From Neoconidiobolus thromboides FSU 785 (lineage: Eukaryota; Fungi; Entomophthoromycota), in contig MU626385.1 of the NCBI GenBank assembly GCA_025603075.1, positions 1-59,872 of the forward strand: a stretch of DNA of 59,872 nucleotides, given 5' to 3'. Positions within the stretch are counted from its first letter, which is position 1; each line of letters opens with the position of its first letter. Made by a program: the position numbers and the translations under genes. The notes under the pieces were generated by a model. That model was not told the DNA's origin and did no database searches. It saw only the letters and a list, made by a program, of their open reading frames with translations. This document shows positions 1-59,872 of this stretch, in pieces.

Positions 1-95
1 ACCCTAACCCTAACCCTAACCCTAACCCTAACCCTAACCCTAACCCTAACCCTAACCCTAACCCTAACCCTAACCCTAACCCTAACCCTAACCCT
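1..95 (+). repeat. Telomeric repeat (CCCTAA)n / (TTAGGG)n, left chromosome end
   Basis: About 16 perfect ACCCTA units from base 1, ending abruptly at accct|ggatc; C-rich strand at the 5' end as expected for a left telomere. Confidence 0.98.
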
Positions 96-902
96 GGATC
101 TTATTTTTTACCATATAAAACATCCCTTAATCTCAATCATCTTACAAATCCCTGCACAAATCATTCCAAAAACACAGTTTACTAACTTTCGACTACATAT
201 ATCACTCCTGCCGCCAAAGAGTTTCTTTACTGATGCTGCACTCAACCCTACCCAAACTATACACCATTAAGAAAACTTATCCCTTAAATGTGCCCTAAAT
301 TCTTATTTTTACAATTTTATCTTAAATCTTGTAAATCAATCTTTCCCTTTAAAGATGTTACCTGATAAACTATAATTTTTGTATTAACTTGATTTGCCGC
401 CTGTGTAAACCTTATAATAGTATCTCAATTATAATTTTAAAATTCCCAATTACAATCAAAAATTCCATAAATCAAAAAGTCCCTTATTACAAAACTATCA
501 ATATTTAGCTACTGATGAGATAACTCGAATACTTATTATAAAAGTAATAGCTAATAGGTGTTATGAGTTTGTGTTTCAGTTGAATTTTTAAATATTTATT
601 GGCTTTTTAATATTATTTTTATTTAAGTATTTTTATTTTGTCTGTATTACTTTAAACTACTTTTGGTCGTATTATAATTATAACCCAGCATTCAGTCTTA
701 CACTCATTAATTTTATCTAACCCTAACTCTAAAAATAACTCTAAAAATATTATTGACCTTAAAAATATCCCCAAAACTTTACCTTTATTTTAATTTATTA
801 TAAAAAAAATTTACTATTTAATTTCAAAAAACGCTGCTCTCATATTTTAATGCTTATATTTAGTAATTATAATAAAAAATAGTTATTGTTATACTTTCTA
901 TA

Positions 903-1300
903 TATAGCTGTTTAGTGTAAAATATCGGTTTGTCAGCTCCGTGATTGATTATAGCATAATAATCACTTAAGTTGTTGTGTTCTCGAGTTCAGAAACAATC
1001 AATCCCATGCTCTTAATTTGATTTGCGACGAGAATTTTTGCCATTTGGCTCCGAGGGACCTTGTCCTCCTGTATTAACATTCACACTTGTTGGAGTATAA
1101 AAGAGATTTTAGAACATAATAACTTGAGGCTTTTTAATTGAATTGTTCCTTGATATTATACTTTTAATAAAGCCGCTAAATCTTTCTGGTGGTATTTTAC
1201 ACATATTTTACAGCAGTACTGTATATTCTACCTGTCTTACATGGTCCATAACTTATTACATGATATTCTTTATAATTCGAGTCTATCTTAGCTACATAAA
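903..1300 (-). pseudogene. Degenerate coding-derived repeat, copy 1 (possible retroviral-type integrase relic)
   Basis: Aligns by eye in direct orientation with 59493-59872. Minus-strand translation has stops and frameshifts and gives YCCKIC..., GPSEPNG/KILVA..., ELENTT fragments weakly like Ty3/Gypsy integrase. The repeat itself is certain; the integrase identity is weak. Confidence 0.45.
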
Positions 1301-1565
1301 CTAAGACCTTTTGACTCCAATCACTGAGTATTAGATTTCACACTTATTATATATTATTTTTATTAGTTTAAGTTTACCTTAATTATATAAACTAGGATTT
1401 TTTAATTTACAGCTAGTTAATTAAGCAAAAATTACTTTTAATTTTAACCATTAAGCATTAATTTTTATATCAAACTGTTATTTATCTTAAATAATTACTT
1501 ACTTTTTTATTTAATACTTACTATTTTAAAATTAATAAATAAATGGGTTTTTTAAAATAAGTAAT

Positions 1566-1662
1566 GGGGATGTATTTTTTTGTTTAAGAATTTTACTACA
1601 ACCTTTCCACTCAAATAGTGCTTAAAAAATAGAAAAATAATGAAACCAAAAAAAACAGCCCC
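1566..1662 (+). mobile_element. ~97-bp MITE copy 1
   Basis: GGGGATGTATTTTTTTG...CCAAAAAAAACAGCCCC; TSD TAAT/TAAT. Confidence 0.9.
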
Positions 1663-2030
1663 TAATAATAAAAGCAAAGAATTCTAGCTAATTGATTTAG
1701 AAGTGTAATAAAAACTAATTATAATTATTTGCATTATAAAATATATAAAGTATTAAAATTCAATTAAAATAAATATTTAAATAGATTAAATTACCAGTTT
1801 AAATAAAGCGTTTTGTAATTAATGCTAAATATTAGTATTTGGTTATAATATATTATAGCTATAAAGTACCCAGTAAAGCACTAATATTATAATGATCTGT
1901 GAAATTTAAAAAGACATTAATTTGATTATACTTTATTAAACAAGTCAATAAATAAATATGTTTATTTAATGTTTATCCTTAACGGCTAAATTTCAAAATA
2001 AGATTGAAATCTAACTACAAATTTAAATAT

Positions 2031-2124
2031 GAGGATTTGTTTTTATGTTTAAGAATTTTACTAACAATTTTTACAATCAAATAGCGCTTAAAAGATAAAC
2101 AGTGATAAAGCCAAAAAAAACCTT
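2031..2124 (+). mobile_element. MITE copy 2
   Basis: Family core TTTAAGAATTTTACTAAC...CAAATAGCGCTTAAAA; TSD ATAT/ATAT. Confidence 0.85.
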
Positions 2125-2461
2125 ATATACTTTTTTATGTTATAGTAATATTATACTTTAATTTTTCATAATTAAATTAAGTAATATTTAACTCTACTGA
2201 TAAAAAATAATAAAACTGATTAAACTAGTTTTTATCGAATAAACTTGAAATTAGGTATTAAGTTTTGTAATTATTGTAATTTCTTAAATTCAAGTCACAC
2301 AGTATCATTTAAACAAGTTTATTTCGAAATCACGATTTACAGCTGCCGCAGTTATATTGCAAATTACCAAATTGCTTATTTAGAGACTTTATATCAAGAT
2401 TCATCTAATATGAGTCGGGGTTTAAAATATTAGCTATATAAATAATTTGACTACAAAAATT

Positions 2462-3169
2462 TTATCAAAAGACCCAAAAGCTGCAATCAAGTGTTTAGTC
2501 ACTATAGTAAATTTTCAAAAGGAATATACAAGTAAAACGGTACAATAAAGTAAGTTTTTACAGAAAAACTTTTTAAAACAGAAGCTCAAGTACAGAGCTT
2601 TAGTGCCATTAGATAAGTTCCAGTTAGTACTTGAGGAGATGTAGAACCTTTCTACTCCAGAAATTGAAACATGCATAGCCAATTTATTAAATCATTTTAA
2701 GGTGAATCTCAATGACCAGATAAGTAAACTAAATTCAGAGTAATGTAAGAATGCCAATTTTGACTAATACACAAAGCTATTTCATGACTCCACCTATATG
2801 TTTTCCTTACAACAATTCGGGTGAAAAAGAGAAGCCAGTCGCTAATAACTAAGACTTTTTAATAGTACTTTAGATAAGCTTTTTATCTTGCTATGCATTT
2901 TCGATAGCATAGAGCCTTTAATAACAACAATAAGCATTGTAGAATTAACTCATTTCCCTATTTCTTTAGAATGCTTTGCGCTACCTGACTCTACATTTAT
3001 TAAAAAATATTATGATAAACTCAAAGTGATAGATGGTAGTATTTTAAAGGAAAGTTTTTTCAAATTTAGTGAAGTTTATAATAAAGTTATTTGCTTGCTA
3101 AAGCTTAACAATATTATGCTTGGTGTCCAGCAATTTCTGGTTCAGTTCTTATGCTTACAAAAGGAATGA
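2462..3169 (+). pseudogene. Decayed subtelomeric reading frame of unknown origin
   Basis: One protein-like frame (LSKDPKAAIKCLVTIVNFQKEY...LCLQKE) running into track ORF 2888-3169, interrupted by about 7 in-frame stops; no family recognised. Confidence 0.4.
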
Positions 3170-4809
3170 TTCATAAAGCATTGATTCATAAAGCATTGAA
3201 TTAAACCAACCAATGCTATATGGTACCTACTCCAATATTTTCAATCAAAGCTTAATGAGGTATCAAACTTTTAAAAGCCTTGCCTGTCTTCAAGTTTCTT
3301 TATCCTCTTTAAAGACTCGTTCGACATTCTGTTAAGTGGGAATAATCTAAGCACCCACTCTGAAGATAGTTATAGAAACAATCGCGACGGCATTATTATT
3401 GAAAACACCCTTTGAAATAACTATAACATGAAAATATTTTCTGAATTAGTTAATTTGATTGGTGATAGTGTAAAACTAAATACCAAGTTTCCAATAAAAA
3501 CAGAGTTTTTTGATGAGATTATGAATTTATTTCCAAAAGTAATGTATTAACACTATAATATTAGTATCAAATGGTCTTTAGATACAAACTCTAAGTTTAT
3601 TGAGTTAGTTGCTTTGGTCCCCTTAGAATCATTATACTTAGTGTTCACAAGGCAAAGGAATGAGTCAAATTAAACATTAGCATCTAAAAAGGTTTATTTT
3701 AAGCAATTAAAAAGCTATTTATTAAGCTATTCAGGTTTGTTCTAAACTATATAGCTAAGCCTAAAAGTTATGCTTATTTACAAAGAGTGACGTTACTGAA
3801 TGAATGAAAGGAGTGCCTTTTTCTTGAGTTATTAGTTGTATTCTATAAAATATTAAAGAATGGTAGCTTTAAATCCATTGACCTTCAAGATAAGTTGATA
3901 ATTTTTGATCAATCCTTAATTTATTTGAAAGTTTTTTTCCAGTTTAATGACTCTTCATTTAGCGGCTTTGCGGTAACAACATACAATTGTTATTTTATCT
4001 ATAAAGAATTCTATAAAAGATTAGGCTCGTTTGAGCAAACGTAAATTGTTCTCAAAAGGATTAAATTCAATACTGAAGCACATGATTTTTTTAATCACAC
4101 AATTTATGTAATAAATACATGCCTGGTCCTTTTTGGGAAATGGTTTTGATAAAATACTGTACATCCGGCTATCAAGGCATGAAGGGACAATTTCTAGTAA
4201 ATCATAATATGATACCTGTCTTCAGTAAGGTTATCGGGATTTTATTTCTTAAAGACTATCACCTTTTAAACCCATCATACATAACTAATACTTTATATAT
4301 ATCAAAAGTGCTGACGATGATGAGGTTATAGCAATATTCAATTGAATTTATCCGAATTTTTATAAAGTATTTTGCCTTAAAGCATACCAAGTCTTAAGCA
4401 AACGTTGTTAAGAAAGAATCTAGTAAAACGTCCCATGCACTTAGCTATATCAAGGATTGTAGCGCACTCAAGTAATATCATTATAAATACTGTAAAGTTA
4501 TATCGATTTAATAACTTTACAAAAAATTTTAACCCCTCAGCTTACTCCTTCATATATCTTGAGAACTCTTCAAGCGATTATGACATTATAGTAGTTGAAT
4601 CTGTATATAGCTTATTTACTAAAACATTCTCAATTTTTGAATTTTAAAACAATGTTTCAAAAGAGTTTGTAGCATCACACTTTGTATTTTTATTAGTTCA
4701 TAGCCTTGTGTTTTCGGCTCAAAACCCAAATTATTACTAAAGTCAAAGGACAAAAACAATAGTTGTAAATTTGACCATTATGAAAAATCGCTAAATGACA
4801 TAGATATAG

Positions 4810-6189
4810 ATATAGATATGAGATTTTAAAAGGATTATTCGAAATACTTAAACAACTAGAAAATAATGAGGAATGGATGAAATTGTTAGGCTTTATTCCA
4901 CTTGAAAAAAACTATTCATATAGTATTATTAGTATTGCGAAATCAGATTTGTATAAACTGATTGTAGTAAAACATTGTTTAGTCCCATTAACGAAAGAAA
5001 TTATAGAAATGTCACAAGGTATCTAATCAAACCAATACATTAAATAAACCATATTTAACCAACCATTAGTATAGTTATGAAAAAAATGAACTTGCTTCGA
5101 TTATAAACCTGGTTTTTAAAATTATGTTATGTTATACTATGTTATGTTATGTCATTAAAACGATATATTTGTAGGTTCATTGGGAGCCAAATTTAATAAC
5201 TTAGAAATATATTAAAACATTACAACTATTCTATTTATAAAAAAGCAATTAAATTCAAGTTGATAAAAGTCTTAACTGAGGAAATTTTACATAAGTATGA
5301 ATCTATAAAAAATATTTATAATGAAGCTGAAATAGATGATAATATATGCAGTTTAAAACGATAAGAATATGTGAGTTTAGCCCATTGTAGATTATCTCCC
5401 TATGCTTACTATTTCCTTTGTTTCGAAAGAACCCATTTGATTATACTCCTGCTTTATATACAGTTCTATCATGGAACTTCAAAACATCATTTAGTGTCTT
5501 GTTTCAAATGCTATTTAATTTAAGTGATAGTGATAATGAAAATTCATATCAACATATTCAATCGCTGGCTAATTCATCAAAACGTAAATCAGCTGCATAT
5601 GCAATAAAATACAATCTCTTCTTTAAAGCTAACGATGTGTATAAGGAATTAAATATAAACTTTATGAAAGTGAAAAGCAAGCTTAAATTGATTGGAAAAC
5701 CAACACTTGAAGAATATGACCTAATCTTATTTAGTAGTAATATTGACAAAATATTAAATAGTAATGATATTAATAAAGTAACAATTAAAGATAAGAATGA
5801 TGATGGAGTATATAGGACGTCTAAAACGCCCATAGATGCAATCAAATTCGTGCCATCAAAGTTCAATTGTAATTTTGATAACAAAAGTTCAGGAAATAAT
5901 GAGAAAACTATTGAGTTATCTCATAGCGATTTTAACTTATTAAGTTTAATAGAATCAATATTTGAGTGTTTTTTTATTTCACTATTTTTTCCATTTTTAA
6001 GCTCTACTTGAGTGGAAAAATTGTTAAAAAAATCTTTAAACAAATATATCCCCAATATTGATTTTAGTGATCAGCTTTATAGATATCGTTGAAGTCTTAA
6101 GAGCATTGATATTAAAAGGATTATTAGAATTTTCCAACAAATATGATGTTAATATCTTTCAGTTACATTGTTTTGTCCATTATGTTTAA
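4810..6189 (+). pseudogene. Uncharacterised gene relic disrupted by a MITE
   Basis: Coding-like segments at ~4810-5026 (YEILKGLFEILKQLENNEEW...) and ORF 5418-6011, whose end is MITE-derived. The frame continues to 6189 if the MITE is removed. Confidence 0.4.
5961..6053 (-). mobile_element. MITE copy 3 (inserted in ORF 5418-6011)
   Basis: Reverse-orientation core TTTTCCATTTTTAAGC..CTACTTGAGTGGAAAAATTG..ATATCCCC; TSD AATA/AATA. Confidence 0.85.
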
Positions 6190-6255
6190 TTTACTCAATT
6201 TGTGTAGAAAAAAGTAGTAAGTTCCCAAGTACTTGGAAAAGTCAGAACTAAATAT

Positions 6256-6353
6256 AAGGCTATATTTTCGTGCTTAGGAATTTTACCAACAAATTTTCCA
6301 CTCAAATAGTGCTTAAAAGATGGAAAAAATGATGAAGCCAGAAAAACATCCCC
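6256..6353 (+). mobile_element. MITE copy 4
   Basis: Family core, right TIR AAAAACATCCCC; TSD ATAT/ATAT. Confidence 0.88.
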
Positions 6354-6516
6354 ATATCTTTATCATAATATTATTTATATAAATAAATTTTTAGAAATTC
6401 AAGATGATCAGTTTAATTCAGCTTTTGTTTCGATAATTTATAAGTTTAGCCTAAATATTATAGCTGGATTTTTGGCTGAATTATATTTCAGAAAACTTGA
6501 GTATATTTTAATATAT

Positions 6517-6611
6517 GGGGATGTTTTTTGGCTTCATTACTTTCCTATTTTTGAGCGCTATTTGAGTAGAAAGATTGCTAGTAGAATTTTTAAACGAAAA
6601 AATACATCCTC
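6517..6611 (-). mobile_element. MITE copy 5
   Basis: GGGGATGTTTTTTGGC...AAAAAATACATCCTC; TSD ATAT/ATAT. Confidence 0.9.
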
Positions 6612-6971
6612 ATATTAATAAAAATAGTTCTAAAAAAAATATTAATCTAACTAATATTATACTTTTCAATTCAATGTATTTTGACTTCGATATTATCAAA
6701 AATAACTCGATCAGAATCATTACTTTATTGATAGCTTTATAATTTTATAATTTTAAAAATAGTATAAACATTGATTTATATTTAAATAAATTATTGTATT
6801 AATTTTAATATTTATTTACATTTGTTAATTATAATAAATTATAAGTTATTTTGATTTATATTACGCTAATATATTATTTAATAAAACTAAATTATCAGAA
6901 TATCGTATTTTATAAAAAAAAATTTATTTTACTTTAAATTTCATAGAAAATATAAAGCTTTGGATGTAAAC

Positions 6972-9394
6972 TTAATTTCCACCCCATTCACCATCAAAAC
7001 CGTTGAACCCCTATTTTTAAATTAATACATTAAATAAATAAATAAATAAACTAATTTTTACAGTCATCAAAAATACTGGGAAAAAAGGCTTTTTCTCAAT
7101 TGAAGAACACCAATTCCATGCAGAAGTTAACCTACCATCAATACAAGAACCTAAGATTATTAATTACTATTTTGAAACGAATATTAAATAAATTACCAGC
7201 ATCAAAAAAGTTATCTGCTCCGGAACCATCAAATGCACTTCTAAAAAAGTCTGCAAGAATAACTTTGCGTAAATTGGCAATACTTTCAAATGTATTATTA
7301 ATATATTTTAATAATCCATTATCGTATTCTTTCATTTTACGTCTTTCTTCAAGATTATCTAAATATTCTAAGCAACGTACTATTGGATTAAGTATACGAG
7401 CAACTTGGTTATATTTATCAATAAAAACTAAAGCATTTGGTACATTTCGATCTCCGAGATGAATTACGGATGAACCTACCCAATAACCAACCTTTTGTTG
7501 AGCACGATGTAACGTACGGTGTGCAATTTTAGATACATTAGGGCAGTTTTGAACACGATTAAGCCCTTGTCCAGTATCACGGAGTCTATAGATATTTGGT
7601 CCAAGTAAATCTTCATCTGCATAATACCAAAACATAAACATATCATGTAATATTTCTCTCCATAGAGTCAATGTTTGATGGACATATTGATATTGTGTTT
7701 CATGACTATGAGATAACCTTGCTCCACCTCTTCCACTAGCAATAGCCAAATTGAATTGGATCTCGGAAGGCTTATTTGGTGAAAAATAAGTTGAAAGATA
7801 TTTAAGCATACGATCACAAGGATCACTTATAAATTAAATGTCATTATGTATTTATGTTTATGAATATTATTATTTACCGGTTGAATCTTAAATACGCATG
7901 GTTATCACCAATCGAATAAAGACATGTTTTAATCTCATCAGGAGTTAAATTTTCATTTGAGTACTTTTGACTTAAAAATTCAATTGATCTTTCTTTTAAT
8001 TTTATCTCCATTTGAATTGCGCTCCTGGATTTACCTTCTGCAATAATTTCTTTAGTGGCTTGCATCATATGTTCATTGTTCAACAGCTCTAAGCCATTTC
8101 TTTCTTGAAGGAAATTATAAACTGTAGCAATAGGCTTGATACATGAAAATCCCAACATTTCCTGTACTTCTGGTATACAAGAATCCTACCAATAAAATGA
8201 ATAAATAAATAAAATTAACAATCATATAATAATACATACTTGGAGCAAGAACATTAATTTTCCATAAGCAGTACGCATTTTTTCTGGATTCATGACCTTA
8301 TATCTACGCCCTATTTCAAACAAATCTTGGAAAAAAAATTCATTTTCTTCAAAACTTTTTGTTGCAAACAGTTGTTGGCCTCTCCTATAATCACTATTTT
8401 ATAATTAATTTACAAAATTACGCTCATTTAATAAAAATAAGATTACCAAGCAACCTAAAGTTATAATTAAATTAAGTTAAATTAAATTAAATAAAATTAT
8501 ATACTTACCATAAGCCCTGACAAAATTGCACAGATATCTTTAATTTGATGTACAATTCTTTTGTTCTTATTCCCATACATCAAAATATCAATTTTATCAA
8601 CATACTCACTGACGTTTAATGCGGATTCTAATCTGAAATAATTAATATTTTCTAGCTGTAAATTTTATAATAATTTACAATCTTAGTTTCTTTCTATCAT
8701 TTACAGATAATCTTAATGGGATATATTTAGACCTACATTAATGAATAAAATTAGAGTCATAAAATAATCATTTCAAATCAAATATTATACCTTTCAATTA
8801 TCCATTCTCCAAAAGATGAACCTGTAGTAATAACTGTACCTAGATTACTATCAAATTTTATTTCTTGATCTATGGGCTAATAAAATTAAAAAATCTTTCA
8901 AAATTTAAAATAATTACTGTTGATGTACGGGTAGAGTTAGGAGTACTTTTTAATGAATCAATACGTGAGTTACTGGGATTAGCACTTATTTGTTCAGAAA
9001 TGGCGTTTGCTTGTGGTACTTGTAAAGATTTCGTTGAATGATTTTTTCTTTTTCCAGTTCTATGAATCATATGGAAGCATACTTCGCAAAAATCTTCATC
9101 ACACTGTTCACAAAATAACCCTGCCTATTAAAGAAATAAATGATATGACATAGTATTTAATATCTTTAAAATTACTTTTTGGTCTCTGCATTCTACGCAA
9201 AATCCTTGGTCAGCTGGAGAGACATTATCAGAGTTATTTTCCGAGTCATTGGCCTCGTTTTCTACGGCCCCAACTTCAATATTATCTTCGTCTTCTGAGT
9301 TTGTTTCTAAAATATTTCCTAAAGTGGATTTAACAGGGTGAACTTCTGTTGACGAAGGTTCAATAGCATCACTTTCTATATGCTTTTCCTCCAT
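6972..9394 (-). CDS. UPF0652/DUF2009 family protein with N-terminal B-box-type zinc finger (multi-exon)
   Basis: Spliced: FCVECRDQKAGLFCEQCDEDFCEVCFHMIHRTGKRKNH; AIASGRGGARLSHSHETQY, RDTGQGLNRVQ, WVGSSVIHLGDRNVPNALVFIDKY, FDGSGADNFFDAGSCIDGRLTSAWNWCS, GFNGFDGEW stop. These motifs are characteristic of DUF2009. Confidence 0.85.
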
Positions 9395-9829
9395 TGAATC
9401 AACTTTTTTAAAACGTTTTTGTGGTGGAGTTAAAATTTTGATTTAATTTATATTAAAATAATGAACAAGTAAATATAGTACTTTTAATTTAGAATTTAAG
9501 TCTAAAACAATTCAACTTTGCACTCTTTTCAAATAGCAAATAATTTTAACTTTTGTCATTTTTTAATGATAACTTAAGCCTGTTAAATTTTTTGTATTTA
9601 CAATAAATCTCATTGGCTAACTTACAAATTAAAGTTCTTTTGATTTTAATAAGTTAAAATCAATAAAATTATATTTCTATGTTATATTTATTATTTTAAT
9701 ACTATAATAAATTTTGGAATATCATTATTAATATTTAAATAAAACTAAATGCAATATTTCAGATTAAGTTATAATATAAAAGCTCAAATATAAGTTTAAA
9801 TATAGTTTATTATTTGACATTATTACACA

Positions 9830-12379
9830 TCATAAATTTTTATTAAGCTCAAACATCTAAAAAAAATAAGATCAACAATTTTAACTATAAATATATTAAT
9901 TACTAAGCTTAAGGCTCTCATCATCATTCCGCGATTGAAAGGATTCGAATTCATTGGCTCTTCCATTTGCGAAGATCTAGTATAAAATGAATGTAATAGA
10001 TCTTCATTAACTACATTATTAGCATCAGTGGTGTGCCCAATATCTTGCTTAGAAGACATTAATTCATTTGTTTCCCCTTCCTTAATAGAGTAAGTTGTAA
10101 AATCTTTAACTTTGTTTAAAAATAATGAACTTGTTGGATCTTCTGGAAACCAATCAGGATTATGTCCCTATTTTTAAGGTTTAGTTTAATTCTATTAAAA
10201 TACAAATTCAATTACTTTAAAAGTAATAATTGATTTTTCTAATTTTCCGTCTTTTGAAGTATATTTTCTATTTAAAGTATTATTATCTAAGGTTGATGGT
10301 ACGCCAGACTAATATATTTGTAAATATTAACTATTTAAAATCAAACATTAATGTACCTTTTTATCCCCGTGTTTTTGTAAATTGAATGAGGCAAAAGAGC
10401 ACACGTAACCTAACCCAGATTCTTTAGAAGAACACTCTCGAAATAAATCAACTATATCAAAGCTTGAGTCTGGTAGTGAAAATAGCAAGATATATGGTGT
10501 AATAAATAAGCCAAATATTTCATGAATTAATTGTACAACTTGTAAAGTAAACATTGAAGCAAATTCTTGTCTCACCTTATATAAATGGTCAAAATGTACT
10601 TAATAATTATAAATAGCCTTACTTTCTCTGAATGAAGTTTGTCATGCCAAGCTTTCGGCATATAATGTAAATATTCTAAAAGCATGGCTAGATGTGATTC
10701 TGCATTAATAATTTTGGCTTTTTCAGCCACTGGAGGGCGAGTTATTGCTAATACCATTCCTAATATCGCTGTACACGCCAATACTGACCTTCCACCAATG
10801 ATCTCAAATTGTAAAACTGCTTCTGAATCAAATATTGCTAATACAGCAAATGCTCCTGCTAAAGTTCCAGCAATAAAAGTTATAAATTTCATTAGTTTAT
10901 CTGTTTTTTCTTTAGGAAAATGATTCAAGTATTCTACAGCTATAGGGTATGAGTTATCAATCCTATTTCGGAAGTGATGTGGAAGTTCATTAAACTCTCT
11001 AAATTTCCATTGTGATAGTAAAGTGTATTGCCTTATACCTAATGCTTTAGGATTTTTGTAGTATTCCTAGATGAATTTCAAGTTAGTAAAAAAGACACCA
11101 GAAACTAGATATTACCTCAAAATATCTAAAAACAAAAAAGCAAACTGTATAAATAACTATCACTGGCCCAAAAATTAAATTAATAAGGCCCATTAATTTA
11201 AATTTGCGATTGAGCCTAAATAGAAAGTTAATTTTAAAAACAATAAACGATAATCAATATACTTTGATGCCCAAATCTTCTTTTCTTCTCTATTAAGTAT
11301 CCCTCTATTGAGTTTGCCTCGAGAATCAAAGAAAGTGGTATCAATACAAAAGGATATATTCCATTCTAAACCTTTTGTTAAAGCTATTGGATAAAACCAT
11401 CCGCCAAGCATTCTAGGGAATTGTATTCCCAATTTAAGTTTATTTAAATTATAAAGAGCAATAAGGTAATTTTCTTTCCGTAAAATAAGATGTGAAATTT
11501 TGTAAGCGTCCAATTTAGCAGCTCCTAAATTGGCAGTTGTTATTACCAAATCGCTGCTTGGGGCATCTAAACGATTGATTCTTTTTGTTACTTCCTTCCA
11601 ATCAACAGATTGCATATCTTCCTAGTCCAAAAATAAGCATATCTAAGTAAAATAAATGAACTAAAGCTTTACGTTTGGTATCCCTAAAACTTTGGTATAA
11701 AAATGATACATTTCCAAAAGATCTCTCGTTTCATAAATAATTTTAGCTAGATATCCTACTATAATAAAACCAAAGAAAATTAATCCAAGCTTAGCTAAAG
11801 CTGGCAGCCTAAATTAATTTTAATATCCAGTAACAAAAAGCATATAACACAACTTACTCATGTAAGCATTTCTCAGCAATAGCGTCATTTAAGCTATTTC
11901 CTGGTTTAAATTTATCATAATTTAGACATCCTCCAGTAAAAGTCAAGAAAGAAACAACAAATACCATGGACCTTAAATATAGTTATTTTAATAAAATAAG
12001 ATCATTTATTGTCTTACAATAAATTCAATATCTCAGATAAAACTATACAATGGATGCCTTTCCCTTCATAATAATAATATACATTTCGCAGGTATTGATC
12101 TAAATTCCCAACTTTTTCCCAATTGAATTGATATGGCTCAGTTACATTTTTAATTCTTTCTTTTCTATTTGTTCTCTTCTTTGTCTTTTTTCCTGGTTTT
12201 AGATGCTGATCTATATTAGATTCATAGGTATTCATTTCTAATATAAGCGAAGGTGGGGCGTCTAATTCGTCTCCATCGAAGTCTTCATTTTGTCTGCTAA
12301 ATTCCTCCAGGCTACCAGTGTTTATAGTTAAGTCGGAACCCTCATCATTTAAACGAAGCTGCTCATATCTATGTGCCAT
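9830..12379 (-). CDS. ATG9: Autophagy-related protein 9 (lipid scramblase), multi-exon
   Basis: WEKVGNLDQYLRNVYYYYEGKG, KENYLIALYN, LTKGLEWNI, FITFIAGTL, HYMPKAW, LFITPYILLFSLP, DLFRECS..GLGYVCSFASFN are Atg9 motifs in order. Confidence 0.92.
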
Positions 12380-13272
12380 TGATAAAAGTAAAATAGAAAT
12401 AAGTTGAAAATTCAACAGTCACAACTTAAATTTAGATTTTGCACGCATTAGTTAAAACTTATTGTAAATTTAAGCTATAAACAGCAAATTGAGAAACTTC
12501 AAAAATCATTTACAATTAAAATAACATTTGTATGATATAAGCATATATATATAGGAAATAAATAAATACATAATATACATGTTTTCGTACATAATATATT
12601 ATAGCTATACAGCCATGTAAAAGTAGTGCGAATAATCTATAATCACAAAAATGAATCCAGTTTTAGATCATGCTTAGTTTACATAGAAAATTGATTATTT
12701 TTTCAAAAACAAATATTCTAAAAACTCTAACATGAACAATAACCTTGCTTTGTGATAGAAACATATATGTGACATTTAGTGTTATCAAATCTATAATGAA
12801 TTCACACTAAAATTGTTAAATTTAGATGGTCTAATGATGATTTATTTTTAAATAATAATTTTACAAAAATAAATGTTATAATATATCAGTCTATAAATAT
12901 TAATCCGAAGAAGTCTAAAATATAAGCAACTTATAACTAAAGCTATAGTAGGATTAATTCGAACACTTGAATAATATTAGTTTTTTTGCTCATTATCAGG
13001 ATATTTATATGAAAAATTATGACAAATTAAAAACTTTGCTTCATGTTTAAACTGAGTATATAATATTATAAATCTATAATTTGAATATAAATTAATTAAA
13101 ATCTAAAAACCACTTAATCTAGTTTGATAAATAATTGTAAATATATTTTTGTTAATAAATAATGTTGCTTTTTTTTTTGTCTTGATCATATCTCCCTTTT
13201 ATTTGTTTATTTATTTTTGTTTTTCTGCCTTTGTTTTTCTACTACTTTTCTATTTTGACCATTTAAAATAAT

Positions 13273-13366
13273 GGGGATGTATTTTTGTGTTTAAGAATTT
13301 TACTACCAAATTTTCCGCTTAAATAGCGCTTAAAAAATGGAAAAAATAATGAAAAAAAACACTTCC
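13273..13366 (+). mobile_element. MITE copy 6 (89 bp upstream of RRB1 ATG)
   Basis: GGGGATGTATTTTTG...AAAAAAACACTTCC; TSD TAAT/TAAT. Confidence 0.9.
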
Positions 13367-13455
13367 TAATAGTTCATATTATAGGACTATATTTTAATCC
13401 CATAATTCCCGAGATAAATTTTTTAGTTTTTAAAATTTTATTTTTATTTTTTAAA

Positions 13456-15185
13456 ATGTCAAAAAGACAAATAGATCAAAATGATAAGCAAGCAAAGCAA
13501 TTTCAAACTGAGACAAATATAGATAAAGTTGCAACTCAGCCTGAAGATGATATGGGCGAGTTCGAAGACCCTTTTGAAGATGAAATGGAAAGTGAAGAAG
13601 AAGTTATAGATCCAGACCAACAAGATGAAGGTAAGCAGATTCATTATTTTGTAGTATAAACTAAAAATAAAAGTTACCGAAGTAAATGATGAAGAAGAAG
13701 AAGAAGAAAATAACTTAGAGGTGTATTTACCTGGGGGTAAGCTTGAAGAGGGTGAGAAACTTGAAGTAGATAATTCTGCATATGTTATGTTACATTCTTT
13801 AAACGTACCATGGCCTTGCTTATCTTTTGATATTATAGAAGATCATTTAGGAAATGATAGAACTAAAGTAATTTTTTTAATGATATCATTCTATAGGCTA
13901 ATATTTATATTATAGTTTCCTCTTACTTCATATTTAGTTACTGGAACCCAAGCAGATAAAGCAAATAAGAATGAAGTTATGGTTCTCAAGTTATCACAAT
14001 TAAGTAAAACAAAGTATGATGATGGTATGTTTTATCGTTTTTAATGTAGACATATTAACCTTTATAAAGATGATGAGGATATGTCTGATGATGATGAAAT
14101 AGAAGATGATCCAATATTAGAATCTCGCTCTATTCCTCATTTCGGTGGAGTTAATAGAATTCGTGTAACTATACAATTTATTAATCTAAACATAACTAAA
14201 TTAACTCAAATTTATAGTCAACAAAAATCGACAATAACATTGTAGCAGCAACCTGGTCTGATACTGGAAAAGTCCATATTTACGATTTACAGCCACATTT
14301 AGCTGCTTTAGATGTACCTGGACACACTATACCTCCTCGTGCACAACAACCAATTTATACAATAGAATCTCATGGCCAAGAAGGATTTGCAATGGATTGG
14401 TCAACTATTCAACCTGGAAAGTAATATGATATAATATTATATTATATTATAATAATGTATTTATTTTTAAAGGCTTATAACTGGTGATTTTAATAACCGT
14501 ATATATTTAAGTAATGTAAGTAGTAATGGTATATCTCCTGATAGAGTTCCTTTCACTGGACATCAAGGATCTATTGAAGATTTACAATGGTCTCCATCTG
14601 AAGCGAATGTATTCTCTTCTTGCTCATCAGATTGTTCCGTGAAAATTTGGGATATAAGAAATAAAAAACGCCCTGCATTAGGTATTACTGCTCACAGCGC
14701 AGATGTTAATGTAATTACTTGGAACAAAAAAGTAAATTATTTGCTTGCTTCTGGTTCAGATGATGGAAGTTTTTCGGTTTGGGATTTACGCACATTTTCT
14801 AATAGTAAGACTCCTACTCCAGTTGCAACATTTAAATGGCATTCTGCACCCATTACATCAATTGAATGGCATCCAACAGAAGAATCTATTATCGGAGTTT
14901 CTGGAGCAGATGATCAAGTATCTCTTTGGGACTTGTCTGTTGAACCTGATGAAGAAGATCCATCACATGCTACATTTAAACAAGCAAACGGATCAGATGT
15001 TCCACCACAACTTTTGTTTGTTCATCAAGTAATTTCAAATATATCTATTTTATTAGATTATTTATTTATTTATTTATTAGGGCCAAAATGATATTAAAGA
15101 GATACATTGGCATAAACAAATTCCTGGATGTATGGTATCGACTTCTTATTCTGGATTCAATATTTTCAAGACTATTTCGATCTAA
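13456..15185 (+). CDS. RRB1: Ribosome assembly WD40 protein Rrb1/GRWD1, multi-exon
   Basis: Acidic N-terminus, [109 protein letters not shown] stop. Confidence 0.93.
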
Positions 15186-15387
15186 TGTTTTGATGATGAT
15201 ATAGATGAGACTGTTAAAAAAGTATAAGTGAATTTACTATTTAGTTTATCTTCTCTTAAAGAATACTTAAATCAATAGCATAGAGTTATAAAATATACTA
15301 TTTAATCAAAACTTCTGGTAATTTTCATACTTTTTATTTCAAAAGTTTATACAATATTTATATTTATATATGTTTTATTAAGTATAT

Positions 15388-15484
15388 AGTGATATTTTTT
15401 TTGGTTTTATCACTTTCCATTTTTTAAGCGCAATTTGAGCGAAAAGATTGCTAGTAAAATTCTTAGATGAAAAAATACATTCCC
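15388..15484 (-). mobile_element. MITE copy 7
   Basis: Reverse family core ending AAAAATACATTCCC; TSD ATAT/ATAT. Confidence 0.88.
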
Positions 15485-15926
15485 ATATGTTGATAATAGT
15501 AAGTAGAGTATTTTTTTAGTCAAAGATATAAGCTATTTATACATCAAAAATAAATTTGATTATAAACTCCATAGTTGCTCGTAGTCAATTCAAATATGGA
15601 ATTTAGTAGAAATTTAAAATGAAAACAAATAACAGAAAATTAGAATATAAATATATTAAAGAATAAAGGATATTTATTATTTAGTTGTTAACTAATAAGA
15701 TATTGACAGAACTATACAAAAATAATGTTAACATATATGATATAGTTTATTAACTAGTTGAACCTTTAGTTAACTCGGATTTTCTAAAGTATCTTAAAAT
15801 ACTATTGTAAAGGAGTCAGTATCTTTATTCTTAAATAAACATAAAAATTTAATAGTAAATATAAAATGGGTATGATAATTTATTTATGAGGAATTAATAT
15901 ATACTTTCATGAGTTTCAATATTAGA

Positions 15927-16577
15927 TTATGCATTAGCAATTGGAGTTGGTGCTTCAGAAGAGTTACCTTGGCCATTACCAGCTTGGTTTGGATTATCAC
16001 TATTATTCGTTAAAACATTATTGTCGTTAGCAAAGAAATTGGAATTATTTTGTGGTAAAGCTACAGGAGGTGAATTAGGTTGTATATTGTTTGATAAATT
16101 ATTTAAACTATTTTGTACATTAGGCTGAACTTGTGAGTTAGGTTGGATATTATTATTTAATATACCAGGATTAGTTTGTACTGGTGATTGAATTTGGGCT
16201 TGTGCAGTTGGTTGAGAACGAAATAGAGTGATCGGTGGTCTTGTTGGAGTAACTGGAGGTAATGGCCATGGGGTTGGATTTGGTGGATAATAGTCATTGT
16301 AATTATTATAAGTACTCGTTGGTCTTCTATTATTATCAAAATCATCAACACTACTTGTTTCTGGTCTTCTAATTGGAATATAAATAGGCTGTGGTACAGG
16401 CACATAAACTATTTTTTGTTTATATTTGGTCTTATATTTAATTTTTGTTTTATGTTTTGGATGATAATGTGGTCTATGTTTTGGATAATAATCGTCATAG
16501 GAATCTTCATAGGAATCTTCATAATTTTTAGCTAATAAAGTTGATAAGAAACCAATAATAAGGATAGTATGTCTCAT
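15927..16577 (-). CDS. Secreted low-complexity protein (Tyr/His/Lys-rich N-terminus, Pro-rich middle, Asn/Gln-rich tail)
   Basis: 216-aa intronless ORF with signal-peptide-like start MRHTILIIGFLSTLLA; TATATAA upstream. Confidence 0.75.
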   Translation of the reverse strand: MRHTILIIGFLSTLLAKNYEDSYEDSYDDYYPKHRPHYHPKHKTKIKYKTKYKQKIVYVPVPQPIYIPIRRPETSSVDDFDNNRRPTSTYNNYNDYYPPNPTPWPLPPVTPTRPPITLFRSQPTAQAQIQSPVQTNPGILNNNIQPNSQVQPNVQNSLNNLSNNIQPNSPPVALPQNNSNFFANDNNVLTNNSDNPNQAGNGQGNSSEAPTPIANA

Positions 16578-17177
16578 TATTTTATTTGATATTTAATATT
16601 CTATGTATTAAGCTTACTTATATATCATTTTAGTATTCTATTACATAACGACTTGTTTATATTATAATTATAAACATATTATACAACAAGCGAAGTGATC
16701 TGCTCTATTTTGTATCTAATTTTACTATTAACCGATTTAACGTAATTAAATAAAAAATTAAAAAACCAAGTTTCAAATTCAACAGTCAATAAAGGAATTA
16801 AATTGATATTAAATTTTCAAATTATGTTAAGTAGTATTGTTGGAACCTAGTTACAACTTAATATGAATTTAATGATATTATGATCTATATTATAGTATAC
16901 TTCTATACAGTAAGTACTTAAAGTTATTTATTTAAGCATAAAATTTTAAATAAGTCATTTTTGTTTTATTTGTAACGAGAAAATAAGTTAAAAATTTGAT
17001 TTATTTTTTAGTTGTTAATTTAAATTAAACTAACTGTAAACTCACTTTAAGTTTACTAACTGTAAATTTCCGGAAAATCATAAGTCATAAATAAATAATA
17101 ATATAAATAAATAAAAAATTATATATATATACATATATTACTACTAAACAGAAGAAAAAGTAAGTTTAAACTAAATC

Positions 17178-17705
17178 ATGAAATCTATTGTATTATTAGG
17201 GTTTATCAGCCTTGCATTAAGTCATTATGAGCATGAAGAATATCATGAGTCTCATCATCCAAAGCATTATGAAGAATATAACGGTAATGAATATTATGGA
17301 GGCTGGAAAGATAAAGTAAAGAAATATTTTGAGGGAAAAGACTATAAAGGATCTTATGATAATGACTATCACAGTGATTATAAAATTACCCCTATAAATT
17401 TATACGTTGAAGATGCCAACGACTCATCAAATGAAAATAAAGACTATAAAGAGAATGAAAAGAAAGAAGAGTACCATGATAACGAAAAGAAGGAGGATGC
17501 ACCTGCAGCTATGCCTACTAATTCAGAAAAGAAACAAGATATGCTTGTTCCTACCAGCTCAGAAAAGAAACAAGATATGCCTACCTTCACCAGAGATATT
17601 ACTAAACAACCCAAAAACCGTAAGAATAGCATTAAATCTACTCGCTTAGAACCAAATCAGCCTGCTCCAACTGAAATTGTTGAATTCGAACCAGTATCAA
17701 ACTAA
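17178..17705 (+). CDS. Secreted His/Tyr/Glu/Lys-rich low-complexity protein
   Basis: 175-aa intronless ORF with signal-peptide-like start MKSIVLLGFISLALS. Confidence 0.75.
   Translation: MKSIVLLGFISLALSHYEHEEYHESHHPKHYEEYNGNEYYGGWKDKVKKYFEGKDYKGSYDNDYHSDYKITPINLYVEDANDSSNENKDYKENEKKEEYHDNEKKEDAPAAMPTNSEKKQDMLVPTSSEKKQDMPTFTRDITKQPKNRKNSIKSTRLEPNQPAPTEIVEFEPVSN
17514..17585 (+). repeat. 36-bp in-frame tandem duplication (PTNSEKKQDMLV / PTSSEKKQDMPT)
   Basis: cctactaattcagaaaagaaacaagatatgcttgtt followed by cctaccagctcagaaaagaaacaagatatgcctacc. Confidence 0.9.
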
Positions 17706-17778
17706 TAATAAAGTCATTTAATAAATTTCTTAATTTCAATTTTTATATTGTTTATGTTTATTTATATTATTTAGAACA

Positions 17779-18570
17779 TTATCCTAAAGGACGTGGGATA
17801 TTTAATGAGCTATTAAGGTTTTGTTGGATCGGTAAGGGTAGAGAGGGTAATGTATTTAAAAGTGGTTTGGTATAAGTTACACTAAATTGGGACTTAGAAG
17901 TGATTTTAGTGTTGGCATTTACAGGAATAGATTCATAAATAACTTCATTGAATATTGAAGTCATTTTAATATTAATTTTACCACCTTCACCTAATGGTAG
18001 ACCACCAAATAAATTAAAATTCAATCTTTTAAATGGGATTGTGCTTCCATTCACATCAATAACAACATCTTTTACAGGAACAGCTAAATTAGTTACTCTA
18101 AAAATTAAACTTAATAAATATTAATATATATGATAAATACTGTATTACAATAACGCAATTGTTTTTACATTAGGGGGATAAACCCAATAATATTCAACTG
18201 TCCCTAAAACTGGACAAGGCGAGAATGCCCAATCAACTTCTATAAACCCTAGAGATAAATCTCCTATTTTTGAAAATGAATCCCTATCCATAACAATATC
18301 CGTCGGATTACATCCAAGACATTGATCAACTATAGTAACTTGTATTGATTGTTGACTTAATCTATTCTTAATTACTGCACATAAACCACATGAATAGGTA
18401 TCAACAAAATTACTTGGCCCAACTGCAGCATAAAATTTAAAAGCGTTATCATTGAATGCACATTTAGTTGTACTTAACGGAAACGAGTTATATCTTGCAA
18501 GACCACTATATGTATCTGCATATACTATAGTAAATAAAAATAAAATGAAATAATTAATTATAAATAACAT
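17779..18570 (-). CDS. Expansin-like protein (DPBB domain plus CBM63-like second domain), 2 exons
   Basis: Signal peptide; YAAV..SCGLC..VTIVDQCLGC..SFSKIG..EVDWAFSPCPV; after one intron LLVTNLAVPV..FNLF..LG.G.INIKMT, matching the EXLX two-domain layout. Confidence 0.8.
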
Positions 18571-20175
18571 ATTCTATAAAATAAAGATGAATTAAAAGTA
18601 AAATTTAATTAAAGTTGAGGTTTATAAATTATATTAACTATCTGTGTATGATGAACATCGGAATTTTATTTATAAGTGAAATAAAGTAGCAATAATTTTT
18701 CCTTAATATAAAACTATAAATTAATGTGAAGTAACTGAAATTATAGATCTTAAGTTTTACTAGTGAGACTATAAGTTATGTTTAGCCATCAAATTCAATG
18801 AATTAAATTTTAACGTTCAATGCCTTATATCCTTATTTTTTGTTTTTCAACTGAAAAGCATAATAGAATGTAAACTATTCAGTTAGATTTTGTTTAATGA
18901 AATAAAATATCTAAATCGTAACTTTGAATTTATAATTAATTCTAGTCAAAACCATTAATAGAATTAGAGCTGTTACTTAAGCACATACAAGTACTGTTTT
19001 TTATAAGCAAACTCTAATTAAACTACAATTTCGAAATAAATATTTAGCTTATAAAATAATAATTTATAACTCCTTATATACTACCAGCAGTAAATATGAA
19101 TGATTTCATAAATCTATCACTAATATCCCCCTGGAAGTTACCAGTCCCTGCTTAAAACTTAATTAAAATATATTGAACATATGTAACAAAGGAGCTTTAG
19201 AAGACAGTACTATACGCCAACTTTATCCATCTACAATAAAGCAAATTTATTTATATCTAGTTATATAGTAAGATATGACCAACATAAGATGTTTGGGCAT
19301 TGATTTTTATTAGCACATAAAAAGCTATATTATGAGAATACTAACGAACACAAAGATCAAGTATTAACATGTAGAAACTTAATAATTTTTCGAATGTCAA
19401 TCAAAGTATAAATATTTACTTCAATAGTATAGATAAAGATTATAACAATATAAGTGAAATCTAGTTGTTTTGATAGAATTAAACTTCTACTATAATCTTA
19501 AGGATTTCCTAGGATTTTTTTCTATCTAGAAAAAACAAAAGTAAAAACTCTAATTCTCTAATTACTAGTTACCTTTTTTACTTTTTTTCTATTGAATTTT
19601 TATTAATAAACAATCAAAATGGATATTAATATAAACTAATCTATTAAACCGGGTTTATATTAATTAATTTTCAATTATAAAGTCGACAATTAATTACATA
19701 CAAGTGATATAAATACTTGAAACTTATTCAACTTAAATAAAGATTTTAAAAAAACGCCAGTAATTAAAAAAAGAGGCTACACATGAAATCACCAATAAAA
19801 TAACTAATTGACAAATTATAAGAAGGATCATGACAAAATCAACTCAAAGTTAACTCTATACTCATATGATTATTACTAATATTAAAGATATACCATTGCA
19901 CTTATAGCGAAATTAAATACCTCACTTGCATAAATTGTTAATAAGTAAATATAGAATTAGCTATTATTACTATGAATAAAGTAAGTTTGAAAAGTTTTTA
20001 AACACTACAAAACAAAGCGGTTCAAATATAATGAAATATTCAGCAGAACCAAATTAACATATTTGTGTTTAGCTAAAAAAATATATATAAATATAAAGCA
20101 TTAGAAAAAAATATCAAACCTTAACACCCTTTTATTAAGGATATCAAGCTAATAATATAATTACACTTATCAAAG

Positions 20176-21753
20176 ATGAAAATGGATTATAGCCCATTAT
20201 TTGATAGTTACAAAGCAAAAGGGATTCAAAGAGACAAACGACCGAAGCCATTGGATTTAAATTATAATGGATATCAGCCATTGTTTGATATAATTAAAAG
20301 TTCAGGAATTCGTATGAGAAGTGCAAGGCTAAATATAAATCTAAAATCAAGTAACAAACTAATAGGGATAAACGAAGTTATAAAAGAAAAAATACACAGT
20401 AGTAATATTTATAATAATGGGAAAAACAACACTATACCAAAGTCCTTTATATTTCTACAAACAATTGAGCTATTTATTAATGTAGGACTACGCTCAATAT
20501 TAATATTTTATTTAAATTCAAAAGTTGGTACAAATCCAGAGCAGTCAAAACATATAACTCATCTGTTTGGGGCCCTAATTTATTTATTTCCACTAATAAT
20601 TGGGATAATATCTGATATGGTATTAAATGAATATTATTGTTCATTGATCTGTATAGTGATACTAAATATCGGTCTATTAATATTATTCCTAACATCTTTT
20701 AATCCTTCACTCTACTTTTATTATATATTGTTAAGTCTATTTTTAATATCAATAGGATTAGGAGGATTAAAACCAAATTTAAACTCATTGGCAATACTAA
20801 AAATGGAAAGTAACAATATACCAGAATATAACATAAAGAGATATTTTAATTATAACTTTATATTTAATACATTATCTATTACATGCGCATCATTTATAGT
20901 ACCATATTTAATATCATTTAGATGCAACAAGTCAAATCAATGTTATCCCATTCCATTTTCATTACTATTGTTACTATCTATATTGATGTTTGCGATATTT
21001 TTATTTAAAAATGATGAGAGTATTAAAAAAATAATACCAAAAGAAAAAAACGTGTACAATAATAAATACATAAACAATTTGATTAATACGTTTTTATTAA
21101 TGAGTCCACTATCTTTTTTTTGGATGCTATATGATCAAGGTATGACAGTTTGGCAGTATCAATATGAGAATATGAATAAAGAATGGCTAATTCCGACAAT
21201 TAGTATTCCAACAGAAATAATAGGCTCAATAACGAACTTTTTATTGATTACGATATTAATATTAATAATTTTTTTAATCGATCCTCTACTTAACTCATAT
21301 AAAATCCAATTCAATGGCATGCCACGTATGATAATAGCTTTCCTTTGCTTGATAACCGCTTATATCGGATCTAACATTTTACAATATAAAATTCAGCAAA
21401 ATCAAGTAGACAATTTGACTAATAAAGTATACCTAAACAATCGGATAATAAAATGTGATAACTGTTTACCAGGCTCATTGCAGATATTTCAGTTATTTTT
21501 CCAAGCTTTAGCTGAAGCATTATTAGGAACTTCAACTCCACAATTTGCATACTCCGAAAGCCACAATAACCTGAGAAATATTACACAAGGTATTTTATTC
21601 CTTACCAATTCTATAGGGAATTTCCTAGTCTATTTCATCGATGGATTCGTATTACTTAATACTTCAACTACAAACAGTATGTGGGCTTATATAGGGTTAT
21701 CTATTATAGCTAATATTATATTTATATTTTTATACTTTTATAAAAAACAATAA
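20176..21753 (+). CDS. POT/PTR2 family (SLC15-like) oligopeptide transporter, divergent, intronless
   Basis: 525 aa with many hydrophobic segments; LRSILIFYL, GIISDMVL, GLGGLKPNL, FWMLYDQG, QFAYSES..LRNITQG match POT motifs. Confidence 0.82.
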   Translation: MKMDYSPLFDSYKAKGIQRDKRPKPLDLNYNGYQPLFDIIKSSGIRMRSARLNINLKSSNKLIGINEVIKEKIHSSNIYNNGKNNTIPKSFIFLQTIELFINVGLRSILIFYLNSKVGTNPEQSKHITHLFGALIYLFPLIIGIISDMVLNEYYCSLICIVILNIGLLILFLTSFNPSLYFYYILLSLFLISIGLGGLKPNLNSLAILKMESNNIPEYNIKRYFNYNFIFNTLSITCASFIVPYLISFRCNKSNQCYPIPFSLLLLLSILMFAIFLFKNDESIKKIIPKEKNVYNNKYINNLINTFLLMSPLSFFWMLYDQGMTVWQYQYENMNKEWLIPTISIPTEIIGSITNFLLITILILIIFLIDPLLNSYKIQFNGMPRMIIAFLCLITAYIGSNILQYKIQQNQVDNLTNKVYLNNRIIKCDNCLPGSLQIFQLFFQALAEALLGTSTPQFAYSESHNNLRNITQGILFLTNSIGNFLVYFIDGFVLLNTSTTNSMWAYIGLSIIANIIFIFLYFYKKQ

Positions 21754-21816
21754 TAAACTAATCAATTAATTATTTTCTTATTTATTTTTAATAATGACAA
21801 TATATGATTTAATATT

Positions 21817-24800
21817 TCAAAGGTCTTGTATTGTTAAAATTTCCAATTCATTAAAACAGCATGACTCAGGTTGATTTAAACGCAAAGTTTCAATTTCTTT
21901 AAGTGGGCGGAAAAATACTTTTAAATTAACAACACCTAATTCGGTACCTACTTTTAAAAGCCATTCACGCCATGGCTTAGGGTTTGGTAAATTAACATTT
22001 AAAGCCTCTCGTAATGGCTTAGGAATATCACTTTTAATAGGAAGATCTTCATATCTTAGATCAGATCGAAGTAAAGATTGTAAGGAGACAGGAATAGTTG
22101 AATTGAATTCAATAGCAACATAGATAAAGCTAGTATTATCAGGAACTCGAAGACTATACGCACTTTCATTCACATTAATATCATGTCGCATTAGAGGAGT
22201 ATAGTTATTATTGATACCATTTATGGCTCCTTGAAATGATATTATTGTGAGATTTTGAATTATTCTTAAAGGATAATTTACTATAAATCAAATGTTATTA
22301 AGTTACGTTTTTTAAAAATGAAGTTACCATTTATTTCATTTAGCTTTATGTCAATATTGTCAATCATAGCATCTTCATCATACTTGATTCTTTTATTCGA
22401 TTCATTAAATGACTCATCCGTATATAGAATATAACTTTGTGATTCATTATAAGCTTGATAAAAATTTGAGTTGTCTGCTATTTCTTCAATGTTACCATAC
22501 GATCCTTCGGATGATAAACTAGACGATCTAACCTCTTCTTCTTCTTCTTCTTCCGGTGGTTTAATTAAAAATGGCTCAAATCCTAAATCGATATCTAAGT
22601 AATAAATTTAATATGTACAATTTTTATCAAATTAAACTTACTTCCTATATTATTGTTTGGCCGATTTGATCTATTGTTACTATGCTTATGTGTGCATGAA
22701 TATTTTTTTGCAAAAGGAACCCTTTTTAAATTGAGACTAGCTTCTCTTTCTACTAATCTGTATGGGAAATATGGATAAACACTGATATATTTTGCTCGAT
22801 CAACTGCAGGCTTAAATTTATTTTGTTCAGAAGGTGCATAAATAAATTCGTAAAAGAAAGTATCACTATCACTATGGTCTTTGGAATAATCTTAAATAAA
22901 GAAGTTAGGGTTTTAGAAATTTATAATAAAAAACAGTTATTACAGCACTGATACTTCTTTACAAATAATAGGCAGCACTTTCTGCTTATTGCTCCCATTA
23001 CATACAGATTCTTATTTTGTGTTTTAAATACTTCGTTAGGTTCAAAGCCATAATTTATACTTGAAGGTATCTAAAACGTATTACTTTAAAATCTATATCT
23101 AATTTTAAAACTTAGATTTACAGCATCTTTAAAAATAAATTTTGATCCAGTAATATAAGCATCCTCTCTAATATATAAATTAATATGAATTAATATTATT
23201 ATTTTTGATGTACCCTTTTCGTGTTATACAGCTAATAGATATTATAACATCCATGTTTAACTCTTGATCATAAACTAATACATTATCACCTAAGAAAGCC
23301 TAATTGATATTGACTAGAATAAAAATATGCATATATTACCTAAGCTATATATTACACCATCATAGTAATAAGTTAACAAACCAGAGCTCTAAGATAATAT
23401 AAATAATACCAATGAATCATTATACTTTTTACCTTATATTGCTTCACATTTATTTCTTTATTCAATCCCAATTTCAAGAGTTCACTACTTAAGAAATCAT
23501 AAACGAACTAAAAATTAAAAAACAATGTTTATATTATATATTTTATATACCTCTAATACAATAGACTTCTTGACTAAAGGATGGTTTTGATCATAGTATT
23601 CTTGTACATTCTTTGTTAGTAGCTTTATATTCTTATCCAAATCACTTATGCTTTTGATAGCGTTTATTCTATTCTACAACTATTAATCTTAATAAAAAGT
23701 TTATATTAATTAAACTACTTTAATCATGATGATATTGATAGGACTAGTAATTATTTCATAATAATCCGGATAGTCTTCGATTGGAGGTAAATTCGCAAAA
23801 TAAGATACTAATGGTTTATTATCACTAATTTATAATATTATTAGTAGTATTTTTTAGCGTAAAATTATATTCAACCTTTTATCCGTGTATTCTAAAATTT
23901 GATTGAACAATTCATTCAATATTAAACTGCACTGCTTACTAATTTCAATCGGGGCCATTTCCCCTTCGTTTTTTTTTAATCTTTTTAATATATTTTCTTT
24001 CATATAGATTTTATGTGCTTCCAATATTTCTAAGATTTCTTTCATTTCTTGATCGCTTAGTTTTAAATTCATCGATCTTTTTCGTTTGGGTGTTTCTTTT
24101 TTAACGTTGATTTCAACAGTATTATCCATATTTTTTTCTTCAACTTCTGTCATAAAATCCATATTAATATTTCCTATACCATCGTTAATTTCATTCGATG
24201 GAAGCCCATCTTTATAATAGGCTTTACCATGTTTAAAAAAATATCTAGATACAGAGCCCTCTTCGAATTTCAACTGATCCAATGGTATATAATTATCCTT
24301 CAAAAATAAGTAAACATATTCTTATATAATGGGGTAATTTTACTTTTAAAATACTTTTTCTCCAATTTTCAAAATCATGGTATCTATCAAAGCTGATACT
24401 TGAGGCATGTAATTGATTAGAAGTTTCAATATCTAAATTTGAAACTTTAAGGAGATGGTAACAAACCTTTGGATTCCCTAAATTTATTATTATTTTTCGA
24501 ATCATTTTAATAGCACATTATCTATCTAATACATACCACCTAATGCCCCCCATTCCAAAGCATTGAGATTGAACATAGGGTCTACAGTATCAGGACTATA
24601 AGACTCTCCTAATAAGAATAATAATCCACGAATCCTTCCGAAAAAGCTAGCAGATTGTAAGGGGGTGAAATAAACTTGACAATTGTTAAATGTAAGTTTA
24701 ATTGGTGTATCCATATTATTCTTTTTATAATTTTTTCCATCCTTTATTGTAATGTCATGATGCACAAATAGTTTACTTAGTATTTCTCCATCTATTAAAA

Positions 24801-25812
24801 TAATTTATTATGAAAAACAATTTTATTAAGAACATCAGATTACCAATTATTGCTCCAGTTCTTATATATTTTTTTACTATATTCCATTTAGCATCAAAAA
24901 TTTGTTGTAAAGTACAATGCATGTCAGCATAAGTTACTTCCTTTTCACCAGAAGGTATTATTCTCTTTTCGCCATCGACCATATTGTCTAAGTAATCGTA
25001 TTTTAAATTATTTTTAACCTTTATTTATATCATGATCTTTACCCTCTTCTTGATTTGGAGATGATTCTCTTTCAATTTTATTAATTTCTTTCTCCAATTC
25101 CATCATTGCCTCAAGAGCGGGATCTTTTTTAACGTAATATTCTTTTTTATATCCCTTTGCTTTTATCTTTTAATATTTATCTTAATAAATTCAAAAAAAT
25201 ACCATTCAAATCAATATCCTTCATAAAAGGATTGTACTTTAAATACTGTGATACTCTACGCATACCTTTCTAAAAAACACTTTTACATCATAGCCCAATT
25301 TCTATTGATTTAAATTACCATTATATTATCAGCATCTTCATAAATTTCAGAATCTGGCATATTGTACTGTTTCGCATTGTCAGTTAACAATAACCAATCT
25401 TTAAAAAAAGCATCCCAATCTTTATATTCTTCTTTTTGAACTTTTTTCTAAAATTAAGTAATAAATAAATCATAAATTTGATTAGTTACTATATTACTTG
25501 AATAAATTTAATCGAAATTGGTCTTTTGATCTCTTTATAATAATCTGGATAGTCTTCTTTCGATGGTAGTTCTATAAACATCTCGCTTATATTCCTTTTA
25601 CTTTAAAAAATATTTAGTATATGGATTAAATTATTTGATTTTATTACTCAACGTCTTTTAAGTTATTAATCCATTTAATAGTATGTTTAAATGCAGTCTG
25701 CAAATCCCAATTTTCCGCTTCTGGGTCCTATCTTATTTAGTAAAGATTTAGGTATACTATCTCATCAATTTACTCTTTTGATCTTTCTTCCATTTAACGC
25801 TAATTTCTTCAT
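21817..25812 (-). CDS. Bromodomain-bromodomain-BAH chromatin protein (RSC1/RSC2/polybromo-like), about 15 exons
   Basis: BD1: ISEMFIELPSKEDYPDYYKEIKRPI..DNAKQYNMPDSEIYEDA. BD2: PLVSYFANLPPIEDYPDYYEIITSPI. BAH: YSLGDNVLVY..FEPNEVFKT..ISRKCCLL. Start and some junctions inferred by eye. Confidence 0.75.
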
Positions 25813-26030
25813 AATTATAAATGTAACAAGTAAAAAGTTGTATTGTTCAAATATTCAGACTGTCATACTTATTTTTGATTAGTGAGTTTATTTGAATATT
25901 ATTTGATGCTAATTTAATTTAATAGTAATTTATTATGGATAGAATCAAATGAACTAAACATGCTGATAATATCTTTTTACTATTGAAATAATAATAATAA
26001 TAACTTGCAAATATACCAATATAGTAAGCT

Positions 26031-27220
26031 ATGATTAAAAACAAGATATTAGTACCTTTTAGTGAGCTTTGCTTGAGTACGGTTTTGAAAAATGGGCAGA
26101 GTTTCACTTGGGAAAAGACTGGGGATAAAGAATGGTAACTATTGCCTAAAACCAATAAAACTATTTTAAAAAACAATAGGACTTCGGTACTAAACGGGTT
26201 ACTTTTAAGCTTGACTCAATTAGGTAGATATGTTGATATTAATTTGCTATTTGTTATTTACAATTATAGATGATGGAATAGAATATAGAATACATTCAAA
26301 TTTAAAACAGTTAAATGAAGAAAACGTTAAAAAAACAATAGTTGATTATTTTCAATTAGAAAAAATAGATCTCTCGCTTTTGTACAAATCCTGGTCTAAT
26401 AAAGATACTAACTTTGCTAAAAAAGGATTGAGATTTCCTGGTGTTAGAGTTTTACGACAAGATCCCGTTGAAAATTTATTTAGTTTTATATGTTCCTCTA
26501 ATAATAACATAACTAGGATAACAAAAATGGTATTCGTTTCCTTGCACTAACTCAACTTTATTTAATTTTTATAGGTCCAGAATTTATGTGAACATTATGG
26601 GGAATTAGTTGGAGAATATCAGGATAAAAAATATTATAACTTTCCTAAAATTGAATGTTTAACTGAAGATCAAGTAGAAGCTAAATTGAGGGCTTTAGGT
26701 TTTGGATATAGAGCAAAGTATATAAATAAATCTGCAAAAAAGTTAGCGAAGTTAGGTGGTGAAGAGTGGCTACTTAACTTAAGAGAAGTCCCATATGAAA
26801 AATGTAAACACGAGCTTTTGATGTTAGAAGGAGTAAAATAATTGTAATCTTTTATAAAAATTTAAGTTTAAATATATAAGGTTGGGCCCAAGGTTGCAGA
26901 TTGTGTGGTAAATTTAAAATATTTATTATTCTTTTATTCAAACTGTTTAGTGCTTGATGTCATTAGATAAGCATGATGCCATACCAGTAGACACACATGT
27001 TTTTCAAATTGCAAAAAGAGATTATGGATTTAAAGGGGGCAGAAACAAAACTTTAAGTAGAAAAGAATATGATTCAATTAACCAACATTTTAGAGACATC
27101 TTTGGAGAATACGCTGGCTGGGCCCATTCGGTACAGCTATCATTTTTTAGTTTTTAATTTCTAACTATGATTTAGATTTTATTTACCGCTGACTTAAAAA
27201 TGTATGAAGAAGTTAATTAG
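26031..27220 (+). CDS. OGG1: 8-oxoguanine DNA glycosylase/AP lyase, multi-exon
   Basis: LKNGQSFTW, GVRVLRQDPVENLFSFICSSNNNITRI, LRALGFGYRAKYI, HhH-GPD GVGPKVADCV..AIPVDTHVFQIA, FGEYAGWAHSVLFTADL. Confidence 0.95.
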
Positions 27221-28510
27221 GGCCATTGCGATAATATCACAGTATAGAAGTTTATTCGGGACTGCTTTTGTTTATACATGTTAACAGTATTATAAATTAA
27301 ACAATAGTAGAATAAAAATTACAATACGTCCTATACATGTTTATATCTGTTATTTTTATTTTTTATTTTTTTCTACGTTTAAGGCTTTATAATCGTATTT
27401 AACAATACTTATTGAACATGATAAATATAAAAATGCTTTATTAAGTAAGGCTAGTGGAGTAAGAGTAGTGATATAAATTGGTAATTTGGCGAAAAGTACC
27501 AATTGTAGAGTTGGGAATTCCTACCACTCTTATTACTAAGTAACTTAATTTAATTCAATCATTAGTGCATTACTTTCGTAGTATGTAGATGACATTTGGA
27601 CTTTAAAAACATTAGACTTTTTCCTGGAATGTTTTATCACCTGCGTACATTTTTATACGATTAAATCCATCCTAATATTTTGGACGATTATTCACATATG
27701 ATTTTTTAATTTATGTACCCTGTTATATAGCTTATTACTACTGAGGGCAGATTGATATTCGCGAAGTTATTTCGGTTTATTGTATTTTTATTTGTATTAT
27801 GATTACAATTCAAAAAATTGCTTATCCACATTGATACAGTTCGCTCCCTCACTATAATTCAATAAAGGTTAAAGATAAAAGAGTACGCCTAGTAAAATCA
27901 TAATATATTATATTTTAGATTAACAACCCTAGATATTTGTATTTTTATATATAGCATCCGAATTATGATAAGAGAGCTTAATTTTATTTAAACTCGTAGT
28001 TCTTTAGTTAAACTATTTAAAAGTTGTATCAATAATTACTGTTTTATCTATTGAGTGAAGTTACGACAATTCTTTTTATTTTAGTTTAAATTAATTTAAT
28101 AAAATTCATTCTAAATCCGATGTTTATGTGGTGTTAGCTATATAGCTTATTTGATATAATTTGTAATCTATAGATTTCTTTTTGAATAGAGAGTTTATTT
28201 ATGTATCAATATAGCAATACTATTATTTTTTTTCTTATTAAAATCCTATATTTTGTTCAAACAATATATTTCTATTTTACATTAAAATGGCTTAAATGTA
28301 AGTTAACTTCATGATACAACTGTCAAACTATTATGACTTAGCTAAGTATTCATTTAAGAATAAAATTTCATAAAATTTGGGCTTTAAAAAACTAAATAAG
28401 CAAATAACTAGCTCTAAAAATTACCACAAATCAAGTTGCAATAGAACTTCAATAACCGTATTAACAAATATCTTAAACCTAATATTTATTAATTTTTCAA
28501 ACACCATTTC

Positions 28511-28600
28511 GGGGATGTATTTTTTGTTTAATTTTACTAATAATTATTCTATTCAAATAGCGTTAAAATGAAAAAAGTGATGAAATTAAAAAAAACACCC
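28511..28600 (+). mobile_element. MITE copy 8
   Basis: GGGGATGTATTTTTTG...AAAAAAACACCC; TSD not clean. Confidence 0.82.
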
Positions 28601-28927
28601 TTATTTGGTAAGCTAAATTAATTTGACTAGTATTAATTTATAAATTAAACTATTTTATCAAAAGTATAAGCAATGATATTTTAATGAAACAATGTACATA
28701 AACACTATATTGGCTTTAACTGTTTGTTTTTATATTTATTATTGCTATCTTTCAATCATCTATATAATACACTAAATTTTATGGCTTATGATCAACAAAA
28801 AACTTTTAGAGCTAAAATTGTTTATTTTTCCCCATAAACACTTCATGCCATAAATAAATTGATATGAACAGGACTAGAATCCAATATAACAAAATGTGCC
28901 ACAAAAAAATAAATTAAACCTCTATAA

Positions 28928-28939
28928 AAAAGTATATAA
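28928..28939 (+). promoter_or_regulatory. Extended TATA-like motif AAAAGTATATAA
   Basis: 34 bp upstream of ATG 28974; the same motif precedes three other secreted-protein genes. Confidence 0.45.
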
Positions 28940-28973
28940 TCAAATTAAATAGACTTGAACTTTATATAAAAAA

Positions 28974-29339
28974 ATGCTTTTATTTTTTATTTTGTTAAAC
29001 GTAGTATTCAATTTGATCCACTCTAAGGAGCACCCTTTTATGAATAAGAATGATCATGAGGTAATTAAAGAAAGCTTTACCTTATTAAACAAGGCCCCAG
29101 TTCATATCAATATTGAGCCTAAAGGCAAGGAAAGTGATAATGATAGTTTGATTGATTTTGACTTGAATGTGCATATGAGATCAAAATTATACAATCGATT
29201 GAAAAAGTCATTTAAGTTAAACAAATATAAGAATAAGAAGATGAAGGAAACCCCGATAAAAGGAAAACATCGCTATTTTAATTCTTTTAATAAGTTATTA
29301 TTTGCCATTGACGATATATTAGATGATGAAGCGAAATAG
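28974..29339 (+). CDS. Small secreted hypothetical protein with basic C-terminal half
   Basis: 121-aa ORF, signal-peptide-like MLLFFILLNVVFNLIHS, upstream TATA motif; no family recognised. Confidence 0.6.
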   Translation: MLLFFILLNVVFNLIHSKEHPFMNKNDHEVIKESFTLLNKAPVHINIEPKGKESDNDSLIDFDLNVHMRSKLYNRLKKSFKLNKYKNKKMKETPIKGKHRYFNSFNKLLFAIDDILDDEAK

Positions 29340-30919
29340 GGAAGCTATGATTACTATTTAAATTAAAGGAATTATTAAAATATTTCATTTCAACCTATTA
29401 CACATTCAAGATAATATTCTAAAACATATATCTTATAGCTTTAAATAGCACACATAAAACATTAGTTAAATCTTACCATTATCTATTTTTCATATTTAAA
29501 TTTTATTTTATTTTTAGTTAAACTATCAGACATTATAAAATTATTTTATTTAATATAGTAATTCCTCAAACAAGCTAAAGTTTAGTTCATAGAAACGATT
29601 ATTGGCATTTTAAACATTTACGATTGATTTATTTTAAACCATTATTTGGAATATTATATATTATATTGGTCATTGAAGGGTATACTATTTTTTTTGAAAA
29701 CTCTAATATTGGGAATTTTGCTAATGTTGATAGAATTTGAAATATAGATTATGATCACTATTTTTTATTTGACGCTACCAGCCTTTAAGGGTCAGTGTAG
29801 GTATGATCGAGGATATTAACAATGTTAAATAATATAAAGGCAATAAGAAAGATGCTATAGTTGTGACAAGTTGAAAATATTATAATTTGTGCAAGAAAAA
29901 AATTAAGGCTGTTATTGCATTAACCTTTGGGTTAAAACTTTGACTTACAAAATATCAAAGCTATAAAAGACTATTTGAGCTTAATATTTTTTTCTTGTAA
30001 CATTTTTAGTGTAATATAAGTTTTATCAATCATAATATATATGATAGTCCTCCATACTCAGCTTTATTTTTATTACATTGTATTAATCTTATATAGTAGT
30101 CTTAATGAAACAACCCAATACCTTTTGACCTACCTGGTACCTGAATTTTATCAAAGTTTAATTGTTATTATTTAGTTATTATTTAGTTATTATTTTTTTA
30201 TAATAATCTTTTAGTTGTTATATAAAATACTAAAGTTTTATGCTATATGTATAATAGAAGAGTATTAGGATTTACTGAGTTATCTAACATACATCAAATG
30301 TTACTATAAGTTTAAGAGAAATTAACTAAATCACCTTAACTTTCATATGTGCGGCTAAAATATTTATTATTAGATTCAGGTCTATAAATAATTTTTTTGA
30401 AATGATCAAATATTTTAATCTATTTTAATTTAGTGGGTTCTTTACAAAAATATATGCCCAAAATTAATTCTATTTTTATCTTATTTACTAGCAAAACTAA
30501 TCATGGCTATTTGACCAATAATGTATTTAGTATTTCACAAGTCAAGAATTTTATGTTACTATCCGAGTTAAATGAACTATGATTAGTTATGCACTAATTT
30601 CTTAGAATATTAATAAGTGATAGAATTTGGGTATCGCTTATTCTGTTAAAACAAGGCATGACAACATACATCCACTACATTGATTTCTATATCATAATAT
30701 ACAATGGTTGCACTTATTGACAGCTTTGTAATATGCCTTGAATGTTATAATAGTCCTAGTTTAACGAATGTAAACTGAAAAAATTCTTAATGATTTCTGC
30801 CAAGATTTATAAAGCCCAATTCCCCCTCGTAGCCTATCAAAATTTATATAAAATTTTAACTTTATAAATAGATTAAATGGAATTGTCATAGCCTACTAAG
30901 CATAATAATATTCTGATGT

Positions 30920-30931
30920 AAAAGTATATAA
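30920..30931 (+). promoter_or_regulatory. Extended TATA-like motif AAAAGTATATAA
   Basis: 42 bp upstream of ATG 30974. Confidence 0.45.
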
Positions 30932-30973
30932 TGAACTGAAATTTATCATTCAACTTAAGTTTATATCAGAAAA

Positions 30974-31498
30974 ATGAAATATCAATCAATTTTAGCCTTT
31001 TTGATTGCATCTATCGCTTCAGCAGCTGTATCAAGCAACCATTGTGATTCAGTAGATCCTTCCATTAAAGATCTTTGTAAAAAAGTACTTGAAGCAAGCA
31101 CTGAAATCGAAAAAGAAGTAACCACTTGTGAATCAAAGTGTAGTGATGACAACTGTAAAACAAAATGTGTTACTGACGCCTTACCACCAGCTCTTGCTTC
31201 CGAACAAACTCAAGGAAAGATTAAATGCATTTCTGATTGTAAAGATGATACTGCTTGCTTATCTAAATGCATCGATGGAAAAGTTTCAAAAGAGGATCTC
31301 GATAAAACTGTAAAATGCACCAAAGATTGTAAAGATGATGTCTCTTGTAGTCTCAAATGCTACCAAGATGTTTTGAAATCTGTCAGTACCAATACTAATA
31401 GTAACACTGTCAAGTCAACTTCACAAACCTCTTCTGCATTTTTCTCATCTAATTCTCCTTTAGTTGCAATTGCAGCAGCATCATTACTCCTCGTTTAA
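30974..31498 (+). CDS. Cys-rich secreted, probably GPI-anchored protein (paralog A, 14 Cys)
   Basis: Signal peptide, three C-x3-C-x4/5-C-x3-C modules, Ser/Thr stalk, hydrophobic C-terminus SPLVAIAAASLLLV. Confidence 0.85.
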   Translation: MKYQSILAFLIASIASAAVSSNHCDSVDPSIKDLCKKVLEASTEIEKEVTTCESKCSDDNCKTKCVTDALPPALASEQTQGKIKCISDCKDDTACLSKCIDGKVSKEDLDKTVKCTKDCKDDVSCSLKCYQDVLKSVSTNTNSNTVKSTSQTSSAFFSSNSPLVAIAAASLLLV

Positions 31499-31581
31499 GT
31501 TTATTTTCTAGATTGCTTTAAGTTGGTATTAATGTAATATAATAAATAAGGTTCTGTTTATTAGAAAATCGTTTTTATTAT

Positions 31582-31674
31582 GGAGATGTATTTTTTTGTT
31601 TAGGAATTTACTAACAATCTTTCTACTCAAGTAATGCTTAAAAAATGGAAAAGTAATGAAACCGAAACACCCCC
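31582..31674 (+). mobile_element. MITE copy 9
   Basis: GGAGATGTATTTTTTTG...AAACACCCCC; TSD TTAT/TTAT. Confidence 0.9.
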
Positions 31675-31743
31675 TTATGGTTTTTGGCTTTCAAAGGAAT
31701 TCTAAGAGCATTCGCAGTAAAATTGCAGTAATAATGATAAACT

Positions 31744-31837
31744 AGGGATGTATTTTTTTGTTTAAGAATTTTACTACAATCTTTCCACTCAAATAGCGCC
31801 TGAAAATGGAAAAGTAATGAAATCAAAAAAATAGCCC
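31744..31837 (+). mobile_element. MITE copy 10
   Basis: Family core nearly intact; flanks AACT/AATT. Confidence 0.88.
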
Positions 31838-32087
31838 AATTGAGATACCTTTTTAATAGAGTAATCACCTCTAAAGCCCTGACTTTATTAAAAAGATGTA
31901 TTGCTACAGAAGTATGTACCAATACCAATAGATAGACATATATCAAATAGCTCTTCTAACCGAAATTAAATATTTAAATAAAATAAAATTACAGCTTGGT
32001 TTATTATAAAAATAATTTGTTAGACTCCTTTACCCTACTAATAAATCATATTAAGAAAATAATAAAAACATCTTAATTTAAATGTAT

Positions 32088-32181
32088 GGGAGAATGTCTT
32101 TTCTAGTTTTAGTATCCTATTCATTTTTTATTTACTAAGAAATCTACAAAATTATTAAATATACTAAAAAAAGACATATTC
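32088..32181 (-). mobile_element. Heavily degraded MITE-like copy abutting copy 11
   Basis: Inverted ends ATGTCTTTTCTAGT / ACTAAAAAAAGACAT; internal TTCATTTTTTA and AAAATTATTAAA resemble the family's reverse strand. Confidence 0.5.
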
Positions 32182-32185
32182 ATAT

Positions 32186-32283
32186 GGGGATGTATTTTTT
32201 TGTTTAAGAATTTTACTAATAATCTTTCTACTCAAATAGCGCTTAAAAAGTAGAAAAGTAATGAAACCAAAAAAAACACTCCC
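32186..32283 (+). mobile_element. MITE copy 11 (close to consensus)
   Basis: GGGGATGTATTTTTTTG...CCAAAAAAAACACTCCC; TSD ATAT/ATAT. Confidence 0.92.
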
Positions 32284-32700
32284 ATATCTATTATCTATTA
32301 TCCCTTTAATTACAAGTTAAGACACAAGGCTTCCTATATGTTGTGTTCAACTCTTTTCAGTTTTTAGATGGTGAAGGCAAATGACCACAACAATAAATAT
32401 TACTCTTTGTAAAGTGACTAATGATTTAAAGAAAACTATATTCGAATCGAGATATTAATGAAGATGGATATGGCTGTTGAGTTGAAATGTACACTATCCA
32501 ACTTTTCCTTTAAAAATAAAGGTTTATATCGTAGGCTATAGCCATAGTGATAACTCAATTTGTCATTAATAAAAATAGTTAGAGTTATTTCTCTTACAAA
32601 TTACAATCCTCATTTTAAGCGACAAAAAATCGCGAAATTGCAGTTTTATTCTAATGAGTAATATCTCTTTTCTTTTCTGCAAAAACTAAGTACAACATAT

Positions 32701-32799
32701 GGGGCTGTTTTTTTTGGTTTCATTACTTTGTCCATTTTTTAAGCACTATTTGAGCGGAAAAATTGTTAGTAAAATTATTAAGCAAAAAAATGCATCCCC
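32701..32799 (-). mobile_element. MITE copy 12
   Basis: GGGGCTGTTTTTTTTGG...AAAAATGCATCCCC; TSD ATAT/ATAT. Confidence 0.92.
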
Positions 32800-32819
32800 A
32801 TATGGGAAAGCGTTATATA

Positions 32820-32906
32820 GGGAGTTTTTTTGATTTCACTTTTTCCATTTTTTAAATGCTATTTGAATGGAAAGGTTAGTAAAATTCTTAAACAAAATAC
32901 ATTCTC
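32820..32906 (-). mobile_element. MITE copy 13
   Basis: Reverse family core with small deletions, 20 bp from copy 12. Confidence 0.82.
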
Positions 32907-33111
32907 ATATTGTATATTTTCAAAATTAAAATTCATTAATTTTAGTTTAATTTATGACTAAATACAAAATATAAATTACATGTTTCATAGTTAATTTTGA
33001 ATTCTATTTTCAATATTTCTATAACAATATAGATTCTACATTAATCAATTTAATATTAAAAGCTTAAGCCTTCGTTTTAATAATATTTATCAAAAACATT
33101 ATTTTAAATAT

Positions 33112-33210
33112 GGGGATGTATTTTTTTATGTAAGAGTTTTATTAGTAATTATTCTACTTAAATAGTGTTTGAAAAGGGGAAAAAGTGATGAAACTAAAAA
33201 AAGCATCGCC
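33112..33210 (+). mobile_element. MITE copy 14
   Basis: GGGGATGTATTTTTTT...AAAAAGCATCGCC; TSD ATAT/ATAT. Confidence 0.88.
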
Positions 33211-33363
33211 ATATAGTAATATTATATTTCAAGAAAACTAAATATTAATTTATATACTAGTTACAGTTTCTTCTCACTATTCAGAGCTGTCTAGTTCCAT
33301 CCTATAAGCTATATACTTAAATGGCAAAGGAGATAAAAACAATTGGCCACATATTATAGATAA

Positions 33364-33460
33364 GGAGATGTGTTTTTTTGTTTAAGAATTTTACTACAAT
33401 CTTTCCACTCAAATAGCGCTTAAAAAATGGAAAAATAATGAAATCAAAAGAAACACTCCC
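33364..33460 (+). mobile_element. MITE copy 15
   Basis: GGAGATGTGTTTTTTTG...AAACACTCCC; TSD ATAA/ATAA. Confidence 0.92.
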
Positions 33461-33566
33461 ATAATATTATATTAAGATATTCAACTTGTAATATCAGATG
33501 TTCAAATATAAATACAAAAGATTGAACGATTTTAGTATATAATAAAGTACTTTAATGGCTTAAAGA

Positions 33567-34175
33567 TTAATTAAATAATAGAGCTCCAGCAGTTAAAAGA
33601 ACTAATGGGGAGGCGGTATTAATAAATGAATTAGAACCAGCCTTTGGTTTTGAAGGATCACCTGAAGTAGGTAACTTACTGCTATCTTCCGAACTTCCAG
33701 ATGTAGATGTTTTGCCACTATCACTTGAGTTTCCAGATTTTACAGTAGTATCTTTGGTTGTTTGCCCTGAAGTTCCCAATGAACACTTAGAAAGGCAACT
33801 TATATCGTTATTACAACCTTTAGAACATTCAAGACTTTTATCAAGATCTTCCTTTTGGACCATACCACCTGAGCATTTTGAAATACAAGCGGTATCACCC
33901 TGCTTACATGAATTATAGCACTTGCTTTGTTCTTGGATACTTGGGGAGTCCATTAAATCAGAGACAGCGTCTGTCGAACATTTTACCTTACAGTCCATAT
34001 TAGAGCATTTAGATTCACACGCTTTAATTTTGTTCATATATTCATTTCCAGCAGCAGCCTGTTTTTCGCAAGCATCTTTAGCACTGCCACTAAATGAATC
34101 ACAAAACCCTCCACTTGAAACTGCTGCAGAGGTAATAGCTGATATAAAGATAGCAATAATTGAGATATTTTTCAT
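33567..34175 (-). CDS. Cys-rich secreted, probably GPI-anchored protein (paralog B, 14 Cys)
   Basis: MKNISIIAIFISAITSAAVSS; CESKC..C..KC x3 modules; shares KEDLDK with paralog A; Ser/Gly/Thr stalk; SPLVLLTAGALLFN. Confidence 0.85.
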   Translation of the reverse strand: MKNISIIAIFISAITSAAVSSGGFCDSFSGSAKDACEKQAAAGNEYMNKIKACESKCSNMDCKVKCSTDAVSDLMDSPSIQEQSKCYNSCKQGDTACISKCSGGMVQKEDLDKSLECSKGCNNDISCLSKCSLGTSGQTTKDTTVKSGNSSDSGKTSTSGSSEDSSKLPTSGDPSKPKAGSNSFINTASPLVLLTAGALLFN

Positions 34176-34206
34176 TTTTTAGATTTAATTTTTGAAAAAT
34201 TAAAGT

Positions 34207-34218
34207 ATTTATACTTTT
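34207..34218 (-). promoter_or_regulatory. Extended TATA-like motif AAAAGTATAAAT
   Basis: 31 bp upstream of ATG 34175 on the minus strand. Confidence 0.4.
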
Positions 34219-35304
34219 TATCAACATGATCCTTATTTTAATTAAAAAAATTAATATTCATAAGATATTTATATGTTAGATGCAGTTTAAGTATAATTCA
34301 TGTACAATTTATTGATATTTGTTGAAGTTTAATATTTTATTAACCATTTTAATAAATATAACATTTCTTTATTTAGATTTTGGATATGATTGTTAAAGCT
34401 TGTTTGCGAAATATTTAAAGATAAATTTATGACACAACTTTCGCTAATGTTTAAATACTAGGCTTTAAAAAAGCAAGCAAACAAATAGTAGCCGAATAAA
34501 TTTTACTAGAGGTTGCATATTTAAACTTTAACAGAGGAAGAATTCCTGATCAAACTTTGCATATTAAATTCTGTTAAAACCCCTAAACGCCCCATCTTTA
34601 TTTTACCTCAAATTGTATAACCTTAATAAGTTTTCCTTTTTTAAATAAATAAAAAACAATAAAGCCGAGATCCTTATTTATACTAAAGTTTAATCCCCTC
34701 TAGTTTAAAAAATAGCTGTGATGTTGATTAAAGTAGTACTGTTTGTTTATATGTATGATTGATTTAATAAGATTCAAAAGTTTATATAAAGGTGTGCGTA
34801 ATGATAATAACAAGTAAATGTTGTTTATAATATCAATGTTTAATGGTATTGTTGGGTATTACTGACAACAAGTTATGAACATATCATAAATTAACTTTAT
34901 TTTTAATTAATTTATTGCATAAAACTAAATATAAAAAATGCGATAGCCCAAACTAATAGGCCTCGCTTTTAACTAAATAAGTAAATAGCTATTAATCCAT
35001 CAATACCAATAATTACTACTACAGCTTTGGCATAAATGTGATATTAATTTAATTTGACATATCAAAATATCATATAACTTTCAAATTCAAATAAATATTT
35101 TAATATAGATAAGTAAATGTTCTCAAAAATTAATATCTTTAAATACCCATTTCTAAAAAATATATATTATGCCTCAAATATTGTACTGTATTTTAATGCA
35201 TCAAATGTTATTTAGCTATTCGATTATTATAATATAACAAATTACCGACGCCTCCAATACAGTAGTTATTTTAAGTTTTGGCTTTAATAGAATTTTTACA
35301 ATAT

Positions 35305-35388
35305 GAGATGTATTTTAAAAATTTTATTAGCAATTTTTCTAGTCAGATAGCATTTTAAAAATGAAGTGGTGAAACCAAAAAAACACTC
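35305..35388 (+). mobile_element. MITE copy 16 (degenerate)
   Basis: GAGATGTATTTT..AATTTTATTAGCAATTTTT..GAAACCAAAAAAACACTC. Confidence 0.72.
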
Positions 35389-35892
35389 ATACATACTCTA
35401 AAATACAAAGTCCCAAAATATATAATGATCCGAAATATATTAGTTTAGCAAAGGTCAATTCATAATAAATCCTATTTGATTTTTTCGTATTACGTAAGAA
35501 TGACATTATTTTTTGTATTATGTCTATATAACATAGTATTTTGGCTTTGTTATTATAATAAATATTTGCTCATTTTTATTGACTTCATACACTATTAAAA
35601 TAGCATATTGGAAAAGTCAATTTGCAACTCAAAAACAGCTTAATATCTTAAAAATTATTAAAAATGTAATTCTATATCTTAAAAATTAATTGTATGGTAT
35701 ATTGATTGTTTATCTAAAGATTATGTATTTCTTATTTAATAATAACAGGATTTTTTTTGTTTTAAGCCATTTTTATATATTTAATATATTACAAAAAAGT
35801 GGTCTTTTCAAAAACATTAACATGATATTTGATAAACATATTATATTAAGAGTCAAAGATAACATCTGAAATATCTTTGAATATTAATATAT

Positions 35893-35989
35893 GAGAGCAT
35901 TTTTTTGACTTCATTATTTTTTCCATTTTTTAAACACTATTTAAGTAAAAAAAAGTTAGTAAAATCCTTAAACATGAAAATACATCCCC
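35893..35989 (-). mobile_element. MITE copy 17
   Basis: Reverse family core ending AAAATACATCCCC; flanks ATAT/ATAG. Confidence 0.88.
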
Positions 35990-36198
35990 ATAGATTGATT
36001 GCTCTAAGATTAAAAACTAATATCAGCTTTTTATCATTTTATCATGATAGAGATAACAGATAAAAAATAAGAATGATAATTACTTTATTTTTTAATCTAG
36101 CGTTTTATTAAATCAATTTTAAGAATATCGTTATTGACTATAAAAAATTGAAAGAATTGAATCAAAAAGCACTCTGGTTGGATTTATAATTTCAATAT

Positions 36199-36291
36199 GG
36201 GGATGTATTTTTTTAATAATTTTACTAACAGTCTTTCTACTAAAATAGCACTCAAAAATGGGAGAAGTGATGAAAGTAAAAAATATATACC
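36199..36291 (+). mobile_element. MITE copy 18
   Basis: GGGGATGTATTTTTTT left TIR and family core; right end decayed. Confidence 0.82.
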
Positions 36292-36849
36292 TATAAACTG
36301 AATTAAAAATTTATATTAAACTTTCTAAACTTATAACTGCAAATATTGTGGTGCTTTTGGCTACTAATTTAACTTATACTTCGTTCATTTTTTAAGCTTT
36401 AAAAAGAAAGGCAGCCAAAAAAAGGACATCTATATTTTGTTATTATTTATAGCTTTTTTAAAATACAATACTAAAAGGATTAGGGTTTTTAGAGGAACCA
36501 AATTAACTAACTCTATAAGAAAATAAAAAAATCAATAAGTAGCTTTAAAAATAAACCTTCAAAATTAGTATGTGTAAACATCTTTTTAACCATTTTCTCA
36601 TTTTTCAATCATAAAGTTAAAAATACCAGCTGAATTCATAGAGCAGACATTATCCTAAAATTTTATAATTATTATGTATGTCCAAAATTTATTTTATATA
36701 TTTATATGGATAAATAAATTAGCATACTATAATGACAAGTAGATACATTTAAAAGTTTGCTTTGACTCAATTGTAACATAATAGTCATATGTTAAATGGT
36801 GAAATAAAAGGAAATATAACTATTGTATTTAAAAAGGAATTTAATATTT

Positions 36850-36946
36850 GGTAATGTTTTTTTGATTTCATTATTTTTCCATTTTTTAAGCACTACTTGA
36901 GTGAAAAGTTTGTTGGTGAAATTCTTAAACAAAAAAATATATCCAC
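36850..36946 (-). mobile_element. MITE copy 19 (102 bp upstream of NOC2 ATG)
   Basis: Reverse family core; TSD ATTT/ATTT. Confidence 0.86.
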
Positions 36947-37048
36947 ATTTTTTATTTCAATTAGATAAATTTGTTTATTCTTTAGCGAATCATTTTACTT
37001 CTCTATTTTATAAATATCAAAATATTGAATTAAACTATTGTTTTTAAG

Positions 37049-39874
37049 ATGGGTAAAGCTAAGAAATCTACTAAAAAGTTCAATAAGTCCAATCTCCAGA
37101 CTGAGCTCAAAAATAGAAGAAAATTTAAGCAGATAAAAGCTAAAACAGGGAAAAACAAGTCTAGTTCATCTACTGCTGAAAAAACTGTGAAAAGTAACTA
37201 ATTAAAACTTACTAAAACTTTGATTAATGTTAAACTAAACTAGGTAAAGATAAGGAAAGTTTAGGTTATTTAAAGGTTTCCGGAAAAGACTCGTAATATT
37301 TTAGAATATCAAATTGATAATTACTAACTAAAATAAATAGCACTACTACTACAGGTGATATTTTTGAACAATTAGAGGAAGCCGAAGTAATATACATACT
37401 GTTTGCAATATAATTTAATTAATGTTATAGGATTTCGATATATCTGACTCAGAAGGGAATGAAGGTAACTTTATATCATAAATTAAATTTTGATTCTCAT
37501 TTCAAAAATAGATTCTGAAGAAGATATACCTGATCAAAACCTTGAAGATATAGAAGGGGAAGATATGGAAGAAGATGCAGAGCAGGAACATATAGAGGAA
37601 GACATAACAGATGATATAGAAGAAGATATAGAAGAAGGTGATATAGAAGAAGAAGAAGAAGAATACATTAAAGAGATGGAAAAACTTAAGGAAAAAGACC
37701 CCGAGTTCTATAAATATATCGAAGAAAACGATAAAGCTGTTTTAGATTTTGGGGAAGGGGGTGATAAAGATGAAGTAGAAAACGCTGAAGCAGATGAAAT
37801 GAATGTAAGAGTAAACTATTATTATTAAACAATATATCTAACTTTTTAAAGGGAACCTTTGATATTGGTTCAACTGTTTTAACAGTAAAACAAATCACTT
37901 CTTGGGAACAACACCTTATTAAAGTAATCTTTTTTATTTCAGATATCTATGGGAATTAACTGTTTTAGTCAAAATCCCTAAATACTGCTAAGGAGCTTAT
38001 ATTAGCTTTTAGGGATGGTACTCATATCAATGACAAAAATGAGGAGGCCGGCCTTATAGCTAAGTATAGCTTCAATAGCGATAAAGGTATTTTGTTTAAG
38101 TTTATCATATTTTAACTAAATATCGTAGTATTTAATAAAGTTATGGTTGCAGCTATGAGGTCACTTCCAGGTTTTTTTAATCATCATTTAAAAACTGGGA
38201 ATAATCCGTAAGTTTATTTAACTGATATTTACAAGGATCCAAACTAAACCTGTGTTAGTAAAACGCTCCCATCTCAATCAAAAAGTTGGAAAAAAATGCA
38301 AGCACTCGTTAAGACTTATTTAGAATCCATTGTCCATATGTTGTCTCAAATAACTGAGCCAGACATGATTAAGTTCATACTTGATCGTACTCAGGATTTA
38401 ATAAAATATATTGCCTGCTTCCCAAAGATATTGAAGAGTTTCTTAAAATTATGGCTCGAGTTCTTTGGATCATCTAATGAAAGTAGTGTCTATCTTTCAG
38501 CCTTTTCTTTAATTAGAAAAATTTCAATTGTATCCCCATTTGCACTTGATTTAAGTCTTAAAGTAAGTTTCTGTATAAGGTTTTTTTAAAATAGTTAATT
38601 TTGTCAGGGGGTATATTCTACTTACATTCGTGCTACAAAATCCATTAATAATTACAACTTTTTACGTCTGAATGTCTTAAAAAGTCTCAGTGTAGAATTA
38701 TTTGGTCATGATTTTGATAAAAGTTATCAATTAGCTTTTACTTCAATTCGTCAATTAGCTGTACATCTCCGTAACTCCATTAATAACAAGACTAAAGTAA
38801 TTATTTTGTATAGCTACCTATAAAATTAACTAACGATTTTAGGAATCTTACACATTGATTTATAATTGGCAATTCATTTCCTCAATATCTTTTTGGTCCA
38901 AAGTTTTATCTACTTACTGTAATAAAGATATAGAAGCCGAGCATGGTGAATCTCCGTTACGTCCATTAATTTATCCCTTAGCACAAGTTACTTTAGGTGT
39001 CATAAGGTAGTTATTGTCTATTATTTGGACTATTTTTTGACTTTTTGTAGATTAATACCTTCTCCAAAATATTTTCCATTACGTCTTAATTGTATCAAAG
39101 CCCTTCTAGCACTTACACATAAAACCACCGTATATATTCCTATCTCGCCTTACCTTATAGAAGTAAGATTTTTTTAATTAAAAATTGCAGTTTAATATAA
39201 TGTTTAGATGCTTGAATCTTCCGAATTCCAACGTCGTGCAAGTAATTCTACTCTTAAACCATTTAATCTCAATTTGGTTTTGAAAGCACCAAAGGAACAT
39301 TTAGGAACGAAAACCTATCAAGTAATTTTAAATGAAAATAATAATAATGATGTTAATAATAGTAGGATATGTTATCTGATGAAATACATGAATGTCTATT
39401 AGCCCATTTAGCCTCATTCTCCAATTCTATTGCTTTCCCAGAAATCACTCTTCCTTTAATACATTATGTAAGCTAGTAACATATTAATCAAAAAACAACT
39501 AATAGTTGGAATAGCTTAAAAGATTTAAAAAGGCCTCAAAAAATATGAAAATAAATAAACTTTTAGAGAATATTTTATTGAAGGTAAATTAGAATAGATT
39601 TTAAGGAATAGATCATAACTTTTTTAAAGATTGATGCCACCACAATAACAATTCAAAAACATCGTTCTCAGCTTGATTTCGCACCCTCTGATGTTGAGAA
39701 AATGGTAAACTTAATTCAAAACTTTATTATTATTTTGTAATTTCGTTATTTTAGAAAGCATTTGTTGACTCTGTATCTTCAGATGACACTCCTATTGGAC
39801 AGTACTATACTAAATACCTTGAGATGAAAGCTAAGAAAGAGGCCTTACTCAATGATGCTGAGGAATCAGATTAA
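37049..39874 (+). CDS. NOC2: Nucleolar complex protein 2 (60S biogenesis), many short exons
   Basis: [11 protein letters not shown], acidic tract, [81 protein letters not shown]. Confidence 0.93.
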
Positions 39875-40222
39875 ATTTTTAACAAGAGTTATCTGAATCC
39901 AAAACCTTAACTATAATCATTAGATAGCAGTTACTACGTTTACTTTTAAAATATTAATTGTTTGAGATAGAATATAGCTTTATAAAATAAAATGATAGAC
40001 TTTATTATCATTGCCTCTTTTGAATTAGAGCAGTTTGACATACATTTTAAATTATTTTTGGATATTATACAGAAAGTAAAATTTTGACTTTATTTAAATA
40101 GAATAAAATATCAACTTAATTTTGAATTTGATTTGCTTCAATACTTTAAATTATTTTTCGAAAATTTATAAAACTGTTTTCTAAAAGTAAAGGTGAACTA
40201 TAAATTGAATTAGTAGTAGAGG

Positions 40223-41567
40223 ATGTATAAAGACTATAAGGTACAAAAGCCAATTTTGATATTACTATTACTAAGGCGTCTATAGTTAATACTTCCATCA
40301 AGGGATTATGTAAGCCCAAATTTAATAAATAAATTATATGAAGAGAACAGGGAAAAGATTGAGGTAAAAAATATAAGAATTTATGTAGGAAAATTAAAAT
40401 TAGACTTAACCTAAGTCCAAGAAAAGCAATAAGAGTAAAAAAAGAGCAAACAAGAGTAACATTTTAAAAGAGTCTAACTGGCTTAAGTTTAGAAAGGTAT
40501 TTACTTTACAAGATTTAAAATGATAGAGATTAAAACTATTAAAGCAACTACTTTCCAAGCTGATAAAAAATAAGCAAAAAAAAAAAGGGGAAGATAGTAC
40601 TGTAGAGTAATTTAATTTCAGATCAATAAATAATATTTTTATTCTTTTTTAGGATTACTGAATTGTAAGAATAGGCTAATTGTTATTTATAACTAACTAT
40701 ATTTCATAGAGAAGTCAAAAAAGAAAACGTATTACAAGAGTTAAAAGACAGATTTAAAAAAGTTCAGTCATATAATCAAGATGAAACGTAAACTCTATCT
40801 TTTTAAAGAAAATAAGTTTTAATTTTGTATAGTATATCTAATTTTGTAGCATTGAGTACAGCTTTTATATACATTGAAAATAAAATGGAACGTTTAGCCA
40901 AGGTTACTATTGTTGATTCAAATGGTAGGCTTGTATATAATGCTTTCGTTAAATCTTCAAAACAAGTAGTCAACTATAACAGAAAAGTATATGGATTTAC
41001 AAGTGAAGACTTCAATAAAGGTATAAAATTAAGCTTCGTAGTTAGATAATTAAAACTAAATAAGTTGAAAGGTAAACCATTTCTAAAGGTCCAAGAAGAA
41101 GTAAAAGATATAATAGAAGGAAGGGTATTAATTGGAGCAAATTTAAATAAAAGTTTATCATTACTGAACATTACACATCCCAAAATAAACTCATGTGATA
41201 TTGTAAAATTTCGACCTTTGCTTAAAGTAAACTGTGGGAGACCATTAACACTCAAAAAAATTTCAAAGCATCTTTTAGGGTTATGGATCCAAGATAAGCC
41301 TATCGATATAGTAAGTTGTATAGTTTAATTCCAACGCAAATTTTAATTATTTTTAAGGTAGAAGACTCATACGCGTGTATGGCAATTTATAGTATAATTA
41401 AAAGGTCTATAAAAAATCCTAATCCAGTCGAAATTAAAGCTGGGGATGATATAGAGTTACTTCCAACTAAAAATAAACCAAAGGAAATAAAAAAGAATAA
41501 AAGGAAAGGAACACAACCAAGCTCTAAGTTTGACAAGCCTCCAAAAAAAGAAAAGACAGAGAAATAA
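40223..41567 (+). CDS. REX4-like DEDDh exonuclease-fold protein, apparently catalytically inactive; 5' micro-exons uncertain
   Basis: VALSTAF..LAKVTIVDSNGRLVYNAFVK..GKPFLKVQEEVKDIIEGRVLIG..HPK..TLKKISKHLLGLWIQ..VEDSYACMAIY follows the REX4 fold; Lys-rich tail. Confidence 0.75.
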
Positions 41568-41848
41568 TTAATATAGAAGGATATAGAATTAGAAGTTATA
41601 ATATATTTATGCTTTATTTAAGCTCTACTTTTCTAAGTGTTTTTTAAAGCTGTAAATAAAAGTTTAAAAATATTAACAACTGTCAATAATCAAGTTTTTT
41701 AAATGAATCTTTATTTTTGAATCAAAAGAAAAAAACTAAAGTTGAACTATCCTTGATGCTAATGATTTTAAAATACCATGATTTTAACCCCTTTTCATTT
41801 TATTTATACTACAGTTCATAACATAAGTGAAAATAAATTAAATCATAT

Positions 41849-41946
41849 GGGGGTGTTTTCTTGGTTTCGTTACTTTTTTCATTTTTTAAGCCCTATTTAA
41901 GCAGAAAAATTGTTAGTAAAATCCTTAAACACAAAAATACATCCCC
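41849..41946 (-). mobile_element. MITE copy 20
   Basis: GGGGGTGTTTTCTTGG...AAAAATACATCCCC; TSD ATAT/ATAT. Confidence 0.9.
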
Positions 41947-42009
41947 ATATTCTTTACTAAAAGTTGGATATTTGAAAATCCAAAGCCCAAACTTATAATG
42001 AATTTATAT

Positions 42010-42112
42010 GAGGATGTTTTTTTGATTTCATTCATTGCTTTTTTCATTTTTCAAGCACTACTAGAATGGAAAAGTTATCAATGAAATCATTAAACGAAAA
42101 AAATACATTCCT
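42010..42112 (-). mobile_element. MITE copy 21
   Basis: GAGGATGTTTTTTTG...AAAAAATACATTCCT; small internal insertion; flanks ATAT/ACAT. Confidence 0.82.
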
Positions 42113-42296
42113 ACATCTTCAGCTTGTTAATTTGCTAATTTTATAAAATAATCCAGTATTACTACAAAATTCCATTCGAAAATAGCCAACCATTTTTAAT
42201 TTTAAGCTTTTAGTTAAAATTTATGACAAGTATTCATAAATAAATTTAATTTGATAAAACTAATAAACTTTTTTTAAGTAAGCTAACTTTATAAAA

Positions 42297-43052
42297 ATGC
42301 CATGCTCATCTGGATGCGAAGATCATAATCACGAACAAGATATTGAGCCTTTTAAAAAAGAAAGTTTATTAGGAAATATAGACATAGATAATATCAGATG
42401 TCTTAATGAAGCAGAAGAAGATTCAGCTAAACAAGTTTTTAAACCATATGAAGATTGTTTAAGTGAAGAAAAAGTAAACAGTAATTATACACTGCTTTCA
42501 TCAAATTTATATTTTGTAGTTTCTAAGATCAGATTGTGATGAACAATTATTAATATTTGTTCCGTAAGTCAATAATGATCCTTGGTATATTTATTAACAT
42601 CAAGCCTAGATTTACTGGACAAGTAAAATTGAAAAGTATTTCATTGAAAGTAGGGCGGGGCGGAAGTGCGCCAGATAAAATGAAAGTATATATAAACCAT
42701 GAAAGTATCGATTTTGATACAGTTGAAGATTTGGAAGAAGTACAAAGTTGGGATTTAGTTTCAGAACATGATGGTGTAATTGAATATAATACTCGTATCT
42801 CTAAGTTTAATAGGGTCCGTAATTTAACTCTGTTTTTTCCTAGTAATTTTGGAAATGATAGTACTATTATTTACTATATTGGATTAAGAGGGGAGTTTAT
42901 GGAGGTAAAAAAATACTTAATGATGGTTTTGATTAAATTAATGTCTTTAGATGAAACAAGCACCTATAGTTACTGTTTATGAAGTACAGCCTAATGTTAA
43001 AGATCACAAGATTCCAGGAATTGGAAATACAAATAACCATCAAATAGGATAA
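42297..43052 (+). CDS. PITHD1: PITH domain-containing protein, 4 exons
   Basis: SLLGNIDIDNIRCLNE, SDCDEQLLIFVPFTGQVKLKSI, APDKMKVYIN, DFD, SKFNRVRNLTLFF, TIIYYIGLRGEF, TVYEVQPNVKDHK. Confidence 0.92.
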
Positions 43053-43086
43053 ACTATAAATATAATAAACAAGTATCAAATTTTTA

Positions 43087-44754
43087 TTATTCTACTTTTG
43101 TTTTCTTCTTAATAAAGAATAAATTTAATAAATTTGAGATCGTTTTATAAAGAAGATAGGAGAATAGTGAAAATGAGAGTAGAATAGGTAAATAAATATC
43201 TAAAAGGTAACGCTGATAAAGGGATAAATTTTGTTGAGGTAATTGAAAGTGAGAGTCAATACAATTATTATTATTAATCCATTTAAATAAGCTATTGTTA
43301 CTTTGGCATATTATTTTTAAGTTTAATAATTGTTGTATATAATTTATCGCAGTATCTATACCATTTTCATTTTGTTTTGATAACAAGTTTGCTCTTTTTA
43401 ATGATAAATTGAAAGTATTATCCTTATCATTTATAATGGCCATTATGTTACTTGAATATTCGTTTAGTTCTGAGTTAAATGGATCCATATATATTCCAAT
43501 ACCCATTTCAACTGCTTTACGTGCATTCCTCGGTTGATCAACAGATAATGGTAATAATAACATAGGTTTACTATAATGAATAGACTCAAATAAAGACATT
43601 AAACCACCATGCGAAACAAATAGCTTAATCTGCTGTTGACTTAGTATTTCTTTTTGATTCAAATATTCAACTAATAAAAAGGCAGGGTGGTTTAATAAGT
43701 CAATAGTATCTTCTATTAAATCAGAATGAATATTTAATAAACTTAAATTATTTAATAAATATTTGTTTGCTATTATAACTCCATCTATTTCTCCCTTTTC
43801 TACTAAATTTAATAAACCTTTTAATAGTTTTTTGAACTCACTATTAGGAGGATAAAATATGGTACCAAAGCTAACATAAACAATCCTTTTTCTTAATTTT
43901 AAAAACTTTACTATTTTTTTATCCAAAGGTTGAACTTGCGTTGAAGTTCTTATAATTGGTCCTATCATTTTAACACTTTGATCTAAAGGTCTATTCACTT
44001 CTAAACCATGGAATGTATTAAACAATTTTAAGTGATTGAATGGGCCAAAAGGCACTCTTTTCTTATTAATGTTATTTCTCTGTCTAATCTTATCTAGCTT
44101 GATTATGTACTTACTTAAATAAACTAACTTTGATATCTTATTAATAAAAGTATAATAAATTCTTTCATAATAGCCTAACTCATATAACTGAGTAGGCGTA
44201 TAATGAAATTGGGAAGGTGAAATATAAGGGGAATTTAAAAATGGGAAAGATAAGTCAACTGTTTGAAAACCGTGTATAATTGGTAAGTTCAAACTTTCTG
44301 CTGCATCCAAGCATGCAGTAGACATAAAATCACATATTACAAGATCTGGTTTATGTTCTTTGAATAGTTTGAAATACGATTTTAAACTTAATTCATAGTT
44401 TGGTAGCAATAGATTGCCTAATATGTTTGAGTACATTTCAATCTCATTAGTTTTTGGCTCTTTTCTAGTTACTGCTTCACCCCAAATTTCAGACTCTCTT
44501 TTTAATACCCTATTCATATCCCTCTCAAGAACTAAATTAGTTACGTTATATCCCTTACTAAATTTTTGGTTATAGTCATGGCTAATATAATAAATGGTAT
44601 GATCATATTTTTGTTGTAAATCTTTACATATTTCAAAGAGATAATTGACGTGACTTGGAGTCCCGATCTCTAACCCAATCATTATTTTTTTGTTTGTCTC
44701 CTCTCCAAGAATATAACATAATAAACACAATATTAAAGTTTTTACTATTATCAT
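43087..44754 (-). CDS. UDP-glycosyltransferase family GT1, signal peptide plus C-terminal TM and Lys-rich tail, intronless
   Basis: GTPSHV catalytic-His motif, PDLVICDF, VYVSFGT, YLNQKEIL..IKLFVSHGGLMSLFESI..KPMLLLPLSVDQPRNA sugar-donor box, TM YLLDIYLPILLSFSLFSYLLY, ending KKKTKVE. Confidence 0.92.
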   Translation of the reverse strand: MIIVKTLILCLLCYILGEETNKKIMIGLEIGTPSHVNYLFEICKDLQQKYDHTIYYISHDYNQKFSKGYNVTNLVLERDMNRVLKRESEIWGEAVTRKEPKTNEIEMYSNILGNLLLPNYELSLKSYFKLFKEHKPDLVICDFMSTACLDAAESLNLPIIHGFQTVDLSFPFLNSPYISPSQFHYTPTQLYELGYYERIYYTFINKISKLVYLSKYIIKLDKIRQRNNINKKRVPFGPFNHLKLFNTFHGLEVNRPLDQSVKMIGPIIRTSTQVQPLDKKIVKFLKLRKRIVYVSFGTIFYPPNSEFKKLLKGLLNLVEKGEIDGVIIANKYLLNNLSLLNIHSDLIEDTIDLLNHPAFLLVEYLNQKEILSQQQIKLFVSHGGLMSLFESIHYSKPMLLLPLSVDQPRNARKAVEMGIGIYMDPFNSELNEYSSNIMAIINDKDNTFNLSLKRANLLSKQNENGIDTAINYIQQLLNLKIICQSNNSLFKWINNNNCIDSHFQLPQQNLSLYQRYLLDIYLPILLSFSLFSYLLYKTISNLLNLFFIKKKTKVE

Positions 44755-45648
44755 TATTAATTTTGAATTTTTTGTTTAAGTGTCTTTTATTTTTATCATT
44801 TATTACATTTTTATATTCTTATTTGAATATTATCATTAATACTTTAGCTTATCTTAGTTTGATAATCTTAATTCTATTTTCTTGATCTTCACTTTAACTT
44901 ATTTTTTGCTTATTTTTTTTGATAATTTATTGATATTACTGTTATTGAGGATAAAATTAAAGCATCAAAATTTTAAAGGTTTCAATTTTTGCTATATTGT
45001 AAGCTGAAATTTATTTAAAAAACAGTAATTTATTAAATGTGTAAGAAAATATGTTATTTGTTAATGATTTAAAAAAAATTGATAGATGTGTTCTATTCGT
45101 TTGTTGTTATTAACTACTATGAGCATTTTATAAGGTTATTTATAGTATTTAATACTACATTTGTTTAATTAAAAAATACCCAAATAGTTATGTAAGTGAT
45201 GAATTTATAATTAACTGCTTTTCAATGTTTGCTATCAAATTTAATCTCATTTTGTACTTCATTTAGTATAGTTAGAAATTAAACTCAATGATTGAACCTA
45301 AACAAAGGTAAACTGTATATGAAATATTCCATAGCTTACAGGAATATCTATATCTAGTATCCATGATTGATCCTATTTAGCCAATCGTTAGAGAAATAAA
45401 GTTATCGACTAAATCAAACTTAAAATAAACTGAAATTAAACGTTAAAAGTAAAAAAGTAGCGGGTCATAAAAGAGAAAAAGACAATTAATAAGAATAATA
45501 ATATATAGATCAGCCAAAATTACTATTTCAAGGGGCATATTAATAATGAATAAACATTATTTATGTAAATAAATATAAACAATAATTTTACTTTTTTATT
45601 TTTATTACTTTATAAGATCTTCACTTTATTTTTAATTAATTTAATTTA

Positions 45649-47311
45649 ATGGAGTTCATTCAAACGGGTATAGTGGACTCACCAAGGAGAGTAAAAGAGT
45701 CAATTTCAAACCCAGACTTCGACTTTATAATGGAGGATAACAGACTAAAATCACCATTAGGAAACATATTACAATCCAATATAAACGCATTTCAACATAA
45801 GAAAAACTTACAGTTTCAGATAAATAAAGATCAAGTAGGAATTAAGATTATAACTAATAATTTACTAACTTACTAACTAAAATCCAGGTCAAAACAAAAC
45901 CAATTGTAAAAGAGAAGGATGATATTCAATTAAAATGGATGTTAGCTTTGGAGAAAATAAATAGATTAGAGAAAGAGTTGACTTTGACAAAAGAAGAAAA
46001 TGAGTTACTTCAACAAAAATTGAGTCAAAACGAACAAAATTATTATCACGGCTATTGGTTTATTTACAAACAATATATGGATCTACAAGAAAGATATTTC
46101 AAAAGGAGGATAGTAGACTCATCACAATTAAAAGAAGCTAATGTACAAACTGACCCTTTACCTCCAATTCCAGATGACATATTGAACAGAAAATTTCAAC
46201 CATCTAGGTTGCCTCCAAGAATCCAAGACGAAATTAAAAAAGACTTAAATATACTAAAGGGGTTCCAATCTCAACCAAATTTTAAACATTCTCATCAACC
46301 TTCTACTCTATCTGATGCGTCTACAAAGCTCCATGATATTTTATCCCCTTCAAAGATTAGTATTTATAAGGTAAACCAAATTAAATTTCAAAAATAAATT
46401 TTAACATAAAATATAGACTGGGAACCATGGCTATAGTCAATCAGGTATATAACAATAACAATAATAATACTATGAGTTAATTTTTACAATAGTTGAAACA
46501 TTAAACCAAGATAATATAAGTTATGAAAAAGATAAAAATAATGGAGAGATAAGGACTAGTAAATGGATGGTAAATACATATTTTAACATTGCTACTAAAT
46601 TAATAATTATCGTTTAGAGTACTTATAAAAAATTTCAAAAGGTGAGATCAATATTTAATAAAACCTAACAAAATTGTTTGATTTATTTAAAGGTGAGTAG
46701 TGCGGGCTTATTTTAAATAAATCTTTTTTTGATATTTTATTTTAGATTATTTATTAAGGAGTCTTGATTTTAATCCCTTGTTTTAGGTAAAACCTTACCA
46801 TCGAGCTTCCCCTTCAAATGAGAATATAAGGTTTTCTACTTTCATGGCATGGGATAATTTGAAATTAGACTTGACCAAAAACGATAAAGAAGCTTCTTTG
46901 GATAATGGTGATATTAGTGTTTTTGATAACAGCGAAATGAGTTGTACATTGATAGAGAGTAAAGAAGATCAACAGTTTCTTAATAATAAGAGAAAAGTAC
47001 ATAACTTAACTGACTTTATAGTTCAAGAGGCTGAAATAAATCTAGATGATTATAGTAATAAAATTGTGGATACTAAGGGCAATACCATAACTGAAAGCAT
47101 AGTGCCAAAAAATAGTGATCAAGAAGATAGTGTATCAAATGGTGAGGATAAGGATACTACACTCGGAAGCATTGATAATGAAGACTCCATATCTATAAAT
47201 AGTAGTGAGGAGCTTAATTTTGATGACTTGGGACCTCATTTAAAAGAAGAGGTGACTGAAATAAATTTTGAGTTAGATATGGAAAAGAGAAAAAGTAAAT
47301 TAAATTTTTAA
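45649..47311 (+). CDS. Hypothetical coiled-coil protein with acidic low-complexity tail, multi-exon
   Basis: Track ORFs 45649, 45939 and 46844 are linkable by GT..AG introns; LEKINRLEKELTLTKEENELLQQKL heptads; no family recognised and 3' end uncertain. Confidence 0.55.
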
Positions 47312-47416
47312 TAATCTCAGGGAGATAATTAAACAAATAAAACATGTAAATTATTATTAAATTTAATTCCATTTCAAATTTTAAGTTGAATAATTTTTTG
47401 ACTTTTTTGTTAAATA

Positions 47417-48055
47417 ATGATAGTAGGCATTGGGGTTGATGTTTTGAAAATAACACGTATAAAAGCAGTTATTAGTAATGAGAAAAAGCTAATTAGATTT
47501 ACTAATAGAATATTAAGTTTGAATGAGAGAAGGGAATTTTATAATTTGCTTAAAAAAGAAGTTAAACTAACCAATTTATCAGAAACTATACAATTAACAA
47601 ACAAAGAGTTTATAGATAAATATAGAATTGGTAAAAGCTAGATATTTTAATTTATTTATTTAAACTTATATTCGGTCTTTAGTTTACAATAAAATGGATC
47701 ACTCTTCTTCCATATTAAAGTATCTTGCTTCAAGGTAATTAAGTTCAAATATCAAAAGCCTTTCAATTAATAAAGAAGTGTTCAGATGGGCGTTAAAGGA
47801 AGCTATTTATAAAGCAGGGTATCCTAGGATAAAATTTACTTGGAAGGAAGTTGAGATTTATCATCAAAATAGTAAGCTATAAAATTATATTATTTATATT
47901 ATAATTTATATTAAGGTAAACCATGTATACGAATACTATCAAATGAAGCAGAAGCTTCAAAACAAAATGATGATTCTAAAATTTTAATATCACATTGTAG
48001 CTTATCCCACGATGAAGATATCCTCTTTGCACAGGTTTTATTAGAATCCAACTAA
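47417..48055 (+). CDS. PPT2: Holo-ACP synthase / AcpS-type 4'-phosphopantetheinyl transferase (likely mitochondrial), 4 exons
   Basis: MIVGIGVDVL..RI, RFTNRILS..E, YLASRWALKEAIYKA, KPCI, HCSLSHDEDILFAQV. Confidence 0.88.
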
Positions 48056-48615
48056 ATTGTATTAAATCGTAGATCATATATAAAAAGGCTGAGCTCGTGC
48101 AATAAAGAAGGTTTAAATTTATCTCTAAGCTATATTTACATAGAATTTATTTTACAATATAACCAAAGCAACTGAATTGAGTTATATAGCAGTGTATTAA
48201 TAGATTTTTACCAGAAGAAAGCCTTCTTTCCTTTTAACGTTTTGTTTGTTTTTAAGTTCAAAAGTTTAAAAACTTTCATTGAAATGTTGAAAAAGATAAA
48301 GCACTTTTGTTTTTTTGGTTTATTTATGTATATTTTGAATTATATTAAGAGTAACAGTTAATAAAAATAATTATGTATAGTATTACTGAGCTAGAGTTTC
48401 AATACCTAAAATAGCTCTTATAATTCATTATGTGATCATGCTTTGACGATTTTTAAATGATAACATTTAATAAGTTAAAATCAGTTTCTTAAAGCTATTT
48501 ATCCAAAAGAGTAACAAACAAATATTGAACTATATTAACACCTTTAATAAGAGTATAATTGATAAAGCAATAAATATAGAAATATAAAAGTAAAATTGAC
48601 AATAATTTATTTTTC

Positions 48616-50595
48616 TTAAACATCATTATTAATAGCATCATTTTGATTTGTGTCCTTTTCTAAATCCTTTTGGTCGTTTTTATCTTGCTGGTTTTCTTCT
48701 TGGGTTTCAACTTTGTCAGCCTGTTTAGCAACACTTTCATCAATTTCTATTTCTTCCTCTTCCTTACCCTCATCCTTTGATTTATTATTTTGTTCGCTTT
48801 TAGAATCATGAATATTTCTTCTACTATCTCCTTCATCTTCAGAGTCGGATAATTCTCCTGGATGTACCCTTCGGGAATATGAATATTTTTCTACATACAA
48901 TTAAACAAATTCATAATAAAACAAATTCATTACCTGTTATTCTTATCTCTGGATCATCAATGTCTTCATCATCACTATCAACATATACGTCTCTAGGAAC
49001 CTCTTGCATTTGAACTGAGGGTGCAAATGGAAGATTTCTCATATTTTCAAATACAAACGATCTAAAGTTATGTAAATAAATAAACTTGAAAAATAATAGT
49101 ACTAATTACTTAATCCTATCTAAATATTGTAATGAATTTAAATTATCCATATTATTTGAAGGTACAGTAAGTTTATATTCTGGCCCATAGTAGTTAAAAT
49201 ATTCATTATAAGGAAGATCTTCTTCTACAGTTTTTCCTACTAAAACTGAAGTTTCATATGTCCAAGCTCTTGCTACATTTCGGATTGAATACCCTCCTCC
49301 TCCAAGTACAAGTAAAGGGACATTAAATGTTTTCACAAACTCAACACAATTACCATGACCTAATTAGATATTTAAAGTTATTATTTAATTTCATAGAGTT
49401 TTGAGGTGTTAAGTAGTATGTTATAAATTTTAGTACCTTTTCCTGAAAGATTGAAACAGCCTAAACGATCACCTGCTAAAGAATCAGCACCACATTGTAA
49501 TACAATTGCTCCAGGTCTATAAAATTCCATCACTCTTGAAATAACTGATCGAAAAATATAATCATAGGAAATATCATCTATTCCATCTTTTAAAGGGAAA
49601 TTTATGGCATAATACTTTCCTCTGTTTAACCCTACATCTTTTAAATCCCCAGTACCTGGAAAATATTCACCAAATTTATGAAATGAAACGGTCATCACTC
49701 TATCAGTTGTATAGAATGCTTCTTCCACTCCATCTCCATGATGTACATCAATGTCAATATATAATACTCTTTGGTGATATCTTAAATAAAATAAGCTTAA
49801 CTCTTTAAATGTATATAGAAATAAAAGTACCTTAATAGTTGTATTATAGAAAGAACAATATCATTGACGTAACAGAATCCTGATGCCTCGTTCTTTTTAG
49901 CATGATGCAAGCCTCCAGACCAATTAATAACTATATCACTACGACCCGAGTTTAAATTTACAGCACCATCTTATATATTAACTATTAAATACTATTTGAT
50001 ATTGAAAAATAGTTTACCTATTGAGCCACCAGCACTGATCTCGCAAAATTCAAATAACCCCTCGTAAACTGGACAATCCTCTCCAGCAAAAACTAAAAAA
50101 GAGTTAATTGAAAAAGCTGATTTGAAATAATTTACATTTATTTTGATGAGGTCCAAAATACTCAGCATTCTCAGGGGTGACTCTTGAAATGAAGTCAATA
50201 TAATCATCAGTATGAAATGCAGTCATTTGGGCTCTAGTTGCACGAGAGGGTTGCTATTAAAATTATAAATACAAATTAAACTCGAAGTGATATAACTTAC
50301 TAAAATTTCCATATGTTTATACAGACCATAAGAATTAACCAAGCTATTTACCATTCTCATCCTATGTGGCTTCATTGGGTGTCCTTTTTAAAGTTAGTCT
50401 ATTTCTAATTATAAATGAACCATTTACCAGAAGCAAATTGATAGTTTCCGACATCCTCTAATAATTTAAATTAGTATAAGATATTGTTAATGAATATTAA
50501 TGAGTGTTGTGATATTTGTTCTTGTATAGACCTTATATTGAATGAATACGTGACTTACTGTCATAGAAGTAAGATACAGTAGGGTTATGTGACAT
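48616..50595 (-). CDS. RPD3: Class I histone deacetylase Rpd3/HDAC1-like, multi-exon
   Basis: [115 protein letters not shown], acidic tail. Confidence 0.96.
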
Positions 50596-51112
50596 TAGTT
50601 TTGATTATTTTAAGAAAATGATAAATTAAGATTTTTTTTGAATAATTTAGTATTACGTTTATGCAAAATGACTTGAGAAAATGCAAAGGATGGATTTGAG
50701 TAAATTTCAATTGCTTTATAATAAAAAATCAAAGTAATTATTTATAATAATGCTATATTTTTTATAATAAATTTTCTTAGTATTTTCATTAGTTTATCTA
50801 AAACTATACTACTAATTAAAGACTATACTACAGAAGTAATAAAGTATACAGCTATTTTTTTGAGCTTTGTTATTATTGACATTATTTGATTTTTTATAAA
50901 CCAAAGTCAATATAATAATATAATAGTGAAATAAATAAGAATGATTATGAAAACTTCATTAATCACATATTAAAATTTTTTATAAGTTTGAATGTAAGTT
51001 TAAAAAAAACATTTATCTTTTCGCATATTAGTAAAAATATAAGATATTAAAATTATATATATAAGCAATATCAAGTAAATACTGTGTTAGATATCATCAT
51101 TTGGCAAAATGT

Positions 51113-51207
51113 GAGAATGTATTTTTCTAAGAATTTTATCAACAGTTTTTCCATTCAAATAGCGCTTAAGAAACAGAAGAAGTAATAAAACCAAAAAAAA
51201 CATCTTC
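51113..51207 (+). mobile_element. MITE copy 22
   Basis: GAGAATGTATTTTT...CCAAAAAAAACATCTTC; TSD ATGT/ATGT. Confidence 0.86.
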
Positions 51208-53955
51208 ATGTATTTTATATGTTACAGTATAAAGGATCTTGACAAGAATTAGATTTAGATAAAATCAAAATGACACACAAATATCAACATAAAACATCAG
51301 CTGACATATTATTTTGAATATTCACTCTTGTATTAAATAAATATGAATTAAATTTTATGTGTATAATTTAAACAGAAGACGTAATAATACTTTGAAATTA
51401 TATTAAAATTTGTTTTTAAAATAAAATAAAAAAATAACATAAACTTTGATTTAAAAACGTAAATGATAGTACAAAGTAAAACAATAGCACCTTATATAAG
51501 GACAGTAGTCTTCTAAAAATCTTGAATGAGTTAGACTTTTAAACAGTTTATTGTTATAGATAATTAAAACAATGATAGTCTTTATATAAAAATCATAAAA
51601 GTAATCCTCAAAACATCTTTTGTATACATCAAAAACTAATCTAAACATAATTATCATTATTATTGCTAAGATTAATATTATAACAATGATTTTAATGATT
51701 TGTTTTAGAACTAATTCTTATTTAAATTGACCTTGATCTTAACATTCAATAGCTAAATCATTTTTCTATAGCAGATCATTTAATTATGATTTTAAAAAAA
51801 TTATATTCATACACTACTGAGATTGTATTGTATATCTAAAAAGTAACAAAAGTCAAAAAAGTCGTTATGATAAAGTCATTCCTAAAAAATTAACTCGGAG
51901 TATTCTTTATAAAACTTAAAACTTCAACTCACAATAACATTTTATCTAGTAATCATTCCTATTTATTTATAATTTGTAATTCCAAATTATTGTTATTCTA
52001 ACTTTGACCTTTTGAAATATTAACCAAATTAGGTTATTATTTTTGAACATAAACATTTTAAAACAAATTGAAATTTAGTTAAAAAAACATGGGTATTTTT
52101 TCAACCAAAGTTAATAATCTTAAACAGTGCACAACTTATCAAACTAGCTTTAAAAATAGTACTTTGTAAAAAGCTATTTATAGTTTTGTTTATATTTTAA
52201 ACTTTTAATATTTTTTAATACTATGAAATATTGGGATATTAGTTAAATAGAAGGATAATTATTAGTACAAACAGTAATGTGCTTTCAAACCTTAATATAA
52301 TTCCTATGCTTTAAAATTAAAAGTATTTTTCATTTTACTCATTTATTTCTCAAGAATAGCTGAAATCATACATAGTAAATTCTAAGGTAAAGTTGTAACT
52401 TATTGTCTTATTTTTAAACGTGTGTCATTGTTTTTTCTTTAATTTATTGTTTTAAGCTAAAAATAAAATTGAATTCTATATCTATATTTAGTATATTTGT
52501 ATTTATAGATTTCCTAATATTCCATGTAATTATGAATTTTAATATCAATAAACTATAAAAATTGTTAAAACGGGGATAAATGTATACTATATTGTAAATT
52601 GTATTCACATATTTGACTTTTAATAAGAAATAAAACTTCTAATAATAAACGAGTTGTATAAAGCATTTAATCCCACTATTCAAAAATACAATAAATAGAA
52701 TCATCTGTTGTTTCGAATTATAAATAAGACATATTATATGTCTAAAGTTAAGTCTTTATCTTACAAAATGATTTAATTCTTTATCAAATATTTATAAATT
52801 ACTAAAATTGTTAAAAAGTTTATTATTATTTGATTACTACATTAGTGAATATACTCTTACAATATATTAATTTAAGTCATTTAAAGGTGTTAAGGTGGAT
52901 AGTGGTCAGACTTATTATATGTGATAATATAATTTATCCTTGGCATTTATTTTTAAAAAATAACTAAAAAATGTTTAATTAATTAAATATTCTTAAATGA
53001 TATAAAAATAAAATAAAATAATAAATTAAAATCTAGATTTGATATAAAACACTTTATTTTTAATAATAAATGACGTCTAATGTAAATTAGAGGATCATAT
53101 TCTAAACTTATTTTAAATTTACACTTCCTCTTGAAAGCCCACCGTTTTTCATCACCCAATATCTCCAAATGTTTTTCAGGGGTAAATTCAAATAATAGCA
53201 AATCAAGCTAATATTATAGTTTAAGCCATAAAGATCTTAAAATTAATTCGAGTTAAAAATAGTTAATCATTTTGGAGTGGTGAGATCATTAAGCTCTTTC
53301 AACCATTTAATTAGAATAAATTGATTGATACAGAATTAGGTTGAAACTAAGTAAAGGCTTTAAATTAGGCGGCAGACTTTTAACTAAGTTGATTAATAAG
53401 CCATAAAACTTTATAGAATATCACTTACTTTTGGGCCAATTTTTAATAAATTTATTTTATGCACAATTATTAAACTAATCTTGAATTGATAATGAATTCT
53501 TATTCTTTATTTTACAAAGTATATATAATTAAACTAAATCCCTTCTCTTTCTTTATTTTATTTTTACGTTTTATTATTTCCTATCCTTTCAAGTAAAACC
53601 GGTGAGAGAATAAGTACCGTTAGTTCATAATTAAGTTTAAGGTCCTTTCAAATATTAATATTAATTTGGTTTGGCGTTGTTATTTTGTTAGGAGGTTCTA
53701 ATATTATTAAGTTGAATTTTTAACAACCATTTATTTTTTCTCCCCGAAACCTTAAATTAAACTTAATTGGTTGAGTGATTATTAACCCTACTTCACCTTA
53801 GACTATTAAAACTTTCCGTAATTGATAATTCTTTCGTATATAACAAGAATTTAATACGTTTAAACTTACGCCAACTCTTAAAATTCAAATTATAAAAGCA
53901 GCTAAAATTGCCCCTTTTTTAAATATATTTTTTTAATTATTTCAAAAATCTCAAT

Positions 53956-55086
53956 ATGCTTCAAGGCCAAAATGATACCAAGCTCAATGAAATGGAGAAA
54001 TTCAAAGTATTCTTAAAAATGCCAATAACCAAAGATTTTGTGGACATTCTAACATTAAAGACAAAGATTGTATTAGATTCAACTAGTTCAATTAAGCGTC
54101 CAATTACTCCTCCCTTGACGCCTTTATGTCCTGGAAATTCACCTTTACCAAAACTTTCTACATTTGTTCGTAACCTCATAATAAGATCAAGAGTTCAACC
54201 TGCTACATTATTTGGTACCATGGTATACTTGGAAAGGCTAAAAAGCAAATTTCAAAATATTATTGCTAAGCATGAGTGCGCTCCACATCGCATAATGTTA
54301 GCTGCATTAATAGTAGCTGGTAAATTTTTGAATGATTCTTCACCAAAAAATAAACATTGGGCTAATTACTCACAAATTTTCCACATATGTGACATCAACC
54401 TTATGGAAAAGCAAATGTTAGAGTATCTCCATTTCAATCTTATAGTTACTGAAGAAGAACTTATGAAACAATATAATAGTTTTTCTCATTTACCTCATAG
54501 TCCAAGGGAATTAGCTATTATCACCTCCATTCCATTCACACCTTCAACACCAAAATCAGGTATATTTCCACCTAGTCATAAAACTCCCTTTTCTATCCAT
54601 TTCCCAGAGATTTTAGATACAACCACAGGAAAGTATCATAAAAAAGAATTATTGACACCAATCGTATTAAGTAATATTAAGGAAGGATCAATTTTACCAA
54701 CACCTGATAGTAAAGGAAATAGAAAATACAATCCTTATCCTAAAGCAATTATTACAAAGTTAAACCATCCATCAAAAGGTTCAACACTCTATCAAAGACG
54801 TGCATCACGTAAAAAGTTAAGCAATGAGCTCACACAGCAAACTAGTTTTAAAACTAACCCAGAAATTATATTAACAGTTCCAAATACAAATATTAATAAC
54901 CCACCTCTCTCCGCACCTTTATTTAAGCAATTTCCATACCCCACTTATAGTTTAAAACAAACTACCCCTAATTATATGGCAACTGGACAAAATTGCCTTA
55001 CCTTGCCACCTTTAAGTTCAATTATGGAACAAAGCCTTTCATTAAATTTATCTTACTCTACTAACTTATTTCCTCGCTCTGGATAA
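53956..55086 (+). CDS. Pho85 cyclin, Pcl1/Pcl2-like, intronless
   Basis: LPKLSTFVRNLIIRSRVQPATL..YLERLK, HRIMLAALIVAGKFLNDSSPKNKHWA, DINLMEKQML; Ser/Thr-Pro-rich tail. Confidence 0.9.
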   Translation: MLQGQNDTKLNEMEKFKVFLKMPITKDFVDILTLKTKIVLDSTSSIKRPITPPLTPLCPGNSPLPKLSTFVRNLIIRSRVQPATLFGTMVYLERLKSKFQNIIAKHECAPHRIMLAALIVAGKFLNDSSPKNKHWANYSQIFHICDINLMEKQMLEYLHFNLIVTEEELMKQYNSFSHLPHSPRELAIITSIPFTPSTPKSGIFPPSHKTPFSIHFPEILDTTTGKYHKKELLTPIVLSNIKEGSILPTPDSKGNRKYNPYPKAIITKLNHPSKGSTLYQRRASRKKLSNELTQQTSFKTNPEIILTVPNTNINNPPLSAPLFKQFPYPTYSLKQTTPNYMATGQNCLTLPPLSSIMEQSLSLNLSYSTNLFPRSG

Positions 55087-56055
55087 AGCAATCAAAAGGT
55101 AGCACTTTGAAGCATTTTTGATCAATTTCGTTTGTATAAATTTAAAATATTAACCTCTTTTGCTCCTTTTCTTAAAATAAGCCGGTTTTAAATAAAATAA
55201 TTCATAGAATTAAAATAAATTTTAAATTAAGTTATATTGCGAATTGTAGTTAAATTTGTAACTGAAATAACCATCCTGTTTTAAACAAATATATTTAATA
55301 AATACTACTTTCAGGTAAACTGATTAGTTGAGTATAAATAATAGTTTAAACTAGAATATCAATAAATTAAAAAATATTGTTATATTGTTGTTAGACAATA
55401 CTAATATGAAAATTTCTTAGTTTAATTTTGTCCATTTATTAGGTAGCTTAAAATTTAAAAAATAACCTGATAGAATAATGATATCATTAATTTTCAAAAG
55501 CTAATAAATTAAGGTGAAATAAAGGCGAAGCATAAATAAGCTCTTTAATTTTAGAATCAATTTAACTTTGGAATTAAGATACAATAATCATGTAGTAAAA
55601 ATAAAAGATCCATGTTATTGAAATAAGATTTAAGAGCTATGAATAGATCAATAAAAGTGGTAAAAAATAACCTTTTTTATAATTTAATGATTCAAATGCA
55701 CTATATACCATATTAAGCTCTATAAATACTATATGTTTTTAATATAGCACTTCATACCACTTCTCCCTCATTAAATATTTGATGATAATCTTTTAAACGT
55801 ACATTTTCTTACACGTTTTGTATGCGTTAAAATTTAAAAGTAAAATAGTAATTGTACACATTGAATTGTTTTAAAAAAATACTTGAAAAATTATAAATAC
55901 GATTAGATAATTTCGATTGTCTTTTGTGATACCAAAACATTAACTAAAATTGTATGAGATAAAAAAATATAGTTTAACTACAATTAAAAATTTTAATGAA
56001 CTATTGGGTGTATAATTTCATATAAATTTGTGATATTATTTTTACAAGAGTATAT

Positions 56056-56154
56056 GAGGATGTGTTTTTATGTTTAAGAATTTTGTAATAATTTTTCCGC
56101 TCAAATAGCGCTTAAAAGATAGAAAAAGCAATGAAGCCAAAAAAAAACACCTTC
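56056..56154 (+). mobile_element. MITE copy 23
   Basis: GAGGATGTGTTTTT...CCAAAAAAAAACACCTTC; flanks ATAT/ACAT. Confidence 0.88.
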
Positions 56155-56273
56155 ACATATTTAATATCACTAACATTAATAACACTATAGTGGCCAATAA
56201 TTTAAGTACTTTTAATTGGCTAATTATTGCTATGATGCAAACTAATATTGGGCGATATCAAATAAAATAAAAT

Positions 56274-56364
56274 CGATGTTTTTTTCCTTTATTACTTTTT
56301 CCGTTTTTTAGTGCTATTTGAGCGGAAAAATTATTAGCAAAATTCTTAAACATAAAAATACACT
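56274..56364 (-). mobile_element. MITE copy 24
   Basis: Reverse core GCTATTTGAGCGGAAAAATTATTAGCAAAATTCTTAAACATAAAAATACAC; ends decayed. Confidence 0.8.
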
Positions 56365-56801
56365 AAAAAGATTGCCCTAAATTTACCACTTATAGATAAT
56401 CGATTTTTAATAATCCCATAAGGAAAATATTTAGTAAAAATTTGTTTCATTAAAAAAAACTAAAAACATATATATTAACTGGATTAGGTTGCACTAATCT
56501 ATAACTACTGCTTATGGTAGAGTTGATCTCAAGAAGGGTAATATTGGTATTTATAGAGTTTATAAACGGTGATTTATCAGTCTTAAGGAGCATGGTGTAG
56601 GCATGGTTGTTATAACGTAAGTTTAAATAACCAGGTCTTTAATGAGATAGGTACTGCATGAGGCTGGCAACAGAGCAATGAAAACTATCCGCACTTTAGC
56701 AGTCTTGAGATAGCTGATTTAGAGCTTTGAGTGTTATGAATCATATGAACTTTACGTTATTCAACCTGAGATTTTTATCTTTTTTTTATTATACACATAA
56801 A

Positions 56802-56900
56802 GGGGGGAATGTTTTTGACTTCATTACTTTTTCCATTTTTTAAGCGCTATTTAAGCGGAAATTTTGTTAGTAAAATCCTTAAATACAAAAGTACACCTCC
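56802..56900 (-). mobile_element. MITE copy 25
   Basis: GGGGGGAATGTTTTTGAC...AAAAGTACACCTCC. Confidence 0.87.
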
Positions 56901-57143
56901 AATAAGATTTAATTTCTAATGTAAATAAAATAATTTAAAAAATATTATAGTAGATACTATAGTTAGATATTATTTTTTTGAATTACTATCATAAATACAT
57001 AATGAAAATGTTTCATCAATGGCTAGTATTAATATAGATTTATTCATTTATATAAAGTAAAATCTTATTATTATTTGAAATAATAAATACTTATCAATAA
57101 TCAACTTGATATTAGAAACTAATACTTTATTTAAAATAAATAA

Positions 57144-57674
57144 TTAGTTGCTAAGGAATAACAAACCAAAAGCAGCTAAAGCAAGAGGAGAATAACAGAA
57201 AGCTACAGCATTTGAAGAAGATTTTGAACTTGAAGTATCTTTTGAATCTTCTTTAACATTATCCATTCTAGCTTCATAAACCTTAGTACCACACATGAAC
57301 TTACAAGTTTCATCATTATTGCATTTTTTAGTACAGTTATAAGTCTCTTCAATTACTTTTTCAGAAACTGAAGTACATTCGACTGCTTTTTTATGATCCG
57401 ATTTACCTTCTTCAAGACATCTTTTGAGTAATGCAATTTCTTTTAAATCTAATTTTTGAAGAAAAATAGTTTTGACACAAGTTTGTTTACATACTTCATC
57501 TTTACATGAACTGGCACATTTAGCTATTTCGGCTAAAACGGGTTTGGATTTTTCTTCCCCTAATTTGGTACAGATACCCTTAAGTTCATTACCAACAATA
57601 TCACATGTTAGATCGGTGGTAGCAGCTAAAGTTAAAGTAGAAAATAAAAGAGTAGAGATAATGGTAAGTTTCAT
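57144..57674 (-). CDS. Cys-rich secreted, probably GPI-anchored protein (paralog C, 12 Cys in the domain)
   Basis: MKLTIISTLLFSTLTLA; CASSCKDEVCKQTC, CLEEGKSDHKKAVEC, CTKKCNNDETCKFMC; Ser-rich linker; SPLALAAFGLLFLSN. Confidence 0.85.
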   Translation of the reverse strand: MKLTIISTLLFSTLTLAATTDLTCDIVGNELKGICTKLGEEKSKPVLAEIAKCASSCKDEVCKQTCVKTIFLQKLDLKEIALLKRCLEEGKSDHKKAVECTSVSEKVIEETYNCTKKCNNDETCKFMCGTKVYEARMDNVKEDSKDTSSSKSSSNAVAFCYSPLALAAFGLLFLSN

Positions 57675-57735
57675 ATTTTATCAAATAAATTATTAATTAA
57701 AAATGAAATCTTAAAAGGAATAAGCTATGGATGGT

Positions 57736-57747
57736 TTATATACTTTT
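57736..57747 (-). promoter_or_regulatory. Extended TATA-like motif AAAAGTATATAA
   Basis: 61 bp upstream of ATG 57674 on the minus strand. Confidence 0.42.
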
Positions 57748-58806
57748 TTTTTCTCACGGTAATTAATTAATCTAAGTACACTTACTAAATTTATACAAAA
57801 GGGGGACTAATTAAAAAAGTTCACAGTGGTAACAAGGTTCACAATCATTAAGAACTATTACATTATCAAATCATACATGATATTTTTAATTAAATTTAAA
57901 TATTTCATTGCAATTTGATGGGAAAATTATAATTTATTATTTACTTTGTATTTTTTTTAGATACATTTAAACAATAATTGTATTAACGTATTTACCGTGA
58001 ATTAGTTGCAATTATTTATAAATTAATGATAGTAACAATAACACTATAAATGTTTATTATATTGCTGTAAACACAAAATAGATCTTGTCTAATAAAAAGT
58101 GATAATATTTATAAAATTGGGTTAAAAAATATTTTTTAAATTATAATAACTGTTGAATTAGTACCAAATATACAGATAACTCAAATTCAATTATATTATT
58201 CTATTTATAATTTAGTACTATAAAACTAATAAGTTTCTATCTTCTTCAAGCTTTATAAAAAACATTTACAAATTTTTATGTAATCACATCAATGGTAGCA
58301 ATAATATCATTGATGAATAGATATAAAAACCAACACTTATTCCTATTGATGATTACATTAAAAAAATTAAGGAAATCTAATAAGAAGCCTAAATAAAGAG
58401 AATTATAAAGAAAAATGATAAAATTTTATTTATAAAATGAAAAAATACTTTTTAAATAATGGCTATAAATATATAGTAACTTTATACTAAGACACATTAT
58501 CAAAGTTATATTTTAAAATAAATGACATGTAAAAATGTCTGAATCAGTTATGTTTATTTAATTTAAAAATTAAATTATGAATAAAGTAACCAATAAAATG
58601 GTATTAAAATAAAACTTAATTTTCTAAATATTTTATATTTTATATTTTAAGAACTTTACTTAAAATTCCATAAAAACAAATTCTTTATTAAAAAACAAAT
58701 ATTTAATAGTTTCAAAAAATTATAAAAATTTAGTATATAATAATATATATATTAATACAAATGATTGTTATAAATAACTTTATAAAATATAATCTAAACA
58801 ATATAT

Positions 58807-58904
58807 GGTGATGTTTTTTTTGATTTCGTTATTTTTCCATTTTTTAAACACTATTTGAGTGGAAAAATTGTTAGTAAAATTCTTAAACATAAAAAAACAT
58901 CCCC
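58807..58904 (-). mobile_element. MITE copy 26
   Basis: GGTGATGTTTTTTTTG...AAAAAAACATCCCC; TSD ATAT/ATAT. Confidence 0.92.
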
Positions 58905-58962
58905 ATATTATGAAAATTTCATCTAATAAAATTCCATTGTTAAAAAATCATAACTAATATCT

Positions 58963-59058
58963 GGGGATGTTTGTTTGGTTTCATTACTTTTCCATTTCTT
59001 AAGCGCTATTTGAGTGGAAAAATTCTTGGTAAAATTCTTAAACACAAAAATACATCCC
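58963..59058 (-). mobile_element. MITE copy 27
   Basis: GGGGATGTTTGTTTGG...AAAAATACATCCC; flanks ATCT/ATAT. Confidence 0.9.
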
Positions 59059-59120
59059 TATATTTAAAAAATATTAGTTTAGATATTACTTTATTTCTTA
59101 AACTATTTACTATATAATAT

Positions 59121-59219
59121 GGGAGTATCTTTTTTGACTTCATTATTTTTTCCATTTTTTAAGTGCTATTTAAACGGAAAATTTGTTAGTAAAATTCTTA
59201 AATACAAAAATACATCCTC
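59121..59219 (-). mobile_element. MITE copy 28
   Basis: GGGAGTATCTTTTTTG...AAAAATACATCCTC; TSD ATAT/ATAT. Confidence 0.9.
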
Positions 59220-59492
59220 ATATTCTTTTGTTTTTATTTTTATTATTTAACTACAAAAAATATCTTTTTTTAGACAATTATATTTAGTGAATATAATAAA
59301 AAATAACTATTATAATACTTTTTTTCATCTAATTATTCAGTTAAGGTATAAGAAGGATTTTTTAATATAATAACTTAAAACTTTCTATCAACTTGGTTTT
59401 TTATATTGTATTGTATTTCTAGTAAACTTACCAAGTTTTTTTAATAGTACTTTATAAAATTTTTAATAATACCTTTTACTTTATTTGTTTCG

Positions 59493-59872
59493 TATAGTTT
59501 GTAAGCCTTGTGAAATATCGCTTTGTCAGTCCCATGGTTAATTATAGCATAATAATCGCCTAAGCTGTTGTGTCCTTGAGTTCAGAGAAAACCAATCCCA
59601 TGTTCTTAGTTTGATTTGATATGAGAATTTCTATCTTCGTCTCAAAGAATATTCTCCCCTCGTCTTGATATTTATACTTATCGGAGTATAAAAGAGATTC
59701 TAAAACATAATAGCTCGAGGCTTTTTAACTGAATTATTCCCTGATATCTCGAACATTTAATAAAGCCACTAAGTTTTCTTAATAGTGTTTTACGTAGATT
59801 TTACATTAGTATTGTCTATTCTATTTGTCTTATATAGCTTGTAACCTATTACGTGCTATTCCCCATAATCCA
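59493..59872 (-). pseudogene. Degenerate coding-derived repeat, copy 2 (truncated by window end)
   Basis: Shares long blocks with 903-1300, e.g. ATTATAGCATAATAATC, CCCATG.TCTTA.TTTGATTTG, GGAGTATAAAAGAGATT, GAGGCTTTTTAA. Confidence 0.5.

What the first reader, a model, noticed from the sequence alone, without database searches (positions are those of the whole stretch)
30974..57674. Family of GPI-anchored surface proteins built from triple alpha-hairpinin-like C-x3-C-xn-C-x3-C modules
Seen: three intronless paralogs (30974+, 33567-, 57144-) share a signal peptide, an N-terminal C-x10-C pair, three C-x3-C-x(4-6)-C-x3-C modules, a Ser/Thr stalk and an SPL-hydrophobic tail. They are strongly diverged between the cysteines. 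Established: this Cys spacing defines plant alpha-hairpinin helix-loop-helix defence peptides; it is not CFEM, hydrophobin or LysM. Inference: an undescribed, rapidly diversifying fungal surface or effector family (adhesion, host-immunity evasion, protease inhibition or antimicrobial). This is the best candidate here for a new biological system.
Basis: partly seen in the sequence, partly recalled or inferred. Interest (0 to 1): 0.75.

Follow-up and report, generated by a model that had tools for sequence, protein, structure and literature searches.

The report
Fungal surface proteins of disulfide-stapled helical hairpins
An insect-associated fungus carries a small family of genes, so far seen almost only in this species, for probable cell-surface proteins whose head is predicted to be three short helix pairs pinned by cysteine bridges; the shape recalls plant defence peptides, but common descent and function are unproven.

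Summary
Three intact, intronless ORFs (30974-31498 +, 33567-34175 -, 57144-57674 -) encode 174-202 aa paralogs. Each has a signal-peptide-like start, a C-x10-C pair, C-x3-C-x(4-6)-C-x3-C modules, a polar linker and a hydrophobic C-terminus that fits a GPI signal. One caveat: paralog C keeps only the two outer cysteines of module 2.

The genome is Neoconidiobolus thromboides FSU 785. It also holds a fourth paralog, a broken fifth copy, and a probable sister family of five two-module proteins.

No Pfam family matches, and no solved structure matches by sequence. A profile search of 1.84 billion proteins found only the four paralogs, one 93-aa fragment and four weak metagenome repeat proteins.

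AlphaFold2 (pLDDT 72-74) predicts six helices forming three hairpins, with a turn at each module. The first hairpin superposes on the plant alpha-hairpinin BWI-2c, but no better than on generic hairpins.

Best reading: lineage-restricted GPI-anchored surface proteins built from alpha-hairpinin-like modules, analogous to the plant peptides rather than members of that family.

"Rapidly diversifying" cannot be tested because dS is saturated. The heads are acidic to neutral and lack dibasic processing sites, which argues against free antimicrobial peptides.

The scan had not found this on other DNA; the only earlier notes are on this same window.

The parts
30974..31498 (+). Paralog A, 174 aa, intronless. 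Signal-peptide-like residues 1-18 (30974-31027). C-x10-C pair (31043-31078). Module 1 (31127-31168), module 2 (31226-31270), module 3 (31316-31360). Ser/Thr linker plus GPI-like tail and stop (31361-31498).
   Evidence: ORF. Cysteine spacing. Sub-feature translations checked. AlphaFold2 model of residues 19-136. GPI pattern match.
33567..34175 (-). Paralog B, 202 aa, intronless, convergent with A across a 2068-bp gap. Signal-peptide-like start (34119-34175). C-x10-C pair (34068-34103). Module 1 (33978-34019), module 2 with an x6 loop (33873-33920), module 3 (33783-33827). Linker of 59 residues plus GPI-like tail and stop (33567-33782).
   Evidence: 46% identical to A.
57144..57674 (-). Paralog C, 176 aa, intronless. 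Signal-peptide-like start (57621-57674). C-x10-C pair (57570-57605). Module 1 (57477-57518). Degenerate module 2 that keeps only the outer cysteines (57375-57419). Module 3 (57291-57335). Linker plus GPI-like tail and stop (57144-57290). The extra Cys160 lies inside the presumed cleaved GPI signal.

Best explanation
These genes encode a lineage-restricted family of small cell-surface proteins of Neoconidiobolus thromboides.

Inferred pathway:
1. The N-terminal signal peptide directs the protein into the ER.
2. There, 14 cysteines (12 in paralogs C and D) form disulfides. One bridges the C-x10-C pair. Two staple each module (outer C1-C4, inner C2-C3).
3. This locks the roughly 118-residue head into three helix-turn-helix hairpins.
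4. The C-terminal 20-25 residues act as a GPI-attachment signal: small omega-site residues, then a 7-residue spacer ending in S-P, then an 11-15 residue hydrophobic run.
5. That signal is swapped for a GPI anchor. The head is then displayed on a Ser/Thr-rich, probably O-glycosylated linker at the plasma membrane or cell wall.

I take the head to be a protease-resistant coat or binding module of the fungal surface, not a diffusible toxin or inhibitor. Each module is an analogue of the plant alpha-hairpinin and of other twin-CX3C hairpins.

Shown here: gene integrity, the paralogy, the cysteine pattern, the absence of known families and near-absence of relatives, and the predicted helical-hairpin topology.

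Inferred only: signal-peptide cleavage, the GPI anchor, disulfide connectivity, glycosylation, and the coat or binding role.
For: Genes and family:
- Intact ORFs, with coding GC above flank GC.
- Four paralogs plus one decayed copy in the genome.
- Paralog D is annotated in NCBI as hypothetical protein K502DRAFT_367510 of N. thromboides FSU 785.
- Cysteine spacing is strictly conserved at only 20-46% identity.

Fold:
- AlphaFold2 on two different paralogs gives the same topology. A: pLDDT 72.3, helices 11-35/41-55, 59-70/75-81, 88-99/105-117. D: pLDDT 73.9, the same three hairpins. Each turn sits in a module loop.
- Hairpin 1 of D superposes on the alpha-hairpinin BWI-2c (2lqx) over 41 of 41 residues at 2.6 A, and on a 39-residue chain (F) of the walnut Jug r 2 entry at 2.3 A.

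Disulfide topology:
- C and D lack exactly the two inner cysteines of module 2 and keep the outer two at unchanged spacing, x13. That fits a nested C1-C4 / C2-C3 arrangement.

Anchoring:
- All four C-termini fit a fungal GPI-signal pattern. Only these 3 of the 23 ORFs of >=100 aa in the window do.
- The hydrophobic run reaches, or comes within two residues of, the C-terminus, with no cytoplasmic tail.
- The architecture recurs in five sister-family proteins of the same genome.
- About 10% of zygomycete secretomes are predicted to be GPI-anchored (PMC9391592).
Against: - No SignalP or NetGPI-type predictor could be run. The GPI pattern was recalled from memory.
- Model confidence is only moderate (pTM 0.47) from a 5-sequence alignment, and the packing between hairpins is unreliable.
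- The paired cysteine loss is probably a single event. C and D also share a 2-residue deletion just after module 2.
- Paralog D has almost no Ser/Thr stalk (12% S+T).
- The coat or binding role rests on analogy with other fungal GPI proteins, not on any test.
Confidence: 0.55

Rival explanations
1. The proteins are shed or secreted effectors that act like plant alpha-hairpinins, as antimicrobial peptides or protease inhibitors. They would be released from the surface or processed into single hairpins during insect infection or microbial competition.
For: The motif and predicted fold match the alpha-hairpinin definition. BWI-2c, a trypsin inhibitor, is among the structural matches. The fungus belongs to Entomophthoromycotina, which includes insect pathogens. 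GPI proteins can be shed.
Against: The heads are acidic to neutral, pI 4.9-6.5; from my own knowledge, plant alpha-hairpinin antimicrobial peptides are cationic. I saw no KR or RR processing site between modules in the sequences. The loops are only 4-6 residues and closed by the presumed inner disulfide, which looks too tight for a canonical inhibitor loop (inference). All members carry a C-terminal anchor signal. The structural match is tied with generic hairpins.
Confidence: 0.12
2. The head is a ligand- or metal-binding surface receptor. It would resemble CFEM proteins (haem) or vanabins (metal held on a disulfide-rich helical scaffold), and serve nutrient scavenging rather than coating.
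For: The overall architecture is the same as CFEM GPI proteins (my own knowledge). The sister family gives a sub-threshold Vanabin-2 hit, E 0.046 and 14.3 bits against a cut-off of 25. The weak metagenome matches are His-rich arrays of CHxxCGxDxxCHxxCP modules, which look metal-related. A conserved acidic residue sits in every module loop.
Against: No Pfam hit to CFEM or Vanabin for the family itself. There are almost no His residues or free Cys in the heads. The loop Asp can be explained as a helix N-cap (inference). No pocket can be judged from the model.
Confidence: 0.12
3. The C-terminal hydrophobic run is a true transmembrane anchor, or a retention signal, rather than a GPI signal. The proteins would then be type I membrane proteins.
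For: Only heuristics support GPI. Paralog D has a 15-residue hydrophobic tail and no Ser/Thr stalk.
Against: No cytoplasmic residues follow the hydrophobic run. It is only 11-13 residues long in A-C, too short for a membrane span. Small omega-type residues lie 7-10 residues upstream in all members.
Confidence: 0.08
4. The ORFs are not functional genes: chance ORFs, or decaying remnants.
For: One copy, on contig C12, is clearly decayed. No expression data were obtained.
Against: P(open frame) is about 2e-7 per ORF. All cysteines are conserved across paralogs whose synonymous sites are saturated, with dN/dS below 1. Signal and tail are intact in all four.
Confidence: 0.03

Closest known systems
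Plant alpha-hairpinins (EcAMP1, the buckwheat trypsin inhibitor BWI-2c, and multi-module vicilin-type precursors)
   Same: The CX3C-Xn-CX3C motif (the definition allows n = 1-15; PMC7476358). A helix-loop-helix is predicted for every module. Nested C1-C4 / C2-C3 pairing is suggested by the paired loss. Several modules sit in one polypeptide, as in some plant precursors (my own knowledge). BWI-2c superposes on hairpin 1: Z 3.8, 2.6 A, 41 of 41 residues.
   Different: Fungal rather than plant. The loops are only 4-6 residues. The three modules stay together in a 118-residue head, with no visible processing sites. The head is acidic to neutral and tethered by a GPI-like signal. There is no detectable sequence similarity. 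The structural score is no better than for generic hairpins.
CFEM-domain GPI proteins of fungi (PF05730)
   Same: Signal peptide, then a small helical cysteine-rich head, then a Ser/Thr stalk, then a GPI signal (my own knowledge). CFEM clusters appear among low-scoring language-model neighbours, 0.76-0.82.
   Different: No CFEM hit even at E<=10. The cysteine count and spacing differ: 14 Cys in twin-CX3C modules, against the 8-Cys CFEM pattern.
DUF7707 (PF24808), an uncharacterised fungal domain
   Same: Proteins of the same genome with a signal peptide, one C-x3-C-x5-C-x3-C module at the C-terminal end of the domain, a Ser/Thr stalk and a hydrophobic tail.
   Different: The family does not hit the Pfam model. 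hhalign aligns only one module, at 1.5-17% probability. The rest of DUF7707 has no counterpart here.
Two-module 8-Cys sister family in the same genome (contigs C29, C243, C59, C98, C3)
   Same: The same architecture. hhalign gives probability 75%, E 2.4e-5, over 51 columns that cover modules 2-3. None of 150 shuffles that kept the cysteine columns fixed reached that score.
   Different: Two hairpins instead of three. The second loop is long (8-24 residues). There is a conserved [LV]-P-[ND]-P linker and no N-terminal C-x10-C pair. It too has no Pfam family.
Twin-CX3C small Tim proteins and twin-CX9C CHCH proteins
   Same: A helix-loop-helix stapled by two nested disulfides between paired CXnC motifs (my own knowledge).
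   Different: Those are proteins of the mitochondrial intermembrane space, single-module, with longer loops. Only a non-significant zf-Tim10_DDP hit was seen, and only for the sister family (E 0.65-7.7).

Membership tests
Plant alpha-hairpinins | Cysteine motif CX3C-X(1-15)-CX3C | tested here: met
   Three such motifs in A and B, with n = 4, 5 or 6. Two in C and D. Definition from PMC7476358.
Plant alpha-hairpinins | Helix-loop-helix fold | tested here: met
   Prediction only. AlphaFold2 on A and D, pLDDT 72-74, puts a helix on each side of every module loop.
Plant alpha-hairpinins | Disulfides C1-C4 and C2-C3 | tested here: inconclusive
   C and D have lost exactly C2 and C3 of module 2 and kept C1 and C4. 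This is consistent, but probably a single event. No coordinates or chemistry were available.
Plant alpha-hairpinins | Sequence or structural relatedness to known members | tested here: not met
   A profile search of all PDB chain sequences found nothing at E<=10. BWI-2c reaches Z 3.8, tied with unrelated hairpins. It was absent from the top 50 for model A.
Plant alpha-hairpinins | Short free peptide of about 30-40 aa, usually basic, released from a precursor (my own knowledge) | tested here: not met
   The modules are embedded in a 118-residue head. I saw no KR or RR sites in the sequences. pI is 4.9-6.5. A C-terminal anchor signal is present.
CFEM (PF05730), hydrophobins, LysM | Match to the Pfam model | tested here: not met
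   hmmscan at E<=10 returns none of them for A, B or C.
DUF7707 (PF24808) | Match to the Pfam model over the 102-position domain | tested here: not met
   No hit at E<=10. hhalign against two DUF7707 proteins of the genome aligns 20-21 columns at probability 1.5-3.4%.
Fungal GPI-anchored proteins | N-terminal signal peptide | tested here: inconclusive
   Heuristic only. M-K, then 13-15 hydrophobic residues, then small residues before the first Cys. No SignalP was available.
Fungal GPI-anchored proteins | C-terminal signal: small omega, omega+1 and omega+2 residues, a spacer, and a hydrophobic run to the C-terminus | tested here: met
   A-D all fit the fungal GPI pattern, which I recalled from memory. 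Only these 3 of 23 window ORFs of >=100 aa fit it. No dedicated predictor was run.
Fungal GPI-anchored proteins | Anchor actually attached, with cell-wall or membrane location | not testable with these tools
   Needs PI-PLC or HF-pyridine release, or mass spectrometry.

The most novel reading that the evidence does not exclude
The short-loop twin-CX3C hairpin (C-x3-C-x-x-D-x-x-C-x3-C) could be an unrecognised and widespread extracellular building block. It may link four things by common descent: this three-module family, the 8-Cys sister family with its apparent unnamed look-alikes in Ascomycota, the C-terminal part of DUF7707, and long secreted arrays in uncultured protists. If so, it would deserve its own domain family, and alpha-hairpinin-type modules would reach well beyond plants.
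Probability: 0.25. Interest if true: 0.55.

Novelty: new variant of a known kind. Interest (0 to 1): 0.38.

Why it matters
Early-diverging, insect-associated fungi are poorly studied, and their surface proteins decide adhesion, immune recognition and resistance to proteases.

If this reading holds, fungi build surface heads from the same disulfide-stapled helical hairpin that plants use for defence peptides. This would add an unnamed domain type to the fungal GPI-protein repertoire. It would also give a compact, very stable scaffold for structural and display work.

It does not open a long-standing question. Orphan cysteine-rich surface proteins are common in fungi, and earlier first-reader notes list many other GPI-type cysteine modules in this genome.

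Tried and rejected
- Pfam on A-C: only noise hits, E 0.24-4.
- Word-indexed protein search with A, and with the 5-sequence profile: only the family itself and P0008.
- Exhaustive profile search of 1.84 billion representatives: beyond the four paralogs, only P0008 (E 5.8e-4) and four His-rich repeat proteins from JGI/IMG, which I take to be metagenome-derived (E 3e-5 to 6e-4). These have no Pfam family. hhalign to one of them gives only 16%, so I treat them as module look-alikes, not proven kin.
- PDB by sequence: nothing.
- Foldseek against PDB: nothing at E<=0.001.
- VIA-align wide on both models: best Z 5.5 and 5.0, all generic helical hairpins.
- ESM Atlas for A: best score 0.84, within the noise range. 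Its own model has pLDDT 0.54.
- DUF7707 lead from the Atlas: rejected as the family. Only one module aligns.
- dN/dS: uninformative, because dS is saturated.
So there is no context for P0008 and no transcript-assembly evidence.
- Word search with the C29 sister protein found nothing, not even itself, so that ORF may be unannotated.
- Literature searches found no description of such fungal proteins or of DUF7707.
- The genome-wide DNA pattern for the module is noisy: 341 hits against 148 in the reversed control. A narrower pattern gave 4 hits against 0 and led to the sister family.
Full report
**Organism and setting.** The window is 26% GC. It is contig C128 of a 24.6-Mb, 799-contig assembly. 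I confirmed this: the fourth paralog is identical to NCBI KAI9292529.1, 'hypothetical protein K502DRAFT_367510 [Neoconidiobolus thromboides FSU 785]'. Other genes in the window are unrelated to the finding: a POT/PTR2 transporter, a UDP-glycosyltransferase, a cyclin and a DUF2009 exon.

**Observation.** They have 14, 14 and 13 cysteines at almost invariant spacing.
- A and B read C-x10-C, x16, then [C-x3-C-x4-C-x3-C], x19, [C-x3-C-x5/6-C-x3-C], x15, [C-x3-C-x5-C-x3-C].
- C has the same frame, but module 2 is C-x13-C: the two inner cysteines are gone and the overall length is unchanged.
- The thirteenth cysteine of C lies inside the presumed cleaved C-terminal signal.

Identity is 46% for A-B and 26-29% for C against A or B, and the conserved columns are mostly the cysteines. 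An open frame of this length has a chance probability of about 2e-7 in this AT-rich DNA. The ORFs are 8-14 points richer in GC than their flanks. A and B are convergent, 2068 bp apart.

**More members.**
- A six-frame search of the genome adds paralog D on contig C184 (165 aa). It has the same cysteine frame and the same loss of the inner pair of module 2.
- The four-sequence profile adds a decayed copy on contig C12. This copy has an in-frame TAA in the loop of module 1, at L008:1609-1611. It also has a frameshift inside the loop of its last module, around L008:1720-1740, and only two modules. I describe it as broken and did not read it through.
- C and D share a two-residue deletion just after module 2. 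They are therefore probably sisters, and the paired cysteine loss is probably a single event.

**Relatives elsewhere.** Pfam gives only noise. The word-indexed search of 5.8 billion clusters found only the query. The exhaustive profile search of 1.84 billion representatives found three groups:
- The four paralogs, at E 1e-37 to 1e-42.
- One 93-aa protein from a Logan assembly, P0008, at E 5.8e-4. It has a signal peptide, the C-x10-C pair, module 1 and the start of module 2, and looks like a true but truncated relative.
- Four proteins of 325-559 aa held under JGI/IMG, which I take to be metagenome-derived, at E 3e-5 to 6e-4. They carry 6-11 modules of the form C-H-x2-C-G-x-D-x2-C-H-x2-C-P separated by His-rich spacers.

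The four repeat proteins have no Pfam family. One of them aligns to the family across all three modules, but at only 16% hhalign probability, so I leave homology open.

A second word search that included P0008 added nothing. No solved structure matches by sequence. The family is therefore, on present data, almost confined to this species. One caveat: only predicted proteins were searched, and small ORFs are easily missed by annotators.

**Fold.** AlphaFold2 on the head of A, with a 5-sequence alignment, gives mean pLDDT 72.3 and pTM 0.47. It predicts six helices (11-35, 41-55, 59-70, 75-81, 88-99, 105-117), with turns at 36-40, 71-74 and 100-104, that is, in the loop of each module. The head of D gives the same topology at pLDDT 73.9, including at the module that lacks the inner cysteines.

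Foldseek finds nothing significant in the PDB. VIA-align against 48,161 chains gives best Z 5.5 for A and 5.0 for D. All matches are generic helical hairpins, mostly on hairpin 1. Among the D matches are:
- the alpha-hairpinin trypsin inhibitor BWI-2c (2lqx): Z 3.8, 2.6 A, 41 of 41 residues;
- a 39-residue chain (F) of the walnut Jug r 2 entry (9q1l_F): Z 3.9, 2.3 A;
- the sea-anemone peptide acrorhagin I: Z 3.6.

All of these are tied with unrelated proteins. So the hairpin shape is compatible with alpha-hairpinins, but the searches cannot discriminate. The low pTM means the packing between hairpins should not be trusted.

**Comparison with alpha-hairpinins.** The published definition is CX3CX1-15CX3C, a helix-loop-helix, and disulfides C1-C4 and C2-C3 (PMC7476358). 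The motif and the predicted fold are met. The connectivity is only suggested. The other properties differ:
- The loops are 4-6 residues.
- The three modules stay in one head, with no dibasic sites.
- The heads are acidic to neutral: pI 4.9-6.5, net charge -4 to 0.
- The proteins end in an anchor signal.

I therefore read the modules as working like alpha-hairpinin hairpins, without placing the proteins in that family.

**Anchor.** The proteins end in 11-15 hydrophobic residues at, or within two residues of, the C-terminus. In A-C this run is preceded by S-P-L. Clusters of S, N, G and A lie 7-10 residues upstream. All four fit a fungal GPI-signal pattern that I recalled from memory, and in the window only these 3 of 23 ORFs of >=100 aa fit it. 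Linker length and Ser+Thr content vary: 33 residues and 45% in A, 59 and 44% in B, 35 and 29% in C, 26 and 12% in D.

**A wider set in the same genome.** A narrow DNA pattern for C-K-x-D-x2-C-x3-C gave four hits against zero in the control. Two are modules of A, and one is a new ORF on contig C29. That ORF (193 aa) has a signal peptide, one short-loop module, one module with an 11-residue loop, a long Ser/Thr stalk and a hydrophobic tail. It has four paralogs, on C243, C59, C98 and C3. They share an 8-Cys domain with a [LV]-P-[ND]-P linker between the two hairpins.

Profile-profile comparison with the finding's family gives 75% probability, E 2.4e-5, over 51 columns covering modules 2-3. I then shuffled the non-cysteine columns of the sister alignment while keeping its cysteine columns fixed. 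In 150 shuffles the score averaged 14.6 (maximum 29.9) against the real 31.6. The resemblance therefore goes beyond cysteine spacing, and I treat this as a probable sister family.

The sister family has no Pfam family either; its best hit is a sub-threshold Vanabin-2 match at E 0.046. The ESM Atlas places one member at 0.91-0.93, with 180 or more shared features, next to unnamed Ascomycota clusters of 167-203 aa. That is a lead that this sister family is widespread. The last of them, run with the C29 protein, returned nothing, not even the query.

DUF7707 (PF24808) proteins of the genome also carry one such module plus a stalk and tail. Only that single module aligns, at 1.5-17% probability.

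**Evolutionary rate.** Nei-Gojobori estimates give pS 0.61-0.74 for every pair, which is saturated, and dN/dS 0.17-0.66. The duplicates are old. 'Rapid diversification' can be neither shown nor excluded without orthologs.

**Verdict.** This is a real, unannotated-by-family, lineage-restricted set of probable GPI-anchored surface proteins. The head is predicted to be three disulfide-stapled helical hairpins. It is a new variant of known themes (fungal cysteine-rich GPI proteins, and cystine-stabilised helical hairpins), not a new kind of system. Its function is untested, and I favour a stable surface coat or binding module.

**Limits.**
- No signal-peptide or GPI predictor was available.

Noticed in passing
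G000:C29 (L013:1553-2131 -), C243 (L015:1159-1719 -), C59 (L016:1342-1839 -), C98 (L018:1363-1869 -), C3 (L017:1297-2139 -): Five intact ORFs form a probable sister family. Each has a signal peptide, an 8-Cys two-hairpin domain with a [LV]-P-[ND]-P linker, a Ser/Thr stalk and a hydrophobic tail. They have no Pfam family. The ESM Atlas suggests unnamed look-alikes in Ascomycota. The C29 ORF was not found in the protein collection and may be unannotated.
   Followed up: partly
G000:C12:146845-147332 (L008:1417-1904 +): A decayed two-module copy of the family. It has an in-frame TAA in the loop of module 1 (L008:1609-1611) and a frameshift in the loop of the last module (about L008:1720-1740). 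The signal peptide and hydrophobic tail are still recognisable.
   Followed up: partly
P0005, P0006, P0007, P0009 (JGI/IMG contigs of 1.2-2.1 kb, apparently metagenomic): Secreted-looking proteins of 325-559 aa from uncultured, probably eukaryotic organisms. They carry 6-11 tandem C-H-x2-C-G-x-D-x2-C-H-x2-C-P modules and His-rich spacers, and have no Pfam family. They may be an undescribed repeat with the same hairpin logic, perhaps metal-binding.
   Followed up: partly
G000:C25 (L010:1438-2022 +), C167 (L011:1149-1457 -), C26 (L009), C182 (L012): DUF7707 (PF24808) proteins of this genome end their domain with one C-x3-C-x5-C-x3-C module and also have a stalk plus hydrophobic tail. The C182 copy has an internal TAA.
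   Followed up: partly
window 31499-33566: A and B are convergent and separated by 2068 bp of non-coding DNA. An earlier first-reader note calls this a MITE hot spot. I did not examine the repeats.
   Followed up: no
window 43087-44754 (-): An intronless 555-aa ORF with UDPGT / glycosyltransferase family 1 domains (Pfam E 3e-13). An earlier first-reader note calls it animal- or baculovirus-style. Not examined here.
   Followed up: no
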